A DNA stretch of 64,000 bases, taken from positions 138,678 to 202,677 of the IMG/VR virus record IMGVR_UViG_3300037067_013225, one strand, 5' to 3'. A program made the translations under genes and the position numbers. Below, one piece after another: positions 1 through 64,000 of this stretch (the first letter of the stretch is position 1; the number at the start of each line of letters is the position of its first letter). The DNA comes from a virus (Duplodnaviria; Caudoviricetes). The notes under the pieces are model-generated. The model had not been told where the DNA came from and searched no databases. It worked only from the letters and a program-made list of their open reading frames with translations.

Positions 1-1176
1 CATCTTGTAGTTGCGCTAAACAATCAGATTCAGGAAATTCTTTCGAATCAGGGTAATCGTGTTAGTACGCGGTTCGTAGATAAAATCGCTGATTACTTTT
101 CTAAAGGTCAAGGCTCTACAAAAAATATTAAAACCGAAGTTAATAAAGAAATTATGTTCCAAGCTATGGAGAATCTCGTCCATTCTCCACAAGGCAAACT
201 CCTAGACTATATCAAGGCACCATTTCAATACAATCTAGATACAGATAAATGGGATTTCGAAGATGAAATGCCGGATGATCTAAGAACTGATGAATCGGAT
301 GAAATTACCACATCTGCACCGCCATCAGTTTTGGCATCCACAGCGCCATCTCAGCGTGGGATGTCAGGCAATATTCCGAAACAGGGAAACGATATCGATT
401 TAATTTTAAACGCATTAAATCCGCAAAAATCAGCTTACGGTGATAACACGCAGATTAGTTTAAATCGGCGTGTCATTGCGGGTGATGGTGATTCGGATGT
501 TATGGGGATTCATGGCGGAGACGGATCTAATTTAGCGCAGATTGCGTTAGGATCTGTGGGAAAGTTTGTTGGTGTCCAAAGTCATCCGCAGCATTTTACG
601 CATGTAGAAAATACCAGAAGTCCACATAAGAATGTCGTAGAATCAAGCGATTTCTTCCGCACACGCGCCCATCAGGCTAACGAAATGAATAGTGCGACAG
701 TTCCGGAAGGAATGACAAAATTCCATAGAGATGCAAATCCGTCTGGTCGTAGAAACTACTATCCTACGGAATCTTTGGCTGCTGGCGATGGTCGCAATGA
801 CATTGTTGGTGCTGATGGAAGTTCTCGCGCATCTGGAACCATCAATGGTGACGAAGTTACAAATGGCGTTCTGAAGGCGGTTGAAGGATTTTTGGGCAGA
901 TCTGCCGATTCGACGATGAATCAGATGGAATCAAACATTCCCTCGCCAATACAGTCCGGTGTGCAACAGTTGGCCGGTGCTGCTGATACAGCATCGTTAG
1001 CTTCTCCAATGGGTCGCGCTGGACAAACCATTGGTGCAATGATTCCGCAACCCGCGATAGATGCCGCTACAAAACCACTAGCAGGCATTGCGGATAATTT
1101 GGCATCTCGCGCTCTAAAAACTATAGGTAATTTGGGCGATCAAAGCACAAATTTTATCCAGCCCGGTCTGGAATAG
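1..1176 (+). CDS. C-terminal part of a large low-complexity protein, probably virion-associated (5' end outside window)
   Basis: Frame 1 is open from base 1 through the ATG at 154 to TAG 1174-1176; G/A/S/N-rich composition; no recognised domain. Confidence 0.6.
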   Translation, partial: HLVVALNNQIQEILSNQGNRVSTRFVDKIADYFSKGQGSTKNIKTEVNKEIMFQAMENLVHSPQGKLLDYIKAPFQYNLDTDKWDFEDEMPDDLRTDESDEITTSAPPSVLASTAPSQRGMSGNIPKQGNDIDLILNALNPQKSAYGDNTQISLNRRVIAGDGDSDVMGIHGGDGSNLAQIALGSVGKFVGVQSHPQHFTHVENTRSPHKNVVESSDFFRTRAHQANEMNSATVPEGMTKFHRDANPSGRRNYYPTESLAAGDGRNDIVGADGSSRASGTINGDEVTNGVLKAVEGFLGRSADSTMNQMESNIPSPIQSGVQQLAGAADTASLASPMGRAGQTIGAMIPQPAIDAATKPLAGIADNLASRALKTIGNLGDQSTNFIQPGLE

Positions 1177-2045
1177 CTAACCAGGCTGGGTTTAATAAAG
1201 CAAATATAAAACACCCTCTGGTTGGTGCCGTAACACAGTTTTTATCCGAACATTCCAGTGTCCCGGAAGGACAAAAACGTTTATGGGCGCATTATTTATC
1301 GAATCCACAACATAGGGTGGATTTTAAAACACAACCGCGAGAGATTAATAAAAATGATAAAGCGTTACTAGATTATATTTTATTGGGTGGAAAAGCGGTT
1401 CGAAGCGGAAATTTATCTTATGGGCAGGGTGTCGATCCTCACAAAGTGACATCATCTGCCGTGGGTGAGATATCTGCGGAAGACGTAGGATACGATCCTC
1501 ACACTACGATACAAAAACGTCTAGGCAAAAAGCCGCTTCCAGCATCAGTGAATCCAGTTCTATTGGGTGCGTCTGCCGATACAGTAGCCAATAGAGGCCA
1601 AGGCGACTGGTACAGTGTGGAAGCTAGCCCTGAACGCGCTCATGGCTTTACGTTGGTGGTAGGGCCACAAACAGGTGATGAGCAGACAATGCGGTCTAGG
1701 TTACACTACACACCCACAGCTAGCGGAGAACGCCAGCTAAATTTGGGCCAACCTCCCGTACCGCATAAATGGCTTGAAGATCCCACATTACGATCCATCG
1801 CTGAGAAATTTATCTCTTTGTCTGGTAGTGGTGTCGGTGGAAAAGAATATAAATTATCCGGTACGCATCAAGGTAACGAATTTAAGCTATTCGATCCGCG
1901 TACAGGAATGTCTATCCGATATGATAAACGTACCGGCGGTGTAAATAGTCGATTTAGTGGCGGTATTCCTACAGGTAAGCAAAATCCCCTATATGTGGAT
2001 ATGTCAACTCATGCGATACCAGTTCAGGATTTCATAAATAGCTAA
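1131..2045 (+). CDS. Hypothetical protein; possibly a -1 frameshift extension of the upstream ORF
   Basis: Frame open from 1131 to TAA 2045; first start codon is GTG 1317 with no Shine-Dalgarno; overlaps the end of the upstream ORF at slippery A_AAT_TTT (1149-1155). Confidence 0.55.
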   Translation, partial: FGRSKHKFYPARSGIANQAGFNKANIKHPLVGAVTQFLSEHSSVPEGQKRLWAHYLSNPQHRVDFKTQPREINKNDKALLDYILLGGKAVRSGNLSYGQGVDPHKVTSSAVGEISAEDVGYDPHTTIQKRLGKKPLPASVNPVLLGASADTVANRGQGDWYSVEASPERAHGFTLVVGPQTGDEQTMRSRLHYTPTASGERQLNLGQPPVPHKWLEDPTLRSIAEKFISLSGSGVGGKEYKLSGTHQGNEFKLFDPRTGMSIRYDKRTGGVNSRFSGGIPTGKQNPLYVDMSTHAIPVQDFINS

Positions 2046-2063
2046 TTCCACATCCTCTCTCCG

Positions 2064-2090
2064 ATGGCGGCGAAAGCCGCCATTTTATTT
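2064..2090 (+). terminator. Intrinsic terminator between convergent genes
   Basis: ATGGCGGC-GAAA-GCCGCCAT followed by TTTATTT. Confidence 0.8.
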
Positions 2091-3041
2091 AACTATAAAT
2101 CCCTTTTTCATTTTGATATCGTTGCAGAAGAAATCCCATACATGTCTGACACGATCCATATTGGTGAAATCGATATTTGCTAGCTGCCTATTTATACATA
2201 AATCATATAATAGAGCCGAAGCATTTTGTTTACTGAAACGAAGGTTGGAAAATGTTTTGTCGGTAATTTTATCTTGTTCGATTGTCACATTCTTCCCGCT
2301 AAAAACACCGCGACCCAGGCTTATGATGGGTGTTGAATGAGCCAAGGCTTCAAAAATATATGAGCTATTTATAGACACCAAGGCTCTACTAGATTTTAAT
2401 AATTGATGGTTCAACTGCCAATTATCCATATCATTCTCTATACGATCAATGTAATGTATTCTGTTATGCTGATATAACCGATGCCCATGATGAGATTTAG
2501 GGTGTTGTTTTACCACCAAGGTATAATCTGAGGGCATATATTGTACCAGATCTCTCAAAATACGTTCAAAATTCTGCGCATAGGCCGGTGCATCATATTT
2601 GATTACTGAATCAGCTAGATGTTGAATCGGAAATAGAATGAATGGCCCAGATACGGGTAATTGAGTAGGTGTTTCTTTATTCCAGTAATGTTGATCTAAA
2701 TACTCGTCAAGTTGTTGTTTTTGCTCGTTCGTAATGGGGGTTGAGGTGGTTTGTGCGGCACTGGAAGATGCGCCGTGACCCAGGCTATCTAGTTGAGTGG
2801 AACTGTAATGGGGTAAAAATCCGCATTCTAGATAAGCTAAGTTGGGAAAAGTCGGATGAGCGTTATGGTATATTTTTCGATATGGCCCAGCCCAGATTAG
2901 AAACAAATTATCTGGTTGTTGTTCTATGCGTCGCGGGAAGGTTAAAAGAGACTCTTGAGTTAATTTTGTCTGATAACCCAGTGCGTTTAGAAAAACTGCC
3001 ACATTCGCGGCAGCTTTATTACGACTATAGATTACGATCAT
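2085..3041 (-). CDS. KpsS/KpsC-like capsule-biosynthesis glycosyltransferase
   Basis: Motifs YLECGFLP, LFPIQHLADSVI, LVVKQHP, SINSSYIFEAL..PIISLG typical of the Capsule_synth family. Confidence 0.7.
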   Translation of the reverse strand: MIVIYSRNKAAANVAVFLNALGYQTKLTQESLLTFPRRIEQQPDNLFLIWAGPYRKIYHNAHPTFPNLAYLECGFLPHYSSTQLDSLGHGASSSAAQTTSTPITNEQKQQLDEYLDQHYWNKETPTQLPVSGPFILFPIQHLADSVIKYDAPAYAQNFERILRDLVQYMPSDYTLVVKQHPKSHHGHRLYQHNRIHYIDRIENDMDNWQLNHQLLKSSRALVSINSSYIFEALAHSTPIISLGRGVFSGKNVTIEQDKITDKTFSNLRFSKQNASALLYDLCINRQLANIDFTNMDRVRHVWDFFCNDIKMKKGFIVK

Positions 3042-4862
3042 TATTTAGCCTTATGATCATATTTTTGATTTCTTCTAGTGTGGGATTTTCGACAAGTTTT
3101 TCATCTTTCACTTCTTGTCCTACCCAATGACTATAGCGCATATAAGAGTAATCAGGTGCAAGATGGACAATTATTGCGTTTTCATCACATTTCCATCCTT
3201 GCCATGTGGGCGGTTTGTTTAGAACCTTGATATAAAACCTAATGGTGATGTGTTGGTCTATTTCCCACGTACAAGAGTAATTTGGCAATGGGATTAGAGA
3301 TTCTAGCTGGCATAAAAAATTAATCGTTTGCATAGCAGTAGCATCGCTTATTGGTGGTGCTGATGGATCACTGATTTCCCAGCGTATTTTGTCAAGGTCT
3401 TTCATACCGTGATTCTCTCCATAAGTTTGTCTCGTAATTCTTGAGCATCTTGAGATAGCGGGGATTTGCTCAAAACATACGCAGAATATAAGTAGAGTAA
3501 TTGTTCATCGATTGCTTGAAGAAGCTCATCTCTTGAATACGTATATACGCAGAAATTGAAATCTTCATAATCCGCAATCCATAAATCGTGTTCATTCGGA
3601 ACGATTGATGGGATGATCGATGGTTGCAGAAACAGGGGAGGATCGATATGTAGAGTCAGATCCTCCCCAATCACATCCGTAACAACTATTGGTGATAAAT
3701 CGTTCATTGCATTCTATCCTGTAATTCGGCTTTCATGAGGGATTGTGTAACGGAGGACGCTTTAGAAACGATAAAGAATAAGTTGCGTAGATAATTCTTT
3801 ATAGAGCGAAGATGTGCAGTTTTAGCTTCCGTGTCGATTTCTGCACGTTTTGTTTCTCCATGCTTGATGGAAATCGGATAGGCTTGGGCATAAAGACGAG
3901 AATATTCTGCCGAAAAATACACATATAGTGAATTTAGCGCCTGCATGTACGAAATTAGCACTCGCGCCTTCTCTTCGGCACCGCCAGCAACCAAAATCTG
4001 CATCTTGTCAAGCTCGTCAATCGTTGCTAAGACGACCTCTGGGCATTCATAGCCTCCGGCCTTAAATATGCACTGAGCAGCCCGTGTAGAGACCTCACCG
4101 GCACCTCCACTCGCCAGTTCAGACCAAACGGAACCGAATTCGTCTGGTTGAATGTTTCCCTCTTCTAGAACTTCCTCAAATACTTCGCTTTCACTGATTG
4201 GCATTTTTATTTCTCCAAATTATTACATTGATTTGCTTGAGTTTTGTCATAGTTTATTCACGCAATGGATATCTTTAAAATAATCCTGACAAACGTGATC
4301 CGTTTCATTTATCGTTTCCGCCAACTCTCTCGCGCCGCATTCGATATCTTGATCTGTTAGAGTATCGATTCTGGTATCTACTTTGGCCCAATCTATATTC
4401 ATATTCTCTCCATAAAAATAGGGCAGTTTTGCGACATTACCCAGGTCGGACCAGCAGCCAAAACTATTCTACCCCTTTTACGGCCCAATCACGCACATAG
4501 TCTTGAATATCTTCTAGCTCCTTTTGCGCTTCTGGGGTGGTTGTGAAACAATAAAATCCTCCGACGAATTGGATGGAGTGACAATTCGCAATGAGTCCAG
4601 CCATAGATTTATTAAATGCATTAATCAAATCTTCATTACCAGACCAACCACCAGTTGCAAACACATATATGCCTGGACGTGGATGCAAGGCCCAATCATC
4701 CATGCGCCATGCTTCCTGAATTAACGCTAGCATTCCTTCTACATCCCTTCCATCGTAATTTTCGATGGATTGTAGAAATTCCTCGCTAGGATATCCCTCC
4801 TTATCAAAACTTGGCTCAGGTAGATTCATTTTCGATCCTTGTATTTTCTGTATACCTTCCAT
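3025..4862 (-). other. Run of small hypothetical genes (3025-3405, 3402-3707, 3704-4204, 4247-4402, 4464-4862)
   Basis: Contiguous, partly overlapping minus-strand ORFs; 4247-4402 (51 aa, GGAG SD) read manually. Confidence 0.6.
4421..4448 (-). promoter_or_regulatory. Candidate compact H-type pseudoknot upstream of an RBS
   Basis: Minus strand CGAC-CTGGGTAAT-GTCG-CAAAAC-TGCCC; a similar element lies at 57601-57628. Confidence 0.35.
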
Positions 4863-5314
4863 GCTGTACTACGTACTGTCCAGGGAGAGATAGCCATGTA
4901 TAGAGATTTCCCCTTTTTCAGCGATCCCTCAACCATAATTTTTGCCCAACGAATCTGATCTGCTGGATCATCCCAATCTAATCCGGAATCGATCATGGGT
5001 TGTTTATGACATCGTTTCATAAGCTGCATCAATCCATAACAACCTGTCTTTTTATTCACCGCACCGATATCGTATTTGCCGCCTGTTTCAAATCCCGCTA
5101 TAGCGGCAAACAGTTCAGATAATTCCGATCCATTTTCATCTGCTGCTAAAAATATTGTTTCCAAATTATTCAATTCAGTTTCACTAAATCCGCTACCGCC
5201 TTTTTGCTTGTTTATATCCGTGATAATATTTTTTATATCGTTTGCGTGAGCTTGGGCGATTATAATCGCCCAACATAACGGGATTGTAATGATAGCTTTG
5301 ATGATCGATTTCAT
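4826..5314 (-). CDS. SLT-like lytic transglycosylase with N-terminal signal/anchor
   Basis: AIAGFETGG (catalytic Glu) and GCYGLMQLM motif; hydrophobic N-terminus ending AHA. Confidence 0.7.
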   Translation of the reverse strand: MKSIIKAIITIPLCWAIIIAQAHANDIKNIITDINKQKGGSGFSETELNNLETIFLAADENGSELSELFAAIAGFETGGKYDIGAVNKKTGCYGLMQLMKRCHKQPMIDSGLDWDDPADQIRWAKIMVEGSLKKGKSLYMAISPWTVRSTAWKVYRKYKDRK

Positions 5315-5319
5315 TTATT

Positions 5320-6188
5320 TTATCCCTTGTCCGTATTTACACTATACACCGAAATATCTTCCGTGCCATTACGAGCCACAAGTTTATCAACCATATTGGT
5401 GGCGCTTTCCATATCATTAAAAAACAAAGCGCCTTCCATTATATAAGACCACAACCTGCATTTCTTTCCGGTAAAATAATATATACTTCGTCCGGGTGAA
5501 GAAGTTGATGATGGATCGTATATGATGATGTAGTATCGGTCTATCGGTTCTTGGGTAAATGCAGCTACATCCAGTGTTTTCATAACTTTATATTCCATTT
5601 GTTTCTCCTAGTCTACAATACGGAAACTGTTTATGAATTCGGCATTAAAATTTGTTAGAGCCTTGCCTGCGGCATCCGTGACATAATATTTGAAGATGAT
5701 CCCACTTTCGGAATCAATCGGTTTCAAAAAGAAATAATACAGATTATCATCGGGAATGTTGGAAATATTTTTGCCGAATTTAACAAGATTCATATACAAT
5801 GCAGAGAGGCTTTTTAATGCATCACCTGTCATGCAAAACTTATAAGTATCGTAGGTGTCCACACCTGGCTCTACTACTTCATCATTCAAGCAGTGGAAGT
5901 TTAATCCTCTAATATCAGTGACTATCAACGATATCATTTGTTGTTCCCTTCTCCGTAAAATATTTCGGCTTCCTCCGGCATCATATTGCTGAAGGTTAAA
6001 TAACGATGATCTCTTTTGAGAACCAGACCGCTATATTTTTCTCGTACCACAACACGGCAACCATCAATCCAATTGGCTGTGGCAACCGGTTGGATAAGCA
6101 AGATTTCCCATTTTCTCAATCCCCACATCCATGCCCAAAAATATAATAACCATTGCATCATTCGCCACCACGCCCCTTTGTTTTCCAA
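5320..6188 (-). other. Three small hypothetical genes (5320-5598, 5608-5937, 5934-6188)
   Basis: Contiguous ORFs on the arm's coding strand. Confidence 0.55.
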
Positions 6189-6340
6189 ATTATTTCTGCG
6201 GAATCAAAAATTTCCTTGATCTTTTTAGAGCGGCAACGTGGACATTTCGCTTTGTCCTTGTCCTCATAGGGACAATCGATTTCGAACACTATATCGCATT
6301 TTTCGCAAACGAATTCGTAAGTAGGAATTGTATTCTCCAT
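6158..6340 (-). CDS. FmdB-family zinc-ribbon protein
   Basis: PTYEFVCEKC...FE...CPRCRSKKIK pattern. Confidence 0.7.
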   Translation of the reverse strand: MENTIPTYEFVCEKCDIVFEIDCPYEDKDKAKCPRCRSKKIKEIFDSAEIIWKTKGRGGE

Positions 6341-6349
6341 ATATTTATT

Positions 6350-6748
6350 TTAAAAATCTATCTCTTGGAAATCCCTTTCCATAAGACTGACAAAATATTT
6401 TTCCACGATTTTAATCATATCTTGTGCGTCGATAATTGTTTTATTTCCGATTGATACTGCGTTGATGGCCTCTTTCATCTCGCGCCACGTTATGGTCCAT
6501 AGAATATCTGCCTGTCGCTCACCATTCGGTGTATATTCGTGCGTCAATGCAGGTGGGCAGTGCTCTAATACTTGTATAAAAAACTCATAATATGGAAAAT
6601 TATTATTTAACGAGTTTATTATTTCGCCGAAAAAGAGATCAACGAATTCCCTTTTCGCTATGTCGGCGCGAATAAGGACATTATCATCCGTAATATCTGT
6701 TAAATTAATGGTGAGTGATCTGCACAGACTGCAATCATCTGCTAGCAT
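6350..6748 (-). CDS. Hypothetical protein, IDF-tagged (FQEIDF*)
   Basis: ORF track; C-terminus DFQEIDF-TAA. Confidence 0.75.
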   Translation of the reverse strand: MLADDCSLCRSLTINLTDITDDNVLIRADIAKREFVDLFFGEIINSLNNNFPYYEFFIQVLEHCPPALTHEYTPNGERQADILWTITWREMKEAINAVSIGNKTIIDAQDMIKIVEKYFVSLMERDFQEIDF

Positions 6749-7302
6749 TTACTCCACCCACAATTAATACAATATTTACAACCAGCCTCATATACTAGGG
6801 ACATTTCTGCACATGTAGGACATTTCTCTATTTTTTTATTCTTAATATAGAGACTTAATCGTTTCGCTATATGATATGTGATGTTAGAAACGTTATGATC
6901 TAGAGAATTTAGCACATCTACCACTCGCTCTACTGGAACTTCGTGCCGCAATAATAATGACACGGCTCTACTAAGTTTACCAGTATTCGGTTCGTTTTTT
7001 CCCTTAATCTTTTGCTCAGTTAAAAAGATATCCTCGATACCGAATAGCTTTCCTAGCTCATTCAATCTGTCTATAGCGTCAGATATATTTGCGGATGAAT
7101 CTCGCGAATTCGTTTTAATGAATACTTCGTAAGGTTTTCCGTTGTGTATATTGATCGTTAAGTACCATTTCTTCCCCTCGGCTCTAATATCGTATGTTTT
7201 ACCATCCAATACCGAGGGTCGTTTTTCAACGACACGTTCCATTTGAGCTAAATCACGGTTCACCTGAGAGATATCTGGATCTTCATTTGTCATTGTGCTC
7301 AA
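6742..7302 (-). CDS. NrdJb-like C-terminal subunit (TSCPD domain plus Zn ribbon) of a split class II ribonucleotide reductase
   Basis: KWYLTIN..KPYEVFI, LSRAVSLLLRHEVP, terminal CPTC..LVYEAGCKYCINCGWSKC. Confidence 0.75.
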   Translation of the reverse strand: MSTMTNEDPDISQVNRDLAQMERVVEKRPSVLDGKTYDIRAEGKKWYLTINIHNGKPYEVFIKTNSRDSSANISDAIDRLNELGKLFGIEDIFLTEQKIKGKNEPNTGKLSRAVSLLLRHEVPVERVVDVLNSLDHNVSNITYHIAKRLSLYIKNKKIEKCPTCAEMSLVYEAGCKYCINCGWSKC

Positions 7303-8739
7303 TTTTCACATCCAATATTTGGGCTAGTTTTTCAAACCACAATAATGCTGTTTCGATATCATTGCTACTACCTAGACAGTGTTGGCGATTATCCTCAAAA
7401 TGTATCCATAATTTAGCCACATCACCTTCTTCGAACCGTAACCCAGAGACTAATTCGTGAGGGCAAAAACCCACCGGGATATTGCCTTCTCCGAATCCCT
7501 CATCAAAGAACAATAATTTTGTTTTTTTAGAGCACACAAAACTGTGTGGCTCTGACAGATTTGTACTAAGGGCCAAAACGCTCTCATTGTCGCAAAAATT
7601 ATCAATCTTTTTCATTCATGATATCTCGGATTCTTTTAATTTTACTGGGATTGGTTATATTCCATTTATGCGTATGATCCTCTGAAATAATCAACGGTGT
7701 TAGTTCATTCTCGGAAATCTCCAAAAAGGTCATCCATTCTGGTAGCGCTTTGCGTTGCGATGATACATCCATGTTACGGAATATTTCGTTAAGATCTGCG
7801 AATACATGGATATTGCAGTCTTTCGGTGGTTTTACATTTCGGAAAAACATTTCTACAAAAAGATCCCATACTTCAGTATCAGACATTAGTATATTGTCTG
7901 AAATTACATCTTGTACATCGCATATCTCTATGTGTTTGAAAGCGATTTTCAATTGTGCGACGATATGTTTATGTATCTTTGTTACAACTTTACATTGTGT
8001 ATTCTCGATCCAACTATACATATCTGAAAAATCTTTCGGAAATGTAGATGATTTAATCACAGATGTAACGATATTGTCATAGATATCAGGATCTATGTCA
8101 ATGAATAGGCTTCCAATTGAATATGCTAGCGGTTTCATTATTTACTCCGATTCCATAAAAACATCCACATATATAATATGCACAATCCGTGTTCTCCGAT
8201 ACTCAACAAGGCACGGCCCTTATGATCCGCATCATTTGTCCATCTATTCAGATAGAATGAACCAATAGCCAATCCTCTACCTTTAGATCCTCCCCATACA
8301 CAGTGAATTAACGCGCCAATACCGATACCGTATATGCAGAGTAATCCAATAGTGAGATCATAATTTTCAAGCAATCCTACCAAAAACGATATCCATGTCG
8401 GTGTATCGATATATAGAAAGAAACGTAAGGTTTTGGTTTTCTTATAGTAACCTATTATATTAATCATAGAGCGTCCCATTCATCTTCGCTGAGAGTTACG
8501 AACTGATACGTGACGGTTTCACCATCGGTCACGGCAGTAACGGCTTGTTGCATATAGTGAACGATATCGGCACAACTAACCAGATCTCGTCCGATGATTG
8601 CATCTTCTGGGCATTCGCATAGCGGTCCTACATATTGGACTTCCTTGCCATTGATGTATAGTTTTTGCCGGTCATAAAAATCGTCATCCGTGTATGAGTA
8701 AACTACAAGCTCCATGGTTTTTCTCTCCTGATGTGACAT
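7283..8739 (-). other. Four small hypothetical genes (7283-7615, 7602-8138, 8138-8479, 8464-8739)
   Basis: Contiguous overlapping ORFs. Confidence 0.55.
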
Positions 8740-9296
8740 TGTTTTTCCAAAATAGATATCGCGCGATGATATTTCGCTTGCTTCCGCTGATATCGGTTCA
8801 GATCTTCTCCCGATACTGATGTGAACAATTTTTCCACTCGTTCAGAATCGGTATTATGTCTAAGATCGGCCAACTTAACATATCCCGCAATCAGATTTTC
8901 GCTTGCGGCAATATTATCTATATAAGTATCATATTCACAAAAATTATCATGCGTCAAGATATCGATTGTTTCCGCAATCGTGTCTCCAAACAATCCCTTG
9001 ATAATTTTATATGTATTGGGGATTTCTTTACTGCAAGGCTCTACAAATGGGCCATCCTCCCAAGCATCATGCAAATATGCCACTATTGTACAGTCATAAT
9101 ACAATGGATGAATAGTGAATGGCTTTGCGCTTGACTCCAATATATCTGATACGTGATTAACCACAGCATTGATATGATGCATATATGGCTTTCCCACAAG
9201 ATCGTGCTGTCCGTAATGATATAGTTCCGCCATCGACCGAGCCATATCAACCTGGCGTTGTCTGTAACAGTAATCTGTTTCTGAATATTCTGGCAT
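8703..9296 (-). CDS. HD-domain hydrolase, RelA/SpoT/Mesh1-like
   Basis: H.GQ.D..GKPY..H, AYLHDAWED, VKLADLRHN motifs. Confidence 0.8.
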   Translation of the reverse strand: MPEYSETDYCYRQRQVDMARSMAELYHYGQHDLVGKPYMHHINAVVNHVSDILESSAKPFTIHPLYYDCTIVAYLHDAWEDGPFVEPCSKEIPNTYKIIKGLFGDTIAETIDILTHDNFCEYDTYIDNIAASENLIAGYVKLADLRHNTDSERVEKLFTSVSGEDLNRYQRKQAKYHRAISILEKQCHIRREKPWSL

Positions 9297-9302
9297 GGTC
9301 TA

Positions 9303-9331
9303 AGTATACCACGAAATCGCGTTAAAGTCAA
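9303..9331 (-). promoter_or_regulatory. sigma70-type promoter, leaderless for the HD gene
   Basis: TTGACT-17 nt-(TGG)TATACT; ATG 9296 follows after 6 nt. Confidence 0.8.
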
Positions 9332-9333
9332 GT

Positions 9334-9358
9334 AAAAAGGGCCGGTTTCCCGACCCTT
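9334..9358 (-). terminator. Intrinsic terminator
   Basis: Minus strand GGGTCGG-GAAA-CCGGCCC-TTTTT. Confidence 0.8.
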
Positions 9359-9528
9359 CGACTTTCTCGCCTATCTTGCGAAGTAACCCCTTGGGTACTT
9401 TTCAGCGGAAAAGAACCTTCTGGCACTCATACTGGGTTTCTGCAACGTTGGTGCCGCGTTCGCAGGTTCCCAAATCCGTTCTACGGCCAATGATCGGTTG
9501 GTTGGAATATCCCACGGATTCCTCGTAT
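9334..9528 (-). ncRNA. Candidate ~195-nt structured ncRNA, unidentified
   Basis: Own consensus promoter (9535-9563) and terminator; nested stems AATCCGT/ACGGATT, GAACCT/AGGTTC, GGCAC/GTGCC; GC-richer than flanks; only a 37-aa ORF inside. Confidence 0.5.
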
Positions 9529-9534
9529 GCTCAG

Positions 9535-9563
9535 ATTATACCACAATTAGACGCCAATGTCAA
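9535..9563 (-). promoter_or_regulatory. Perfect-consensus sigma70 promoter
   Basis: TTGACA-17 nt-(TGG)TATAAT. Confidence 0.85.
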
Positions 9564-9735
9564 GCGTTACAGGCATCATTCTGTCTCATCCCCAGAATCA
9601 GCGTCATGTACGACAAGATTTTCCCATTGCCCACTGTGACAGAATTCACACTCTATATATAGTTGGGTTTGTGGTACATGTCTAACGTTATTAAGTTGCA
9701 AAAACAAAATATTATGTCCGCATGGCGATAGCATT

Positions 9736-11733
9736 TCATTGTGCATATGGATGTCCGTATTTATTGATATATTCTGCGCTAAAATTATACTGATATTCTG
9801 GATCTAAATCTGTTGGATATTTATCGAACAAAATAATTCCTACACGGCCCTCATTTCGTTGAACATAGATAGAGCAGCCCTTTAAGTTATGTTCATATGC
9901 GGCAATATATATTTTCTCTATTTCTGCCGGTGATGCATTATTCTCGTTAAGATTATATGTTACAGACACAGATGCATCGATCCATTTCTGAATACCTTCC
10001 ATGAGGGATATTTTTTTGCGCCAATTAATTTCATGTGCAACTTTGCATTCTTTTTTTGTGATTGCGGAATCCATTAATGCGATTTTTTCTTGGTCGGTAG
10101 ATAATAGTTCCGGATCTATTCCGGTGCGTTCTAGGACAATTTGCCGTGCCACAGGATGTAAAATCAGTTGCCAGCGCCATTCATAGGGATAATTTTTCGG
10201 CACCACTCTAGTTCTGCGATAGTACCAAGTATCCATGATTGGCTCTACTCCTGATGACGACTTCAATATGATTGATCCCGTACCAACAGGAGGTATTGTC
10301 AAACAACATACATTTCTCATTCCGTATTCGAAATCGCTATATTGGAACGTACCAGAATCGATTAAATGTTTCATAAATCCGGATTTAAATATCGGATGCT
10401 GAGAAATGACGTGCTTGGCTCTATCAACTTTCCACAAACACCACGGTTTTCCATGAGATGATATAGTAGAATCATCCCATGCCGGATATGGTTCACGTTC
10501 TTTAGCCAACTTAATACTCTGTTTATACGCACCGATACACATTGCGCGAGTTAATTGTTCCGCGATATCGCATGCGCGATCTGAATCGTAAGCTATTCCA
10601 CAGCGCAATAGATAGTCGGCTAGCCCGGTATATCCTACGCCAACACGACGCAATGCTTCTAAATCCTTGCGCTGTATAACTGTGGGACAGCGATCATCTC
10701 TAAGCTGGCAGGATACCGTGTTATCTAGGAAATGTAATATTTCTCCCGCACGTGATTCTACCAACACCAAGGCTTTATCAAGATCGATTGGAAGATCGGC
10801 TAGATTAATATTGGATAACACACATGACGATCCATTTGATAGGATTTCCTCCGAGCAGCCATTAACCGATGCTATAGGATATCCTATGGCATCACTGTTG
10901 GACATGCGTTGTGATGTAGACCAATATAATAACCCAGGTTCAGCATGTTCGTATGCATTCTGGGCGATTAGCTTCATTAATTTGCGTGCTTTAATAGTTT
11001 TGTATATTTTGTTGTCGAAGGTTAGATCCCATGTTGCGTTCTTTTTATACGCTTCGAAAAATGCATTGCTTATTTTTATGGAAATGTTAGCGGATTGAAT
11101 TTTAGTATAGTCGCTTTTAACCGTAATAAATTCTTCTATATCGGGATGATTATCGTCAATGCATAATAGAAGCGCGCCGCGCCTATTGTGCGCGGCGATC
11201 AATCCGGTTGTTTGACTAAATAGTTGCATCCATGAAACCGCACCGGTGGAGGTTTTTGCCGCATTGTGTGTGGGTGATCCAGCGGGACGTAGAGCGGTCA
11301 TGTCATAGCCAAGCCCTTCTCCGCGAGAACTGACTTTGGCGGTAATATATGCGGCTTCAAATATCCCTTCTAATGAATCTGCCTCTATGGGATCTCCGTT
11401 TCTATCTACGCCCAATGCGAATCCGGTGCAATTAATTAGAGATGTTTTGTCGGTATTTCCTGCACCATATATGATGCGTCCACCCGGAATAAATTCGCGA
11501 TTGAACATCATTGAAAACCATTTTAGAGCCTTGGCCTGTTGTGAAGCTTTGTCTGGCTCTACTGATGCTATATATGTAGCTATACGCCAAAATACTTCGC
11601 CGGGAGTTTCTTTTGTTCCATCGGGCTTATCTAGGGCATATTTGCGATTAAATACATCTATTGCAAATTGATCGTGATTGAAATATTCTTCCGTTGTGAT
11701 TGCTATTTCTGTCGGTTGCGATTGCTGTGTCAA
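9736..11733 (-). CDS. nrdJ: Class II (adenosylcobalamin-dependent) ribonucleotide reductase, catalytic subunit (NrdJa-like)
   Basis: FIPGGRI..GAG, SLINC, RRGALL, SANISI, EPGLL, NGCSE (NPCGE variant), RRVGVGYTGLAD, TIPPVGTGS, SSGVEP, KGCSIY. Confidence 0.9.
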   Translation of the reverse strand: MTQQSQPTEIAITTEEYFNHDQFAIDVFNRKYALDKPDGTKETPGEVFWRIATYIASVEPDKASQQAKALKWFSMMFNREFIPGGRIIYGAGNTDKTSLINCTGFALGVDRNGDPIEADSLEGIFEAAYITAKVSSRGEGLGYDMTALRPAGSPTHNAAKTSTGAVSWMQLFSQTTGLIAAHNRRGALLLCIDDNHPDIEEFITVKSDYTKIQSANISIKISNAFFEAYKKNATWDLTFDNKIYKTIKARKLMKLIAQNAYEHAEPGLLYWSTSQRMSNSDAIGYPIASVNGCSEEILSNGSSCVLSNINLADLPIDLDKALVLVESRAGEILHFLDNTVSCQLRDDRCPTVIQRKDLEALRRVGVGYTGLADYLLRCGIAYDSDRACDIAEQLTRAMCIGAYKQSIKLAKEREPYPAWDDSTISSHGKPWCLWKVDRAKHVISQHPIFKSGFMKHLIDSGTFQYSDFEYGMRNVCCLTIPPVGTGSIILKSSSGVEPIMDTWYYRRTRVVPKNYPYEWRWQLILHPVARQIVLERTGIDPELLSTDQEKIALMDSAITKKECKVAHEINWRKKISLMEGIQKWIDASVSVTYNLNENNASPAEIEKIYIAAYEHNLKGCSIYVQRNEGRVGIILFDKYPTDLDPEYQYNFSAEYINKYGHPYAQ

Positions 11734-11736
11734 GTG

Positions 11737-13032
11737 TTATTCCTCGAAAAATTTACCATATAGCGCATTCATTATTTCGCTCGATTGTATAGCTTGCAAT
11801 CCGCGCTTCTTCCATTCCCAATTAACCTGAAAGTCATGGCACCATATTTGGATGGGCATTTTACCGCAAGGGCAATGCAATCCCTCATTGGTAGCGATTA
11901 ATCTGCCATGATTTAGTTGTTCCATTCTATTGCAATCATCGTAAGAACAGCAAGTGAACGGATGAAACATGCCGCATTTTTGATATTCATTAAATGAAGC
12001 TACTTCGTCATCTGTAAATGGTGCTTCTTTTTTCATTTAAGTTTTTCCTTAACTTCCGCAAGGAAATCGTCTACGATATCCGATAGTGCGGAACTCCATT
12101 GTTTGCTATTTGATAGACGTTGTTCCAGTTTATCGATATATTCGGTTAGACATCCTACATGCGTTTGTGCATATCTTCCCGTTCCAAATAATCCGCGTGG
12201 TACATAGATTGACGGCCAACGAGACGGCTTGCCAGACCATGGTTCACACGGTTCGCCACACAAACAACACGGATCTGTTGCATGTACATCTGTTTGGCTG
12301 GACAAAATCGTTTCCAGTTCAGATATGCGTTTTTGATATTCCTCAATCATATCCGTTTGTATTTCTAATTCTACGCATTTCTGACATTGTGTTGTCCCCT
12401 CCCATAGCTCGTCAGAATATCCACCATAGCGGGGGAACATGGCTCCACAGGTTGAACAGATATGAACATCAGATAGACTGTTGTTCTGCACTTTCAAATT
12501 CGCAACCAATGCATTGAGGGCATCCACTTCTATGCACTTAGAACATCGCGTTACTCCATCCCACGCGGCATCCGGCAACCCGCGTCGATCAAACATTGCA
12601 CCACATGTAGAGCAGGTGAATAGATCGGATAGATTATTGATGCGTGTATTTTTTGCATCAAGTTGACGTACCACTGATTCAGGCAACTCAATCATTTCGT
12701 TATAATCTTCTCCGCAACCTAGATTGCACCACCAAAGACGATTTTGCGGGTGATAACCGCACACTTTACATGCATAATGTTTATCCATCTTCAACCTCGC
12801 ATTCATCATCTGATGATGCCCAAGCGATCATATCCGGAGTCAAACTAATCGTGCATTCACCTCGCCCGCACTTGGCGAGAACGCACATTTTGGCAAATCT
12901 TGGACGTGGTGTGTTACATTTGGGGCATACCAATAATCCATCTGCATATATTTGTTCGCAGTTGATATTTATGGTAAAATCTACTCGTTCGTAGCAATCC
13001 TTCCCCATACAACCGTAATTATGTTCACTCAT
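11737..13032 (-). other. Three Cys-rich hypothetical genes (11737-12036, 12033-12809, 12781-13032)
   Basis: CxxC-rich ORFs; 12033-12809 contains a duplicated CSTCGAMF...W.G.T.C.KC module. Confidence 0.6.
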
Positions 13033-13198
13033 TTATCCTTTCCTTGAAAGATCCCTAGATTGTTCTCTTACTTTTGATGCGAAATCCCCACCCAGCGGCT
13101 CTAATAAATCTTCACTTTGCGTTTCATAAATATATAATTCCTCCATACAATTGGGACATATGCCATCATACATACGGCATCCGCAATCTTCGCAATAA

Positions 13199-13936
13199 CT
13201 ATATGTGGACATGTTCTCTCCTTAGAAATAGCTTTTCTGTAGCCTTTTTAGAGGCAATATCTTTCGTTAATGACGAACAAACATTCTGAGACCACAAACA
13301 TACCCAATCTGGCGGTGCGTTATATTCGGAGACAAAAACCGGATTAGTTTGCGATTGGATATTGCACCACTCCCAAAATTCATCATGCGAAAAAGGTATT
13401 TCATACTGTGTGCTATTTTGATATGGCGGATCGCAATACACTAGGGTATTTTTGGGTATGAATAGATCTTTGTAATTCATAGATATAAATTTTACGGTTT
13501 GAATATGTGGTAATTGTTTTAATACGTTATTTTTGCTTTCTAGACAGTGATTTCTTGGATCGCCATTCTTATTCTTACTTCGTGCATATCCACCAAACCA
13601 CTTTCCCGCATAAGAACATCCCACACCGATAAAACCAATATTAGCGGCAATGTCACGTTCTTTGGCGAATGATTCGCGACTTAGCAATCTATAGAAATTG
13701 TAAGTTTTTTCATCCAAGTCATCGGGTGGTATCCATCCGTTTTGTAGAGCCTGGAACATTTTTATTACGTAGATATTGATATCATTGCCGATGCGATTGA
13801 AAGTGGGAGGCACTTTTTCGATTAGATTAGCACCTCCCACGAAGGGTTCTAGCCAATTGGCGCGATTTGGCGCATATTTGAGCATTACCTGGATAAGCTC
13901 AGCCGCATATTTGGATTTCGAACCCATGTACTTCAT
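13199..13936 (-). CDS. DNA adenine methyltransferase (D12/Dam-like class)
   Basis: KYMGSKSK, EPFVGGAN, GNDIN, VYCDPPY, FVSEY. Confidence 0.85.
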   Translation of the reverse strand: MKYMGSKSKYAAELIQVMLKYAPNRANWLEPFVGGANLIEKVPPTFNRIGNDINIYVIKMFQALQNGWIPPDDLDEKTYNFYRLLSRESFAKERDIAANIGFIGVGCSYAGKWFGGYARSKNKNGDPRNHCLESKNNVLKQLPHIQTVKFISMNYKDLFIPKNTLVYCDPPYQNSTQYEIPFSHDEFWEWCNIQSQTNPVFVSEYNAPPDWVCLWSQNVCSSLTKDIASKKATEKLFLRREHVHI

Positions 13937-14251
13937 TTATTCGCCGCCCAATTTCTTCAGCAGATTATTCCAAATTGCTTCAAGCTCCTCCTTATCAAAA
14001 TTCGCAATCATCTTCTTGAACCACGCCGTAAGCTTTGCAAACTTGCGTTCGCCCAGCTTATATAGCTTGATCAATCCGATATGTACGGCAAAATCGGTAA
14101 TCTTATCGTCTAGCTTGGATAAATCCAACACATCCAAATCGCCAAATTTCTTTTCCAACTTGGCCTTTAGTGTGTCGATAAGTGCGGGATCAATTTGCAA
14201 TCCCTTACCCTTCACCAGCTCTACGAAATTTAAAAACTGACGCTTGTTCAT
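13937..14251 (-). CDS. Hypothetical protein
   Basis: ORF with GGAG SD. Confidence 0.6.
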   Translation of the reverse strand: MNKRQFLNFVELVKGKGLQIDPALIDTLKAKLEKKFGDLDVLDLSKLDDKITDFAVHIGLIKLYKLGERKFAKLTAWFKKMIANFDKEELEAIWNNLLKKLGGE

Positions 14252-14295
14252 ACGTACTCCTAAAAAATATTACCTATTTATGATATTAATATTTA

Positions 14296-14925
14296 TCAAA
14301 AATCAATTTCTTGAAATTCTTTTAATTCAGAGTTCAGGGCGGCAATGGCGATATCAGCAAAGTTTATGTTTGGATTAGCTTGTGCGGCACAAAGAGCAGC
14401 ATGAGCAGCATAAGCGGCAGTATGAGCACCACTAGTACCAGCGGCATAAGCAACATAATAAGCAACATTAGTGATACTAGCAGCAGCATAAGTAGCATGA
14501 ACGGCAGCGTAATAAGCGGCAGCGGTATTAGCAGCAGCACGAGGATGAGTTTTAGCCCGAAGCTTCCCTGATACAGTTTTGGCAGTCTCGGAGCTTCGAT
14601 CCGTTCCATCAATCCAGGCATTCGCCCACGAAACGAACACAGGATCGTTGTACACGGCTAGCGCGCATTGGATCGCAAACCACTGACGCTGAACAAGAGT
14701 GAATTCCGGCACATAGGTCTCTCGCAGAAGTGTGAATTCGCCGTCAAAGCGCAGAAGATTATTTTTCTTGCCAGATGCTTCAAAAATCCTAAGATGTCCG
14801 AATCTCTCGAATATGGGGGTCGAAAGTACAGCTAATTCCGGGTTGGCGTAAGCAAAACCGAAGCGTTTTATGCCGATTTCCCACAAACCATCATTGTTCA
14901 TGTTTTCGTCTGTGATCACATACAT
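14296..14925 (-). CDS. Ala-rich variable paralogue family member 1, IDF-tagged
   Basis: Shared core PELAVL..RIFEASG..FTLLRET..QWFAIQCALAV..PVFVSWANAWI.GTDRS; ends FQEIDF. Confidence 0.85.
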   Translation of the reverse strand: MYVITDENMNNDGLWEIGIKRFGFAYANPELAVLSTPIFERFGHLRIFEASGKKNNLLRFDGEFTLLRETYVPEFTLVQRQWFAIQCALAVYNDPVFVSWANAWIDGTDRSSETAKTVSGKLRAKTHPRAAANTAAAYYAAVHATYAAASITNVAYYVAYAAGTSGAHTAAYAAHAALCAAQANPNINFADIAIAALNSELKEFQEIDF

Positions 14926-14930
14926 ATTTA

Positions 14931-15077
14931 TCAGAAATCGATCATGGTCAATGGTTTGTCATCCGGAGTATCTGGTGTATCATCGCCAAGGCGCGGCATT
15001 CCCATTCCCCATGAGGCGAATGCCTTAGCCCATAATTTGGGCCAGATATAGTTATCGACGCAATCTTCCGTATTCAT
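14931..15077 (-). CDS. 48-aa protein absent from the ORF track, IDF-tagged
   Basis: Manual translation MNTEDCVDNYIWPKLWAKAFASWGMGMPRLGDDTPDTPDDKPLTMIDF*; GAGGAG upstream. Confidence 0.75.
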   Translation of the reverse strand: MNTEDCVDNYIWPKLWAKAFASWGMGMPRLGDDTPDTPDDKPLTMIDF

Positions 15078-15082
15078 CTAAA

Positions 15083-15418
15083 TCACTCCTCTCCGCAATT
15101 TTCACATTTCACCATAGCGGGATTTATTAGCGAGGTTTGTATTGCGTTAATAAATCCGCATTTTCTGCATCTAAAAAATTTCCAATATATCACCGCTGGA
15201 AAGATCGGTATCAGCATCAAGGCTCTACAAAAAGCTACTAAACCAATCACTCCGCCATTATATAGGGCCAAATACCAAAATCCATATCGGCTCAAAACAA
15301 CCATACCCCATCCGTATGCGGTTATGGTTACTACCATTATACCATAAGCTAGTGCAAAAAGCAAGGCTATTTGGAGGCAATATTGTAGAGCGCTGGCTGC
15401 GCCAGATGTAAGTTTCAT
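15083..15418 (-). CDS. Membrane protein with C-terminal Zn ribbon
   Basis: Hydrophobic segments then CRKC...CENC. Confidence 0.6.
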   Translation of the reverse strand: MKLTSGAASALQYCLQIALLFALAYGIMVVTITAYGWGMVVLSRYGFWYLALYNGGVIGLVAFCRALMLIPIFPAVIYWKFFRCRKCGFINAIQTSLINPAMVKCENCGEE

Positions 15419-15425
15419 AGTTTCC

Positions 15426-15743
15426 TCAGAAATCGATCATTGTTAGTTCTTTATATTTTAGAGATTCGGGTATTAGTGCTTCCAATTTATCTATGCAATC
15501 TTGCTTACTTCCTTGATGAAGTACACCACCACCACACTCCATCAACATGATAATGTCATTGCGACAAGTATATGCTTTGTAATTACCATCGACTGGTACT
15601 ATATTCCCATATAAACGGTTGTTTATATCTACACAGAACAGACAAGAGTCTCTATATTCTGTATACCATGATCTCTCTGTATACCATGATCTCGATCCTT
15701 TTTCGCGCATTTCTTGAGGCAATTCGTCCCATGATACCATCAT
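15426..15743 (-). CDS. Hypothetical protein, IDF-tagged (LTMIDF*)
   Basis: ORF track; contains tandem RSWYTE duplication. Confidence 0.75.
   Translation of the reverse strand: MMVSWDELPQEMREKGSRSWYTERSWYTEYRDSCLFCVDINNRLYGNIVPVDGNYKAYTCRNDIIMLMECGGGVLHQGSKQDCIDKLEALIPESLKYKELTMIDF
15658..15693. repeat. Perfect 18-bp tandem duplication
   Basis: TCTGTATACCATGATCTC x2. Confidence 0.9.
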
Positions 15744-16324
15744 TAGAAGTCAATCTCCCAAAATTCTTTTTCAAACCATATCGCTTGCCGTGCAAGATCG
15801 GCATAATCTATGCCTGGGATGCCATCCGTGGCAGAAACGTAGCTATCAAAATGGAGAGCGCTAGCATAAATGATAGATTTAACGGCCCAAGCGGGGCTAG
15901 TATAGAGGAGGGAGTCAAATTTTCTAATCTCATCGAGAACAGTTTTGGCAGTCTCAACGCTTCGATCCGTTCCATTGATCCAGGCATTCGCCCACGAGAC
16001 GAACACAGGATCATTGCAGACTTTTAATGCGCATTGAATTGCAAACCACTGACGCTGAACAAGAGTGAATTCTGGCACATGGGTCTCTCGCAAAAGTGTG
16101 AACTTACCGCTAGAGCGCAGAGGATGGTTCATTTCTCCCGATGCTTCAAAAATCCTAGGGTGGTCGAATTTCACATATGCGGGTTGTACAAGCACCGCTA
16201 GCTCCGGACTGGTATAGGCACGACCACAATATATTTCACCGATTTCAACCGGAGTACCATTGGGGATATTCCCAGCTATAACCACATATGAAATTTTCTC
16301 ACACATATTTAATACGCGCTCCAT
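15743..16324 (-). CDS. Paralogue family member 2, IDF-tagged (FWEIDF*)
   Basis: Same conserved core as 14296-14925 but different N-terminus and variable segment. Confidence 0.85.
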   Translation of the reverse strand: MERVLNMCEKISYVVIAGNIPNGTPVEIGEIYCGRAYTSPELAVLVQPAYVKFDHPRIFEASGEMNHPLRSSGKFTLLRETHVPEFTLVQRQWFAIQCALKVCNDPVFVSWANAWINGTDRSVETAKTVLDEIRKFDSLLYTSPAWAVKSIIYASALHFDSYVSATDGIPGIDYADLARQAIWFEKEFWEIDF

Positions 16325-19300
16325 AAACCTCTCTCAGCCAATGTAGTGTTGGTTCGTCAATATAGCCGGTTGTTTTTACCTCTCGTCTCGTTCTCCCCAC
16401 AACAGAATAAATCACGATATCGCAATCTCCGGTTGGTAAATCCTCCAGCAGTGGCTCTACAAATTCATCTGCAACACGTATCATTAATGTAGAACCTTGG
16501 GGTTCCCATAAGTTTAGTTGTGATGGGTCTTGTATTTTTACTCTACATGATGGCAAATATATATCGCCATCTTCACCGCATTCTGTGCTCAATTGTCCAG
16601 ATATCGTTATAGGTAGACGTTCTTTTTTCGCCCGTGTTAAAATATCTATTTTCTCTTCCACAACCTTACTGAATCCAATAGCTTTTAAATTTTGCAATCC
16701 ATCCGTTATTATAATATTCACATATGGAGATTTATTCTTTTTCGTTGCTTCGATGCTAAAATCTTCCACAAATCCGATAACACTAATATGTGGTGCAATA
16801 TTGTTCAAAACGTCCGATGGTTTGATATACGATAGTTGCTTAAAGCATGCGTGTGCCATATACGGATTATATGTGAAGAAATCGCCCAAAACATCATATT
16901 CGGCATAAGCTTGATCATCTTGAGTCGTAACGATAGTTGTACCGGTTAATAACGATAATGCATCATCACGACCGCACAAAGTATCAAAAGCACCCGCATT
17001 AATTAATGCCTCAACAACGCGCTTGTTGCATTGGCGTTTGGGTACGCGAGTTATGAAATCGTCCACAGATGAAAAGGGACGCAGTTCTAGAAGTATTTTT
17101 AGAGCCGCAGGTCCAACACCTTTGATTCCCCCCAAACCAATACGTATAGCTGGATCAGGATCATATTCCACCGTATAGGATTGTCCGGAAGTATTGATGT
17201 TGGGCAAAAGTAAGCGATATCCGCCTTGACGAATATTATTTACAACACCCTTAATTTCTTCCGATTTGCCAATATATGAGTTTAATACAGCGCAATAGAA
17301 CTCTGTTGGAAAATAATGTTTCAACCAAAGCGTCTTATATGCTAGGGCCGCATAAGACATTGCGTGGCCCATGTTGAATGCATATAGCGCAGCATCTTTG
17401 ATTTGTTTTACGATGTACTCGATTTGATTGTGCGTATAGCCATTTTTGATAGCGCCTTGTTCGAAATCGTCCAACAGCAAGGCCATCTTTTCGGGAATTT
17501 TTTTCCCGCAAGCACTTCGGAGATCGTCTGCTTTTGCTGGTGTAAAACCGGCTATTTTTTTGGCAATTTCCATAATTTGTTCCTGATATACCATAATGCC
17601 GCGAGAGCTTTTTAATAGCTGATTTAGAGCGGATATTTTGTGTTTAAATCCACCCTTGACATATTGATCTGCCCAACCAGACATAGATACACCAGGGCGG
17701 ATGATTGAGATTACATCTGCCAATTCCAACTCATTTTTTGGATTTGTCGCTCGATAGTATTTTTGAGCCAAAGCGGAGCTTAATTGGAAGATATTATCTA
17801 AGCCATGTTCCGCCGCTAAAACACTCGTATCGGAAAAGTCCGAATATTCCGGTATGATTTGCTCAGCGTGGCGCTGTTTGATGAAGTGTTCTGCTTCTTC
17901 GATTACGGTAACATTGCGTAGTCCGAGGAAATCAAACTTGATTTGTTTAGTAAATTTCTCTACCGATTCCATATCGAATTCAATCACCGGGAAAGCATCC
18001 TCATCACCTCGTCGCACAGGTACAATATGATCGATATTGGTGCGACTCATAACGATACCAGATGCATGAATGCCGCGCGCGGAATATCCACCCTCAAGAG
18101 GTTTGGCGAGTTGAACAACTTTCTGTAGATTGTTTCTTGTAATGAAATCGGCCACTTGTTTTTGTTTAATATTCCAATCCAGACTTACTAAATTCCGTGT
18201 TCCCGGTTCGCTTTCCGTTAATAGTTCTGTGAATTCGTTCATGGTGGTAGCAGATACGCCCAATGCTGTCCCTACCGCCTTGACGGCGGTTTTAACAGTA
18301 TAGCGCAGGTGCGTCCCCAAGTGGTAAACATGCCCGTAAGTTTCACTTAGATGCTCTAAGAATCTATCTCTACCAGTCCTAGATATATCACAATCGATAT
18401 CTATCATGGATGTGTATGTACGTTTGCCATTTTCTATTTTGATACGGCCTTCGTTTAGAAATCGCGCAAAATCTAAATTATAATGAACCGGATCGAATGC
18501 CGTGATACCGCATAAATAATTAACCAACGAGCTTGCACTGCTACCTCTCGATGGACCTGTAGCGATATGATTATTCCGGCACCAATCTAGTTCATCTGCG
18601 ACGATTAACAGATAATTAGAGAAGCCGAAATCTGCGATGATTTTAAGCTCTTCTTTTAGACGTTCATTATATTGGGGGATGTTGAGAGATTTTTTTTCTA
18701 GAGCCAAGGCGCATTTTGCTGCCAAAATGGTAGATGCCGTTTCTTCATCTAGTACGGTATCGTTTAATTTAAATTGGGGCAGATTGTAATCTTCTACCGA
18801 TGGATTAAATATCTCTATGCGATCTGCTATTTCTCCACTTTGATGGACATATTTATCATCAAATTGATCGAGCATTTCTTGCTCGCTCTTGAAATAAAAC
18901 GATTCGTCATAGACATATACGAAATTTTTATCGCCAAGCTTTTTAGATTGTTTTTTGGATAGGAGGATTTTATGAGTATCTAGATGCGACGGTTCGACAA
19001 AATGAACGTCGTTTGTGGCGACTACAGGTAGGCTATATTTTCCAGCTAAAGCGATTATTTGCGCATTAAGTGGTTCTTGGATATCTACGGATGGATGTTT
19101 TTGCACTTCTAAATAAAAGCGGTCTTTGAAAATATCATTCCACCGTTGTAAGCGTTCCTCAGCCTCCAAGGCTCTATCATCTTTCAATAATTTGCATATC
19201 AGTCCTCCCACACATGCACTTAAGCTTATTATCCCCTCATTATGTTGTTCTATTTCATTCCACGATATTCTCGGTCTGTAATAAAATCCCTCAGTATTAG

Positions 19301-19619
19301 CTATGGAGGAGAGTTTTACCAGATTATGATACCCTGAGAGATTCTCTGCAAGTAATACTACGTGAGAATATTCTTTGGATTTTTGTTCTTTTTGCTGATT
19401 TAATGCTATGTCGGAGAAATAGAATTCCGCTCCGAATATGGGTTTGATGTTATGTTTCGATGCCGATTTGTATAATTCTGCAAACGGTGACACAGTTCCA
19501 TGTTCAGTTAAGGCTACCGCTGGCATATTTAGTGCGGCGGCTTTGGCGCAAATAGCATCTACACTGCCGAGAGCATCGTTCAAGCTATGTGTAGAATGAT
19601 GGTGCAACGATATATACAT
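16299..19619 (-). CDS. dnaE: DNA polymerase III alpha subunit (family C)
   Basis: PHP domain HHHSTHSLNDALG / TEHG / TNDVHF; DIDCD; GIHASG; KFDFLGL; VYQEQIM; YAFNMGHA; HhH and OB fold. Confidence 0.95.
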   Translation of the reverse strand: MYISLHHHSTHSLNDALGSVDAICAKAAALNMPAVALTEHGTVSPFAELYKSASKHNIKPIFGAEFYFSDIALNQQKEQKSKEYSHVVLLAENLSGYHNLVKLSSIANTEGFYYRPRISWNEIEQHNEGIISLSACVGGLICKLLKDDRALEAEERLQRWNDIFKDRFYLEVQKHPSVDIQEPLNAQIIALAGKYSLPVVATNDVHFVEPSHLDTHKILLSKKQSKKLGDKNFVYVYDESFYFKSEQEMLDQFDDKYVHQSGEIADRIEIFNPSVEDYNLPQFKLNDTVLDEETASTILAAKCALALEKKSLNIPQYNERLKEELKIIADFGFSNYLLIVADELDWCRNNHIATGPSRGSSASSLVNYLCGITAFDPVHYNLDFARFLNEGRIKIENGKRTYTSMIDIDCDISRTGRDRFLEHLSETYGHVYHLGTHLRYTVKTAVKAVGTALGVSATTMNEFTELLTESEPGTRNLVSLDWNIKQKQVADFITRNNLQKVVQLAKPLEGGYSARGIHASGIVMSRTNIDHIVPVRRGDEDAFPVIEFDMESVEKFTKQIKFDFLGLRNVTVIEEAEHFIKQRHAEQIIPEYSDFSDTSVLAAEHGLDNIFQLSSALAQKYYRATNPKNELELADVISIIRPGVSMSGWADQYVKGGFKHKISALNQLLKSSRGIMVYQEQIMEIAKKIAGFTPAKADDLRSACGKKIPEKMALLLDDFEQGAIKNGYTHNQIEYIVKQIKDAALYAFNMGHAMSYAALAYKTLWLKHYFPTEFYCAVLNSYIGKSEEIKGVVNNIRQGGYRLLLPNINTSGQSYTVEYDPDPAIRIGLGGIKGVGPAALKILLELRPFSSVDDFITRVPKRQCNKRVVEALINAGAFDTLCGRDDALSLLTGTTIVTTQDDQAYAEYDVLGDFFTYNPYMAHACFKQLSYIKPSDVLNNIAPHISVIGFVEDFSIEATKKNKSPYVNIIITDGLQNLKAIGFSKVVEEKIDILTRAKKERLPITISGQLSTECGEDGDIYLPSCRVKIQDPSQLNLWEPQGSTLMIRVADEFVEPLLEDLPTGDCDIVIYSVVGRTRREVKTTGYIDEPTLHWLREVYGARIKYV

Positions 19620-20224
19620 TAAAAATCGATCTCCTGGAATTCTTTTAAGTCAAAGTTTAGAGCGTTGGCGGCGATATCAGTGAAGTTTATGCTTGGATTA
19701 ACTTCCGCTGCATAATAAGCAGCATCAGCAGCAAGAATAGTAGCGTTAGCAGCATAAGCAGCATCAGAAATATCAACAGCACAAGCAGCAGCATTAGCGG
19801 CGGCATCAGCAACAGCAACGTGAGTAGCACGAGTAGCATGATCGGCCCAAAACTTCCCTGATACAATTTGAGCAGTTTTGGAGCTTCGATCCGTTCCATT
19901 GATCCAGGCATTCGCCCACGACACGAACACAGGATCATCACACACGGCTAGCGCGCATTGAATCGCAAACCACTGACGCTGAACAAGAGTGAATTCCGGC
20001 ACATAGGTCTCTCGCAAAAGTGTGAATTCGCCATCAGAGCGCATAGGATCGTTCATCTCTCCCGATGCTTCAAAAATCCTAGGGTGGTCGAACGTCTCGT
20101 ATATGGGGTTTATAAGTACGGCTAGTTCCGGGCTGGCGTAAGCAAAACCGGAACGTTTTATGCCGATTTCCCACAAACCATCACTGTACATATCTTCATT
20201 TATAATCACGTACATGTTCATCAA
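19619..20224 (-). CDS. Ala-rich variable paralogue family member 3, IDF-tagged
   Basis: Conserved core, Ala-rich segment, ends FQEIDF. Confidence 0.85.
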   Translation of the reverse strand: MMNMYVIINEDMYSDGLWEIGIKRSGFAYASPELAVLINPIYETFDHPRIFEASGEMNDPMRSDGEFTLLRETYVPEFTLVQRQWFAIQCALAVCDDPVFVSWANAWINGTDRSSKTAQIVSGKFWADHATRATHVAVADAAANAAACAVDISDAAYAANATILAADAAYYAAEVNPSINFTDIAANALNFDLKEFQEIDF

Positions 20225-20547
20225 AAATCAATCTCCACGAATTGAATATCTAATGGTGAACTTATACTATTAAGCAGACTGAAGAATTGATCTACATTGA
20301 TAATGGGAATTTGCCTTCCTTGACGATGATTCCACTCGTCGAGCAATTCTTTTTTGGTGCTGTTTTTACAACCTCCCAAAACCAAATAGTCAACATTATA
20401 ATAATCATACATTCTGTGTATTGTGGCTTTATGGCGGAAATATTCAGATCCCATTTCTTTATTCTTATCTTTTATGGCATCAATGAGTGTCTGACGCGAA
20501 TAAATCGTTCTACCGGTAAAGACAAACCTCATCAACATTCGTCCCAT
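20221..20547 (-). CDS. Stand-alone BRCT-like domain protein, IDF-tagged (FVEIDF*)
   Basis: FVFTG..SR...VDYLVLG...STKK...IPIINVDQF resembles the LigA-type BRCT domain. Confidence 0.6.
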   Translation of the reverse strand: MGRMLMRFVFTGRTIYSRQTLIDAIKDKNKEMGSEYFRHKATIHRMYDYYNVDYLVLGGCKNSTKKELLDEWNHRQGRQIPIINVDQFFSLLNSISSPLDIQFVEIDF

Positions 20548-22181
20548 TGCCCATTCGGGTGGATTTTGTATGTTTTGTAAACAGCTTCAGGAAACTGGTC
20601 GAAATAGGTTGTGGTCATATAATCCTTCATATAAACGACTATGATTTTGGTATTTTTCACATCCAAATTTGTCCAAAACGATCCGTTAAAACATCCATCC
20701 GTAAATACATACGCGATACGGCCATAGTCGCGATTATAATTGCCCTGATTTGTTAGATGTTCCATCCAACAATCATTTGTTCCACCGGATGTTTGAAATT
20801 TGTTATTCGCGATATCGGATTCGCTGCATTTATAAACGAATGTCGAAAAAGCATATACTTCATCGAAATAATCGATATTATATCGGATAGAATCAAAAAA
20901 TATCTTATGATATGCATCAGTAGAGCCGGATACATCAAAATAAGCTGTTACGTAAAGATTCATATCCGGTAATGGACATTTAAAAAATGGTTGATGTACA
21001 CGCATGGCACCATAAAGAGCTAGTTTACGATCTTTATGATGGGGGAATACGCGCCTGGTGGAACGATCTCCTCTGATTTTTAGAAAATCCTTTTCTAGTG
21101 TTTGCTTTAACCCAACCGGTGTTGAAACAATTGGAATATCTTGTGTTGGATCGTGATGATATTCGGAGAAAAATTCATCAACTATCTCCTCATACAAAGT
21201 CGTGGCTGTTGGATCGCAACCTTGAGATCCCTTTTTAGCTTTTCTGGTTCCAGGTTTTTGTCCCGACTCAGAAAGTTCCTTCAACGCTTCTGCAATGGCG
21301 GATTGTATTTCCGGATCGATAATTACATCTGAACCAGATTTGCCGTTTCCACCTTCGCCATCTTGATTGCCGTCTTGCTCATCCTTACCGTTTCCGCCAT
21401 CTTCACTATCCTCGTTGTTATCACAGGGTTCGTCAGAGTCGTCCTCGCCTAGAGTAGCCTGAATTTTGCCATCCTCACCCACCTGTGGTTCACCATGACT
21501 ACCTAGAAGGATTATCGTGGTAGTTCCACCTTCCGGCATCGAACCAGAAATGGCCTGTTTTAATTCATACATCGAAACAGAATCTTCGCTATAAAGAGCG
21601 TCATAAACTTGTTTCAAGTATGGATCGGTAATCTGGCTATTCGGACGCAAAAATGCATAAGGTAATTCGTCTGCTTTGTAGAGTTTTTCAAACATGGTTT
21701 GAAATTCTGGTTGCAGGTTGTACTTTTTGCAAATGACGCTATTTACTACCGCATCATATATGATGTTATCCAACATTAGTTCTTGAGAAGATTTCTTTTC
21801 GGGTTTGTTCAAGATATTCATGTGGCCTAATGCGCTATGCATGACCTCATGAATAATTAATGTTGTGAATTCGTAAGCATTGATCTTGTTTTCTACCAGG
21901 AATTCTTCGAACACTTCCATGGTAAGATTTCCGGGTTTGGCAATGATTCTAGCCGTTTTGCCATATATAAGATTGCTTAGATATTTGTTTTCCGGAGAAT
22001 CGATGGGAATCATTCTGATATTGCAAATGCACACCAGATTATATAGTGCAAATTTGTAATCTTTGACAAGATTCAAAAATGTATCATAAAATAGATCCCA
22101 TTGTCCTGCCTGATATGGTGTTAGCGGGTCCATATTATTCCTTTGATGCAAAATAATCCTTATATCCGGGGTAAACGACAA
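20532..22181 (-). CDS. Metallopeptidase-like plus VWA domain protein (DUF2201-like MoxR partner)
   Basis: IIHEVMH (HExxH), acidic Gly-rich linker, FDVSGS, GGT, FTDG MIDAS elements. Confidence 0.8.
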   Translation of the reverse strand: MSFTPDIRIILHQRNNMDPLTPYQAGQWDLFYDTFLNLVKDYKFALYNLVCICNIRMIPIDSPENKYLSNLIYGKTARIIAKPGNLTMEVFEEFLVENKINAYEFTTLIIHEVMHSALGHMNILNKPEKKSSQELMLDNIIYDAVVNSVICKKYNLQPEFQTMFEKLYKADELPYAFLRPNSQITDPYLKQVYDALYSEDSVSMYELKQAISGSMPEGGTTTIILLGSHGEPQVGEDGKIQATLGEDDSDEPCDNNEDSEDGGNGKDEQDGNQDGEGGNGKSGSDVIIDPEIQSAIAEALKELSESGQKPGTRKAKKGSQGCDPTATTLYEEIVDEFFSEYHHDPTQDIPIVSTPVGLKQTLEKDFLKIRGDRSTRRVFPHHKDRKLALYGAMRVHQPFFKCPLPDMNLYVTAYFDVSGSTDAYHKIFFDSIRYNIDYFDEVYAFSTFVYKCSESDIANNKFQTSGGTNDCWMEHLTNQGNYNRDYGRIAYVFTDGCFNGSFWTNLDVKNTKIIVVYMKDYMTTTYFDQFPEAVYKTYKIHPNGQWDEC

Positions 22182-22809
22182 CCATGAAATTTGGGTGCTT
22201 CAGTTTTGTATTTTTGTTATTGGTAAACTCTGGGACAAAGAACCCATACTCACCTTCCTTGTTAAAGTAAGTGTGGGACAGTAAGTGTCCGGTTTCTTCT
22301 GCACTCAATATATTGGGCAAAAGCTGTGCTGTTGCGAAGGTTGCATCTTCCATGGCAACGACCAGAACCAAATCGGAATTATTGAACGTTTTGATATTTT
22401 TACTGTGAGAGGGGATGAGATTGTCTCCCAAATTAATACCCCACGTTGGAACAAACGATGCATTGATCAGATGAGATGATGCACCTAGCGGATCAATATT
22501 GAACTTTACCGTACCATTCGCTTTTTGAATCCAAATTCCACATTTTTCTTTCAATTCGTCGCTATCAAAATCCTGACAATAAAAGAATTGCGGATTGGTG
22601 AAATCTTTATTGCAGATGGTGCAACTTAGAAATGATTTTAGCTTTGTGTTGGCGATTTCGACGGCATCCAACGAGTATCCTAAAAATACTCTTTTGTCTG
22701 ATGTTTCGAAGTACAGTGTGCCATTGGGCTTATTATATGTTACTTTTGTCGGCTTGCCAGAATCGACAATTGTACTTGCGTTGTTTGAGAGTGTTTCGGC
22801 GATTAACAT
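22135..22809 (-). CDS. Hypothetical protein between MoxR ATPase and VWA genes
   Basis: ORF translationally coupled (TAATG) to the ATPase gene. Confidence 0.65.
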   Translation of the reverse strand: MLIAETLSNNASTIVDSGKPTKVTYNKPNGTLYFETSDKRVFLGYSLDAVEIANTKLKSFLSCTICNKDFTNPQFFYCQDFDSDELKEKCGIWIQKANGTVKFNIDPLGASSHLINASFVPTWGINLGDNLIPSHSKNIKTFNNSDLVLVVAMEDATFATAQLLPNILSAEETGHLLSHTYFNKEGEYGFFVPEFTNNKNTKLKHPNFMVVVYPGYKDYFASKE

Positions 22810-24359
22810 TACGCTTCCTCTTCGTCTCTGAATTTTTTAAGAATAGTGAACACTTCTTGCTGGCTATTACTATCCAGTAGGCATGAATCAAGAATGTGAT
22901 TCGATAACGATTGGTTGTAGATCTTTGCAGGTTGTCCTTCGATAATCTTATTATCGAGTAATTGCTTCGGATCAAGATTGTTCTTATTGATGTACAATCC
23001 CATAGCGAGTCTCAGGAATTTGCTCGTGTAAGGTTCGTTAGAATATGATCTGATCTGATGACCATATTTGAGAAAGATCGATGTACCGAATAACTCAATA
23101 GCTTTTCCGATAGAATTTTTGTCGAAAATACCCTTGTTGGTAATGGCGTGAAGCGCTAGAGCGATTTCTTTTGCGGATGATGTATTCTTTTTAACGCCAT
23201 TTTCTCTCTCCGCAACACCGAGTGCATGCTGGTAGATTTGATTCATCAATTCCTTGTTCTGATTGATCTCGTCATCTCTTTTGGCTTGCAAAACCATTTC
23301 GATTGGATCTTCGATGGTGAAGTATTTGGCTGTAGGTTTCGTTTGATCAATGATTCTTTCCAAACTCGCCACAACGGAAGTCTTAATTTTGTTGAAATCT
23401 ACACCCTTAATCTCCGTTGCTAGTTGCGGCATGGAAAAATATACGATCCGAGATAAAAATTCCGAATCTCTTAACTCGAAGCTTCCACCGGATTTAATCT
23501 TCCGAATAATCAGGCCCAGTTTAACATTGGTGGCGATTCTATTTGCGCGACGACCATCAATATGAAAATCTCCTCCGGAATTCAGCGATTGACACACATC
23601 TACTGTAAATCCGTCTGTGCCGAATTCGTTATTATGATATGATTCTCTAACTTTGTTCAGAAAACCAATCAGCCTTTCGGAACGTTCCACAGGTTCAGCT
23701 TTTTTCAGTAATGGCGAATCCTGATATCCCACATTAGATACAACGCGAGTCCTATCTTCCAAAGCCAATTCGGAGAATTTGGGGAATGGAATGAACATCG
23801 AGAATCTATCCGCTAAAGCGTTGTCTAGTGGTGATGTACCTCGCTCGGATAGTTGGTTTTGTGCCGCAAAGATATAGTCTAGCTTAAGTTCCACGCCTGC
23901 ACACATTCTATCCTGGATTAGTTGCAACATTAGATTTTGTACATCATATTTGCAACGATTAACCTCGTCAATAAACAAAACACGCTTGTCCCAGACATTA
24001 ATTGGTGTGTCGGCGAACTCCAATTTAAATCCGGGACTGACATTCTCGATACCGGGAATCTGATTGATGTCTTTGCCCATCAATGAAGCAAGACCCTTCA
24101 ATAGAAACAGTTCTCGGTTGAAATTATCATCTGGAACCGGATATCCCACGATATCCTCATAATTCATTGTAGGTGCCGAAAACTGTGCCACATCGGTTGC
24201 TTTGTAACCGAGTAGCCGCGTCAGGTTCCTAATAAATAGGGTCTTTGCCGTTCCGGGTGGGGCAATCAACAATAATGGGTTGCCGTCCGCTAGAGGAATC
24301 AACAGGTAGTCCTCTAGTGCTTTTAAGCCGTAAACTCTGGTTTCGTTTAAAAATTCCAT
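22809..24359 (-). CDS. MoxR-family AAA+ ATPase
   Basis: APPGTAKT Walker A, LFIDEVNR Walker B, FAAQN sensor, LDNALADRF Arg finger. Confidence 0.85.
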   Translation of the reverse strand: MEFLNETRVYGLKALEDYLLIPLADGNPLLLIAPPGTAKTLFIRNLTRLLGYKATDVAQFSAPTMNYEDIVGYPVPDDNFNRELFLLKGLASLMGKDINQIPGIENVSPGFKLEFADTPINVWDKRVLFIDEVNRCKYDVQNLMLQLIQDRMCAGVELKLDYIFAAQNQLSERGTSPLDNALADRFSMFIPFPKFSELALEDRTRVVSNVGYQDSPLLKKAEPVERSERLIGFLNKVRESYHNNEFGTDGFTVDVCQSLNSGGDFHIDGRRANRIATNVKLGLIIRKIKSGGSFELRDSEFLSRIVYFSMPQLATEIKGVDFNKIKTSVVASLERIIDQTKPTAKYFTIEDPIEMVLQAKRDDEINQNKELMNQIYQHALGVAERENGVKKNTSSAKEIALALHAITNKGIFDKNSIGKAIELFGTSIFLKYGHQIRSYSNEPYTSKFLRLAMGLYINKNNLDPKQLLDNKIIEGQPAKIYNQSLSNHILDSCLLDSNSQQEVFTILKKFRDEEEA

Positions 24360-24380
24360 GTTCGCTCCTTGAATGGGTCA

Positions 24381-24439
24381 AGTATAGCAGAAAAATCCGC
24401 GTTTGTCAAGCTTGACTTTCTGGTATTTTGTGTTATAAT
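24381..24439. promoter_or_regulatory. Back-to-back divergent sigma70 promoters at the main strand switch
   Basis: Minus TTGACA(24409-24404)-17-TATACT; plus TTGACT(24412)-16-TATAAT(24434); the -35 boxes form palindrome GTCAAGCTTGAC. Confidence 0.85.
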
Positions 24440-24444
24440 GGTTC

Positions 24445-24756
24445 ATGGATCAATTTTTTAGAGCCTTGGTGCTAGGTCTGGCGGTGCTACCGCTGACATA
24501 CACGGTATTATACCATCCAACCATCAGGATTGTCAAGGCACAGATTTTGAGCTGGTTCGATAATGACCATATGAGTTGGCGAGAATTCGTCAGAGAGGGG
24601 TTTTCCTGTTTCATGTGCCAGGGGTTGTGGATTTCAATTTTTTGTGGTATAATGATTCGCGCTTCACTCATAGTTATTCTAGCGGCATGGGGTGTGGCGT
24701 TATTAATAGATATGGTATTAAATCCGGATGTGAGAGATAACAGTGATCAAATATGA
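24445..24756 (+). CDS. Small membrane protein (DUF1360-like), leaderless
   Basis: Hydrophobic helices with CFMCQGLW. Confidence 0.5.
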   Translation: MDQFFRALVLGLAVLPLTYTVLYHPTIRIVKAQILSWFDNDHMSWREFVREGFSCFMCQGLWISIFCGIMIRASLIVILAAWGVALLIDMVLNPDVRDNSDQI

Positions 24757-25660
24757 TATCTATAAACATATTATAGATATTTTCTTTATAAATAATTATT
24801 ACGCTTTACAAAAAAATGACGGTCAGTTTATTCTGGCGCGGGATAGAAATAAAAATGATTTGCAAATCACACCGGATTTAATTAAATCGGCGATTTGGGA
24901 TAAAAAGATTATTCTTGGCACATATACGATATCTAAGAATAATGAGTGCCAATGGTTGGCATTGGATTTCGATAGAGAGGGATCTGTAGCCAAATTGAGA
25001 TCGCCAGTATTCGACACATATAAAAAAGCCATCAATTACGGATTGAAACCATATTTGGAATTTTCTGGACACAAAGGTTATCATTTGTGGGTATTTTTCG
25101 ACAAAATGCCATCCGAGGTGGTTTGGAAAGCGGCGCAAGTATTGGGCGACGGTATAAGTGGAGAAATATTCCCTCGTCAATCATCGCTAACAGCCATATA
25201 TCCTTACGGAAATTTGGTGCGATTACCCGGATGCTTAAATATAAAGTCTGGTGCGTCAACTCAGTGGCTCGGCTCTAATATGTTACCTATATCAGATCAG
25301 GTAGGATATTTTACCAAATTACAAAAAACATCTCGTGATAAGATAGAGCGGCTTGCTGAACAATGCGTTCTTTCTCCCGATGATAAACGACAAATCGTAT
25401 TTAATCCTGCTGCCAAAATACAGATATCCAATCCGATGTTCCGTATTACTAAGGATCGGCATCGTCATGACGCGCAATTCCCGTTAATTATGAAATGTCT
25501 TGAAGCGGGATATAATCATGAGCAAATTCTTGAAATAGGAGGCGAATGGCTGGATTGGTATTCGGGAGTATATAAGAGCGATTATAATAAAGCTATGTCT
25601 GATTTTATCAAGTCCCTCAATTATTGCGAAAATACTTATGAGGTTAAAAGAGCCAAATAG
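24743..25660 (+). CDS. Archaeo-eukaryotic primase (AEP) family protein
   Basis: WLALDFD, EFSGHKGYHLWVFF, EIFPRQ, GNLVRLP. Confidence 0.8.
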   Translation: MIKYDIYKHIIDIFFINNYYALQKNDGQFILARDRNKNDLQITPDLIKSAIWDKKIILGTYTISKNNECQWLALDFDREGSVAKLRSPVFDTYKKAINYGLKPYLEFSGHKGYHLWVFFDKMPSEVVWKAAQVLGDGISGEIFPRQSSLTAIYPYGNLVRLPGCLNIKSGASTQWLGSNMLPISDQVGYFTKLQKTSRDKIERLAEQCVLSPDDKRQIVFNPAAKIQISNPMFRITKDRHRHDAQFPLIMKCLEAGYNHEQILEIGGEWLDWYSGVYKSDYNKAMSDFIKSLNYCENTYEVKRAK

Positions 25661-26300
25661 AATGGATAGAATAGATCAAATTAAATGTTTGGATAATCTT
25701 GGTAGAGCCTTTGTGGTTGAACCTTCTTTTTCAGGTGCGGCATATAGGATCTTCAAAGACTGCCAAGTTAATAGTATTGGTTTATTTCCCAAAGATGGAG
25801 GAATATTTTGCGGTTTAATCGATAAAACCACCATTACTGTTGCCGTGGAGGCATTTAATGAGGCAGTACGAGATGGCACATTGGGTGATGAATATATCTG
25901 GTCAAGACTTTCTCATTATGCGAAATTTCTCAATGAAGTAGCGTATTTTTATAATCAGGGACTTTATAATTATTTTTTGGGATCCAAATATCCTACCATG
26001 ATTGTCGCTCATGTTTGGGGTACCGGTGTGGTGGATGGCGGTTTTATGGCAGAAAATGTTCCATTATATAGATGTGATTTTGCGAAAATTGACGCATCTC
26101 CGCAAAGTAAATTGGCATGGGTATTGTTTAGCGAATTATTCTTTTGGTGCGATTTCCTCAATCACATACCATTATATAACGGTGATGGATTGCATAAATA
26201 TTTAAAGCGGTTATATGCATATAAAATATTGGAGGCATGTGGTTATGACCTGACGAGCTTTATTCATAACGAATCCGAAATGCAAATGATTGATTTTTAA
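25638..26300 (+). CDS. Hypothetical protein, IDF-tagged (MQMIDF*)
   Basis: ORF track; start may be the later ATG near 25662. Confidence 0.75.
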   Translation: MRLKEPNRMDRIDQIKCLDNLGRAFVVEPSFSGAAYRIFKDCQVNSIGLFPKDGGIFCGLIDKTTITVAVEAFNEAVRDGTLGDEYIWSRLSHYAKFLNEVAYFYNQGLYNYFLGSKYPTMIVAHVWGTGVVDGGFMAENVPLYRCDFAKIDASPQSKLAWVLFSELFFWCDFLNHIPLYNGDGLHKYLKRLYAYKILEACGYDLTSFIHNESEMQMIDF

Positions 26301-26309
26301 GGAGAAAAA

Positions 26310-27399
26310 ATGACGATTGTAATTGTGCCGGTAGATACTTTGTCTACTTTGGAAAGTACCGTATTTAACGGAGTGGAGAATTTCGACATAATCGAGAATA
26401 ATGGTATCTCATATATGTTATTTATGTTTGAGAAGGAAATGACGAAAGATCAGATATCTCAGTTTGGTCAATTTAGCATCAAAAAGGCTGTCGCCAAGGG
26501 AGTAAAATAATGGAAGATCAGGATAAGAAAAAGGGTACACCACGTTTAAAGGTTCGCAAATACAATGATATTATTTATGTGAAGATCACTAATAGGCTAT
26601 TTTTGCAGGATAAAAAGGCTAAGGAGCTAAATGAGAAAGCGCCAGATTATAAAAATGGCAATTCTGCTGCGTGGTTCGCGACAGGCGATACATGGCAAGG
26701 TCTGGATGCATCTCTAGAAGTGGATGTGGAATCGCTAATCGAATTTCTTAAGGCTGAAGGACTAGTGTAATGAGTTTCGATCCTAACAGATTTTTACCGC
26801 AATATTCAGATCCGGATAAAATTGCGGATTACAAAAAACAAATTGCGGATCTAAATCGTGGGCATCATGGAATCGTTGCGGGTGATGAGGGCGAACCCAT
26901 CGGGGGGTTCGCCCAGGGTGCGGATTTTGAAGAATCGGATGATGTGGAAGAAACCCCGGTACCACAAAACAATATCGGGGCAGATTTTAGAAGCTATTTG
27001 GAGAATAACGATCTATTAACTCAATTAAAAGAAACCGTTCCGCCAAAGGCTCTGTATCCGACGATTAAAAATGCCCTCATGAGTATTGCGGGAGTCTTAA
27101 AAAAGGATATCGGATTAATTGCCAAGGCTATAAACAAAACACAGTTGGCTAAATTGTTATCGCTTAATGTTAAGGACGAGCTAACTTGTTGGGAATATAC
27201 CACACAATTCGGAACGCTTTACTTTGTTTTATCTTATACGAGTTTAAAGCGTTTTTACTTAGTTAAACCGAATGTGGTTGAGTTGGTGGGAGAGTTAAAT
27301 TTATCGCAATTTTCGGACGAAGCCTTGTATTTATTCGTTGTTTCTGGTATAATTGAGTGTAAAGAACTCAAGTCAAGGCACTCAAATGGAACTGAATGA
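26310..27399 (+). other. Three hypothetical genes (26310-26510, 26510-26770, 26770-27399)
   Basis: TAATG-coupled ORFs; AAGGAG SD before 26310. Confidence 0.65.
27325..27353 (+). promoter_or_regulatory. Probable promoter for the sigma factor gene
   Basis: TTGTAT-17-(TGG)TATAAT. Confidence 0.5.
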
Positions 27400-28270
27400 A
27401 TATGCCGAAACAGATACGGAAACTATCCGGTTAACACACCAATTACAACAGGCGAATAAGGAATTAGAATCTCTCATTAAAGAAGAATGGATGCGCGAAT
27501 TAAAACCGCCTGATAAGGATTTTTTTAGAGCCTGCACGTTAGATAGTTTGATAAAATTGCATGGATTCCCCAAGTGTATTGATCGGAGCAGTGGAAGATA
27601 CTGTGGACCGAATAACAAGGTCAAGGCTCTAGAAATAATTATAGATCAAAAATATCAAAAACTACTATTCAAGTACAAAAAGATGGTTCATCATTGGGTG
27701 AAAAAATTCCCCATTCCACCCATTGTCGGATATGAGGATATTGTTAGTGTTGGTGAGGCTGCGCTTTATAAGGGATTTAAACGATATGATCCCATGTTAA
27801 GCAAAGCAACCACTTTTGTTTCCAGAACGATATTAGGAGAGATCAAGAAATATTTCAGGGATTATTGCTGGCCGCTAAAGGTGTCTAGAAAATTAAAAGA
27901 TGCCGTATCGGGTCACGACAATAGAGATCGCGATGCTAAAGAATTATCAGAAAAATATGGTATGGATGAAAATGAGATTCAGAAAGTACAAAATGTTCTC
28001 AAAGTGCATATTGCTTATGAGGAATATCGAAACAATGAATTAGATAGCGATATCGAACCATATGACGAATTATTATTAGAGGAGATGTTGAACCGATTAA
28101 GTGAAGTGGAAGAGGAAGTCGTTAGATTGCGTTATTTAGACCATAGATCCATGATTGATATTGCGGATTTATGTCTGTTAGAATCCGCGCAAGCGAAACG
28201 TATTATGGACGGAGCTATAGAGAAACTGAAAACAATGTATGCGGAGAGCGAATATGGCAGCAAAAGATAA
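27386..28270 (+). CDS. RNA polymerase sigma-70 family factor (SigB/F/G/FliA-like)
   Basis: EDIVSVGEAALYKGFKRYDP, TTFVSRTILGEIKKYFRD, region 4 LSEVEEEVVRLRY..IA..AIEKLK. Confidence 0.85.
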   Translation: MELNEYAETDTETIRLTHQLQQANKELESLIKEEWMRELKPPDKDFFRACTLDSLIKLHGFPKCIDRSSGRYCGPNNKVKALEIIIDQKYQKLLFKYKKMVHHWVKKFPIPPIVGYEDIVSVGEAALYKGFKRYDPMLSKATTFVSRTILGEIKKYFRDYCWPLKVSRKLKDAVSGHDNRDRDAKELSEKYGMDENEIQKVQNVLKVHIAYEEYRNNELDSDIEPYDELLLEEMLNRLSEVEEEVVRLRYLDHRSMIDIADLCLLESAQAKRIMDGAIEKLKTMYAESEYGSKR

Positions 28271-29057
28271 AAGTGACGATATGAAAGCGCGAAATATTGA
28301 GTTGGCTGATTGTCCGATAATTTATGATGCGCTAAGAAACAAGACCAAGGAATTAATTGAAAAGGCCATATCTGTTGTCGATGGCAAAATGATTGTGGAT
28401 ACATCGATTATCGAAATGACTGTGGCAGACAAAACACGGAAAGGTTATGATACTACTGGATTTCGATATCAGCGGCTTATTGATATTCTAAATGAAACAG
28501 TTGGTTCCAATCATTGGCGTGCGGAATCGGAAGTAATTGAACGTGTAATGCCGGATTCGGGATATCTGAGTGTAGCAATGAAGGTTACGGTGCAGATTGG
28601 CAACTGGATGCCGGGAGATAAACCATTTTTTGATATTGTGGATTCCAAGTTCTGCTATGGAACCGGCAAAAGTAAAGATCTCGGTGATACATATAAGGGT
28701 GCATTTACTAATGGATTCAAAAAAACAGTATCACAATTCGGTTTAGGATCGGCAGCATATACGGGTGAATTGCATAAATTGCTACAATTGGAAATCCCTG
28801 AATCGGACGATGAATACGATGTGTCTGAGGAGCCTAAGACAGCGACAGACAAGGGTGCAAAAAAGACCACGCCCAAGACCACAAAGAGCGAATCGGATTG
28901 CCCACCAGTCGAATATTATTGCCAAGTAACACAAAAACCCATTTCACTCAAGCAGGTTCAATATTGTGAAAAGCAGGGGTTTATTCCAGTAGATTATACG
29001 GTAATTGTTAAGCACCGTAATGCAGGCACACTTGATGAAATCAAGGCAAAGGAATAG
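28254..29057 (+). CDS. Rad52/Sak-like single-strand annealing protein
   Basis: RLIDILNETVGSNHW, GDTYKGAFTNGFKKTVSQFGLG. Confidence 0.7.
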   Translation: MAAKDKSDDMKARNIELADCPIIYDALRNKTKELIEKAISVVDGKMIVDTSIIEMTVADKTRKGYDTTGFRYQRLIDILNETVGSNHWRAESEVIERVMPDSGYLSVAMKVTVQIGNWMPGDKPFFDIVDSKFCYGTGKSKDLGDTYKGAFTNGFKKTVSQFGLGSAAYTGELHKLLQLEIPESDDEYDVSEEPKTATDKGAKKTTPKTTKSESDCPPVEYYCQVTQKPISLKQVQYCEKQGFIPVDYTVIVKHRNAGTLDEIKAKE

Positions 29058-29251
29058 TGATGAGTTTGCCAGCCAAAATCTATATGAATTGCAACGGAAA
29101 ACAAACCCCTATCGGAGAAGTAACAGGCATGACGTATAAGGGAATGTATTCTCCGGCTATTTTGGGATGCAATATGTATATGTATGACTATCTGGATGAA
29201 ATTGCGATGGGGATCGATTTAGATAAACAATTTCAAGAGATCGATTTCTAA
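29057..29251 (+). CDS. Small protein, IDF-tagged (FQEIDF*)
   Basis: ORF track. Confidence 0.7.
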   Translation: MMSLPAKIYMNCNGKQTPIGEVTGMTYKGMYSPAILGCNMYMYDYLDEIAMGIDLDKQFQEIDF

Positions 29252-29255
29252 GAAT

Positions 29256-29513
29256 ATGGCAATGGAAGACACTGCGAGAGATGTGGTTTCGGATATAATG
29301 GCTGAGATATTAGACGGTGGTTTTATTGGGAGAAAATGTACCAATATAGCCGAAATATCTAAGTTTGTTAAACTCATGTATGGTGATAGTGCGGAAGTTT
29401 TATCTTTTGATCCAAATACACAAACAATAACTATTCAACACGATATTGATGGTTTTAGTGGTACGTTTACATTGGAAATGCCGCATGATCCTTTCGTGGA
29501 GATTGATTTCTAA
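29256..29513 (+). CDS. Small protein, IDF-tagged (FVEIDF*)
   Basis: ORF track. Confidence 0.75.
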   Translation: MAMEDTARDVVSDIMAEILDGGFIGRKCTNIAEISKFVKLMYGDSAEVLSFDPNTQTITIQHDIDGFSGTFTLEMPHDPFVEIDF

Positions 29514-31098
29514 TGTACATCATTGCACCCAGCCCTATACCGGGCGAGGATTGAAACTGATGCGTGACAAATCTAGATTGTCCATATATTTGGAACAAAA
29601 TCGTTTAGCTTCACCATGTCCGAGTTATCGCGAATATGCCAAATACCTGAATGAATTGTTTGATCATACATATATCAAATATATTGAGGATGCGGCCAGA
29701 TGCCCCAGTCGTGAGAAATGGCTTGAATATGCGGAATTAACCGGCTTGAGTAAAGATGATGCTCTGGATATGTTACAGGAGCATAAATTCTACGTCAAGC
29801 AGCGTCAAACACTGCAACGGCTCTATAAAAATAAAAAGGATACCATTTGATCAATATACGTGAGAAATCAAGATATCTAAGAATAGAACCCGGTCACACT
29901 ATACACTTTACGAACAAGGATATACGCAAGATTAAAGATACCACATTTATAAAAAAGATTATAGAATCTTTTAGAGCCAAGTTCCGTAAAGTCTACGTTA
30001 GTATTTATGTTCCTCGCACGATAAATCTAAAGAACTATAACATATCTGGAGATCATCTTATCGTCTTAGATGACGCAATACCATATTATATTAAATCTAT
30101 AGATATGCCGTTATTTTATATTAGCGGTGCGGAACCTATATCCGGGCATGCGCCCGTATATAAATTATACGATATTACATCAATTTTAGCTATGTATAAG
30201 GAAAAGTAATGAAACCTCTACCCCTACCCGACGTGGATACTGATTTGTTTGAATGTGAACACAAACCATATCTAGACGAGAATCCCGCTATTGCAGAACA
30301 ACAACGCAAATTATTATTGGCTAATATGGATCTGGGATTGTGGCATCAGCGATTACTGTTAGCTCAGGCATATGATAATGCGGGAAATTTCTTGTTTGAT
30401 TGGCGTGACTGGCAAAGGAATGTTAGACATGCCTTGGAGCTTTGCAACTTCGAAGGCACGATGTCTGAGTGGATTGAATATGCCAGAACATTAGACTACA
30501 AACTTCCCCTAGATGCGGATCGCCATCTTTCACACAAGCAATTGTCCAGGGAGAACCCCAATGAGTCTAGAAATATTCCATTCGCCATCCAATAAAAAAC
30601 TCTATCATATACGTGATCCGAAATATATATGTTCTCATCGACTATATCCGGATTGGGCAGATCGGCAGAAACGGGGAGAGTTACAATATTATTATGATCC
30701 ACTAAATGAAACTATTTCATCCATGTGTAATAATTATACGTGGATAAAAGAACTTCACGAAGCGGGGAGTAATATAAAGGCAAAGCCTACATGCCAGGAA
30801 ATAGATTTCTCATTAGAGTTGTGTCCGGCATGCATCATGAGGGCTTTTCAGGCGGGATATTTGGTGATAAAAGAAAATGAAGTTATCTGAGTGGAATCAT
30901 AAAGCACGAGCGTTAGACTTGCTTAATGGCTACCACCTTTATCCCTCCAATTATGTGGTCCTGGTGGAAAGGCTGATTAGCGAAAGCAAAACATTGGAGT
31001 ATGATACTTTGGATGGATTATATGGCATTCCAGGTGTTCCGTCTTCAGATTGTTTGGGTTCTGTATTAAAAAATGAGATTTCTTGGGAAGATCTATGA
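29513..31098 (+). other. Run of hypothetical genes (to 29850, 29847-30209, 30209-30595, 30561-30890, 30877-31098)
   Basis: Contiguous ORFs; 30561-30890 has internal CQEIDF. Confidence 0.55.
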
Positions 31099-31733
31099 TA
31101 CAAACACTATATAATAAGCATCCGCACAGTACAATAGCTATCGTTGGTTCTGGTCCGTCCGCATTGAAATATTCTCACGCAGAGGATATCGGAATTGCAT
31201 TGAATGGTGCCTTAAATTTAGACGCCGATTTCGATTATTTTCAGGGATTTGATATCGGTATTTGTGCGAGGGATTATTTTTATAAAAACACCAAGCCTAC
31301 CAGAATTATCGGTGTAGGATTAGCGCCTATGGATAAGATATTGTATCCTGATGCGACTACACGTTCTGTTGTACGAGGGCATACGATACGAGAAACGTCT
31401 CTTGGATTGCCAACCCCACCTCATTTGTACTTTCGGTACGAAAAAAAAACCACGCCAAATTTCAACAGACACTTGCAAATTCTCTCCGCTGCTGGTAACA
31501 TAGTAGTGTGTTCCATCGAGACCGCACTGATTATGGGAGCGGATGAAATTCACCTATATGGGATTGATTTATCTAGAAGAATGTATTTTTATGAAAACGT
31601 ACCACATGGTTCGTACATTGCAAGAGTGTCAGATTACGTTAATGATCAATTATCCATGTGTGAAGATAACGGTGTTGTAATTAAAGTATGCAGGAGTAAG
31701 GATAGCGCAATAAAGATAGGAGCGGATATTTGA
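31095..31733 (+). CDS. Maf/DUF115/sialyltransferase-like protein
   Basis: IAIVGSGPSA..IALNG and ALIMGADEIHLYGIDL motifs. Confidence 0.6.
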   Translation: MIQTLYNKHPHSTIAIVGSGPSALKYSHAEDIGIALNGALNLDADFDYFQGFDIGICARDYFYKNTKPTRIIGVGLAPMDKILYPDATTRSVVRGHTIRETSLGLPTPPHLYFRYEKKTTPNFNRHLQILSAAGNIVVCSIETALIMGADEIHLYGIDLSRRMYFYENVPHGSYIARVSDYVNDQLSMCEDNGVVIKVCRSKDSAIKIGADI

Positions 31734-32947
31734 TTTACAAGACGGGTAACTTGGGAGAAATAGCCAAGCAACATTGGGAAGATATAGAGAATCCCAAACC
31801 ACGAGTATTTACAGGATTCCAGGGCTTAGATAAAATTATTGGTGGTGGACGCGGTGGCATACGATATTCTGATTTTGCGGTTGTTGCAGGTGGAACCGGA
31901 CAATTCAAATCAACACTGTGTTCGAATATTTTGGTAAATGCGGTGGGAAGTGGAAACAAAGCGGCCCTATACACTTATGAAATGTCCAACTTACAGTATT
32001 TTAGACGCATGTTGTGTTCTGAAGCGCAAATGCCATTAAAGAAGATTGAGAATAAGAATTTAACGCCTGTTGAAGAAACCGATCTGAAACAAATCATAGA
32101 GGCGATGGCCGCAAAGACCATATTTCTAGTAGACTCTGGTATTGATACGGTTGAAAAATTACTTGTAGATATGGCAGATAAACGCAAAAATGGTATTGAT
32201 TTGTTTATTGTGGATTACGTCCAATTATTAAGATCGTCCAAGGGATTCAACAGAGTCGAACAAATGGAAAATATTAGCAGATCATTAAAAATGGCCGCAT
32301 TGCAAATGGATGCTGTCGTTATCGGGATCAGTCAATTTTCACGGCAACACAAACGTGACGGCAAAGAGCCTGAGCTTCATGACCTACGTGGTGGTTCTAT
32401 AGAATATGATGTTTCGGAAGGAATATTCGTTACCGTTAAGTCTTATCATCGTATGTTTAAGAACCGTGAACGAGTATATTTACCTCCATATAGGGAAGCA
32501 TCGCTATTTTTGAGCAAGAATCGCGATGGTGAATCGGAAATTACCGTGCCAGTTGTTATTTTGCCATCATATTTTAAATTCGCCAATATAGATATGTCTG
32601 ATGGTATGACATTGGATCAATGCGATGAAATAACTTGCACCAATACCAGATGCGGTGGTGACGATTTCATTGCGCAAAGTGGCGAGATATTCTGTAATGA
32701 ATGTGGCACTATTTATGATGAGGATTGTTCCTGCAATGATGGAATCGTATTGTATCATAAATTCGATACCATAGACTATACTTATATTGGATTATGTGGT
32801 AGATGCGCTCGTGGCCGCGCTATTCTAAATAGTATTAAAAACACCAATGCGCTAATAGAGAAAGAGGAGGATAGAATATCTGCATTGCCGTTGGTATATC
32901 CTCCATTAATCTCCTCAGATACCGAATCATGTGCGAGGGAATTTTGA
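31730..32947 (+). CDS. dnaB: DnaB-like replicative helicase lacking the N-terminal domain, with Cys-rich C-terminal extension
   Basis: AGGTGQFKST, YEMS, FIVDYVQL, ISQFSR, LHDLRGGSIEYD, KNRDGE. Confidence 0.85.
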   Translation: MIYKTGNLGEIAKQHWEDIENPKPRVFTGFQGLDKIIGGGRGGIRYSDFAVVAGGTGQFKSTLCSNILVNAVGSGNKAALYTYEMSNLQYFRRMLCSEAQMPLKKIENKNLTPVEETDLKQIIEAMAAKTIFLVDSGIDTVEKLLVDMADKRKNGIDLFIVDYVQLLRSSKGFNRVEQMENISRSLKMAALQMDAVVIGISQFSRQHKRDGKEPELHDLRGGSIEYDVSEGIFVTVKSYHRMFKNRERVYLPPYREASLFLSKNRDGESEITVPVVILPSYFKFANIDMSDGMTLDQCDEITCTNTRCGGDDFIAQSGEIFCNECGTIYDEDCSCNDGIVLYHKFDTIDYTYIGLCGRCARGRAILNSIKNTNALIEKEEDRISALPLVYPPLISSDTESCAREF

Positions 32948-33068
32948 TGAGCAAATATGAATGGCAAGAATTAATATTATTTCTCGCTTTAGCGCTAATA
33001 CTTGCACCTGTATTAATATTTTTCTGGTCTATCTGGACTGCATTTTTTGTATTGTAATAGAGGCGAAT

Positions 33069-33536
33069 ATGTCGGAATGCCAAGATTGTAACGAAGCAAA
33101 AAAGGAATGTCTGAACAAGGCATACAAAGAACCGTGCGAGGAACATCCTCCCTTTTGCCCAGAGATGAAGTGTGTCAAGCTATATAATTCTCAATTCTGG
33201 TATACAACGGATGATAATTGTTTGGTATTAAATACGATACCATCATTAAAGGGCGCTCATTGGATGCCAACATACCTCATTTCTTGGCTGGCAAACAATG
33301 CGGAACGGATTGTTCAAGAAATTCCTCAAGAGAAACACGCTAATCCTGATATGTCACTCGATCAGATGATTGAACATTTGCAGGTACTTCCATCATTCGG
33401 TGATGGCAAAATTATCCGAAACGTAGATGAAATCGTACAAACCATGTTTTCATGTGGATTGGATTTACTAGCGCAAACAGATATCAAGATATCCAAGAGA
33501 ATCAAAAAGCTTCGCAAGAAAGGATTGCTGCCATAA
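33069..33536 (+). CDS. Cys-rich hypothetical protein
   Basis: ATG after GAGG; TAATG-coupled to the next gene. Confidence 0.55.
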   Translation: MSECQDCNEAKKECLNKAYKEPCEEHPPFCPEMKCVKLYNSQFWYTTDDNCLVLNTIPSLKGAHWMPTYLISWLANNAERIVQEIPQEKHANPDMSLDQMIEHLQVLPSFGDGKIIRNVDEIVQTMFSCGLDLLAQTDIKISKRIKKLRKKGLLP

Positions 33537-34075
33537 TGTATCGTGGTTTTAATTACGACCGGTATATAGATCATTATAGAGCCTTGCGGAATTATCCGCC
33601 GAAACTGTTGAATTATGATATTGAGCCGTATCATTCCATATATTGCGCTATTGAGGATTCTTTAGCGGATGAACGTGGAATATTGATTGCGTCAGAAAAC
33701 GCATTAAATACCGGTGCGTTATTAATGCCCATATCATTAAAAACCGAGGCATATTATATATCTGTGGCGAATCTCGTATATAGGGAGGCAGATGGGATTA
33801 AAAACATCTGCGAAATTCCCTCACTCATATTGGACGAATTGGGATCGGAAGATCCATCCACCAAATGGATGGTCGAACGTATTATTAATTATCGTTATTC
33901 GGAGGGATTAAAGACATTTTTCGGATTAACGATGCCCGATTGGGATTCTCTAGGCCATAATTATGGAAACTTGCGGCACAAAATACTAGCAATGACATGC
34001 TACAGGCTGGCTCTACCATATAAACTAATTATCACACAAACAGGAATGTATTCTTCCAGGGAGGAGAAATCATGA
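33536..34075 (+). CDS. DnaC/IstB-like helicase loader with degenerate Walker A
   Basis: LILDELGSE and IINYRY..LKTFF; no GxxxxGKT. Confidence 0.55.
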   Translation: MYRGFNYDRYIDHYRALRNYPPKLLNYDIEPYHSIYCAIEDSLADERGILIASENALNTGALLMPISLKTEAYYISVANLVYREADGIKNICEIPSLILDELGSEDPSTKWMVERIINYRYSEGLKTFFGLTMPDWDSLGHNYGNLRHKILAMTCYRLALPYKLIITQTGMYSSREEKS

Positions 34076-34443
34076 AACAAACACTCGATCAATTACAGGC
34101 ATTCGCATCATTTGGTGCCGACAGGGTACGACCTATGAGCAAATTTTATAGGTATGCTCAGGTACAGGGTTTGAAGCTTACATTGTCGGTGAAAAGTTTG
34201 CCGATTTCATTCACCATGAAACAAACGACCGACGAACAAGGGCATCCCAAAGCTGATATCGGTGCCAAAACGCCGTTTGATTATAACATCTTTATCGGTG
34301 TGGTGGAACAAGTATGGGATGACGGATGGTTGGTTTTCGTGGGAGAGTCCAAAACAGAACCTTCACAGATCTTTTTGCTCAATAGTGCAGATGTAATTGC
34401 GGTAAGTTTTACGCCGGATGATTCGGAGATTGTAATTGGATAA
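34072..34443 (+). CDS. Hypothetical protein
   Basis: GGAGGAG SD. Confidence 0.65.
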   Translation: MKQTLDQLQAFASFGADRVRPMSKFYRYAQVQGLKLTLSVKSLPISFTMKQTTDEQGHPKADIGAKTPFDYNIFIGVVEQVWDDGWLVFVGESKTEPSQIFLLNSADVIAVSFTPDDSEIVIG

Positions 34444-35491
34444 ATTTCAAATATTGGCGCTAGGCGATGTACAAGTTTGTCCGCAAAGTTATGCTATTGT
34501 GGATAGATTTTTCGACAAGCTACTAGAGCTATACAATCCGAACGTATTGGTTTTGCCGGGTGATTTGTTCGAATATAATTCATATACGAATAACTACATC
34601 CCAGCATCCACCGTTATTCAACCATATGCGGATTTCTTTAAAGAGCTAACGAATCGCGGAACGCAAATTATAATCGTAGCTGGGAATCATGATAAAACAT
34701 ATGGCGATTTTTCTAACGCTACAGATATTTTTCGCGGACCGAATATACACAACACCAGTGACGATATCTGTGCGGTAGATATCGGACCGGTGCGATTTAT
34801 TTGCGTACCGTGGTTAATGATGCACCAATATGAGAGTAAAGAACAAGTGCTCGGCTCTATTAAAAATCTAAAATCGGATTTAATTCCTATCTTGGTGGGG
34901 CATTTGCGTGTTATTGACGCTAAAGATGGTGGATATAAGGTTAAGAAATCAGAATATTCATTTATGTTTTCTGTGGATGATTTAGCCGATTTAGGGATCG
35001 AATATGGTATTTTGGGAGATATCCACAAATATCAGAACGTTATTAATAAGATGGATTATATCGGATCTATTAGGCAGAGACATTTCGGAGAGTCGGGTAA
35101 TCCGACAAAAGTAAGATTAATCACTATTAATAATGGGTTGGTTGTAGATCAATATGATGATCTATCCTATTTGATGCCGCAATATATCATCAAACAATGT
35201 GCTACACCGGATGAATTGGAGGATTTCGTCCAGTCCGATTTGGATAGTGCCAACCAATATCGTGCTGAATTTAATTTTGAAACGAAATTAAGACCGCCAA
35301 AAGCAAATATAAAGTTCAGATGTCTCAAAGATACATCAACGAACAAACACCGCAAATTAAATATACAATCATTGGGAACCAAATTAACACCGGAAATTAT
35401 GATCGGTTTATACAACAGATATACCAAGGAATTAACAACGGACGAAGAAGCCTCCGCCATAACATTCTTTGGAGAACACAAGTATGATTAA
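34436..35491 (+). CDS. sbcD: SbcD/Mre11-like metallophosphoesterase nuclease
   Basis: GDVQ, PGDLFE, AGNHD, ILVGH, LGDIHKYQ, YIGS..FGE. Confidence 0.85.
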   Translation: MDKFQILALGDVQVCPQSYAIVDRFFDKLLELYNPNVLVLPGDLFEYNSYTNNYIPASTVIQPYADFFKELTNRGTQIIIVAGNHDKTYGDFSNATDIFRGPNIHNTSDDICAVDIGPVRFICVPWLMMHQYESKEQVLGSIKNLKSDLIPILVGHLRVIDAKDGGYKVKKSEYSFMFSVDDLADLGIEYGILGDIHKYQNVINKMDYIGSIRQRHFGESGNPTKVRLITINNGLVVDQYDDLSYLMPQYIIKQCATPDELEDFVQSDLDSANQYRAEFNFETKLRPPKANIKFRCLKDTSTNKHRKLNIQSLGTKLTPEIMIGLYNRYTKELTTDEEASAITFFGEHKYD

Positions 35492-37187
35492 AACCATAGA
35501 GATCGAAAATTTTTGTACTATTGATAGAGCAAGCATTGATTTATCTGGTGCAAGGCTCATTATGTTGGTTGGTGGGAGCGGTTCTGGCAAGAGTTCACTA
35601 TTAGGGTCTATATTCGCAGTTTTATACGGTAGTTATCCAGACAAACCCGATATCAGCCTTTATGGTGACGTATTAGATCCATCCAAACGTGCGCGCATGA
35701 TGATAGAAATGGAGCTAAATAATCAAACGATCAAAGTAGAACGAATTGTTGATTGTACAGAACAGAGATCTATCGCGTATATTTCGGATGCTACAACTGG
35801 GAAAGTTTTGGTTGGCCCAAAACTGAAAGATGTCCAAATGTGGGTTGCCAACCATATTATGGATCGTAATGCGTTCTTGGCGCTGTATTACCTCAGCCAA
35901 CGCTCTAAAAATGATATGTGTGAAATCACACCATCAGACGGCAACAAAGTTTTGGTTCAATTATTAGGTATTGAGAACATGTATGCGTATTCTAGGCAGT
36001 TCGCCGCGTTAGCAAAAGATATAGCCGGACAGATACACGCTTTCAATAGGGAGCTAGCTGTCATCGAAACGTCAAAATTCCTCCTAGACGAGAAAAACCA
36101 TAGAAAGAGCGCAATAGAGGACGAAATTAAGCAATTATCGGGTGAAATTACCGAGATAGAGGAATTTCTATCGGTAACATCCAATAATAATCAAACTATT
36201 GTTGATTTGGAAAAACAGGTTTTGGTTGCGGAAAACAATATCAAGGGATTAATAAATACCATTTCCGGTATTGATGTACAATTGCTCAATATAGCGCAAC
36301 ATCTCAAAATAACAGAAAGCGTCCCATGTGGTACCACATATCCTAAGTGTTCCTTTTTAAATATCGAACCTAAATTAGAACACAAGAAAGATCTGGAGCA
36401 ACAAAAGATCGAATTAGCTACCGAATTATCCGAAGCCATAGATTGTAAAAATTCTCTAGACACCGAATTAAACAGTGCTAAAAATAATGGTAACGCCACA
36501 TTACAAGGTAAACGGATATTGAGTGTTCGTGAGCGACAAGATTACTCTCAGGTTCTCAATACCAAATATAAGGATCTGGGCGTCATTGAGGGCGAAATAG
36601 AGCGATTGGAAGCAATTCTTCTTAAGGAACCTGCACTGATTGCAGAAATTAAGACATTTGAGATCAATCAACGATATGCCGATTTCATCTCTAGAGCTTT
36701 TTCTCGTGAGGGTGCGCCCGCGTTACTTATTGATGAGGCTCTACCAGATATCAATAAAATAGCCAACGATATCTGTACCACATATTATGTTCCATTTAGA
36801 TTCAAGATAGATTCTACAAAAGAAATGAAAAATGGCACAAAAATCGAATCGCTCAATATATTACTAGAGGATGAATCCGGTAAAACTAGACATGTTACAT
36901 CATATAGTGGTGGTGAACGCCAGTTGGCGCAATTGGTTCTGCGATTTGCATTGCAGGAATTTCTATATCAGCGATTCGGGAAGCAGGTGTTGAATATTTT
37001 TGCCGGAGACGAATTATGGTCTGCGATGGATTCTAATTGTCTAGATATCTGTTTCAATATTCTGAGCAACAAAAGCGAATTTGATCAGATTATAGCAGTT
37101 TCGCATTCATATAATTTAGTTTCTAAATTCGATTGCGTTATAGAATCGAGCAAGCAAAATAATCTAACCAAGTTCGAGGTTATATAG
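35484..37187 (+). CDS. sbcC: SbcC/Rad50-like SMC ATPase
   Basis: IEIENF, GGSGSGKSS, coiled coil with central Cys pair, YSGGE, GDE, VSH. Confidence 0.9.
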   Translation: MIKTIEIENFCTIDRASIDLSGARLIMLVGGSGSGKSSLLGSIFAVLYGSYPDKPDISLYGDVLDPSKRARMMIEMELNNQTIKVERIVDCTEQRSIAYISDATTGKVLVGPKLKDVQMWVANHIMDRNAFLALYYLSQRSKNDMCEITPSDGNKVLVQLLGIENMYAYSRQFAALAKDIAGQIHAFNRELAVIETSKFLLDEKNHRKSAIEDEIKQLSGEITEIEEFLSVTSNNNQTIVDLEKQVLVAENNIKGLINTISGIDVQLLNIAQHLKITESVPCGTTYPKCSFLNIEPKLEHKKDLEQQKIELATELSEAIDCKNSLDTELNSAKNNGNATLQGKRILSVRERQDYSQVLNTKYKDLGVIEGEIERLEAILLKEPALIAEIKTFEINQRYADFISRAFSREGAPALLIDEALPDINKIANDICTTYYVPFRFKIDSTKEMKNGTKIESLNILLEDESGKTRHVTSYSGGERQLAQLVLRFALQEFLYQRFGKQVLNIFAGDELWSAMDSNCLDICFNILSNKSEFDQIIAVSHSYNLVSKFDCVIESSKQNNLTKFEVI

Positions 37188-37636
37188 TGTTTTATAACAG
37201 TATTAATTTCGTTAGCGGTGATATATTGGATTTTTCCGCACATCGTGACACATCTTGTACAGTGATACCTGTTAATTGTGAAGGTGTGATGGGGAAAGGT
37301 TTGGCTTTGCAATTCAAAAATAAGTATCCCGATTTGTTTGCTGAATATAAAAATCATTGCGATAGTGGTGATTTACGAATCGGTACCGTTACGACATCCG
37401 TGGTTAATGGTGCATGGTATTATTATTTCCCCACCAAAAACATCTACAAAGAATCGTCCAATATAGATTACATTGCTCAGGGGCTAGCGGCCATGGCTCT
37501 AAAAAGCTATATACTAGGGCCAATAGCATTTCCAAAATTGGGATGCGGATTGGGAGGATTACAATGGGAGCATGTATTACCCGTGATGCTATTTTATCTG
37601 GATAAAATGCACGCGACATCATATATCTATCTCTAG
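37187..37636 (+). CDS. Macrodomain ADP-ribose hydrolase (DarG/Poa1p-like)
   Basis: PVNCEGVMGKGLALQFK, FPTK, AFPKLGCGLGGLQW. Confidence 0.85.
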   Translation: MFYNSINFVSGDILDFSAHRDTSCTVIPVNCEGVMGKGLALQFKNKYPDLFAEYKNHCDSGDLRIGTVTTSVVNGAWYYYFPTKNIYKESSNIDYIAQGLAAMALKSYILGPIAFPKLGCGLGGLQWEHVLPVMLFYLDKMHATSYIYL

Positions 37637-37643
37637 GAGAGAA

Positions 37644-38516
37644 ATGCTCAAACAATTTATTGAAGGTAGGCCGTTGTCGGCCACCAATATGAAAACATTC
37701 GCGTCATGTCCCCGCCGTTTTTATTATAAAATGACTGGCGTACCAGAAGAATATATCGGGAACCAATTATTGCTGGGTGGTGCATTACATTCGGCGGCAG
37801 AGACGTTTTTTAGAAACAAGAATTATCCCGTACAGGTTGTTGTGGGCAATTTTATTCTGGATTATGAATCGCGATATGACGCATATAAACAAGCAGGTCA
37901 AAAGGTATTTTATCGCAGCGGATCGCCCCGTAAAGACAAAGCGGAAGGTGCAGGTATGTTGGAGGGATTTTGCGAGGAATATAGATCCCTGCCATGTGTA
38001 GAGCCGGAATGCGAGATGATTGCGGACGTAACAATTGATGGTTATACGGTGAGACTTTATGCCGGTATAGATGTGGTTGTAGAAGATGCAGATTATTTTG
38101 GTATATACGATATCAAGAGTGGGAAATCTGCGCCAACCGATATCTACTTAAAGCATGACATGCAATTGGGTCAATACGCATATGTATTTCGACATGGAAG
38201 TTTTTGCACCTTAGACAAACAGACCAAGCAACTGACAAGTAGAAAGGCTCTATTTGATCCACTATCCAAGCCTCTCAAATATAAAGGTATTTACAACATA
38301 CGCGGATATCTAAAACAGCCGTTTACATCACATCAGGTGGAATTTCGAACCGAAGAATTTGATGAGGATAATTTTTTATTAACGTTACACGCCCTAATAA
38401 AAGAAATGGAGCTATATTCCCAGATCAATTATTGGCCTAAACGCGGTATTGGATCTGTTCACGATTGTTCTTGCGCATATTGTTCCTATAAAGAGAAGTG
38501 CCAAGGGGAAGTGTAA
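37644..38516 (+). CDS. PD-(D/E)XK exonuclease (RecB/Cas4-like)
   Basis: LSAT..CPRRF, G.ALH, GIDVV, IYDIKSG, QLGQYA, terminal C..C.Y...C. Confidence 0.8.
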   Translation: MLKQFIEGRPLSATNMKTFASCPRRFYYKMTGVPEEYIGNQLLLGGALHSAAETFFRNKNYPVQVVVGNFILDYESRYDAYKQAGQKVFYRSGSPRKDKAEGAGMLEGFCEEYRSLPCVEPECEMIADVTIDGYTVRLYAGIDVVVEDADYFGIYDIKSGKSAPTDIYLKHDMQLGQYAYVFRHGSFCTLDKQTKQLTSRKALFDPLSKPLKYKGIYNIRGYLKQPFTSHQVEFRTEEFDEDNFLLTLHALIKEMELYSQINYWPKRGIGSVHDCSCAYCSYKEKCQGEV

Positions 38517-38839
38517 TGTGTTATGCTCACCATCATATTGATGGGTATTATGATTTCCCGCTGCACCGGATATGGATTACTATCTATTTGTGGGGATCTA
38601 AATCTGGGCTATCTTTTGATTGTATCGAATGTCATGAGTTAAATTCTAATCGGTATAAAATGACCACAGACGAAATAGATTCGTTTGATGTAGATCGTTT
38701 CCATATCTTTTTTCAAAGCAATTTAAATATAGCGGGACTTATTTCCTCGACTATGTTGAAAGAGTATTTTTATGAACAATGGAAACGTGACAACGAGCCT
38801 CTAATGGATTGTAGTCGGTGGATGGAGATCGATTTTTGA
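38498..38839 (+). CDS. Hypothetical protein, IDF-tagged (WMEIDF*)
   Basis: ORF track; likely ATG 38516. Confidence 0.7.
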   Translation: MPRGSVMCYAHHHIDGYYDFPLHRIWITIYLWGSKSGLSFDCIECHELNSNRYKMTTDEIDSFDVDRFHIFFQSNLNIAGLISSTMLKEYFYEQWKRDNEPLMDCSRWMEIDF

Positions 38840-39159
38840 TAAATGATGATGTATTAAATCGCGATAATTTTGCGTGCTGTTATTGCGGGAGATCTTCGCG
38901 TGAAGTTCACCACATCGTGTATAAATCGCATTGCAGCAAAACAGATCCGCTAAGGGAGGCGCTAAGAAATAAAATAACAGTATGTAGTAAACATCATAAT
39001 CAGTTACATCGGGGAATGCTAATTGTAGTATATTTTAGAGCCGAAGCGGCACGCCCACGCATCATTTTGCGCCAGCAGCTACCACGTTATATAGACAGGC
39101 TAGATTCCTACGTGCAAAACGGGAAAACCACTTGCATAACGGACGAACCTGTGGTATAA
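38818..39159 (+). CDS. HNH endonuclease
   Basis: RDNFACCYCG..EVHHI...N.ITVCSKHHNQLH. Confidence 0.8.
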   Translation: MDGDRFLINDDVLNRDNFACCYCGRSSREVHHIVYKSHCSKTDPLREALRNKITVCSKHHNQLHRGMLIVVYFRAEAARPRIILRQQLPRYIDRLDSYVQNGKTTCITDEPVV

Positions 39160-39160
39160 T
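39132..39160 (+). promoter_or_regulatory. sigma70-type promoter
   Basis: TTGCAT-17-(TGG)TATAAT. Confidence 0.65.
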
Positions 39161-39199
39161 GAGGACGTATTCAAATATAGTCCAACTTAGGAGTTAGAA

Positions 39200-39670
39200 A
39201 TGTCCGATAACAGCTATAGTCGCTTTCGCCATGTGAACCCTCACGAACTCAAGCGAGTAACCAAGAGAGCCTTTGCTCAATACTGTTCCAATAATGGATG
39301 GTCGTTTGATCGGGTCGGGCTACATGAAGCGCGAGTGAATTCCAATAAACTGTCTGAATTTGAGCGTCACACACCGTCATTTATCGTTGATAGAGATTTC
39401 GACGATCCAGAAACGGATTTGATTTGGGTGGAAGTTAAAGCCTGCAATGCATCGGGACAGATTCGCATTCCCGTATCTGAATGGGAATCTCATTCTCAAT
39501 TAGATCGCATGCGGGAAGTCCATTATGCGCTATTAAAGCCGCAAACCAAAAATCTCGGTGATCTCGTAGACAACCTGGATTATGCCATCAAGACAGTCGC
39601 TCTAAAAGATCTGCGCGATAAAATGACTGCGGATGAAAACTCATATACGTTTGGATATGATGACGTTTAG
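39200..39670 (+). CDS. Putative PD-(D/E)XK-fold protein
   Basis: PSFIV..WVEVK motif; AGGAG SD. Confidence 0.45.
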   Translation: MSDNSYSRFRHVNPHELKRVTKRAFAQYCSNNGWSFDRVGLHEARVNSNKLSEFERHTPSFIVDRDFDDPETDLIWVEVKACNASGQIRIPVSEWESHSQLDRMREVHYALLKPQTKNLGDLVDNLDYAIKTVALKDLRDKMTADENSYTFGYDDV

Positions 39671-39688
39671 ATATCGTTAATTAATCCG

Positions 39689-40921
39689 GTGGGGGATAAC
39701 CCCACCGGAAATTTGAGGATGTTGATGATTGTAACTATACCGATTCTTCTAAATAATGATGTTGTACAGGCTCTTTCCAGTACGTTGCGTGATTCGTGTA
39801 TTACACAGCTAAAAGAAAACGCAGAATGGAAGGTATTTTATCCGGCAAAATTAAAACCGGCAGATTATTCGTTTGTCGATTTCAAAACGGAAATTTGTTC
39901 CGAAGATAATACGAAACAAATAGCGTTAATTAGGTATATGCTGGATACCCTGCCCTTGGCTCTAAAAAATAGACCAGATATCATTGTGGGGGAATAAAAT
40001 GACGTTAAGGAATTTTTTTAATAAAGAATTGGAGAGGATGTATGGCGATGGTTCGGGTAAAATTAAGCTAAAGTCAGGGGATTTATATTTTCGCGTTACA
40101 CGGAATCATCGTGCGACACAGATTGGTCCACTTGAATGGCAGTACGAAGATCTTGGTTGGAACGTTTTTTCTTTTGACGGATATCCCGATCTAAAACCGC
40201 ACTTTCGTAGAGCGGAATCATATATTACGGAGTCTTTAAATGAACGATTTCACATGAATCTTAATTTACATATAGAGGATTTATAGGAAGTGACAATGAA
40301 GGTTAAAATGACATTGGAATGCACATTCGATATTGACGAGCGTTATTGGTGTGACGATATGGATGAGGAGGAATGGAATGCGTATAATAGTGGCGAGTTT
40401 GCAATGCCTCCAGAAGTATCAAAGGCACTCGAAGAGAGAATTAAAAATCTATCTTTAGATGCAGGTTGTATTGATATAGATGGTTGCGGCAATACAATAG
40501 CTATTCCGACAAATGCGAAATTCGAGGTTATTGCACCAAAATTAAAGAGTAAGAAATGAAAGAATTTATTATTGTTGTTATGAATAATGGAACCTCCTGT
40601 ACAACGATGGATTCGGGGGCATATTTTGATCCGAATTGGGAAGGTCCAAGTACAGATTGGATATCTTATATACATAGTCGGATGAAGGCGCATGATGACG
40701 ATACGATACGTGCGGTAACAATCTGTCTGGCGAAAGAGATGGCGGAAAAATCTAATGGTTGTGTTGATGGTTCGTATTTGATAGAAATACACGATGACAA
40801 TACGATACATTGTGTTGCAAAGGTCCAGCCAACCGTAAAGCTTATGTTAACGCAAACGAATATGGATGGCGAGATATTATCTGTTACAGAACCCAATACT
40901 GTTAAATCGGGAGATGCTTAG
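39689..40921 (+). other. Four small hypothetical genes (39689-39997, 39984-40286, 40290-40559, 40556-40921)
   Basis: Contiguous ORFs. Confidence 0.55.
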
Positions 40922-41571
40922 TGGAGAAGGTTGTTTGTATTGCTAATGGATTGATCCCAGATGGTATATATTTAGCCGGACATGCTGATTTTGATGCAAT
41001 TTTAAGTAAAATTGGTAGAGCCAGATTCCTAGCATTACGTGACAAAGCTGACAAAACAGAATTCGCTCTAGAAAATAATACCAGCATTCGACAATTGATC
41101 ACGTATATCGTGGTTCAGGACGGCAGAAATCTGTTTATCTATCGTAGGACATCCGGTACGGGAGAAAAACGTCTAGCGGGCTTGTATGCGCTTCCTGGAG
41201 GCCATATGAACGCCATGAGTAGTGATTTTTTATCCGATATTTCCTATGATGCTACACGCGAATTAAGAGAGGAATTGGATATTAGACAATTAGATCCGGT
41301 ATTTCATGAAGATGGCACATTGCTTCCGTTTAAGATTTTGGGAATATTACAGCAATCATGTGTCGTCGATGCTAATCTGGTTAATCTGGTACATACTGGA
41401 ATTATTGTGAAATACAATATTACGGATCGTTTTAATGTCAGCGTTAGAGAATCGGGAAAGATGTGTGATTTAACACAGGTCAACGAGTATAATTATTCCG
41501 ATTATTTCAAGGAGAGTGAATCTTGGTTGCAAAATCTGCTACCACTGTTTCCCCAGCTAATAACGATGTAG
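40921..41571 (+). CDS. Nudix hydrolase
   Basis: RQLITYIVV, EKRL.G.Y.LPGGH, ATRELREEL. Confidence 0.8.
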   Translation: MEKVVCIANGLIPDGIYLAGHADFDAILSKIGRARFLALRDKADKTEFALENNTSIRQLITYIVVQDGRNLFIYRRTSGTGEKRLAGLYALPGGHMNAMSSDFLSDISYDATRELREELDIRQLDPVFHEDGTLLPFKILGILQQSCVVDANLVNLVHTGIIVKYNITDRFNVSVRESGKMCDLTQVNEYNYSDYFKESESWLQNLLPLFPQLITM

Positions 41572-44500
41572 TGCTGGAAAAGGTATATGTTACTCGAACT
41601 GCCACACACAGTTCTAGCAGGATGGTTATTTGGGAATTATCCGATGGAACATTTGTGCGACTATATTTTAACACTAATGGCGAAGTGCATTGTTCTAGAA
41701 AAGAAAATATGTCATTTATGGATAAATTTATTAGAGAGCACGATTCATATGTGGTTTATCAGAAAAATGGTAAGATAGACGTACCGACACCGGATTGGTA
41801 TGATTCAGATATCCCGCTAAACGAATCGCCACCGCAAATATTAGAGCAGGGGGAGGTTCCACAAATCCGTGGAAAACGTGGTAGGCCGAAAACAAATAAA
41901 AGGCCCACCAAAGCGGTACTCGAAAGTTGTTCACAGCATCCCACATATCATGGATTGAGAAAACCTCACATTCCCTGTGAAGAATGTTTGGCCCTGTATG
42001 ATAAAAAACAAGGAGAAAAACATGGCAAATAACGTAACGACACCGGTGCAACCGGCCAAAATCGATCCCGAATTAATCAAGACTCTAGTGTCTAAGATGA
42101 ACGGTACGGTTGAGATTGCAAACGGGCAAGTCAAAATCAATTGTTCCGTCCCGTTGGATGAAATTCTTAAACTAGTGCTCAAGTAACCCAGGCTCTATTA
42201 GACTCCAATAGAAAGCACATCATTAAGGACACTAGCAGCAATGAACATGATCATCGATGAATCAACGTTAGATAAATTTCTAGCGGATTTAGCACCGAAA
42301 TTGCCGTTTACGATATCGGATTCGTGGATTGAGGCAAATTCATACATTGGGATTAGTCTGCATTTCGATGGTAAAAAGGTTAAGTTAAAAATTATACCAC
42401 AAGTGCTTGACGGTAAATTAGCTTTTCGTATAGATAAGGCTTTTTTGGTCGGAATCAATATTAATGTTGCACCATTATTATCTAAATTGGAGAATTATAT
42501 AAATGCCAACATTCCTCAGCCTCTACAAAATCTTATAAAAATGGACAACCATACTCTTGTTGTGAATATACCGACTAAGTTTGCGGGTGTAACGGCTAAA
42601 GCGGAAATCTTTATCGGATTTTAAAATGCGTGGAAATATCAGCGACAAGAATTTGTTGAAACGTGAACGCAGAATGTTCCGTAGAATAAATCGTTATGGG
42701 AATCCGCATCGATATGGATTGCTGATGCACATAGCCACAGAATACTGGATATATGAGGTTACTGAGAGATATCGAACCACAATGCGTTTGCGCCCTAAAT
42801 TCAAACGTAGCACAAATAAATTAATTGAGGAGTTTTTATATGACTAGTCCCCAGATAAAGAATTTTCTAATGAAATTAGAAGCTATGCTTACTCGTTTAA
42901 CTAAATGTTCATTAGCAGATTGGTCTGAGGAGTATAATCGGTTAGAAAAGCAACTTGATAAGGTACAACGAAAAGACTTTGAGATAAGGAAAAAAGATCC
43001 AGATTGGTACGAATGGTTGTATACGATGCGTTGGCGCTATTTGAATTTGGGCAATATCCCACCGGATGAAATTTTGGCAAGATTAAATAAGGCTATAAAG
43101 TATATCCATCGTTTGTGGGAGAAGAAATCATATACACCGGAAGAAATCGTCTGTGAACAATGCGTAGGTGCGGGTAAATGTGTTCAGCGAGTAAATATCG
43201 GGTGCGATCCTTATCCGGATTATGAAGATCGATACTGTACATGTAGAAAATGTGATGGACAGGGTAAGCGCATTAAATCTGGATTCGAATTGGAGGATTG
43301 ATTTGTATAAGAAAAGGTATGATGTTGTACAAGTAATGAAAAATTTGTATACTGGCGATTTTACATATATGATAAAATGTACCAGTTTTGATGATAATAC
43401 TGAAAATCATCTAAATACTACTATGTATTGGGATGAAAAGTTCTTGGGCGAGAATTATCCTTATTGGTTTGAAAAATCTGCCGATGCTAAGAAATTCGCC
43501 ACATTAGAGAAGGCACTATGTACTCTAGATTATTTACTGGAGCACAAACCAGTTCCAGATACAATTGTTTATACAAAGGTGGTCGATGGATAATTTTCAT
43601 GGCCCTTGGCTAAATTTTGAAGTTCCAAACGAGCAGATATCTTTAGATTCCATTGATAGAGCCGATGCGGCATCATATGGGAAGGAACTCCTCATATATC
43701 GGTTGCGAGAACATGGTGATTATTACGGATATTTGCCCGAAATAGATAAAAATCGGTTCACATCCAACGAACTAACAACAATCGCTAACAATCCGAACAA
43801 CATCAGTAATCCAGATACGTATATGAAAATCGGATCACCAGCCAAGAATGCTCTATTATTTCGCGGCCTACAGACACACAATCTTGACAATCTGCGTCCC
43901 GATGAACTACCCACGATACGATTTAGTTTGGAACGGTTCAAAGGGAACAACAGCATTATGAGCTTGGTGCAGGATAGTAGCAATAATCTGCAAATGGCCT
44001 ATTGGATGATGAAAACCAAGCTATTCGATACGGCAGACAAAAAGGTATCGCAATCCTTCAATGCCCTATTTCAGCAGGAAAATGCGCTAACTAGATCATT
44101 GATGGACGATGATATCGAACCGGTAGATACTTACGATTTAGAATATCTGGATAAGTTGCGCAAAACTAAAATGTTGCGATCCGAAACCGATTTTGCAAAT
44201 TATATCGCAAAAGATAAACTGGGATTTATTTCGGGTGGATTGGGTGGTATATCTAAGCCATCGGTAACGAATATGTTATCTGTTAGAGCCTTTGCTACAG
44301 ATAATCGCAGACAATTTTCACATACCAATCCGGCAGATTATATTCGCGATATCGGAACAAAGGATTATATTAATTATCGTTTTGAAGTCGTTACGATAAA
44401 TCATGATGATTACTTAGAAGTGCAGTGGAGTTTCCCGCAATCAGACCGCTTGGCTCTAACAAATGCAGGTGAATCATGGACGCAAGCGGATCTAATCAAA

Positions 44501-45712
44501 CTATATGCTAAGGTATAAGGAATACAAATGGAAATCGTACAAGATAATCGTCGTCAACAAACACTAGAAAAAATTAAAACGATTCTGGATGAGCAGGGTT
44601 TCCCAGAAGCTATTATTTGCCTTAAAGATAATGAGGGATCATCATTAACGCCCATGACGGAAGATATAGGTTACGTTTTGCATACCGCAACGACTATATT
44701 GCATCAGATATGTGGTATTGATGAGGAGAAAATTATAAACTTCTATAGGGGCGTGGGCATTTTGATTGATAATGCGGAAGAAGCACATGATGCAGAAGTT
44801 TAGAATCATTGCGATATGGTTTATACCGCTTATTGCAGGATTGATATTATTTCTATTGCATATAGATGTATGGTTTTATGCGACTGTACCTATGGCATTT
44901 CTTGTATACGGGTGGATTTGCTCGGATGCAGGGGATTTCGCCGGATTTAAATCGGGATATCAATGCGGATTGGAAGAGGGCTGGGCAGACGCATCTAAGC
45001 GTTGGAGTGCAGTTATCAAACCGCTTATTGGGGATGTCTCCGAATATAGAGACGAATATAACAAGATCGTAGAAAAGATGGGAGAGCCGGAAGATAAAAT
45101 AGCTGATACTGGCTCTCAAGGCTCTAATAAATCAAAGGAATAACGATGGGTTTAAAAATAGAAGCACCCGAATATAAAATCGGTATGGGTGGAATCGATA
45201 TCATCCTTAATGAAACGCGCTGGAAAGAAGGTATTTGTCACCTTACGTTTGGACAACGTAGTGGGCGGACATATATTCCTGCAACGTTGATTAATCCCGT
45301 TACACTGACTATGCCGGAAACAATGATGCGCGCTATGGAGGAATCCGCTCGTAAAGATGGAATCGTTTTAAATCAGGATTTTAGCGGAGAGATGGAAAAG
45401 GCATTGGGAGATCACGGAGAAAAGGAATATTCATTACCGGCTGGTCTCACGATGTATATATTTGGACTCATTTGTAATTGGGAAAAGCGCGATGATTATT
45501 TCGGACATTTGGGCGATCCTATCGCGATGTGTATTCCAGAGGGAACCGAATTGACATCTGCGCCATTTCATGCGCGAGATTTACATATCGATTGGTTGGG
45601 GGTTAACGGACTTAACAAAACACTAACAGACATTACTGCCGATGTGTTGATTCAGCGCTTAGTCATGGAAAAGGTGCGAGGATCGTCACCTCGGTCTATC
45701 ATTACGTACTGA
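41523..45712 (+). other. Run of hypothetical genes including 42241-42624, 42825-43301, 43565-44518, 44528-44803, 45146-45712
   Basis: Contiguous plus-strand ORFs without recognised domains. Confidence 0.55.
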
Positions 45713-45713
45713 T

Positions 45714-46151
45714 ATGGAACGTACCAATATGGATCGATATAAATTATCAGATTTGGTATATTTTGCGGATGGAACTCCATTTAATACGGAAAATTATCAG
45801 TCTAGATATATAACGTCCGTGGAGGAATGGAAAAAGATCGTCCTTATGTATCCGCCGTTAGGATATCCGCATGGAACAATTTTGCACATAATAATAAATC
45901 AGATAGACGGATATCCGATACGATACGTAACATACAATGGACGAACAGGAACATACAATCCGTCACCAGCAGTAAGAGGAATTGATCCTGGCACATCGGA
46001 AATGAAAATCGGTTATTCAGATAGAGGCACATTATATGATGTTACTTTGCGTTTAGGTGGCACTCTAGATAACATTATCGTTTACGAAATCATCCCCTCT
46101 TATAATGCCATTATGTATCCAGCACCAACACTAACGGAAATTGATTTCTAA
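45714..46151 (+). CDS. Hypothetical protein, IDF-tagged (LTEIDF*)
   Basis: ORF track. Confidence 0.75.
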   Translation: MERTNMDRYKLSDLVYFADGTPFNTENYQSRYITSVEEWKKIVLMYPPLGYPHGTILHIIINQIDGYPIRYVTYNGRTGTYNPSPAVRGIDPGTSEMKIGYSDRGTLYDVTLRLGGTLDNIIVYEIIPSYNAIMYPAPTLTEIDF

Positions 46152-46471
46152 TGCAGCAAGGTGACGAAAAGATATTCCTCATCAACGAGAAAACATATAT
46201 TACTCGATATGATTATATGGATAAAACTAATCCCAATTGTATGTGGAATAAATATGTGATTTTATCCGAGCCTTATTACTCATGGCGCAAAAAATATATA
46301 TTCTCATATGTGGAAGAACAGTATGAGAATCCGTCTAATGTTCGCGTTACTGTACATTTACATTATAATATTGTTATAGCTGAGCGAACGATTGATGAAA
46401 CTATTGGTTTATTGGAACATTTTTATAAAGATTTTGGTAGAGCCGAAGACATGGTTATGATCGATTTTTAG
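46151..46471 (+). CDS. Hypothetical protein, IDF-tagged (MVMIDF*)
   Basis: ORF track; its 3' end overlaps the convergent HNH gene. Confidence 0.75.
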   Translation: MQQGDEKIFLINEKTYITRYDYMDKTNPNCMWNKYVILSEPYYSWRKKYIFSYVEEQYENPSNVRVTVHLHYNIVIAERTIDETIGLLEHFYKDFGRAEDMVMIDF

Positions 46472-46817
46472 CTTTTATTCCCAAATATGTTGAGACTGGT
46501 TGGTTCCCGCGTTCATTATTACATGGCCCACAAGCTATCGTTAGGTTGGATAGAACTGTTGGCCCACCTTTAGATTTCGGCCTAATATGTTCTAACGTCA
46601 TTTCCTCAACCTGTAATATTCTGCCACAATATGTGCATCTATCTCCTCGTCGCAATCTCAACCACGCAATCAAATAATCATGACGTTCCTTTTTAGATAA
46701 TGTGGTATTTAGGCCCGCCATATCGTATTTTTGTTTTGGGGATTTACGTTTCTTCTTCTGGTGTATTTTAAGAAATCGTGTCAGATTTAATCCCGCAATA
46801 CGATATTTTGTGCTCAT
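46455..46817 (-). CDS. HNH endonuclease
   Basis: CTYCG..TLEHIRPKSKGG..SNLTIACGPCNNERG. Confidence 0.85.
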   Translation of the reverse strand: MSTKYRIAGLNLTRFLKIHQKKKRKSPKQKYDMAGLNTTLSKKERHDYLIAWLRLRRGDRCTYCGRILQVEEMTLEHIRPKSKGGPTVLSNLTIACGPCNNERGNQPVSTYLGIKAKNRS

Positions 46818-47704
46818 TTAATCTGCTCCAGTATTTCATAAGCTTTAGGTAAAACTCGCCGTTTGTTAGTGATTTGCATATATCCGCATTTGATTAGGTA
46901 TCCCTCCTGATATCTAATCGTTTCAGGCGTTTCGTTAAGCATACCGCATAAAGCCGTCAAAGATAACGCATCATGCTCAACCAACAGGCGTAATATTTTG
47001 ATATCCAATAAATCGATACCACCAGAATACAGATCGAGCGATTCGCAAACAGCATTGGCTCTATCCAAATCTACGCAGGGGATATTTCTAGCTATTTGAT
47101 GCCGATGACATGCATTTAATGTTCTTATAATAGTTCTAGGAATACCTTTAGATCTGTTTACGATTTCTAGTAGAGCCTGGGGCGTTATATTTAGGTTTAA
47201 TTTCCCCACATAGGTTTGTGCTATTTCGTCCAGTTCATCCAGCGAATATTCCGTCATTTGGATACAATCCATCCTAGACAACAGGGGTTGCGGAATTACC
47301 GATTTGTTGTTCGATGCGATAATCACGGAAAACTGCTTTTTATTGGGCAGATAATATTCCGTACCGTCATATAAAAAACGATCTTCCTCTAGTGCTGGGC
47401 GTAGAAAAGCATCGAGTGGTTTGTTGGGATGATTCCACTCTTCTAAGAAAATGATCAGGGGTTTGGCTCCCATGTGGGATGCCAAACATGCCAATATCTG
47501 TGCGGGTCGCGCATCTAATGCATTAATAGTAACGATATCAGCACCGATTTCTTCAGCTACGGCGTGTGCGAACGTTGTTTTGCCGGTTCCGCCGACACCG
47601 CTTGCGAATAGCAAATGCGGGAGCCTTCCGGCATGCTGCGCATACAGGATGGATTCCGTTAATAGCGCTTTGGCTTTGGACTGGCCCACGAGTCCTGTGA
47701 ACAT
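46814..47704 (-). CDS. ruvB: RuvB-like Holliday junction branch-migration ATPase
   Basis: VGQ..AK, LPHLLF.G..GTGKTTFA, PLLSRM, YSLDEL, RSKGIPR, GIDLLDIKIL; start set at ATG 47704 because a promoter lies just upstream. Confidence 0.85.
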   Translation of the reverse strand: MFTGLVGQSKAKALLTESILYAQHAGRLPHLLFASGVGGTGKTTFAHAVAEEIGADIVTINALDARPAQILACLASHMGAKPLIIFLEEWNHPNKPLDAFLRPALEEDRFLYDGTEYYLPNKKQFSVIIASNNKSVIPQPLLSRMDCIQMTEYSLDELDEIAQTYVGKLNLNITPQALLEIVNRSKGIPRTIIRTLNACHRHQIARNIPCVDLDRANAVCESLDLYSGGIDLLDIKILRLLVEHDALSLTALCGMLNETPETIRYQEGYLIKCGYMQITNKRRVLPKAYEILEQIK

Positions 47705-47710
47705 ACTCGT

Positions 47711-47739
47711 ATTGTACCACGGACACCCACGCAAGTCAA
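47711..47739 (-). promoter_or_regulatory. sigma70-type promoter, leaderless for ruvB
   Basis: TTGACT-17-(TGG)TACAAT; ATG after 6 nt. Confidence 0.75.
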
Positions 47740-47776
47740 GCACCCAATCCGGGTAAGATGGGTTGTGGAGAAATAA

Positions 47777-48139
47777 ATGACTACAACTGAAACTAGTTTT
47801 TTGACAAAAAATATTTCATTTGGTGTTGACGATATCGCTGCCAGAAATCGATTTCGACTGATTCATGTGGCTTCGGAAGGGGGAGATACCGCTTGTACGG
47901 CATCTATTGTGGGAAAACTTGGTGTTGCAATGCTGCAACAGATATCTTGTTATTCTACGGAAAGCACCGCAACGTTATCTATAACTTATGGAACTACGGT
48001 TGTGTGGAAGCAATTAGTAGGGAATACTTTTCGTTGTATCGATATCAAGATTCCCAACACGCAGGGAGAAGATGTTACGATATCATTAAGCGCATCAGGT
48101 GCGGGTAGTTATTTGGATGTTACGTGGGTTTTGGTTTAG
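47777..48139 (+). CDS. Hypothetical beta-rich protein
   Basis: GGAG SD; isolated plus-strand gene. Confidence 0.6.
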   Translation: MTTTETSFLTKNISFGVDDIAARNRFRLIHVASEGGDTACTASIVGKLGVAMLQQISCYSTESTATLSITYGTTVVWKQLVGNTFRCIDIKIPNTQGEDVTISLSASGAGSYLDVTWVLV

Positions 48140-48441
48140 AAATCTATCATTTCATATTCGAATTCGAATAAATTTATGATGAAGTTCATGTAAGTATAAT
48201 GGTTTTCATTGTCCCATACATAATCAACACAATAATACGTGTTATTCTCGAATGTAATATACATAGGTACAACATCACCTTCGGTTAGCATCCATCCATC
48301 TTGTATATAGATTGCTACACTGAATATCTGATTGTATATATCCAGTGGTAATAATCCGAACGATAGATATCGGCATTCGTGCAAATCAGTCGGAACAGGA
48401 AGCGGATGTACCAGTATATCTTTTTTAAGCTTATACATCAA
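48136..48441 (-). CDS. Hypothetical protein, IDF-tagged (YEMIDF*)
   Basis: ORF track; convergent with 47777-48139. Confidence 0.75.
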   Translation of the reverse strand: MMYKLKKDILVHPLPVPTDLHECRYLSFGLLPLDIYNQIFSVAIYIQDGWMLTEGDVVPMYITFENNTYYCVDYVWDNENHYTYMNFIINLFEFEYEMIDF

Positions 48442-48836
48442 AAATCAATTTCCTGTAATGAATCCGCTTCAGGCTCTACCAAATCTCGCAGTAAGCACAT
48501 GGTTTCTCCAGTCATTACATTTGAGGCAGTTTTCATATCATCGGAAAACCACTTTGTGTTGCGACGGCATTGATACCATGGTTTCTTTTCTGGATGATAT
48601 TCTCTAACATCAATCCAATCATCGGGATTTCCATCCAGGGGTAGGATATTTTCGAAATTGGCTAACTTGGTGAATAAAGCTATCACAGCATCAGCGCTAC
48701 CCCCCGAATGTTCCTGAGATGCGAATAATTCCATCAAATGCATTACACTGAGACGAATCAGACCGTCGTAATCTTCGTCGCCAGTCCCGGCATATAACAG
48801 GTCAAGCTCTCGCTGTGCGTGCTCTATTAAACTCAT
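48438..48836 (-). CDS. Phage protein, IDF-tagged (LQEIDF*), leaderless
   Basis: HAQRELD..FASQEHSGGSA; ATG 5 nt after the -10 box. Confidence 0.75.
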   Translation of the reverse strand: MSLIEHAQRELDLLYAGTGDEDYDGLIRLSVMHLMELFASQEHSGGSADAVIALFTKLANFENILPLDGNPDDWIDVREYHPEKKPWYQCRRNTKWFSDDMKTASNVMTGETMCLLRDLVEPEADSLQEIDF

Positions 48837-48841
48837 GCCGA

Positions 48842-48901
48842 ATTATACCGTAATCCAAGCCAAAAGTCAAGCTTGACAAACCGGGATTCCGCTGGTATAA
48901 T
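48842..48901. promoter_or_regulatory. Second back-to-back divergent promoter pair
   Basis: Minus TTGACT-17-TATAAT; plus TTGACA(48873)-17-TATAAT(48896); palindrome GTCAAGCTTGAC. Confidence 0.85.
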
Positions 48902-49148
48902 AGTGGTACCTAGGGTCTATTCCGGGTATATTGTGATAGTTGATGTTTTGGAGAACAAATGACGCAAACGATATTCGTTGGTAACAAGGGCGACAGTGTG
49001 CGCTTTCAGCAATATTGGCCTTGTATCGTGAGAGATATTTCTCCCGGTAAAGATCGGCTTGAGATTGAATTCGTAGTTGGGAAACATACATATGTATGGG
49101 AAGTTCCCGCCACCGTAGTAGATCGCAATCCATTTGCCGGGAGTAAAA

Positions 49149-49754
49149 ATGCGTAATGCGCTAGAAATATCGGAACCGTTAATGCGTTTTGATTCCAGTT
49201 CCGGCGCAGCATGGATATATGATGATATTACAACACATACAGTATTGGAAGTTAGTCGATTTCTGCGCGAAACATATGAAGCGCCAGTATTACAAATAGA
49301 TATAAATAATAATCACGAACGGCGCGACATCATCCTGGAGATTATGTCCGGTGGTGGATGTGTCAAGAGTGCTCTATCAATTTACGATATGTTACGACGC
49401 ACTTCCGAAGCGTTTAAACGTAATGTTGCAAAACCACATATCATTACGGTGGGAGTGGGATTAATTGCATCTAGCGCCACTTTAATATTCGCTGCCGGTG
49501 ATCAACGTCTAGCATACAAACATACAACATTTTTATTCCATCAACCAGAAATATTGGGATTATTTGGCGTTTCTGAACGCATCGCCCGTGAGGGCGAATA
49601 TTTGCAAACGATAGAAACACAAATGACTGCGATTTATAATTCCGTTATTAAAAAGAAAGGTATTGATATTGCGAAAAAGATTAAGGCAAAATCGGATCTT
49701 ATTATTTCCGCGCAAGAAGCGCTTGAATGGGGATTGGTTACGGAAATTTTGTAG
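49149..49754 (+). CDS. clpP: ClpP-family protease subunit
   Basis: IMSGGGCV..SIYD, GLIASSATLIFAAG..R, FLFHQP, DLIISAQEALEWGLVTEI; Ser/His/Asp triad positions present. Confidence 0.85.
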   Translation: MRNALEISEPLMRFDSSSGAAWIYDDITTHTVLEVSRFLRETYEAPVLQIDINNNHERRDIILEIMSGGGCVKSALSIYDMLRRTSEAFKRNVAKPHIITVGVGLIASSATLIFAAGDQRLAYKHTTFLFHQPEILGLFGVSERIAREGEYLQTIETQMTAIYNSVIKKKGIDIAKKIKAKSDLIISAQEALEWGLVTEIL

Positions 49755-49760
49755 AGCCGC

Positions 49761-49791
49761 GCTTGACAAACCGGGATTCCGCTGGTATACT
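49761..49791 (+). promoter_or_regulatory. recA promoter; 29-bp identical direct repeat of 48871-48899
   Basis: GCTTGACAAACCGGGATTCCGCTGGTATA at both positions. Confidence 0.85.
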
Positions 49792-49844
49792 AGGTGTGTC
49801 ATTGCGTTCGATTGTGGAGAGATATAAAATGATGAGGGATTGAT

Positions 49845-50801
49845 TTGGCAAAAAAGAACGAAGAGAAAAGCGATATCACAACACTATTTGATAAAATTAA
49901 TAAACAATATGGTTCCGGCACATTAAAATCGGCGACAGATGCGATTGATGCGGAACGAATATCGACCGGTAGTATCGTATTAGATCAGCTTACAAAGGGT
50001 GGTGTTCCGCGCGGATTTATCACACATATATATGGATCGGAAGGTGCCGGTAAAACAACATTAGCTTTACGAATAGCGAAAGAAGCCCAAAAAATTGGGC
50101 TTGGTGTAATGTATATCGATGTAGAGCAAACAGTTCGCGCTTCATATTTGGATTCGTTAGGTATAAATACAGACATAGATAAGTTTGTTTTATCCAGTGC
50201 TTCATTGGGAGAGGATGTAATTCAGATTGTTAGAGAGGTTTCTGAATCTGGATTGTTCGGATTAATTATTGTGGATTCTGTAGCGGCCATGACATCTAAA
50301 ATGGAGCTTGACGGTTCATTCGGAGATGCTATAATGGGCGTTAAAGCACGTCTTATGTCGCAAATGGCGCGTGTATTGCCTAAGATTATCAACGATAATA
50401 ATGTAGCTTTAATCTTTATTAATCAAATGCGTGATAGTATCGGCCCATATGGAGGGAAACCTATTCCTGGTGGCCGAGGTCTTAAATATTCAAGTGCGTT
50501 GGCATTAGAGTTAATCCGAATTAAAAAAACGCCCGATCATATTGTTGTTAAAACAACCGTAGAAAAAAATAAATTTGGGAAATCGTTTGATAGTGCCGAG
50601 ATACAAGTATTTTTCGGCAGAGGAACGGATATTTATTATGAATTAGTGGAGCTTGGAGAGGAGCATAAACTATGGACAAAAGGTGGCGCATGGTATACAT
50701 ATGGTGAACAAAAATTCCAGGGTGCCGATAAATTGGTAGAATATCTCCGCACCCTGTCAGAAGATGAATTAGATATCCTGATCGACAAATGTAAGCAATA
50801 G
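49845..50801 (+). CDS. recA: RecA recombinase
   Basis: ISTGSIVLD, GGVPRG, YGSEGAGKTTL, IVDSVAA, ARLMSQ, IFINQMR, PGGRGLKY, KNK, GAWY. Confidence 0.95.
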   Translation: MAKKNEEKSDITTLFDKINKQYGSGTLKSATDAIDAERISTGSIVLDQLTKGGVPRGFITHIYGSEGAGKTTLALRIAKEAQKIGLGVMYIDVEQTVRASYLDSLGINTDIDKFVLSSASLGEDVIQIVREVSESGLFGLIIVDSVAAMTSKMELDGSFGDAIMGVKARLMSQMARVLPKIINDNNVALIFINQMRDSIGPYGGKPIPGGRGLKYSSALALELIRIKKTPDHIVVKTTVEKNKFGKSFDSAEIQVFFGRGTDIYYELVELGEEHKLWTKGGAWYTYGEQKFQGADKLVEYLRTLSEDELDILIDKCKQ

Positions 50802-50808
50802 GATCAAG

Positions 50809-51201
50809 ATGCCAAACGAATTATATGATGCATTATATTCGGTAGACTATTCTGGCCCTATTCTAATTACAAGGCACAAATTCTTTACGGATGTTTTTCC
50901 TTTAGGAATCGTTTTTTGGTTTGAAGTGGGAAGGATGCGCGACGGAAGAAACACTCTGGACATCCATTACAAACTGGTAGATAGCTCTTATCGATATGCC
51001 AAGTTTGCTGCCACATATCATGTTTTCGGATATTGTGTGTGGGAGAGGGATCATTCTGTGTGTGATTTTTATCCAGCCCAGACCTCAGATTTTGGTCTTG
51101 ATAGATATATGTTATCGAAAGACGAACTTTTATCGCACATTAATAATTGTCTTAGCAAATATCTGACGGATTCAGATCGGTGGGTGGAAATTGATTTTTA
51201 G
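50809..51201 (+). CDS. Hypothetical protein, IDF-tagged (WVEIDF*)
   Basis: ORF track. Confidence 0.75.
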   Translation: MPNELYDALYSVDYSGPILITRHKFFTDVFPLGIVFWFEVGRMRDGRNTLDIHYKLVDSSYRYAKFAATYHVFGYCVWERDHSVCDFYPAQTSDFGLDRYMLSKDELLSHINNCLSKYLTDSDRWVEIDF

Positions 51202-51529
51202 CATGGAAGAAATCGTGTATCATTTCTATGCATTAGATAGCGTACATCCCATAGATTTGGGAATATTTTCCAAATTGGGATATGTGCCGGATTCGTGTTT
51301 TATGATAGAGCCATCACAAACATATGACGAATGGATGGTGTATGGATTCGGCCCAAAACGATTACAAGGTTATGCGGGTCGCGGCAATTTGGCACCATGG
51401 TTTTTTAGAACTGCCGATAAGCCAACTTTTAATATTGAAGCGGCAAGTATTGAATCGCTTCTTTTGGCTATAAATGATTATATGATCGGTAGACACCCCA
51501 TAAAAGAGTGGCAGGAGATTGACTTTTGA
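51191..51529 (+). CDS. Hypothetical protein, IDF-tagged (WQEIDF*)
   Basis: ORF track; likely ATG 51203. Confidence 0.75.
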   Translation: MIFSMEEIVYHFYALDSVHPIDLGIFSKLGYVPDSCFMIEPSQTYDEWMVYGFGPKRLQGYAGRGNLAPWFFRTADKPTFNIEAASIESLLLAINDYMIGRHPIKEWQEIDF

Positions 51530-51780
51530 ATACGTTGGATTTGCGCGCTCTCGATATCGGAACATTAGTTTCGACTAAACGTGGATGTGTGTTTATTAAA
51601 TTTGCTTCAGTTGATAGATCCTGGTGTAAAGACGAAACTGGCATATGGTACCATCATTGTAATACAATGGGAAACATATGTGCAAATTATTCTGACGAAG
51701 TATTATTTAGCGATCAAGAAATCGCTTCAAAGCATGTAAAACGATTTTATGAAATGCATTATGAGGAGATTGATTTTTGA
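51526..51780 (+). CDS. Small protein, IDF-tagged (YEEIDF*)
   Basis: TTG start overlaps the previous tag; N-terminus similar to the next gene. Confidence 0.7.
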   Translation: MNTLDLRALDIGTLVSTKRGCVFIKFASVDRSWCKDETGIWYHHCNTMGNICANYSDEVLFSDQEIASKHVKRFYEMHYEEIDF

Positions 51781-52022
51781 CAACTCAAGATTTGCGCAAT
51801 GCGCGGATAGAAACAATCGTATACCTGGAATGCGGATGTAGTTATGAAAAACGGTCAATATTCCATTGGATTAAATGTAGAATCGATAGCGATTATGAAT
51901 TTACCGTTCGATGCTCCCATCCATATCGAATGATCCTTACCAACTGCGAACTGGCGCGGTATGCTGTGGCGTTTGTTCCATCGGTCGTACCGGACAGAGA
52001 ATACGTCATGATCGATTTTTAA
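51777..52022 (+). CDS. Small protein, IDF-tagged (YVMIDF*)
   Basis: TTG start overlaps the previous tag. Confidence 0.7.
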   Translation: MTTQDLRNARIETIVYLECGCSYEKRSIFHWIKCRIDSDYEFTVRCSHPYRMILTNCELARYAVAFVPSVVPDREYVMIDF

Positions 52023-52024
52023 AC

Positions 52025-52053
52025 TTGACATTCGCACGGTGCTGTGGTACAAT
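52025..52053 (+). promoter_or_regulatory. sigma70-type promoter, leaderless for ORF 52059-52238
   Basis: TTGACA-17-(TGG)TACAAT; ATG after 5 nt. Confidence 0.8.
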
Positions 52054-52246
52054 CAGGTATGCTTGAGTTGAACGAACTATTCTTGCGTTACCTCGCAATG
52101 GGGTTCGAGCCTGACGACGCAATGTTATGGGCCAAGAACGAATTTGAGGACAAGAATGAGGATTGTTTAGAGGCAGAGGCTCTACAAAAAGATACTTGGG
52201 CAATCACAGATGATAATCTAAATCTAGATGAATTATAGGAGATGAT

Positions 52247-53218
52247 ATGGATCTGCAAGATGTTAAAAATCTCGTTACAGCAACAGCACCACTACATGAT
52301 ATCAAGGTGCAATCCAGCGCAATCTCTGCGCACGTAACACCCCATAAGCGTATTTATATCGTCCAAAAACATGGCGAAAATCGCATGAATCTACATATCG
52401 GGGCGGAACGACAGTTGTATCAGAAGATCGGATATCCGCAATCTGAACGTTTCACGTCAAAAATCGCCTGGGAAACCATGGATCGAATCATTGACGAATT
52501 ATATTCCGCCACATACAAAAACGACAAAGAACTTCTAATTCGTGCGGATAAAGAAAACGATACTGTTGTGGCATTTTTGTCCAATCGTTATAATCCCTAT
52601 GATAATCGGGATTTGTTAACGAATGTGGAAATTGGCCTATGTGATGTGGCATGGAATCAGGAAATTCACGACCCATATGTGAATGATTACAAGTGTTTGT
52701 TTAAGGTTATTTTCCCAGAACATTCCGTTACAGATTCGGAAACCGAATTAAATCTGACACCGGGACTGTTTATCTCAAATGATGAAACGGGAAATGGAGC
52801 GGTGTATTGTAGTCAGGTTATTTCTCTAACATATGGAGAAAAACCCCTATATTTTTCTAACGTCAAACATATCAGCGCACAGCGAACCTGCCATACCAGC
52901 AAATATGTCGATGCCGCCAATGCGGTTGTAAAATCGTGCGAAACGCTCCCCAAATTTGCACGAGAATTTATTGCTACGATTCATGATGCGCAATCTCGCA
53001 AGCTTAATTTTACCGAATTGTCTGAGCTTTATGAATATATCGGTAAGACATTGGTTCGCAAGGATGAGGTTAGAAATATTCTCTCATTGTGGGATAATCA
53101 GAATCGATCATTATGGACATTGGGTTTGGCTATCTCTAGAGCCGCCTATGATTACAATCCGTTACGTCGTGCTGAACTTGAGAAACTTGCAACACAGATT
53201 TTGGTGAGGAAATATTAA
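52247..53218 (+). CDS. DUF932-like phage/plasmid protein
   Basis: VVAFLSNRYNPYDN, GLFISNDETGNGAV, H. Confidence 0.55.
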   Translation: MDLQDVKNLVTATAPLHDIKVQSSAISAHVTPHKRIYIVQKHGENRMNLHIGAERQLYQKIGYPQSERFTSKIAWETMDRIIDELYSATYKNDKELLIRADKENDTVVAFLSNRYNPYDNRDLLTNVEIGLCDVAWNQEIHDPYVNDYKCLFKVIFPEHSVTDSETELNLTPGLFISNDETGNGAVYCSQVISLTYGEKPLYFSNVKHISAQRTCHTSKYVDAANAVVKSCETLPKFAREFIATIHDAQSRKLNFTELSELYEYIGKTLVRKDEVRNILSLWDNQNRSLWTLGLAISRAAYDYNPLRRAELEKLATQILVRKY

Positions 53219-54777
53219 TGTGTAAAGCTCCCATGGAGCCAATGGGTACGAATTGTTACTTTTGCTCATTTTCATCGGAACGGCAACCCAACATTCTTGA
53301 ATGCACCCATCCCGATATTGACTTGCTTGCTGGCGCAGAAGCGGCAATTAAGTGCAATTTACAGGGTATGGAACTGGCAGGCTCTAAGATCGGAATTAAA
53401 ATCGATCCACAAGGGCAGCTACTTGGTCGTGCATTCTGGCCCATTGCATTTGATCCGATTTGGATTGAGTGTTCCGGTTATATGCCGAAATTACCCCAAT
53501 ATCAAGCATCAAACATATCTTGTGGAGAATCTGCATGACAAACGATATCAGAGAATGGGATATTTATAACTTTTGCTATAATAGCGAAACGTTAGATAAA
53601 TACAATAAGGCATATCCTGGTGCCGATACGCATTGCTTTGAGGGAATCCTGATTGCAAGATATCATGGCGATGTGCTGATGTTATTCGATACATATTGGG
53701 AAATCGGCGGAATGACTGGAAAGGTTTTTACTATCGAACAAGCGCATGCTAAGGGTACTTTAGAATATGTGGGCAATTTGCACGAATTGGAGCCTGGATT
53801 TAAAAGTGATTATCGTTATTATAAGAGCGAAGATCTAGTCACCCTGCACACACAGCACGCATGTGTTGAAAGCTGCATCTATCATTATCGCCGTCAAAAT
53901 GCACAACGTGATGCATTCGTTATACTGGACTCTATCGGCAAGGCTCTAGATAATATTGTGCGAAAGCAACAAAGCATGAAATTAGATATCGAGCAATTAT
54001 CTAAACAGATTCAAGAGGTTCAAAACGGTAATCTAGATATCAATATATGGTGTTAGGAGAATCCAATGATTCAGGTACCACAGGGCGTTTATGATGGCAT
54101 TTGTGCCGTTCGTGATTCTGGCGAAACGAATATGTTTTCGTATCAAGATGCGATTGAGATTGCATTGGTTATGGGATATGATGAGGCTGCGGCCTGGATG
54201 GAGGATAATAAAAGCTCTTACGTTAAGGGCATTTTCGAGGGATTTGAGGTGGGAAATGGCTGATCTTGATATTGTGGAAGGTATAAAATGGGAAAGGGAT
54301 GAAATTGTACAAGAACTGAGAGGTTTGCGTGATAAATTCACGCGAATAATTAGGGATTTAAAAGATACTCGCGTTCCGATATCGAACGTCATATTGCATG
54401 ATTATGGCATTCAGATAGGCGGAACAAACACGGGGGTAAGTGATGTGGCGATATTCCGCAACAAAGGTATTTTGGTTGAACTTGATTCGCGCTGGACACC
54501 CGGAAATTCCAATTATATTGGGTGTGCTAGCCCTAATGATACTGGATTTATTATCACGATATTCGATTCTTCCCGCAATGGATATGATCCGATATCTGTA
54601 AAAGATCCTCAAGAACAACTTCCGATTGTTCAAAAAGCGATAACGCTTATGGAATCAAAACTTCACAATATTCGGGTCATGATACAGAAACAAACCAAAA
54701 ATGAGGTTGCTGAACGAGAAGCGAGAAAAACATCGGTAATCAATGCTTTTCTTGACGGGCATTCACCACTAGATTAG
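53218..54777 (+). other. Hypothetical genes (53218-53538, to 54056, 54066-54263 DUF5049-like, to 54777)
   Basis: Contiguous ORFs; AVRDSGETNMF motif in 54066-54263. Confidence 0.55.
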
Positions 54778-54782
54778 GAGAC

Positions 54783-56207
54783 ATGATGCATATTTTACGT
54801 ATTAGGCATGGATTTGCCACAAATAGTTCCTCCACGCATTCTATCGTGATGATTCGTCCGGGAGAACATATTTACGAGGATATTTGTAATGCACCCCAAT
54901 TCGACTGGGAATGCTTTACATTAACCGAGAAAAATATGAAGTTGCAATATTTGGCGCAACAACTGCGATGCATTGGTGCCTATGATACTGTAGCAAAGAA
55001 ATTCATTCGGAGGCATGATGAGGATTTTTTAGAGCGGTTGCTGGGAATTACTGTAGATGATACGGGGACTATCGATCACCAGAGTGTGTTGTCTTTTCCT
55101 CGGAATTTCGACGATACTATTAATTTCGATTTTATAAAAGATTTTGCCAAATTCCTCTCCAGAGATGATGTGATGATTCTGGGTGGCAATGATAATGGAG
55201 GGGATCATGATCTAGAGCGACCATCTTGGGCATCTAAAGAAAATAACTTTGTTGAATACGAGAATCAACGTCATGACGCATGGTACGACATTCTGGATCA
55301 GCATTTGTATGCGATCAATTATAAGGATTATTGGCTCTTATTCAATCCGAATACCGGTAGTAAATATCGTGTATCGTTTGATCAAATCAAACCAGAAATA
55401 CGTAAAAGTATTGCGCCTGAACTGGTTGATTTAAAAATTACCGATTATTGTGACAGAGGTTGTACATATTGTTATCAGGGATCAACCACATCTGGCAAGC
55501 ACGCATCTTTTACAAATATTAAGAAAATTATCGACCGACTATCCGAATCGCATTGCCTTGAAATAGCTATCGGTGGAGGAGAACCCACATCACATCCGAA
55601 ATTTTTAGATATTTTATCATATGCACAGAAAAAGAATATCTTTCCGTCATTTTCAACGCGAAATTATCAATGGATCAACAACAATGTTCCATCGAGAGAA
55701 ATGTCCGTATATACTTCGGCCATAGGGTATTCAATAGAAAGTATCGCGGATCTAGAAAAGCTCAAAATAGACTCGTATTATCGCAAGAAGATTGTTCCCC
55801 ATATCGTTTTAGGTACGGTGCAGGATTTGGACGGTTTGCTTAGATATTGTGCGCAAAATTCTTATACGCCATTGCTACTTGGATACAAAAATACCGGTAG
55901 AGGCTCTACTCCATCATTTCCATATACCGAAGAAACAGTACATAAAGCTATTGCTTTATCAGGCTTAGAATCCATTGGCTTAGATACATCCGCTGTCAAG
56001 CAAATACATGCAACTCAGTGGAGCGATATAGTAGAGCCTGCCCTGTATATGACAGACGGTGAGGGGGATTTCTCCTGCTATATGGATGCCGTTACCATGA
56101 CGATGGCACGTTCATCTTATTGCGGAGAAAAGGCACCCCTGAGGGATAATTGGTTGCAGGTGTGGGAATCTTACCGATATGATAACTGGCAGGAAATCGA
56201 TTTTTAA
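54783..56207 (+). CDS. Radical SAM enzyme, IDF-tagged (WQEIDF*)
   Basis: N-terminal RHGFATNSSSTHS; CDRGCTYC (CxxxCxxC); IAIGGGEPT.HP. Confidence 0.85.
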   Translation: MMHILRIRHGFATNSSSTHSIVMIRPGEHIYEDICNAPQFDWECFTLTEKNMKLQYLAQQLRCIGAYDTVAKKFIRRHDEDFLERLLGITVDDTGTIDHQSVLSFPRNFDDTINFDFIKDFAKFLSRDDVMILGGNDNGGDHDLERPSWASKENNFVEYENQRHDAWYDILDQHLYAINYKDYWLLFNPNTGSKYRVSFDQIKPEIRKSIAPELVDLKITDYCDRGCTYCYQGSTTSGKHASFTNIKKIIDRLSESHCLEIAIGGGEPTSHPKFLDILSYAQKKNIFPSFSTRNYQWINNNVPSREMSVYTSAIGYSIESIADLEKLKIDSYYRKKIVPHIVLGTVQDLDGLLRYCAQNSYTPLLLGYKNTGRGSTPSFPYTEETVHKAIALSGLESIGLDTSAVKQIHATQWSDIVEPALYMTDGEGDFSCYMDAVTMTMARSSYCGEKAPLRDNWLQVWESYRYDNWQEIDF

Positions 56208-56547
56208 ATTGGAGAAAATACTCATTCGGTAGAGTAGTCGGGAGAACGGTATGTGGTATCAAATAATATGGAATAAAGTAATTGGCGTCATGATGCCTTG
56301 GCTATCTTCTTGGATCAAAGCCAAAATAGATACAAGTCATCCTCTTGTATTTCAGGAATATTACGGGAAAAAAGTAAAGATTGGGAGTGTATTTAGTGAT
56401 AAGGTGCGGAATGGAATTTTGCGGAACGCTAAATTAATTAACGCTTCAACATCTGTATATCAATTTACGATTGTCGAAAATGGGACAAAAACAACTATCA
56501 CAGACTATGTTACATTTGTCCAAGAAATCGAATAAATAGGATACGCA

Positions 56548-57510
56548 ATGAAAAAAGGTCTCGGATTTGATGATATATTGTTGGTGCCGCAATATTCAGA
56601 TGTGGATTCTCGAACGGCACCACTGGTTCATACATTCCTGGGCGATCAAACATACCTGATACCAATTATCCCAGCGAACCTAGACTGTATCGCTACGTTA
56701 GAAATGCGCGACGTGCAAGAAGCGCAAGGTGGATTATTTATACATCATCGTTTTGCGAATCTAAACGATGTCAGACGTGGCGAATACTTTACCGTTGGAA
56801 TGCGTGAGTTTAGAAATCTGGATAAATGGCTGGAACCGATTGTTATTGCGAATGATAAAGGTATAAATATCTGTATCGATATCGCCAATGCACATAATAG
56901 GATGGTTTTGTGTGCGGTGGAAACGATTAAGAAAAAATTCCCGCACACAAAAGTTATGGTGGGAAATATTGCCACATCTGCTGCCGCAAGGGATTTCTGC
57001 ATGCTGGGTGTGGATTGTTTGAAAATTTCAATTGGTTCAGGAGTGATCTGTAGTACAAGATTTGCTTGCGGTGTGGGAGTGCCAGCCGTAACGTGTATTA
57101 AGGATTGTGTAAAAGTTTGTAGAGCCTTCAAGGTGGCAACAATCTATGATGGCGGTATTGATCGTTACGACAAGGCATGCAAAGCTTTGGCGTTGGGTTG
57201 CGATTTTATCATGATGGGCGGTGCGTTTGCAAAATGTAAGGAAGTGTCATTACCGGAAATCGATGGCAAGTCATATTATTGGGGACAATCATCCATTGAA
57301 TGCCGGGAGAAATGGTATAACAATAACGCCAAACTAATACCTGAAGGAATTAAAATCGAAATCAACAATCCATATAGTGAAAACGCCACCGATATCATTG
57401 ACGCATATATTGCGGCTATCAAATCGTCCATGACATATTTGGGAGCAAAAAATATAGAAGAATATCATAAGAAATGCCGGATTATCAAAACGAACAAATT
57501 AAAAGAATAA
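56548..57510 (+). CDS. IMP dehydrogenase / GMP reductase family protein (no CBS domains)
   Basis: GFDDILLVP, IDIANAH, VGNIAT, KISIGSGVICSTR..GVG.P, DGGI, KALALG..FIMMG, PEG, SSMTYLGA. Confidence 0.9.
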   Translation: MKKGLGFDDILLVPQYSDVDSRTAPLVHTFLGDQTYLIPIIPANLDCIATLEMRDVQEAQGGLFIHHRFANLNDVRRGEYFTVGMREFRNLDKWLEPIVIANDKGINICIDIANAHNRMVLCAVETIKKKFPHTKVMVGNIATSAAARDFCMLGVDCLKISIGSGVICSTRFACGVGVPAVTCIKDCVKVCRAFKVATIYDGGIDRYDKACKALALGCDFIMMGGAFAKCKEVSLPEIDGKSYYWGQSSIECREKWYNNNAKLIPEGIKIEINNPYSENATDIIDAYIAAIKSSMTYLGAKNIEEYHKKCRIIKTNKLKE

Positions 57511-57529
57511 CCAGATTTGTAGAGCGGGC

Positions 57530-57558
57530 TTGACATTCGCGCCTGTCCGTGTTATAAT
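57530..57558 (+). promoter_or_regulatory. Perfect-consensus sigma70 promoter with structured leader
   Basis: TTGACA-17-TATAAT; leader contains a pseudoknot-like element at 57601-57628. Confidence 0.85.
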
Positions 57559-57638
57559 AACGATACTTGAGGTGCAGTTCAGCTTCGAGATATGGGCTAC
57601 TGTCTTGAGCATGACGTTAAACTGCCCAGAGGTATTAT

Positions 57639-59056
57639 ATGAAACGTTATGTAATCGAATTTTGGGATTCTAATGCGTGGAATATTATGAGCGACAGCAA
57701 AAATCCCCATGGATGGGAATACAAGACTCAGGCTCTACAACGATGCGCGGAACTTAATCGCGAAACAGATCACAATACCCGTCAGGGAGCATTTAATGGA
57801 CATCGATATCGTGTACGTAAACGCGAAATATAAGGAGATGAAATGATTAGTGAAATCGCTAAAACAGTTGGAGAAACTATTCAAGTGAGCAGCATGGAGG
57901 TATCAAAGCTCTTAGAGCAGGTGGCTTCGGCTCTAAAGATTCCTGTAGAGTTCGTGTGGGAGCAGGTATTAAGACAAAACTATTATTACGCCACCGCAGA
58001 TTTGGTTTTTGCGGGAATTTTTCTCGTGATATTTCTTATATCGTTACCATTCTATATTAGAATGTTTTCTGCAAAATACGGTGGTTATACTTGGGAGGAT
58101 TTGGCTATATTGGTGCCGATTTTTCATGCGATATTTTCCGTAATGTTTATTTCGGTTCTTGTGCCTTGCGGCATTCGTAGACTTGTTGTACCGGCGCTTT
58201 GCGCAATGCAGGATTTGATAAATATTGTAAGCGATCTTAAGGGGTGATATTTTGATGAAAGAGAATATCCATAATATTCACTTATGGTATGACGATAACA
58301 ATGTCTGTTGGTTTGCTTGCGCATCTTATATCAATACCGAGCGCATGAGCGTGGGAATTACTCGTGATGGGCAAAGTCCCGCAGAAGCATTAATGATGTT
58401 GTTGGATGCGGCTGAAATATCCGGATATCTTCCCGCGAATGACAGTAATGTAACCAGACGTTATGAAATAAGGATTAAAGATGAAGTTTGACATCTTCAT
58501 AAGCATTAAAACACAAACAGATGGCAGTGAGAAACAGGCTAAGGCTCTAGAGAATTATTTACTTGCGGCCATCAACCTTACAGTAGAACCTACAGATCAA
58601 GATACAATATCAAGCAAAATTCTTCAACGCACATGCGAATGCGGTGGCGAAATAAAATATCAAGCCACTGACGCAGGTGGATGTACATGTTATGAGGCAT
58701 ATTGTCTAAAATGTGGGCATGTATATAAAGAAGATATCGTGAGCGATTAAATTATGTTAGATTTAGATAAACTGGAGAAATATCCCGATATATATGCGGA
58801 ATTGCTATCATATCGCGGCAAAGACTATTCGTGGACGATCCTCAATATATTGGATATCAGGAGGCGTCGCAAAGCGTGCCAGCAATGGCACGACGAAACA
58901 AAACAAACGTTGAAAAAGATGAGCGGCAAGAATTGCGATAAAATTAGGGCAAAAGTTATATCAGAACGATGCAAACGTCTAGATGTGATGTTGTCACTTT
59001 TAGCCAAACTAGAATACGATCTTGCATTAGAATTACCGAATCTTCCATACGTGTAA
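57639..59056 (+). other. Five small hypothetical genes (57639-57833, 57843-58247, 58252-58491, 58481-58750, 58754-59056)
   Basis: Contiguous ORFs, several with SD sequences. Confidence 0.6.
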
Positions 59057-59091
59057 CCACTTATCAATATTGTGAACACAAAGGAGCCGAA

Positions 59092-59676
59092 ATGATTTAC
59101 AAGCTTACAGACGAAAACATGTGTACGAACGTAGATGAAGCCACGTCCACGTATAGAAACACTCAATGGGTGTTGGGTGATCAAAAGACTTCTACATTTG
59201 GAGAAAAACCGTGTATATCTAACGGTTATCGCGCTTATGCTAGTCCGGAATTGGCGGTGTTAATGGTCGATAGTCGCGATAATTTGACTCGTTTGTTCGA
59301 AGCGGAGGGTTCCGGTGCATACCTCACAGGTTCGTTAGAGTCAAGGTATCAGAACATGACGTTACTTAAAGAGATTCCATTGCCTGAATTTACTCGCAAT
59401 CAGCGCAGATGGTTCGCAATTAAATGTGCGCTAGCCGTGTGTGACGATCCCGTGTTTGTGTCGTGGGCGGAAAACTGGATTAACGGGATTGATCGAAGCA
59501 AAGAAACCGCCATGATTGCTTATGAGAAGCTTCGTATTGTTCGTCAGCCCTCCGAGATGCTTATTATCGATTCCGCTTTTACCGCCAATACTAATTTTGC
59601 CGCTTATCTCGTAAAAGAGAATCAGGGTATGGATTTCTCAGATTTAGCCAAGCAAGCGTTATCTTGGCAGGAATAA
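59092..59676 (+). CDS. Paralogue family member 4 (divergent; ends WQE* without IDF)
   Basis: AAGGAG SD; AYASPELAVL..LFEAEG..PEFTRNQRRWFAIKCALAVCDDPVFVSWAENWINGIDRS. Confidence 0.8.
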   Translation: MIYKLTDENMCTNVDEATSTYRNTQWVLGDQKTSTFGEKPCISNGYRAYASPELAVLMVDSRDNLTRLFEAEGSGAYLTGSLESRYQNMTLLKEIPLPEFTRNQRRWFAIKCALAVCDDPVFVSWAENWINGIDRSKETAMIAYEKLRIVRQPSEMLIIDSAFTANTNFAAYLVKENQGMDFSDLAKQALSWQE

Positions 59677-59939
59677 ATATGGTCAATATCCCTCGATTGC
59701 GATACAAATATATGGCTGATGGAGTATATTATATCTATTTGCGCGATGAATATGTTGGTTCAGTCAGGGAAGTTGAATATTATTACGGACGCTTATATAA
59801 CTTTGAATTTAGGCATCCCAATGATGGTGTGGGATTCGAGGAGTATAATTACGAATACGGGCAGAAAATGTTCAGAGAATTGCTTATTCAACGTCTGGCT
59901 AGGGATTCAGAAATAGCATTGGTGGAGATTGATTTCTGA
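59664..59939 (+). CDS. Small protein, IDF-tagged (LVEIDF*)
   Basis: ORF track; likely ATG 59679. Confidence 0.75.
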   Translation: MAGINMVNIPRLRYKYMADGVYYIYLRDEYVGSVREVEYYYGRLYNFEFRHPNDGVGFEEYNYEYGQKMFRELLIQRLARDSEIALVEIDF

Positions 59940-60532
59940 TGTACGTAATTACAAACGAAAACATGCACAACAATGGTTTGTGGGAAATCGGCATAAAACG
60001 TTCCGGTTTTGCTTATGCTAGCCCGGAGCTAGCGGTGCTTGTGCAACACGCATACGAGAAATTCGAACATTTTAGGATTTTTGAAGCATCTGGCAAGGGA
60101 AATAATCTTCTGCGCTTTGACGACGAATTTACACTTTTGCGAGAGACCTATGCGCCGGAATTCACGCCGAATCAGCGCATTTGGTTTGGCATTCAATGCG
60201 CATTAGCCGTGTGTGACGATCCTATGTTTGTGTCGTGGGCGAATGCCTGGATTGATGGAACTGATCGAAGCTCCAAGACTGCCCTAATTGTATCAAGGAA
60301 GCTTTGGGATGAAAATATTAATGTTCCTGCTGCTGATGCTGCTGTTTATGCTGCTCACATTGCTGTTGATGTTTCTGGTGATGCTCATGCTGCTCATGCT
60401 GTTGGCCGTGCGATTGCTTATTCTCGTGCCGCCTATTATGCAGCGCAAGCTAATCCGAGCATCAACCTTGCTGATATCGCCGTTGCTGCTCTACACTTTG
60501 ACTTGAGAGAATTTCAGGAGATTGATTTCTGA
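59939..60532 (+). CDS. Ala-rich variable paralogue family member 5, IDF-tagged
   Basis: Conserved core, Ala-rich segment, ends FQEIDF. Confidence 0.85.
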   Translation: MYVITNENMHNNGLWEIGIKRSGFAYASPELAVLVQHAYEKFEHFRIFEASGKGNNLLRFDDEFTLLRETYAPEFTPNQRIWFGIQCALAVCDDPMFVSWANAWIDGTDRSSKTALIVSRKLWDENINVPAADAAVYAAHIAVDVSGDAHAAHAVGRAIAYSRAAYYAAQANPSINLADIAVAALHFDLREFQEIDF

Positions 60533-60912
60533 TGTTTAAACATATATTAGAGTTAGCATTGGCGTTAGCCTCTACAAAAGCGGTAGATGATGGTAATTGC
60601 CGTCATGCATGTGTCATTTTCGATAAAAAGGGGAATGTTATTTCTACCGGCTGGAATCTTAGCAAATACGAGAATAATAATGCGGGTCGATATCATGAGT
60701 ATGCGCATTGGCATGCGGAAACTCTCGCGATATACCGCTTACCCAAAACAACCAAATCGCTATATTTGTTGTCGATACGCATAAATAAGCGTGGCGAATT
60801 GCGACAGGCTAAACCGTGTCCAGAATGCGCGGCTCTAATAATGAAACAAAATATCCTCGATATATATTATAGTGATTGTTTAGGACAGATTATCAAGCAG
60901 GTGATAAAATGA
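60532..60912 (+). CDS. Zn-dependent cytidine/dCMP deaminase-like protein
   Basis: HACVI..GWN, HAETLAI, KPCPEC. Confidence 0.8.
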   Translation: MFKHILELALALASTKAVDDGNCRHACVIFDKKGNVISTGWNLSKYENNNAGRYHEYAHWHAETLAIYRLPKTTKSLYLLSIRINKRGELRQAKPCPECAALIMKQNILDIYYSDCLGQIIKQVIK

Positions 60913-61487
60913 ATTGGGATGGAACATGGATGCGTAAATGGACGCAGGAGTGGGAAGCGGGATGGGGTGCTTCGAATATAATTTTCTTTTTTGGACTATT
61001 CGGGTGGTTTTTCCTTGGGAATATGCTTAGTCAGAGATCTATGGTATCAATCTTATTGCATGGAGGAACAATCATGGAATATATTACAGTATTGGGTTGG
61101 GGAGCATATTTGTGCGTGGGAATATTTTTGCAAGGATATGTGCGCAAATTCATCAACAATGCCAGCTTTTTCGTAGTGTTGACATGGCCCATTATTATGA
61201 TTTGTATATGTGCTAACTTATCTGGGATGTTGATCGAATCTATAAAACATAGTAGAGCCAAGCTCTCAGGGTACGAGAAACAGTTACTAGACAAGCAGGC
61301 GGAACTATCCGAGTGGAAACAGCAACTAGAATATATTAAAAACACAGAAGCTACCGTTAGACAGATCAGTGAAACGCAAACGCAATGCGCACTAATACAG
61401 GAGAAGATTGATGAAGCATTGAATTTGAGATCTTCAGAACATGCCGAAGCCCAACCTCATAAGCAAGGCTCTCTAGAAAGAGCTTGA
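60909..61487 (+). CDS. Membrane protein with C-terminal coiled coil
   Basis: Three hydrophobic segments followed by heptads. Confidence 0.55.
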   Translation: MNWDGTWMRKWTQEWEAGWGASNIIFFFGLFGWFFLGNMLSQRSMVSILLHGGTIMEYITVLGWGAYLCVGIFLQGYVRKFINNASFFVVLTWPIIMICICANLSGMLIESIKHSRAKLSGYEKQLLDKQAELSEWKQQLEYIKNTEATVRQISETQTQCALIQEKIDEALNLRSSEHAEAQPHKQGSLERA

Positions 61488-61512
61488 CAATCGCGCCGTT
61501 TCGTGGTATACT
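61484..61512 (+). promoter_or_regulatory. sigma70-type promoter, leaderless for ORF 61519-61800
   Basis: TTGACA-17-(TGG)TATACT; GTG after 6 nt. Confidence 0.8.
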
Positions 61513-61809
61513 GATATTGTGCTGAGAAAACCTACGGAGTCGATGATGCAGGAAATTGTTAGCCTGTATGATGGCGAAGATAAAATTAGAAAGGATCTTC
61601 TACCGAAAGTCGAAGCGTTGGAGCAGAAAACTCGCGCTATAGCAAATATGTGGATAGATTTCGCTCTAAAAAATAATCTACATATGAGGGATATCCAGCA
61701 GTATTTTGCCGATTCAATGTCGTTGGAATTTGAATCCGCATATCTAAAACGTATTCAAGATCGAAGAAAAGATTGCGGCGTAGCAAAATGGAAAGAATGA
61801 TTTATTAAT

Positions 61810-61880
61810 GAGCCTGTAATTCAATGGTAGAATAGAAAACTTTTAATTTTCCTATAAAGGTTCGATTCCTTTCAGGCTCA
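61810..61880 (+). tRNA. tRNA-Lys(UUU), CCA not encoded
   Basis: Acceptor GAGCCTG/CAGGCTC+A, D arm ATTC/GAAT, anticodon arm GAAAA-CTTTTAA-TTTTC, T arm AAAGG-TTCGATT-CCTTT. Confidence 0.9.
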
Positions 61881-61911
61881 AATATATTTATCATGGGCAT
61901 GATAACAGGTT

Positions 61912-62517
61912 ATGAAAAATAATATGGAGAACGTAATGAAATATTTGATTATTATTTTAGCGTTATTTGTATATGGTTGTGGTGCCGCAAACGATATCGT
62001 TCGCGCGGATAAGGGATTTCCTGCGCCATCTAAGTTGCAGTCTGAGATCGGAGACGAATTTAAGCCATATCAGACTGGTGGAGAATATGTGCGAAATGCT
62101 GATAAATATGGTCGCTTCTTCTACAACAACCTGGGTGAAACGAATGCTTTGCAGCAGAAATTTTCTCCGCTACCTGTACCAGATCCCTTGCCGGAAGGGA
62201 AATCCGCGATAGATTACTACGCTTACTGTGTGTATCGTTTATCAAACGAACCAAAAGATGGTGAACGTTTCATTATTCGGTGGTATAAGGGAGAGGGATT
62301 GGGATATTGGGTGGGTTTATCCAATTGTGCGAAAGATACTTGGGTCTGGACATACATCGACAGGCGCGGGAGCGATAGATATCTAGACATACTAGAGATT
62401 CCTCCCGAATACGTAGATGAGAACAATCATTTCTATATAGCATTGATGATCGTAGAGCCGCCGGTAGAGGGATTGATTTATGTGGGATTCACACCGGAGA
62501 AACAAGATGGAACTTAA
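61912..62517 (+). CDS. Putative lipoprotein
   Basis: MKYLIIILALFVYG-C lipobox-like signal. Confidence 0.6.
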   Translation: MKNNMENVMKYLIIILALFVYGCGAANDIVRADKGFPAPSKLQSEIGDEFKPYQTGGEYVRNADKYGRFFYNNLGETNALQQKFSPLPVPDPLPEGKSAIDYYAYCVYRLSNEPKDGERFIIRWYKGEGLGYWVGLSNCAKDTWVWTYIDRRGSDRYLDILEIPPEYVDENNHFYIALMIVEPPVEGLIYVGFTPEKQDGT

Positions 62518-62598
62518 TTGTGAAGAGTTGGTCGATCTCGGTTCGAGATCGATTGTGGAAGCCGCCATTGATACTGCTAAAGATGACAAGCTAATTCA

Positions 62599-63762
62599 TT
62601 GGGCGGAATATGGGCGGCAATTCAGTTCAGAATCAAGATGGAGCACAAAATGAAATGTCGTAAATGTGATGGACGCGGTTACTACTATAAAGAGGGAAGC
62701 ATTCCCGAATGGGGACGCGGATTGATAACCCTATTTACATGCGGAACCGCATATTTCGGCGATGACAAAATCGCCTGCGATGAATGTACGGGTAGTGGTC
62801 AAGTGGAACAAACAACAGAATCCAATCCTTGGCTCTATGTCAGTATCGGATTAAATATCTTCTTTGTATCAGCGTTAATCATATTGCTAATATGGGTGTG
62901 TGTGAGATGAGTGGTCTATTTTTAACTGTAGCATATGGGGTCGTACCCGTTCCACCCTCACCCGAACCATATCAACCGCAAGCTATTCCTAATCCGTGGT
63001 TCGATAACTCGGATGCCGTTCGTGATGAACGTCGCCGAATTATATCGATTATAGAAAAATATATCAACGATCCAGATATATTGGCACAAATATTTAAGGA
63101 TATCGCGAATGAGTAAAACTTCCAAACAGATCGGATTTACCACAGTCAAGACGATTCTTCACACATATGATAATGGTGTGCAGATTGTGGAAACACGCAC
63201 CTCGAATGAAGATGAACAAACATCCACATATTTTGTGACGGACGGCAAAGAATACCTGGATCGCCAAAATCGATATCTTTTTATACCGCCACCCAACCAA
63301 TTCTTGTTAGAAAAGGCGAAAAAGGGCAATCTGGATGATATTCGCACATTGGAGGCAGTTTCGGTACTGGCGTGCGAATTAATTAAACGCGATATCATAG
63401 ACAGAAAATGCCTCTTCGATATACAGACGTTTAATGATGGATTTATTTATCCATGGGCATCCGAAATGCCCCTAAACACGCCTTTACATCTCTTGACAGC
63501 ATCTCAACAATATCGGCGCAAAAGCTTGTTGAAATATTGGGCTGATATGCCCCAAAACGGTGTTATATCGGTAAATATCGTTGAGGAAATTACCCAATCG
63601 GATGATTACAGGGATACTATCTGGAATTTAGAGGTTTGTCTATCTGATGAGCTATTCGAGCAATTATTCAATGAAGTTGGCAGAGATATCGAGCAGCGAC
63701 TCCGATATGATAAACGGGATTTTTTGGGATTGTTACAATGCGCAAAGGATGAGGATGATTAA
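62599..63762 (+). other. Hypothetical genes (Zn-finger membrane protein to 62910, to 63116, 63109-63762)
   Basis: Contiguous ORFs; CxxCxGxG repeats in the first. Confidence 0.55.
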
Positions 63763-64000
63763 TCGTGTCTTTCCTGATACGATATCTTGGGTTGTTTTTA
63801 GATTATATTTCCGATCATCTTGCACCATTGTGCGTTTGTTGGGGCGAGGGGCAAGATCTCACCTGGGGAAATCTCGAAATATATGAGGAACACTGTCGCG
63901 AATGCGGAGGAAAGCTAAAGCGGCAATGGTATGATATGGGAGATCAACCATTGGAACGTCGATGTAGGGCATTTCATTGCACATCATTGTTGGTTTATGA

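Follow-up and report, generated by a model that had tools for sequence, protein, structure and literature searches.

GGCTCTA, an iterated and directionally spaced heptamer in a phage genome, as a possible Chi-like site

Introduction

Among the closest described systems to the one presented here are the Chi site of E. coli (GCTGGTGG) and the phage genomes that are rich in it. Phage P1 carries one Chi per 1.9 kb, with a 31:19 split by orientation, and phage LLS one per 1.86 kb; in both genomes Chi is the commonest octamer, and the Chi-rich lambdoid phages are those without recombination genes of their own (PMC12315714). At the level of sequence context, an A or G is preferred 4-7 bases 3' of Chi in E. 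coli (PMC5041463). Here we analyse a different word, the heptamer GGCTCTA, in a phage genome that does encode recombination proteins.

Results

The window, by which we mean the whole 64,000-nt stretch that was analysed (bases 138678-202677 of an uncultured jumbo phage represented by one contig of 202,677 bp; GC 39.9%), contains 62 exact copies of GGCTCTA. An earlier note, made by manual count, had already reported 36 copies as GGCTCTA and 26 as TAGAGCC, and an exact recount reproduces both the numbers and the positions. On the + strand, exact matches are found at 112-118 (in the CAAGGCTCTACAAAA form), 2382-2388, 5867-5873, 6964-6970, 7180-7186, 9037-9043, 10241-10247, 10417-10423, 11555-11561, 13097-13103, 15221-15227, 16453-16459, 19170-19176, 25271-25277, 27625-27631, 29819-29825, 34009-34015, 34853-34859, 36737-36743, 37495-37501, 38246-38252, 39958-39964, 42191-42197, 44452-44458, 45120-45126, 47057-47063, 48472-48478, 52178-52184, 53380-53386, 53942-53948, 55902-55908, 57731-57737, 57929-57935, 58543-58549, 60831-60837 and 62831-62837. 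Those on the - strand lie at 2211-2217, 5656-5662, 11524-11530 (paired with the copy at 11555, 31 bp apart, in the order TAGAGCC...GGCTCTA), 13745-13751, 17100-17106, 18699-18705, 20921-20927, 24459-24465, 25703-25709, 27526-27532, 29972-29978, 33577-33583, 37999-38005, 39036-39042, 41016-41022, 43657-43663, 44284-44290, 46438-46444, 47171-47177, 49752-49758, 51306-51312, 53137-53143, 56032-56038, 57120-57126, 61253-61259 and 62453-62459. Dinucleotide shuffles of the window yield 3.23 copies (sd 1.7, maximum 8), so the over-representation noticed before is real and amounts to about 19-fold instead of the 10-fold first estimated. The whole 202,677-bp genome holds 186 copies (109 on the + and 77 on the - strand), that is, one per 1.09 kb or 0.92 per kb, in line with the initial description of roughly one per kb. 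Every full 10-kb bin of the genome contains 5-13 copies, and GGCTCTA is its top over-represented 7-mer (z 21.5). The absence of obvious strand polarity, as it had been described, is nearly right, yet the orientations are split 59:41 (+:-) with a weak + excess located at about 45-155 kb in the genome.

The core of the word is strict, each of its single-base variants occurring 5-51 times in the genome as against 186 for GGCTCTA, and these 7 bases have the short (5-8 nt), non-palindromic and sharply defined form of a Chi site. The flanks are softer, with C at -3/-4 and A-rich positions at +3 to +5; the third base 3' of the core is A in 137 of 186 copies, a CAA prefix precedes 47 of them, and the conserved bases cover a footprint of about 15 bp. 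The A/T runs formerly noted around the copies therefore exist, in the more specific form of A at +3 to +5. A G is never found directly before the word in the 186 genome copies, because GGGCTC is among the many restriction-type words that the genome avoids wholly. At least 17 palindromic hexamers have no copy in the phage genome where 5-37 would be expected, and the phage has clearly been exposed to DNA-cutting defences. As for the copies said to precede the -35 boxes of two promoters, one is a full copy, the one at 49752-49758, which stands directly upstream of a TTGACA box in the promoter before recA (49749-49775), but the other, at 57516, reads TAGAGCG and has one mismatch.

GGCTCTA is under strong selection as a DNA-level signal. 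Against the 186 copies observed, shuffling of synonymous codons gave 44.3 (sd 4.6) in genes and 39.4 over the whole genome, and shuffling of codon order gave 33.8. The fact that synonymous shuffles retain only 39-44 copies places the signal in the DNA; the earlier note had proposed a genome-wide mark at this level, which would have lost its enrichment under codon- or amino-acid-preserving shuffles if coding explained it, and the persistence of the excess together with the use of all four stop-free frames bears this out. The copies comprise 90 in sense, 77 in antisense and 19 in intergenic location. Among the coding positions that could hold the word synonymously, 167 of 717 (23%) are occupied, a proportion that reaches 37 of 60 (62%) in the x-E-P antisense frame, and no bias by gene strand or by place within genes was found across the genome.

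Spacing and strand statistics had been suggested as a check on the motif, and they reveal that each orientation alone is more evenly spaced than chance. In the genome, the + copies have a spacing CV of 0.644, a value as low being found in 0 of 3000 random sets, and the - copies one of 0.727 (p 3e-4), as against 0.80 for both orientations combined. When the orientation labels were shuffled and the positions kept, the CV was 0.85 for + (p < 2e-4) and 0.88 for - (p 0.03). Same-orientation gaps under 250 bp are depleted, with 3 versus 13.8 expected among + copies and 0 versus 6.9 among - copies. A null limited to codable positions gave the same spacing result, and 12 other 7-mers of similar frequency in this genome have CVs of 0.9-1.24. 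Mean spacing is 1.8 kb among + copies and 2.6 kb among - copies, and the two sets are interleaved genome-wide with an alternation above chance (runs test z +2.8), a pattern different from that of polar chromosome motifs (KOPS/AIMS), which keep one orientation per replichore and switch at the origin and terminus. Since the evenness within each orientation is lost on label shuffling and close same-orientation pairs are few, the word appears to be read directionally and to be under selection to cover each strand; this points to a signal that an enzyme moving along the DNA reads one way.

Regarding the genes of the phage, the + strand of the window encodes an AEP/PrimPol-type primase (24743-25660), a Rad52-like strand-annealing protein (28239-29057), a DnaB-like replicative helicase (31730-32947), an end-processing module formed by SbcD, SbcC, a phosphatase-like protein and a PD-(D/E)XK/Cas4-like nuclease (34436-38516), and a RecA (49845-50801). 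A RuvB-like protein, a Mom-family protein and several HNH genes are also encoded by the phage. Of 20 small proteins encoded nearby, most have no match at all, and none was recognised as a known RecBCD inhibitor. The only methyltransferase found is the divergent Dam-family (D12) adenine methyltransferase at 13199-13936 (- strand). This protein, to which the motif had been tentatively tied as methylation-linked, scores 50 bits for the Dam family, below the cut-off of 114.85, and matches none of the solved structures with which it was compared; no link between this gene and GGCTCTA was found. The word GATATC, which would fit a Dam/EcoRV-type enzyme, is enriched in the phage genome, yet it is not evenly spaced.

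The word was also sought in bacterial genomes and in a distant relative. A search with a 16-base form of the motif in a library of 185,579 species gave, among the matches listed, scattered single sites in at least 120 stretches from diverse taxa and no enrichment of GGCTCTA. The 10-mer form, CAAGGCTCTA, is absent from the 13 bacterial genomes reached through the 16-base matches. In an even sample of 301 genomes from the phylum to which one cyanobacterial genome belongs, the highest density is about 0.15 copies per kb, versus 0.92 in the phage. An uncultured gammaproteobacterial MAG contains 491 copies over 1.5 Mb, a count 4 times that of its control word, and 16 of the 491 have the CAA prefix. 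No genome in the bacterial sample, which may not include the host, approaches the phage density of about 1 per kb, and the equal enrichment in the host that could have argued against a phage system was not found in it. A distant relative (DnaE 44% identical), which differs in GC content, shares part of the word: it has a looser CTCTAAA at similar density that retains the CTCTA-plus-A part, and its primase and DnaB genes follow the same gene order.

Discussion

The best explanation, which we favour tentatively, is that GGCTCTA may be a Chi-like site by which an end-processing helicase-nuclease is controlled. On each strand, selection would maintain copies in the right orientation at intervals of 1-4 kb. 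We infer that the likeliest reader would be an enzyme of the RecBCD/AddAB kind, the host's or possibly the phage's, that would enter the DNA through a genome end or through a break left by restriction or CRISPR, degrade it up to the next oriented GGCTCTA and switch there from degradation to the production of a recombinogenic 3' end. This end could then be used by the RecA, Rad52-like, SbcCD and RuvB-like proteins of the phage for repair and recombination-dependent replication. The benefit would presumably include fewer CRISPR spacers or Argonaute guides drawn from the phage, because in E. coli their acquisition halts at Chi. Several observations count for such a site: the word is sharply defined, under strong selection at the DNA level and directionally spaced; it exceeds what base composition (62 versus 3.2) and codon usage (186 versus 39-44) predict, as Chi does; the A enriched 3-5 bases 3' of the strict 7-base core parallels the 3' preference of E. 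coli Chi; both orientations occur throughout, at 59:41 as compared with 31:19 in P1; and the phage has faced DNA-cutting defences. Counting against it, no bacterial genome among those sampled has a Chi-like density of GGCTCTA, a word that as a Chi site would be abundant in the host chromosome and skewed there with replication; GGCTCTA lacks the G-richness of known Chi words, and the true Chi sites of P1 are clustered (spacing CV 1.24-1.50) whereas GGCTCTA is even. Moreover, the class of P1 and LLS is that of phages without a RecBCD inhibitor or a recombination module of their own, and this phage has RecA, Rad52-like, SbcCD, PD-(D/E)XK nuclease and RuvB-like proteins. The partial word of the distant relative, in a genome of different GC content, indicates that a phage-encoded reader would fit at least as well as one from the host.

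A broader reading, about which we are somewhat doubtful, is that GGCTCTA could be a self code owned by the phage and not borrowed from the host, in such a way that a phage enzyme would act on, or spare, only DNA with oriented copies every few kb on each strand. Candidates for this role are the primase-helicase pair of PrimPol type and a phage end-processing nuclease. If so, the phage would copy or safeguard its own genome, host DNA would be ignored or destroyed, and the code would appear to drift with its reader, given that the distant relative uses the looser CTCTAAA.

The main rival to the Chi-like site, and a rather unlikely one, is that the copies might be fixed lagging-strand start sites for the phage AEP/PrimPol-type primase, its candidate reader, working with the DnaB-like helicase; for example, the template 3'-ATCTCGG-5' would be read and pppAGAGCC made. 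Sequence-specific priming is established for the pentamers of T7 gp4 and for plasmid AEP primases. Because a 7-base site would be too rare by chance, copies would have accumulated to one per 2-3 kb per strand, which is close to Okazaki fragment length, and efficient replication would incidentally be confined to the phage's own DNA. The observed evenness within each strand, in which very short and very long gaps are both depleted, is what Okazaki fragments of uniform size would require, and the per-strand means of 1.8-2.6 kb are compatible with this. In agreement with priming, the phage encodes both the primase and DnaB, and the distant relative has the two genes too, in the same order; the CTCTA-plus-A part of its word would correspond to the primer start and its 3' template flank. 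However, known primase sites specify 3-5 bases and we know of no genome-wide enrichment of a 7-base one. Besides, no strand switch at an origin is seen beyond the weak + excess at 45-155 kb, so both strands would have to be lagging-strand templates everywhere.

It is unlikely that GGCTCTA serves as the recognition word of a phage enzyme that modifies or nicks DNA strand-specifically, such as the Mom-like protein, a nickase (of the HNH type or another) or the Dam-family methyltransferase at 13199-13936. Such an enzyme would place regular marks or nicks on each strand for self labelling, repair, replication or packaging. Methyltransferases of the Type IIS, Type III and BREX kinds, like phage nickases, typically recognise asymmetric words of 5-7 bases; genes of the required kinds are present, and strand-specific spacing would fit a need for marks on each strand. 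The lower strand, TAGAGCC, also contains GAGCC, which matches the loose target of Mu Mom, S-A-S-N-Y, although so loose a site often matches by chance. Nevertheless, modification targets are normally neither enriched nor evenly spaced, known phage nick systems such as that of T5 mark one strand only, and the methyltransferase falls under the Dam cut-off with no solved-structure match. The heavy avoidance of restriction sites further implies that most of the phage DNA is not protected by modification.

Improbable in turn is the leading idea of the earlier note, a binding site for a DNA-organising, condensing or packaging protein to which orientation would not matter. The even genome-wide coverage of 5-13 copies per full 10-kb bin agrees with such a protein, as does the footprint of about 15 bp, in which C is favoured at -3/-4 and the core is followed by an A-run with the potential to bend DNA. 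But the combined CV of 0.80, compared with 0.64 and 0.73 per orientation, is the opposite of what this predicts, label shuffling destroys the evenness, and a signal read by a packaging motor would be expected in a single orientation. Among the functions listed in the earlier note, the orientation-specific spacing favours a directionally read signal, for example in recombination, end processing or replication priming, and disfavours a plain organising or packaging site.

Least probable is passive copying from the host of an uptake sequence (USS/DUS-like), a host repeat or a codon habit, since, despite the resemblance to uptake sequences in density, orientations, strict core and AT-rich flanks and despite the 491 copies in the gammaproteobacterial MAG, the flank signature is missing from that MAG, no genome in the sample approaches one copy per kb, neither drift nor recombination drive can yield orientation-specific spacing or 62% frame occupancy, and an uptake signal is of no obvious use to a lytic-type jumbo phage.

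With regard to known systems, KOPS/SRS motifs and T5-type nick sites resemble the proposed reading of GGCTCTA in being read directionally by a translocase or in marking one strand. KOPS/SRS, however, switch strand at the origin and dif, whereas GGCTCTA has both orientations interleaved along the whole genome, and T5-type sites are on one strand only. HIP1 (GCGATCGC) of cyanobacteria and their phages is likewise a short word repeated about once per kb across gene boundaries, but it is a palindromic host feature, and CGATCG has no copy in this phage. Primase sites (the GTC-based pentamers of T7 gp4, GTT/GCT in T4, GTG in pRN1) are strand-specific template words that set lagging-strand starts in systems with a primase and a helicase, as encoded here; they span 3-5 bases and need no enrichment, so a strict 7-base primase site enriched genome-wide would be new. 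The Haemophilus USS and Neisseria DUS are found at about 1 per kb in both orientations and several gene frames, with a strict core, AT-rich flanks and a more even than random spacing, all of which GGCTCTA shares; they belong, unlike it, to the chromosomes of competent bacteria, are driven by uptake bias and act independently of orientation, whereas the evenness of GGCTCTA is specific to each orientation. From Chi, GGCTCTA differs in being another word, not G-rich and with no carrier host among the genomes sampled, in a phage that has its own recombination genes, unlike the Chi-rich lambdoid phages; it is even within each orientation (CV 0.64 and 0.73) where P1 Chi is clustered (CV 1.24 and 1.45), and it uses both orientations where cos phages such as LLS have nearly all Chi in one. 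It is like the Chi of P1, LLS and MD8 (Zheng et al. 2025, PMC12315714) in being a short, strict and non-palindromic word that is the most over-represented of its genome, at about 1 per 1-2 kb and above the expectation from codon usage. Like Chi in the headful phage P1 (31:19), GGCTCTA occurs in both orientations (109:77), and, like E. coli Chi, it shows a purine preference a few bases 3' of its core.

Abundance of the heptamer and selection at the DNA level

A pattern search of the window recovered the same 62 exact copies of the heptamer that had been counted by hand in the earlier note, 36 of them as GGCTCTA (+) and 26 as TAGAGCC (-), against 3.2 expected from dinucleotide-preserving shuffles, with a maximum of 8. 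The window is the final 64 kb of a single contig of 202,677 bp and 39.9% GC, and across this whole genome the motif occurs 186 times (109 + and 77 -), that is, once per 1.09 kb, every full 10-kb bin holding between 5 and 13 copies. The initial proposal of a genome-wide mark acting at the level of DNA was upheld by shuffles that preserve the coding content, since permutation of synonymous codons leaves 44.3 copies (sd 4.6) in genes and 39.4 genome-wide, and permutation of codon order 33.8. When all 7-mers are ranked by their excess over synonymous shuffles, GGCTCTA comes first (z 21.5), and the runner-up words all overlap it. All four stop-free reading frames of the motif are used (G-S-x, x-A-L, x-E-P and x-R-A), a usage that together with the three types of shuffle rules out a codon or amino-acid artefact as its source. 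A transcription signal is likewise ruled out by the distribution of the copies relative to genes, which are sense in 90 cases, antisense in 77 and intergenic in just 19, with no favoured position inside genes. Synonymous choice could place the motif at 717 positions, 167 of which (23%) are occupied; in the x-E-P frame 37 of 60 such positions are filled, and therefore the protein sequence itself has probably been bent to accommodate it. The motif is thus a DNA-level signal under strong selection.

The core is strict, any single-base variant of GGCTCTA occurring only 5-51 times in the genome. On its 5' side, AA or TT usually fills positions -2 and -1, C is present at -3 in 99 of the 186 copies and is also favoured at -4, and the 10-base form CAAGGCTCTA, carrying a CAA prefix, accounts for 47 copies. 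On the 3' side there is a preference for A from +3 to +5 past the core (137 of 186 copies at +3).

Two sigma-70-type promoters, at window positions 49749-49790 and 57516-57560, share the upstream element TTTGTAGAGC-N4-CTTGACA, which may be the site of a common regulator or the outcome of a promoter duplication. The motif had been placed at both of them, but this stands for the first alone, which precedes recA and holds a full copy; the second, which follows a GMP-reductase-like gene, carries TAGAGCG, with one mismatch.

Spacing within each orientation

The gaps between successive + copies have a coefficient of variation (CV) of 0.644, a value as low as which was reached by none of 3000 random sets, and those between - copies one of 0.727 (p 3e-4); when both orientations are pooled, the CV is 0.80. 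When only the orientation labels are shuffled over the 186 fixed positions, the CV rises to 0.85 (+) and 0.88 (-) (p < 2e-4 and 0.03 for values as low as those observed). Same-orientation gaps shorter than 250 bp are scarce (3 versus 13.8 expected for +, 0 versus 6.9 for -), gaps longer than 4 kb are also depleted, and the orientations alternate above chance (runs test z +2.8). The evenness is unchanged with a null drawn from codable positions alone (0.71 versus 1.00 and 0.79 versus 1.07), and the CV of 0.9-1.24 displayed by 12 other 7-mers of comparable count and by GATATC rules out that it is a general trait of frequent words. Thinning a pooled-even set by orientation should make it look more random, and the opposite is seen. 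Each orientation therefore constitutes a separate set selected for coverage, which implies that the motif is read directionally, either along a single strand or from a single side. Such orientation-specific evenness is beyond what a mutational or gene-conversion drive can yield. Close TAGAGCC...GGCTCTA pairs outnumber those in reverse order (18 versus 6; p about 0.02), an excess too weak to build on.

The phage, its relatives and a possible role in priming

By its genes this is a large tailed phage, with terminase, portal, capsid, baseplate, DnaE-type polymerase, DnaB, AEP/PrimPol primase, ligase, ribonucleotide reductase, ThyX, SbcCD, RecA and several sigma-like factors; no terminal repeats were found in its contig. 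A dense replication and recombination module lying within window positions 24743-50801 encodes a PrimPol-type AEP primase, a sigma-like factor, a Rad52-like annealing protein, DnaB, a DnaC-like loader, SbcD, SbcC, a phosphatase, a Cas4-like PD-(D/E)XK nuclease, HNH, a RuvB-like ATPase and a bacterial-type RecA. A blastn search against 50,697 phage records gave no match, and no close relative was found either in culture or in IMG/VR. DnaE scans of IMG/VR and JGI reached identities of only 24-35%, at loci where the motif is not in excess, and one relative at 81% identity is represented by protein P0002, encoded on a 17.8-kb JGI contig. A 16-base form of the motif scanned through IMG/VR returned isolated chance matches, the mildly enriched loci being all unrelated to this phage.

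The nearest retrievable relative is the 68.9-kb contig logan:SRR30862820_2798, of which 52 kb were joined (bases 2546-54691; fetched loci L363, L036, L361 and L365). It has a GC content of 34%, a DnaE 44% identical and the same gene order in the replication and recombination module. GGCTCTA is present in 12 copies, versus 3.2-5.3 expected, with G never directly 5' of them. The 7-mer that ranks first at the DNA level in this relative is CTCTAAA, found 53 times versus 17.9 in synonymous shuffles (z 8.3), in 25 + and 28 - copies at about one per kb, with a pooled gap CV of 0.76 (p 0.012) and a C/G-rich 5' side (CGCCTCTA 10 versus 1.8). CTCTA, followed by an A-rich 3' side, is therefore the part that both phages share, and their words diverge 5' of it. 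An 11-kb relative with a 48% identical DnaE and 35 loci at about 30% identity are without such a word excess.

These observations bear on the main rival to a Chi-like site, namely that the PrimPol-type primase of the phage can start only at the motif. In agreement with it, the per-strand spacing is near the length of an Okazaki fragment, and the CTCTA-plus-A part is kept in a relative with the same primase and helicase genes; however, such primase specificity would be without precedent, and we consider this role possible but rather unlikely. A phage-owned priming or self-recognition code would represent a novel means by which a virus distinguishes its own DNA from that of its host.

Restriction-site avoidance and DNA modification

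The genome contains no copy of AGGCCT, AGTACT, CAGCTG, CCCGGG, CCGCGG, CGATCG, CGGCCG, CGTACG, CTCGAG, CTGCAG, GAGCTC, GCCGGC, GGCGCC, GGGCCC, GTCGAC, GTGCAC or TGGCCA, each expected 5-37 times from synonymous shuffles, and it also avoids GGATCC (1 versus 38), CYCGRG (1 versus 64), GRGCYC (0 versus 51), GGGCAC (0 versus 28) and CCTNAGG (1 versus 15). Since other GC-rich palindromes (TGCGCA, GCTAGC, GCGCGC and TCGCGA) occur as often as expected or more often, the avoidance targets particular sites. Its extreme degree indicates that double-strand breaks are a genuine danger for this phage, which speaks for a Chi-like role of the motif. None of the 186 motif copies has a G directly 5' of the core because GGGCTC is among the avoided restriction-type words (GGGCTC/GAGCCC, 0 in the whole genome versus 29 expected); as the origin of the motif, restriction-site avoidance accounts for this missing G alone and not for the enrichment. 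The palindromes avoided by the SRR30862820_2798 relative are different (AGATCT 0 versus 21, ATCGAT 1 versus 15, AGTACT 0 versus 11 and TGATCA 0 versus 10).

GATATC is over-represented in the genome, with 319 copies where synonymous shuffles give 175 and base composition predicts about 66. It often occurs as CGATATC, and its spacing is uneven (CV 1.08). At window positions 13199-13936 (-) lies the gene of a divergent Dam-family methyltransferase, for which an EcoRV-type specificity is no more than our guess; the suspected link between this adenine methyltransferase and GGCTCTA found no support. A Mom-family protein of 283 aa (PF25680, E 4e-13) lies at genome positions 64322-65173 (+; 4322-5173 of fetched locus L122). 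Mom proteins are adenine-modifying enzymes of phage Mu, and judging from its sequence this one would be a second DNA-modification function, though the genome still avoids many restriction sites. That GGCTCTA is itself the target of strand-specific modification or nicking appears improbable.

Search for a host

Two further readings are disfavoured by the orientation-specific spacing: a site for an orientation-blind DNA-organising protein, a function suggested in the earlier note, is quite improbable given the evenness per strand, and passive copying from the host is the least credible of all. A library of 185,579 species genomes gave at least 120 single matches to the 16-base form, scattered across taxa and with no clade dominant among the matches listed; 13 genomes reached in this way hold 1-16 copies of the 10-base form each, a few per Mb, whereas the phage has about 230 per Mb. 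Three matches in Bdellovibrionales were discarded as chance, since the genomes concerned show no enrichment of the 10-mer. An uncultured Gammaproteobacteria MAG (G006; contig CAZASO010000033.1, locus L357) has 491 GGCTCTA in 1.5 Mb versus 119 of the reversed control word, with the CAA prefix in 16 of the 491 and the phage flank signature absent; codon or dipeptide usage, rather than the phage signal, is the probable cause of this excess. The avoided restriction sites, reminiscent of cyanobacterial enzymes, prompted the guess of a cyanobacterial host, which found no support among 301 evenly drawn genomes of the phylum (densest about 0.15 copies/kb versus 0.92 in the phage). The sole family match hinting at a cyanophage connection is a weak one to the Kyanoviridae Gp96 family (fetched locus L119, 12675-13439, +; E 2.4e-6). 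GGCTCTA/TAGAGCC was not found as a described motif in the literature searched.

Comparison with Chi

Few genome-wide sequence statistics have led straight to a molecular machine; those of the iterated words Chi, uptake sequences and KOPS belong to this small group. The statistic is unusually clean here, with a strict heptamer, a quarter of the codable positions filled and even spacing per strand, in a lineage without a cultured relative. Being strict and non-palindromic, and enriched in the phage in both orientations with selection for coverage of each strand, the motif most closely resembles Chi, the control site of RecBCD/AddAB, as found in Chi-rich phages, and by this analogy it is tentatively our preferred candidate. 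Against it counts that no host genome bearing the motif was found among the bacteria sampled, a result that is still compatible with a reader encoded by the host. If the motif is a true Chi analogue, it would reveal the Chi word of the host, and a large phage that brings its own recombination machinery would still be tuning itself to a host nuclease.

P1 holds 50 Chi sites (31 + and 19 -), one per 1.9 kb, and LLS one per 1.86 kb, Chi being in both the commonest octamer and above the expectation from codon usage (PMC12315714). The preference for A at +3 to +5 recalls E. coli Chi, for which A or G is preferred a few bases 3' (PMC5041463). Unlike the Chi-rich lambdoid phages, which are without recombination genes of their own (PMC12315714), this phage encodes its own. 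Finally, Chi is clustered in P1 (CV 1.24-1.50) whereas the motif is evenly spaced in each orientation, so that a Chi analogue here would display a coverage pattern that neither P1 nor LLS has shown.

Follow-up and report, generated by a model that had tools for sequence, protein, structure and literature searches.

The closest described systems are the vWA-MoxR conflict systems with coupled peptide processing (FxSxx-COOH, RxD and acidic types), in which zincin peptidases and small, fast-diverging proteins with a conserved C-terminal peptide accompany the vWA and MoxR components (Kaur et al. 2020, PMC7159879, citing Haft and Basu 2011). The same work reports that MIDAS sites bind extended peptides. 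A MoxR AAA+ ATPase paired with a metallopeptidase-vWA protein is also found in group 2.2 jumbo phages, where Iyer et al. 2021 proposed a role in virion assembly (PMC7824862).

The window analyzed here covers the final 64 kb of the genome of an uncultured phage, recorded as a single contig of 202,677 bp. This phage shares with the systems of Kaur et al. a zincin metallopeptidase, a MoxR AAA+ ATPase and a vWA protein, and its small, rapidly diverging proteins are likewise conserved only in a short C-terminal peptide; its genome also contains a radical SAM enzyme. It differs in having the peptidase and the vWA domain in one protein and in encoding about 49 carriers genome-wide, as opposed to one precursor beside the peptidase. 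The motif is also a different one, the carriers include folded functional proteins (Tad3, BRCT fold and the radical SAM enzyme itself), and no SPASM domain was detected. A role of the phage module in cleaving the tail is putative. The jumbo phage pair has the same domain architecture and likewise belongs to a large phage, whereas the function proposed for it is virion assembly and the passages of that paper on MoxR, vWA and ClpP mention no shared tail. No published description of the shared tail was found.

A shared C-terminal tail under peptide-level selection

All 22 window ORFs that the first-pass annotation had listed end in [FWYLM]-x-[EM]-I-D-F followed directly by a stop codon (Table 1). 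The genome-wide set is larger, with 42 ORFs ending in [EM]IDF and 7 in [EMWT]VDF; these 49 carriers represent ~16% of the ~290 genes, or about one in six. The strict motif [FWYLM]x[EM][IV]DF was observed 47 times at C-termini compared to 0.002 expected from a composition null for the whole genome, which bears out the proposed enrichment, and never internally (0.46 expected). When C-terminal tripeptides were ranked genome-wide, IDF came first (40), followed by VDF (6), with the next at 3. A frequent extended form is hydrophobic-hydrophobic-[D/E]-x-x-hydrophobic-x-E-I-D-F, and the Asp at position -1 of the tail is invariant. The KIDF ending of a 19-aa ORF is probably due to chance.

The Ile, Asp and Phe codons of the tail are invariant at positions 1 and 2 and vary at position 3 (entropies of 1.63, 0.41 and 0.99 bits, respectively), the Glu codons are divided between GAG (21) and GAA (15), and the stop codons are mixed (TGA 24, TAA 23, TAG 2). 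Since the nucleotide variation falls at third codon positions, selection acts on the peptide, as had been read from the wobble positions. The tail is under peptide-level selection, strictly terminal and modular.

Table 1 Features of the window. Coordinates refer to the 64-kb window; ends are the last residues of the product.
Coordinates	Strand	Length (aa)	C-terminal end	Description
6350..6748	-	132	FQEIDF	Tagged; no Pfam match
14296..14925	-	209	FQEIDF	Tagged; paralogue family (~190 aa)
14931..15077	-	48	LTMIDF	Tagged
15426..15743	-	105	LTMIDF	Tagged
15743..16324	-	193	FWEIDF	Tagged; paralogue family
19619..20221	-	200	FQEIDF	Tagged; paralogue family; stop overlaps dnaE start
20221..20547	-	108	FVEIDF	Tagged; stand-alone BRCT-fold protein (fold match)
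20532..22181	-	549		Zincin (HExxH) metallopeptidase and vWA domain, complete MIDAS motif
22135..22809	-	224		Unknown family; encoded between MoxR and vWA; conserved in all relatives
22809..24359	-	516		MoxR-type AAA+ ATPase heading leftward operon; AAA_3 39.2 bits, AAA_5 39 bits
24381..24409	-			Sigma-70-like promoter match (TTGACA, 17 nt, TATACT, with TG); consensus match only
25638..26300	+	220	MQMIDF	Tagged; directly 3' of primase gene
29057..29251	+	64	FQEIDF	Tagged
29256..29513	+	85	FVEIDF	Tagged
38498..38839	+	113	WMEIDF	Tagged
40441..40500		19	KIDF	Short ORF
45714..46151	+	145	LTEIDF	Tagged
46151..46471	+	106	MVMIDF	Tagged; convergent gene next
48136..48441	-	101	YEMIDF	Tagged; final gene of leftward run
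48438..48836	-	132	LQEIDF	Tagged; Tad3 family (type I Thoeris inhibitor), PF25185
49134..49754	+	206		ClpP-family protease; best PHROG match head maturation protease
50809..51201	+	130	WVEIDF	Tagged
51191..51529	+	108-112	WQEIDF	Tagged
51526..51780	+	84	YEEIDF	Tagged
51777..52022	+	81	YVMIDF	Tagged
54783..56207	+	474	WQEIDF	Tagged; radical SAM enzyme, PF04055
58969..59676	+		ALSWQE	Untagged paralogue-family member
59664..59939	+	91	LVEIDF	Tagged
59939..60532	+	197	FQEIDF	Tagged; paralogue family

Properties of the tagged proteins

With the tail trimmed off, the carriers fell into ~36 groups unrelated by BLAST. A membrane-like segment was found in 1 of 46 tagged compared to 43 of 241 untagged proteins, the net charge per 100 aa was -5.0 compared to -0.95, and a homologue in the relative G001 was present for 1 of 46 compared to 103 of 241 (P 5e-9). 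The carriers are accessory proteins, small, soluble and acidic, that evolve fast and hardly ever persist in the closest relative; their lack of signal or membrane segments argues against the periplasmic PDZ protease that had been offered as an analogue.

At least one carrier is, as predicted from sequence, a host-immunity inhibitor: the Tad3 match has an E-value of 1.8e-27 and a score of 95.9 bits (cut-off 27). The radical SAM assignment of the first-pass annotation was borne out by the Pfam match. For the 108-aa product that it had called BRCT-like, a Pfam search gave no match, whereas the Atlas structure model matched BRCT clusters with TM 0.58-0.63, and the assignment as a BRCT-fold protein therefore refers to the predicted fold. 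The core replication enzymes of the studied phage all lack the tail, as stated previously. None of the structural blocks contains a tagged gene. The tagged genes share operons with replication genes, and these operons are preceded by sigma-70-like promoter matches, a placement that points to expression early and not late.

The four paralogues noticed in the window belong to a family with nine tagged and two untagged copies genome-wide. Both untagged copies stop exactly at the would-be start of the tail; the one in the window ends (..ALSWQE) at the point where tagged copies run on as ..[KR]EFQEIDF. The Pfam domain of the Tad3 protein covers residues 1-107, leaving 25 residues to the C-terminus that include the tail. 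In an AlphaFold2 model of the paralogue at 59939..60532 the final helix runs to residue 191, and the tail (residues 191-197) is unstructured (pLDDT <50). The tail is thus a flexible, modular end piece on otherwise unrelated proteins.

Lineage-specific tails in related phages

The relatives carry their own versions of the tail (D-L-E-I, D-I-E-[I/L] and D-V-E-L), keeping its chemical pattern and not its bases. Hydrophobic-acidic-hydrophobic ends numbered 17 in G001 (3.4 expected, P 9e-8), 6 in L026 (0.35 expected, P 1e-6) and 2 in L029 (0.14 expected), compared to 11 among the 759 genes of 35 unrelated DnaE-bearing viral loci (~7.6 expected), where end tripeptides were hardly ever shared. The BRCT-fold protein, the sole tagged protein with a clear G001 homologue, ends in FVEIDF in the studied phage and in NVDLEI in G001, so that its orthologue lacks EIDF and has instead the tail of its own lineage. 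The genes following the primase gene end in QMIDF in the studied phage, FELEI in G001 and RDVEL in L029, at the same position and with weak sequence similarity. As judged from sequence, there are two orthologue pairs, one of them weakly similar, each with its own lineage's tail.

A candidate reader encoded beside dnaE

The genes for the MoxR ATPase, the 224-aa protein and the zincin-vWA protein are conserved beside dnaE in four relatives, three of which (G001, L026 and L029) have a tail of their own; none was seen in the fourth (L028, 11 kb). The AAA_3 and AAA_5 matches of the MoxR protein both exceed their cut-offs, the C-terminal domain of the zincin-vWA protein has a vWA fold, and its HExxH and MIDAS residues (D416, S418, S420, T468, D495) are invariant or nearly so across 92 homologues. 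The module heads its operon just downstream of a near-consensus promoter match and is followed by tagged genes, with which it appears to be co-transcribed. This module had not been named in the first-pass annotation and ranks first among the candidates here.

The module also occurs on an unrelated 190-kb phage contig, where [IV]-E-I closes 3 of 36 genes (P 0.009). No tagged neighbours were found for the same three-gene module in two bacterial chromosomes (L033 and L035), implying an ancestral role independent of tags, nor were tags found within 10 kb on either side of a vWA-peptidase homologue in a viral locus (L058); a tblastn search of the phage collection returned no match to the MoxR or vWA protein of the studied phage. 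We tentatively regard the MoxR ATPase with its zincin-vWA partner as the leading candidate for the tail's reader, which could equally be a host protein.

Alternative roles of the tail

The tail could be a degradation tag, read at the free C-terminus by an unfoldase-protease of host or phage that would remove early accessory proteins on schedule, although we consider this unlikely. There is firm precedent for C-terminal degrons dependent on a free carboxylate (ssrA and MuA, with ClpX), and the tagged genes encode accessory proteins and share operons with replication genes. The protease might be ClpXP-like, possibly involving the phage ClpP-family protein, which is conserved in G001 but scores best as a head maturation protease, or it might be the zincin domain of the vWA protein, with its intact HExxH. 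The scan of window genes gave no ClpX-like or ClpA-like unfoldase, and the C-terminal degrons known for ClpX are of non-polar type (LAA) and blocked by acidic substitutions near the end, at odds with the invariant Asp at position -1.

Capsid targeting, in which the tagged proteins would dock inside the procapsid, so that virions would package them and inject them alongside the DNA as a counter-defence kit, is improbable: the tagged genes lie outside the structural blocks, the major capsid protein is 62-66% identical to that of G001 while the tails differ, and 49 cargo species would be unusually many. It would nonetheless have precedents, as the T4 CTS, the HK97 protease C-terminus and encapsulin cargo-loading peptides are likewise short transferable peptides giving unrelated proteins one destination, the latter two being C-terminal signals for HK97-fold shells, and injected anti-restriction proteins are known (T4 IPI, P1 Dar); the Tad3-family carrier and the ClpP-family head protease would also fit. 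The T4 CTS, however, is N-terminal and cleaved off, whereas the phage tail is C-terminal, on genes whose position suggests early expression.

Docking to a replisome component (sliding clamp, polymerase or SSB-like hub) is quite doubtful. The chemistry is similar, with an acidic tail and a hydrophobic or aromatic last residue. The SSB tip DDDIPF and the ends of T7 gp2.5 and gp4 are acidic, flexible tails that end in a Phe with its carboxylate free and are recognized by a basic-rimmed hydrophobic pocket; there, however, one tail meets many partners, whereas here many carriers presumably meet one. Among clamp-binding motifs (QL[SD]LF, QLxLxL, the DnaE peptide QVELEF and the C-termini that bind T4/RB69 gp45), QVELEF resembles xVEIDF, whose last and third-from-last hydrophobic residues could fill a clamp pocket. 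Both dnaE and the primase gene have tagged genes as neighbours, the DnaB-like helicase of L026 ends in EEIEL, and the one tagged protein with a clear G001 homologue adopts the BRCT fold, which is frequent in DNA-repair proteins. The clamp, SSB and E. coli DnaE analogues raised earlier are nevertheless weakened, as no beta clamp or SSB family match was found in the studied phage or G001, the phage DnaE lacks the segment holding the internal clamp-binding motif of E. coli DnaE, and the Gln typical of the first position of such motifs is not conserved; nor is it evident why the Tad3 and radical SAM carriers would need the replisome.

A nucleotide-level element at gene ends (coupling, Shine-Dalgarno-like or a recombination junction), with the peptide as by-product, is effectively excluded by the codon pattern: although the next start overlaps the stop of many tagged genes (TGATG or TAATG) and a GAG that follows G is similar to a ribosome-binding site, variation is limited to third positions, Glu (GAG/GAA) alternates with Met (ATG), GAG lies 11 nt before the overlapping ATG, no conservation was seen in the DNA 3' of tagged stops, the relatives do not keep the bases, and the motif also closes genes with no gene following (46471, where the next gene is convergent, and 48136).

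A probable portable docking tail

Hydrophobic-x-[E/M]-[I/V]-D-F-COOH is, in our judgement, probably a portable docking tail, resembling an address label, that depends on a free carboxyl terminus and has a single partner as its reader. The earlier proposal of one receptor for the free-carboxyl tail is partly supported, in that it agrees with the peptide-level selection, the terminal position, the unrelated carriers and the lineage variants, and the outcome may be packaging, localization or degradation; that there is a single reader, and which protein it is, we infer. Appended as a flexible end to ~49 otherwise unrelated proteins, the tail would present an aliphatic-acidic-hydrophobic pattern plus a free alpha-carboxylate to the common partner.

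Integrin-type vWA/MIDAS domains recognize LDV, IDS and related peptides, and the ligand motifs are internal. The phage tails contain a comparable aliphatic-acidic-small/hydrophobic triplet (I-D-F, L-E-I and I-E-L, compared to L-D-V) whose acidic residue could coordinate the MIDAS metal, whereas they occur only at the free C-terminus, and the likeness is one of analogy only. On this model, the MIDAS metal of the vWA domain would be the binding site for the Asp or for the terminal carboxylate with its hydrophobic neighbours. The client would next go to the ATPase ring and be remodelled there or, alternatively, go to the fused peptidase, which would remove the tail or turn the protein over at a set time. 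The partner would handle all tagged proteins as a single class, and as each lineage keeps its own variant (EIDF, DLEI, DIE[IL] or DVEL; 4-5 lineages compared), we propose that tail and reader may drift together.

Occurrence of the terminal peptide and selection on it

The first-pass annotation had reported 22 open reading frames in the window with a common C-terminal peptide, and all 22 are present, each ending in [FWYLM]-x-[EM]-I-D-F followed by a stop codon. In the whole source record, a single contig of 202,677 bp with genes for a portal and a major capsid protein and of which the window is the final 64 kb, [EM]IDF ends were found in 42 open reading frames and [EMWT]VDF ends in 7 more. The 49 carriers belong to a complement of about 290 genes, and 45 of them are among the 204 genes of at most 220 aa. 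Over the whole genome the strict motif occurs 47 times at C-termini compared to 0.002 expected from amino-acid composition, and it is absent from internal positions (0 vs 0.46 expected on the same basis). When C-terminal tripeptides were ranked, IDF came first (n = 40), followed by VDF (6), with the next commonest reaching 3.

Across the 49 copies, all inside one genome, codon positions 1 and 2 of Ile/Val, Asp and Phe were found to be essentially fixed and position 3 to vary (Ile: ATT 22, ATC 17, ATA 3; Asp: GAT 45, GAC 4; Phe: TTT 27, TTC 22). Glu is encoded by GAG (21) or GAA (15), with Met (ATG, 11) as the alternative residue at its position, and the stop codons are TGA (24), TAA (23) and TAG (2). 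Furthermore, the DNA 3' of the stop is not conserved across the tagged genes, the tail also ends genes without a downstream gene (stops at 46471 and 48136), and by hand count the GAG lies 11 nt from the overlapping ATG, which is too distant for a good ribosome-binding site. Because of the third-position variation and these three features, a nucleotide-level element as the source of the motif is effectively excluded, and selection targets the peptide and its terminal position. A degenerate DNA pattern for FQEIDF-stop-ATG gave one match across IMG/VR (L008), which lies away from any open reading frame end and was rejected as chance, and matches to a frame-blind degenerate pattern for hydrophobic-E-hydrophobic-stop were no commoner than in the reversed control.

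When the last 36 residues of the 49 carriers were aligned, the likeness was confined to about the last 11 positions, with the extended pattern hydrophobic-hydrophobic-[DE]-x-x-hydrophobic-x-[EM]-[IV]-D-F. Position -6 is Glu in 24 of the 49 and position -7 is Lys or Arg in 22.

Properties and identities of the carriers

Once their last 8 residues are removed, the carriers sort into about 36 groups with no BLAST connection between them. Their size range of 48–474 aa is as first described, with a median of 118 aa. They are acidic (net charge per 100 aa of -5.0 vs -0.95 for untagged proteins) and soluble, a membrane-like segment being found in 1 of 46 carriers vs 43 of 241 untagged genes, and as a class they have no signal or membrane segments. 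The structural gene blocks are without tagged genes. Only one of 46 carriers has a BLAST homologue in G001, the nearest complete relative, vs 103 of 241 untagged genes (P 5e-9), on which basis the carriers form the fast-evolving accessory part of the genome.

Most of the carriers scanned against Pfam matched no family. One, at 95.9 bits (cut-off 27) over residues 1–107 of 132, belongs by this profile match to the Tad3 family (PF25185) and is a putative Thoeris inhibitor; Tad3 is reported to act on type I Thoeris by binding its ThsB sensor and blocking it (PMC13728456). With this carrier as query, a word-index homologue search returned nothing but the query itself. The radical SAM enzyme named at first pass was confirmed as such, and the proposed BRCT-like domain is tentatively supported by fold: the Atlas model resembles ten BRCT clusters at TM 0.58–0.63 over residues 3–98, and the protein gave no Pfam or PDB sequence match. 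PDB sequence searches with the Tad3-like, BRCT-like and vWA proteins yielded nothing useful.

The tail as a module

Sequence and predicted structure show the tail to be a module. Nine tagged and two untagged copies make up the largest carrier family (about 190 aa), and the untagged ones end exactly at the point where the tagged copies go on with ..[KR]EFQEIDF. In the AlphaFold2 model of a tagged paralogue (pLDDT 74) the last helix extends to residue 191 and the tail, residues 191–197, is unstructured with pLDDT below 50. In the Tad3-like carrier, 25 residues separate the end of the family domain from the C-terminus. Common descent of all carriers through a shared C-terminal domain was rejected on account of the roughly 36 unrelated groups, the untagged paralogues stopping at the tail boundary and the shortness of the likeness, which spans at most about 11 residues.

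The N-terminal half of the paralogues is conserved (YASPELAVL, WINGTDRS), and an Ala-rich, hypervariable helical segment precedes the tail. The family looks like one that is diversifying; its model gave no significant match in a Foldseek search of the PDB.

Features of the phage genome and of related loci (window coordinates unless stated otherwise)
Feature	Position	Strand	Remarks
About 190-aa paralogue copies	14296-14925, 15743-16324, 19619-20221, 59939-60532		Seven more in the genome; alignment A6
Untagged paralogues	58969-59676; genome 10098-10685		End ..ALxWQE
Tad3 family carrier	48438-48836
Radical SAM carrier	54783-56207
BRCT-like carrier	20221-20547
MoxR-type AAA+ ATPase	22809-24359		AAA_3 39.2 bits (cut-off 27), AAA_5 39.0 (cut-off 22)
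224-aa protein	22135-22809		Middle member of module; no known family
Zincin-vWA protein, 549 aa	20532-22181		HExxH and complete MIDAS
DnaE-type polymerase	16299-19619	-
ClpP-family protein	49134-49754	+
Archaeo-eukaryotic primase; sigma-70-like factor	24743-25660, 27353-28270	+, +	Primase matches TOTE conflict-system AEP family
Heptamer GGCTCTA/TAGAGCC	e.g. 112-118, 2382-2388, 62831-62837
Eleven-gene block	Genome 70972-82214		Outside the window; L004:10972-20000 and L005:1-2214 (pieces of this genome)
313-aa core protein	Genome 86138-87079	-	L005:6138-7079
DnaB-like helicase of third lineage	L026:483-1694	-	Ends ..EEIEL
Module in bacterial loci	L033:8084-11341, L035:7885-11371		MoxR, small protein, zincin-vWA

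Related lineages and their own tails

G001, an IMG/VR contig of 220,861 bp (32% G+C) that has terminal repeats, has 104 genes in common with this phage (portal 52% and capsid protein 62% identity). IDF tails are absent from it, matches to the pattern equalling the control, and D-[LI]-[ED]-[IVLF] forms the end of about 15 of its proteins. On L026, a 23-kb piece of a third lineage (35% G+C), [DE]-I-E-[IL] or similar ends close 6 of about 31 genes, the gene of its DnaB-like helicase among them, and on a fourth fragment, L029, one gene ends in RDVEL. The lineages were compared using a uniform score, hydrophobic-acidic-hydrophobic-COOH. Such ends numbered 11 vs about 7.6 expected among the 759 genes of 35 DnaE-bearing but unrelated viral loci, where C-terminal tripeptides were hardly shared.

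Genes ending in hydrophobic-acidic-hydrophobic-COOH, by lineage
Lineage	Observed	Expected	P
This phage	47	2.7	2e-42
G001	17	3.4	9e-8
L026	6	0.35	1e-6
L029	2	0.14	0.008

The BRCT-like orthologues (32% identity, E 8e-13) end in ..FVEIDF in this phage vs ..NVDLEI in G001, and the gene after the primase gene, matched by position and with weak sequence similarity, ends in ..MQMIDF in this phage, ..DFELEI in G001 and ..RDVEL in L029. As both orthologue sets bear the tail of their own lineage, the tail is maintained by selection while its exact spelling drifts, which would be expected if it were co-evolving with a reader, i.e. a single partner that recognizes it.

A close relative with 81% DnaE identity was found on a 17.8-kb JGI contig (P0003 and P0124). 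Neither blastn of 5.9 kb of the window nor tblastn of the vWA and MoxR proteins gave a match in the phage collection, and the lineage has no cultured relative in the collection searched.

Some further features of these genomes were observed. The replicative helicase of the third lineage itself carries that lineage's tail, and the helicases of this phage and G001 are without a tail. A 313-aa core protein of this phage ends in ..YEIDI, a near-match to the tail, and its G001 orthologue in ..YNIDK. Eleven contiguous genes are 46–70% identical to G001, most other common genes having 25–50% identity; one encoded protein resembles in sequence a DegT-type sugar aminotransferase, and the block may be a sugar or DNA-modification pathway. 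The phage also has a primase of the archaeo-eukaryotic type and its own sigma-70-like factor. With both strands of the window counted, there are 62 copies of the heptamer GGCTCTA/TAGAGCC vs 3.2 expected from shuffles (maximum 8), about one per kb and mostly within genes; modification, nicking, packaging or recombination might make use of it as a recognition site.

Candidate readers

Candidate readers were sought among the genes common to the lineages, and a three-gene module encoding a MoxR-type AAA+ ATPase, a 224-aa protein and a 549-aa protein was found to adjoin dnaE in every lineage fragment recovered. The ATPase also scored 26.2 bits against bpMoxR, just below the cut-off of 27. In 92 homologues of the 549-aa protein, H111 and H115 of the HExxH motif do not vary and E112 is conserved to at least 90%, as is T468 of the metal site motif of vWA domains, MIDAS (DxSxS...T...D), in which D416, S418, S420 and D495 are invariant; family matches among these homologues are DUF2201_N (26), VWA_CoxE (19) and DUF2201 (10). 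The AlphaFold2 model shows two confident domains with a disordered acidic linker between them. For the C-terminal domain (residues 360–549, pLDDT about 93) the top Foldseek matches in the PDB are nearly all vWA/integrin I domains with probability 1.00 (BatB, CMG2 and Rea1-MIDAS among them), and it is thus predicted to be a vWA fold with a MIDAS; the N-terminal domain is, by its HExxH motif and DUF2201_N homologues, a predicted zincin metallopeptidase. In this phage the module comes first in an operon, preceded by a near-consensus match to a sigma-70-like promoter; directly after it stand two tagged genes, then dnaE, and finally four further tagged genes plus an untagged one.

Integrin ligands of the LDV/IDS type are bound at the MIDAS, and by analogy the invariant Asp of the tail, with its aliphatic flank and a terminal hydrophobic residue bearing a free carboxylate, offers chemistry that a MIDAS could bind. 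According to a published comparative study, MIDAS sites bind extended peptides, and vWA-MoxR systems often come with a zincin peptidase and small fast-diverging proteins whose conserved portion is a C-terminal peptide, of the FxSxx-COOH or another type (PMC7159879). The MoxR/peptidase-vWA pair has been described in jumbo phages, a role in virion assembly being proposed for it by Iyer et al. (PMC7824862).

We consider it probable, by a modest degree, that the tail serves for docking and that a single partner reads it, and the module is the most suggestive, though still doubtful, putative candidate for that partner. Both estimates were set at these levels for several reasons. The module is found without tagged neighbours on two bacterial chromosomes (L033 and L035), no tags were found near the homologue on the viral locus L058, and on a 190-kb contig of an unrelated phage that has the module, [IV]-E-I ends were only in weak excess (3 of 36 genes, P 0.009). 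In addition, the sample of four or five lineages is too small for a test of covariation between tail and reader, and the reader may instead be a host protein. Two further vWA homologues lie on contigs below 2 kb, which offer no gene context. A complex prediction run without controls, combining the zincin-vWA alignment (A4), the C-terminal 36 residues of the carriers (A5), Mg and Zn, gave no verdict (score 0.00) and counts neither for nor against the module. In the two bacterial assemblies, the module genes lie directly upstream of a gene for S-adenosylmethionine synthetase.

I-D-F, L-E-I and I-E-L all conform to the PDZ class II pattern (hydrophobic-x-hydrophobic-COOH), which is a match of pattern only. 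No PDZ family member was found among 60 proteins scanned against Pfam, and the carriers' lack of signal and membrane segments argues against periplasmic PDZ proteases as the reader. An ssrA/ClpX-type degron would share with the tail the dependence on a free carboxylate but differs in its non-polar LAA end, the tail having an invariant Asp at -1. The phage does encode a ClpP-family protein that is kept in G001 and has a head maturation protease as its best PHROG match; its gene is a neighbour of recA and of a RuvB-like gene and lies a long way from those for portal and capsid (genome 52–64 kb), and four other head-region proteins included in the same search gave no protease match.

The first-pass annotation had also likened the tail to clamp-binding and SSB peptides. 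In E. coli DnaE, an internal beta-clamp-binding motif is located in a segment of about 40 residues, and this segment is missing from the phage polymerase and its orthologues in G001, L026 and a further lineage fragment, L028. As neither this phage nor G001 has a family match for the beta clamp (DnaN) or for SSB, and as the DnaE segment is missing, both analogies are weakened. The conserved Gln that opens clamp-binding motifs of the QL[SD]LF and QLxLxL registers is not retained either: F/L/Y/W/M stand at the aligned positions, and Q occurs in 15 of the 49 only. The SSB C-terminal tip, an acidic run and I-P-F on an OB-fold SSB, does not correspond to the tail, since no SSB family match was found and the carriers are unrelated proteins. 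Outer-membrane beta-signals, DegS-type signals and type I secretion signals were rejected, since the carriers are without signal or membrane segments and the motifs differ.

Comparison with known systems and implications

Single receptors are known to read the SSB tip, T7 acidic tails, clamp-binding motifs, degrons, PDZ ligands and capsid-targeting or cargo-loading peptides, and a short C-terminal tail read by one receptor is therefore not new in kind. Among published systems, the nearest parallel lies in the bacterial vWA-MoxR conflict loci with their FxSxx-COOH-type peptide systems, which have in common with this phage a zincin peptidase, a vWA-MoxR pair and small, fast-diverging proteins whose C-terminal peptide is conserved; here, tail and module are associated by sharing a genome and partly an operon. 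However, the motif of those systems (FxSxx, RxD or poly-acidic) differs from hydrophobic-x-[EM]-[IV]-D-F, and in place of a radical SAM-SPASM maturase the phage has a radical SAM protein that gave no SPASM match and is itself tagged. The scale differs as well, and the carriers here include folded, functional proteins. In the literature, we found no description of a phage tagging a sixth of its genes, from unrelated families, with a terminal peptide that varies by lineage.

A broader, speculative reading, to which we give less credence than to the module as reader, is that large phages run their own client-tagging system, in which the MoxR/vWA-zincin proteins would read a lineage-specific tail on a sixth of the proteome to fold, activate, localize or retire an arsenal. 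That arsenal would be the fast-evolving host-interaction proteins, handled through one common handle. If so, a newly acquired gene could join the system by gaining about eight codons, and tail and reader would co-evolve, keeping co-infecting phages from each other's system.

One tail on about 49 unrelated proteins means that a large, fast-changing accessory set is treated as one class, at least one member of which belongs, by its profile match, to a known family of host-immunity inhibitors. Among phage orphans, candidate host-interaction genes could be spotted in sequence simply by the tail, which could also serve engineering as a transferable tag and may account for the role of the widespread, unexplained MoxR/vWA-peptidase pairs of phages. 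The identity of the reader would expose a new layer of phage cell biology, in which counter-defence proteins are sorted, timed or chaperoned.
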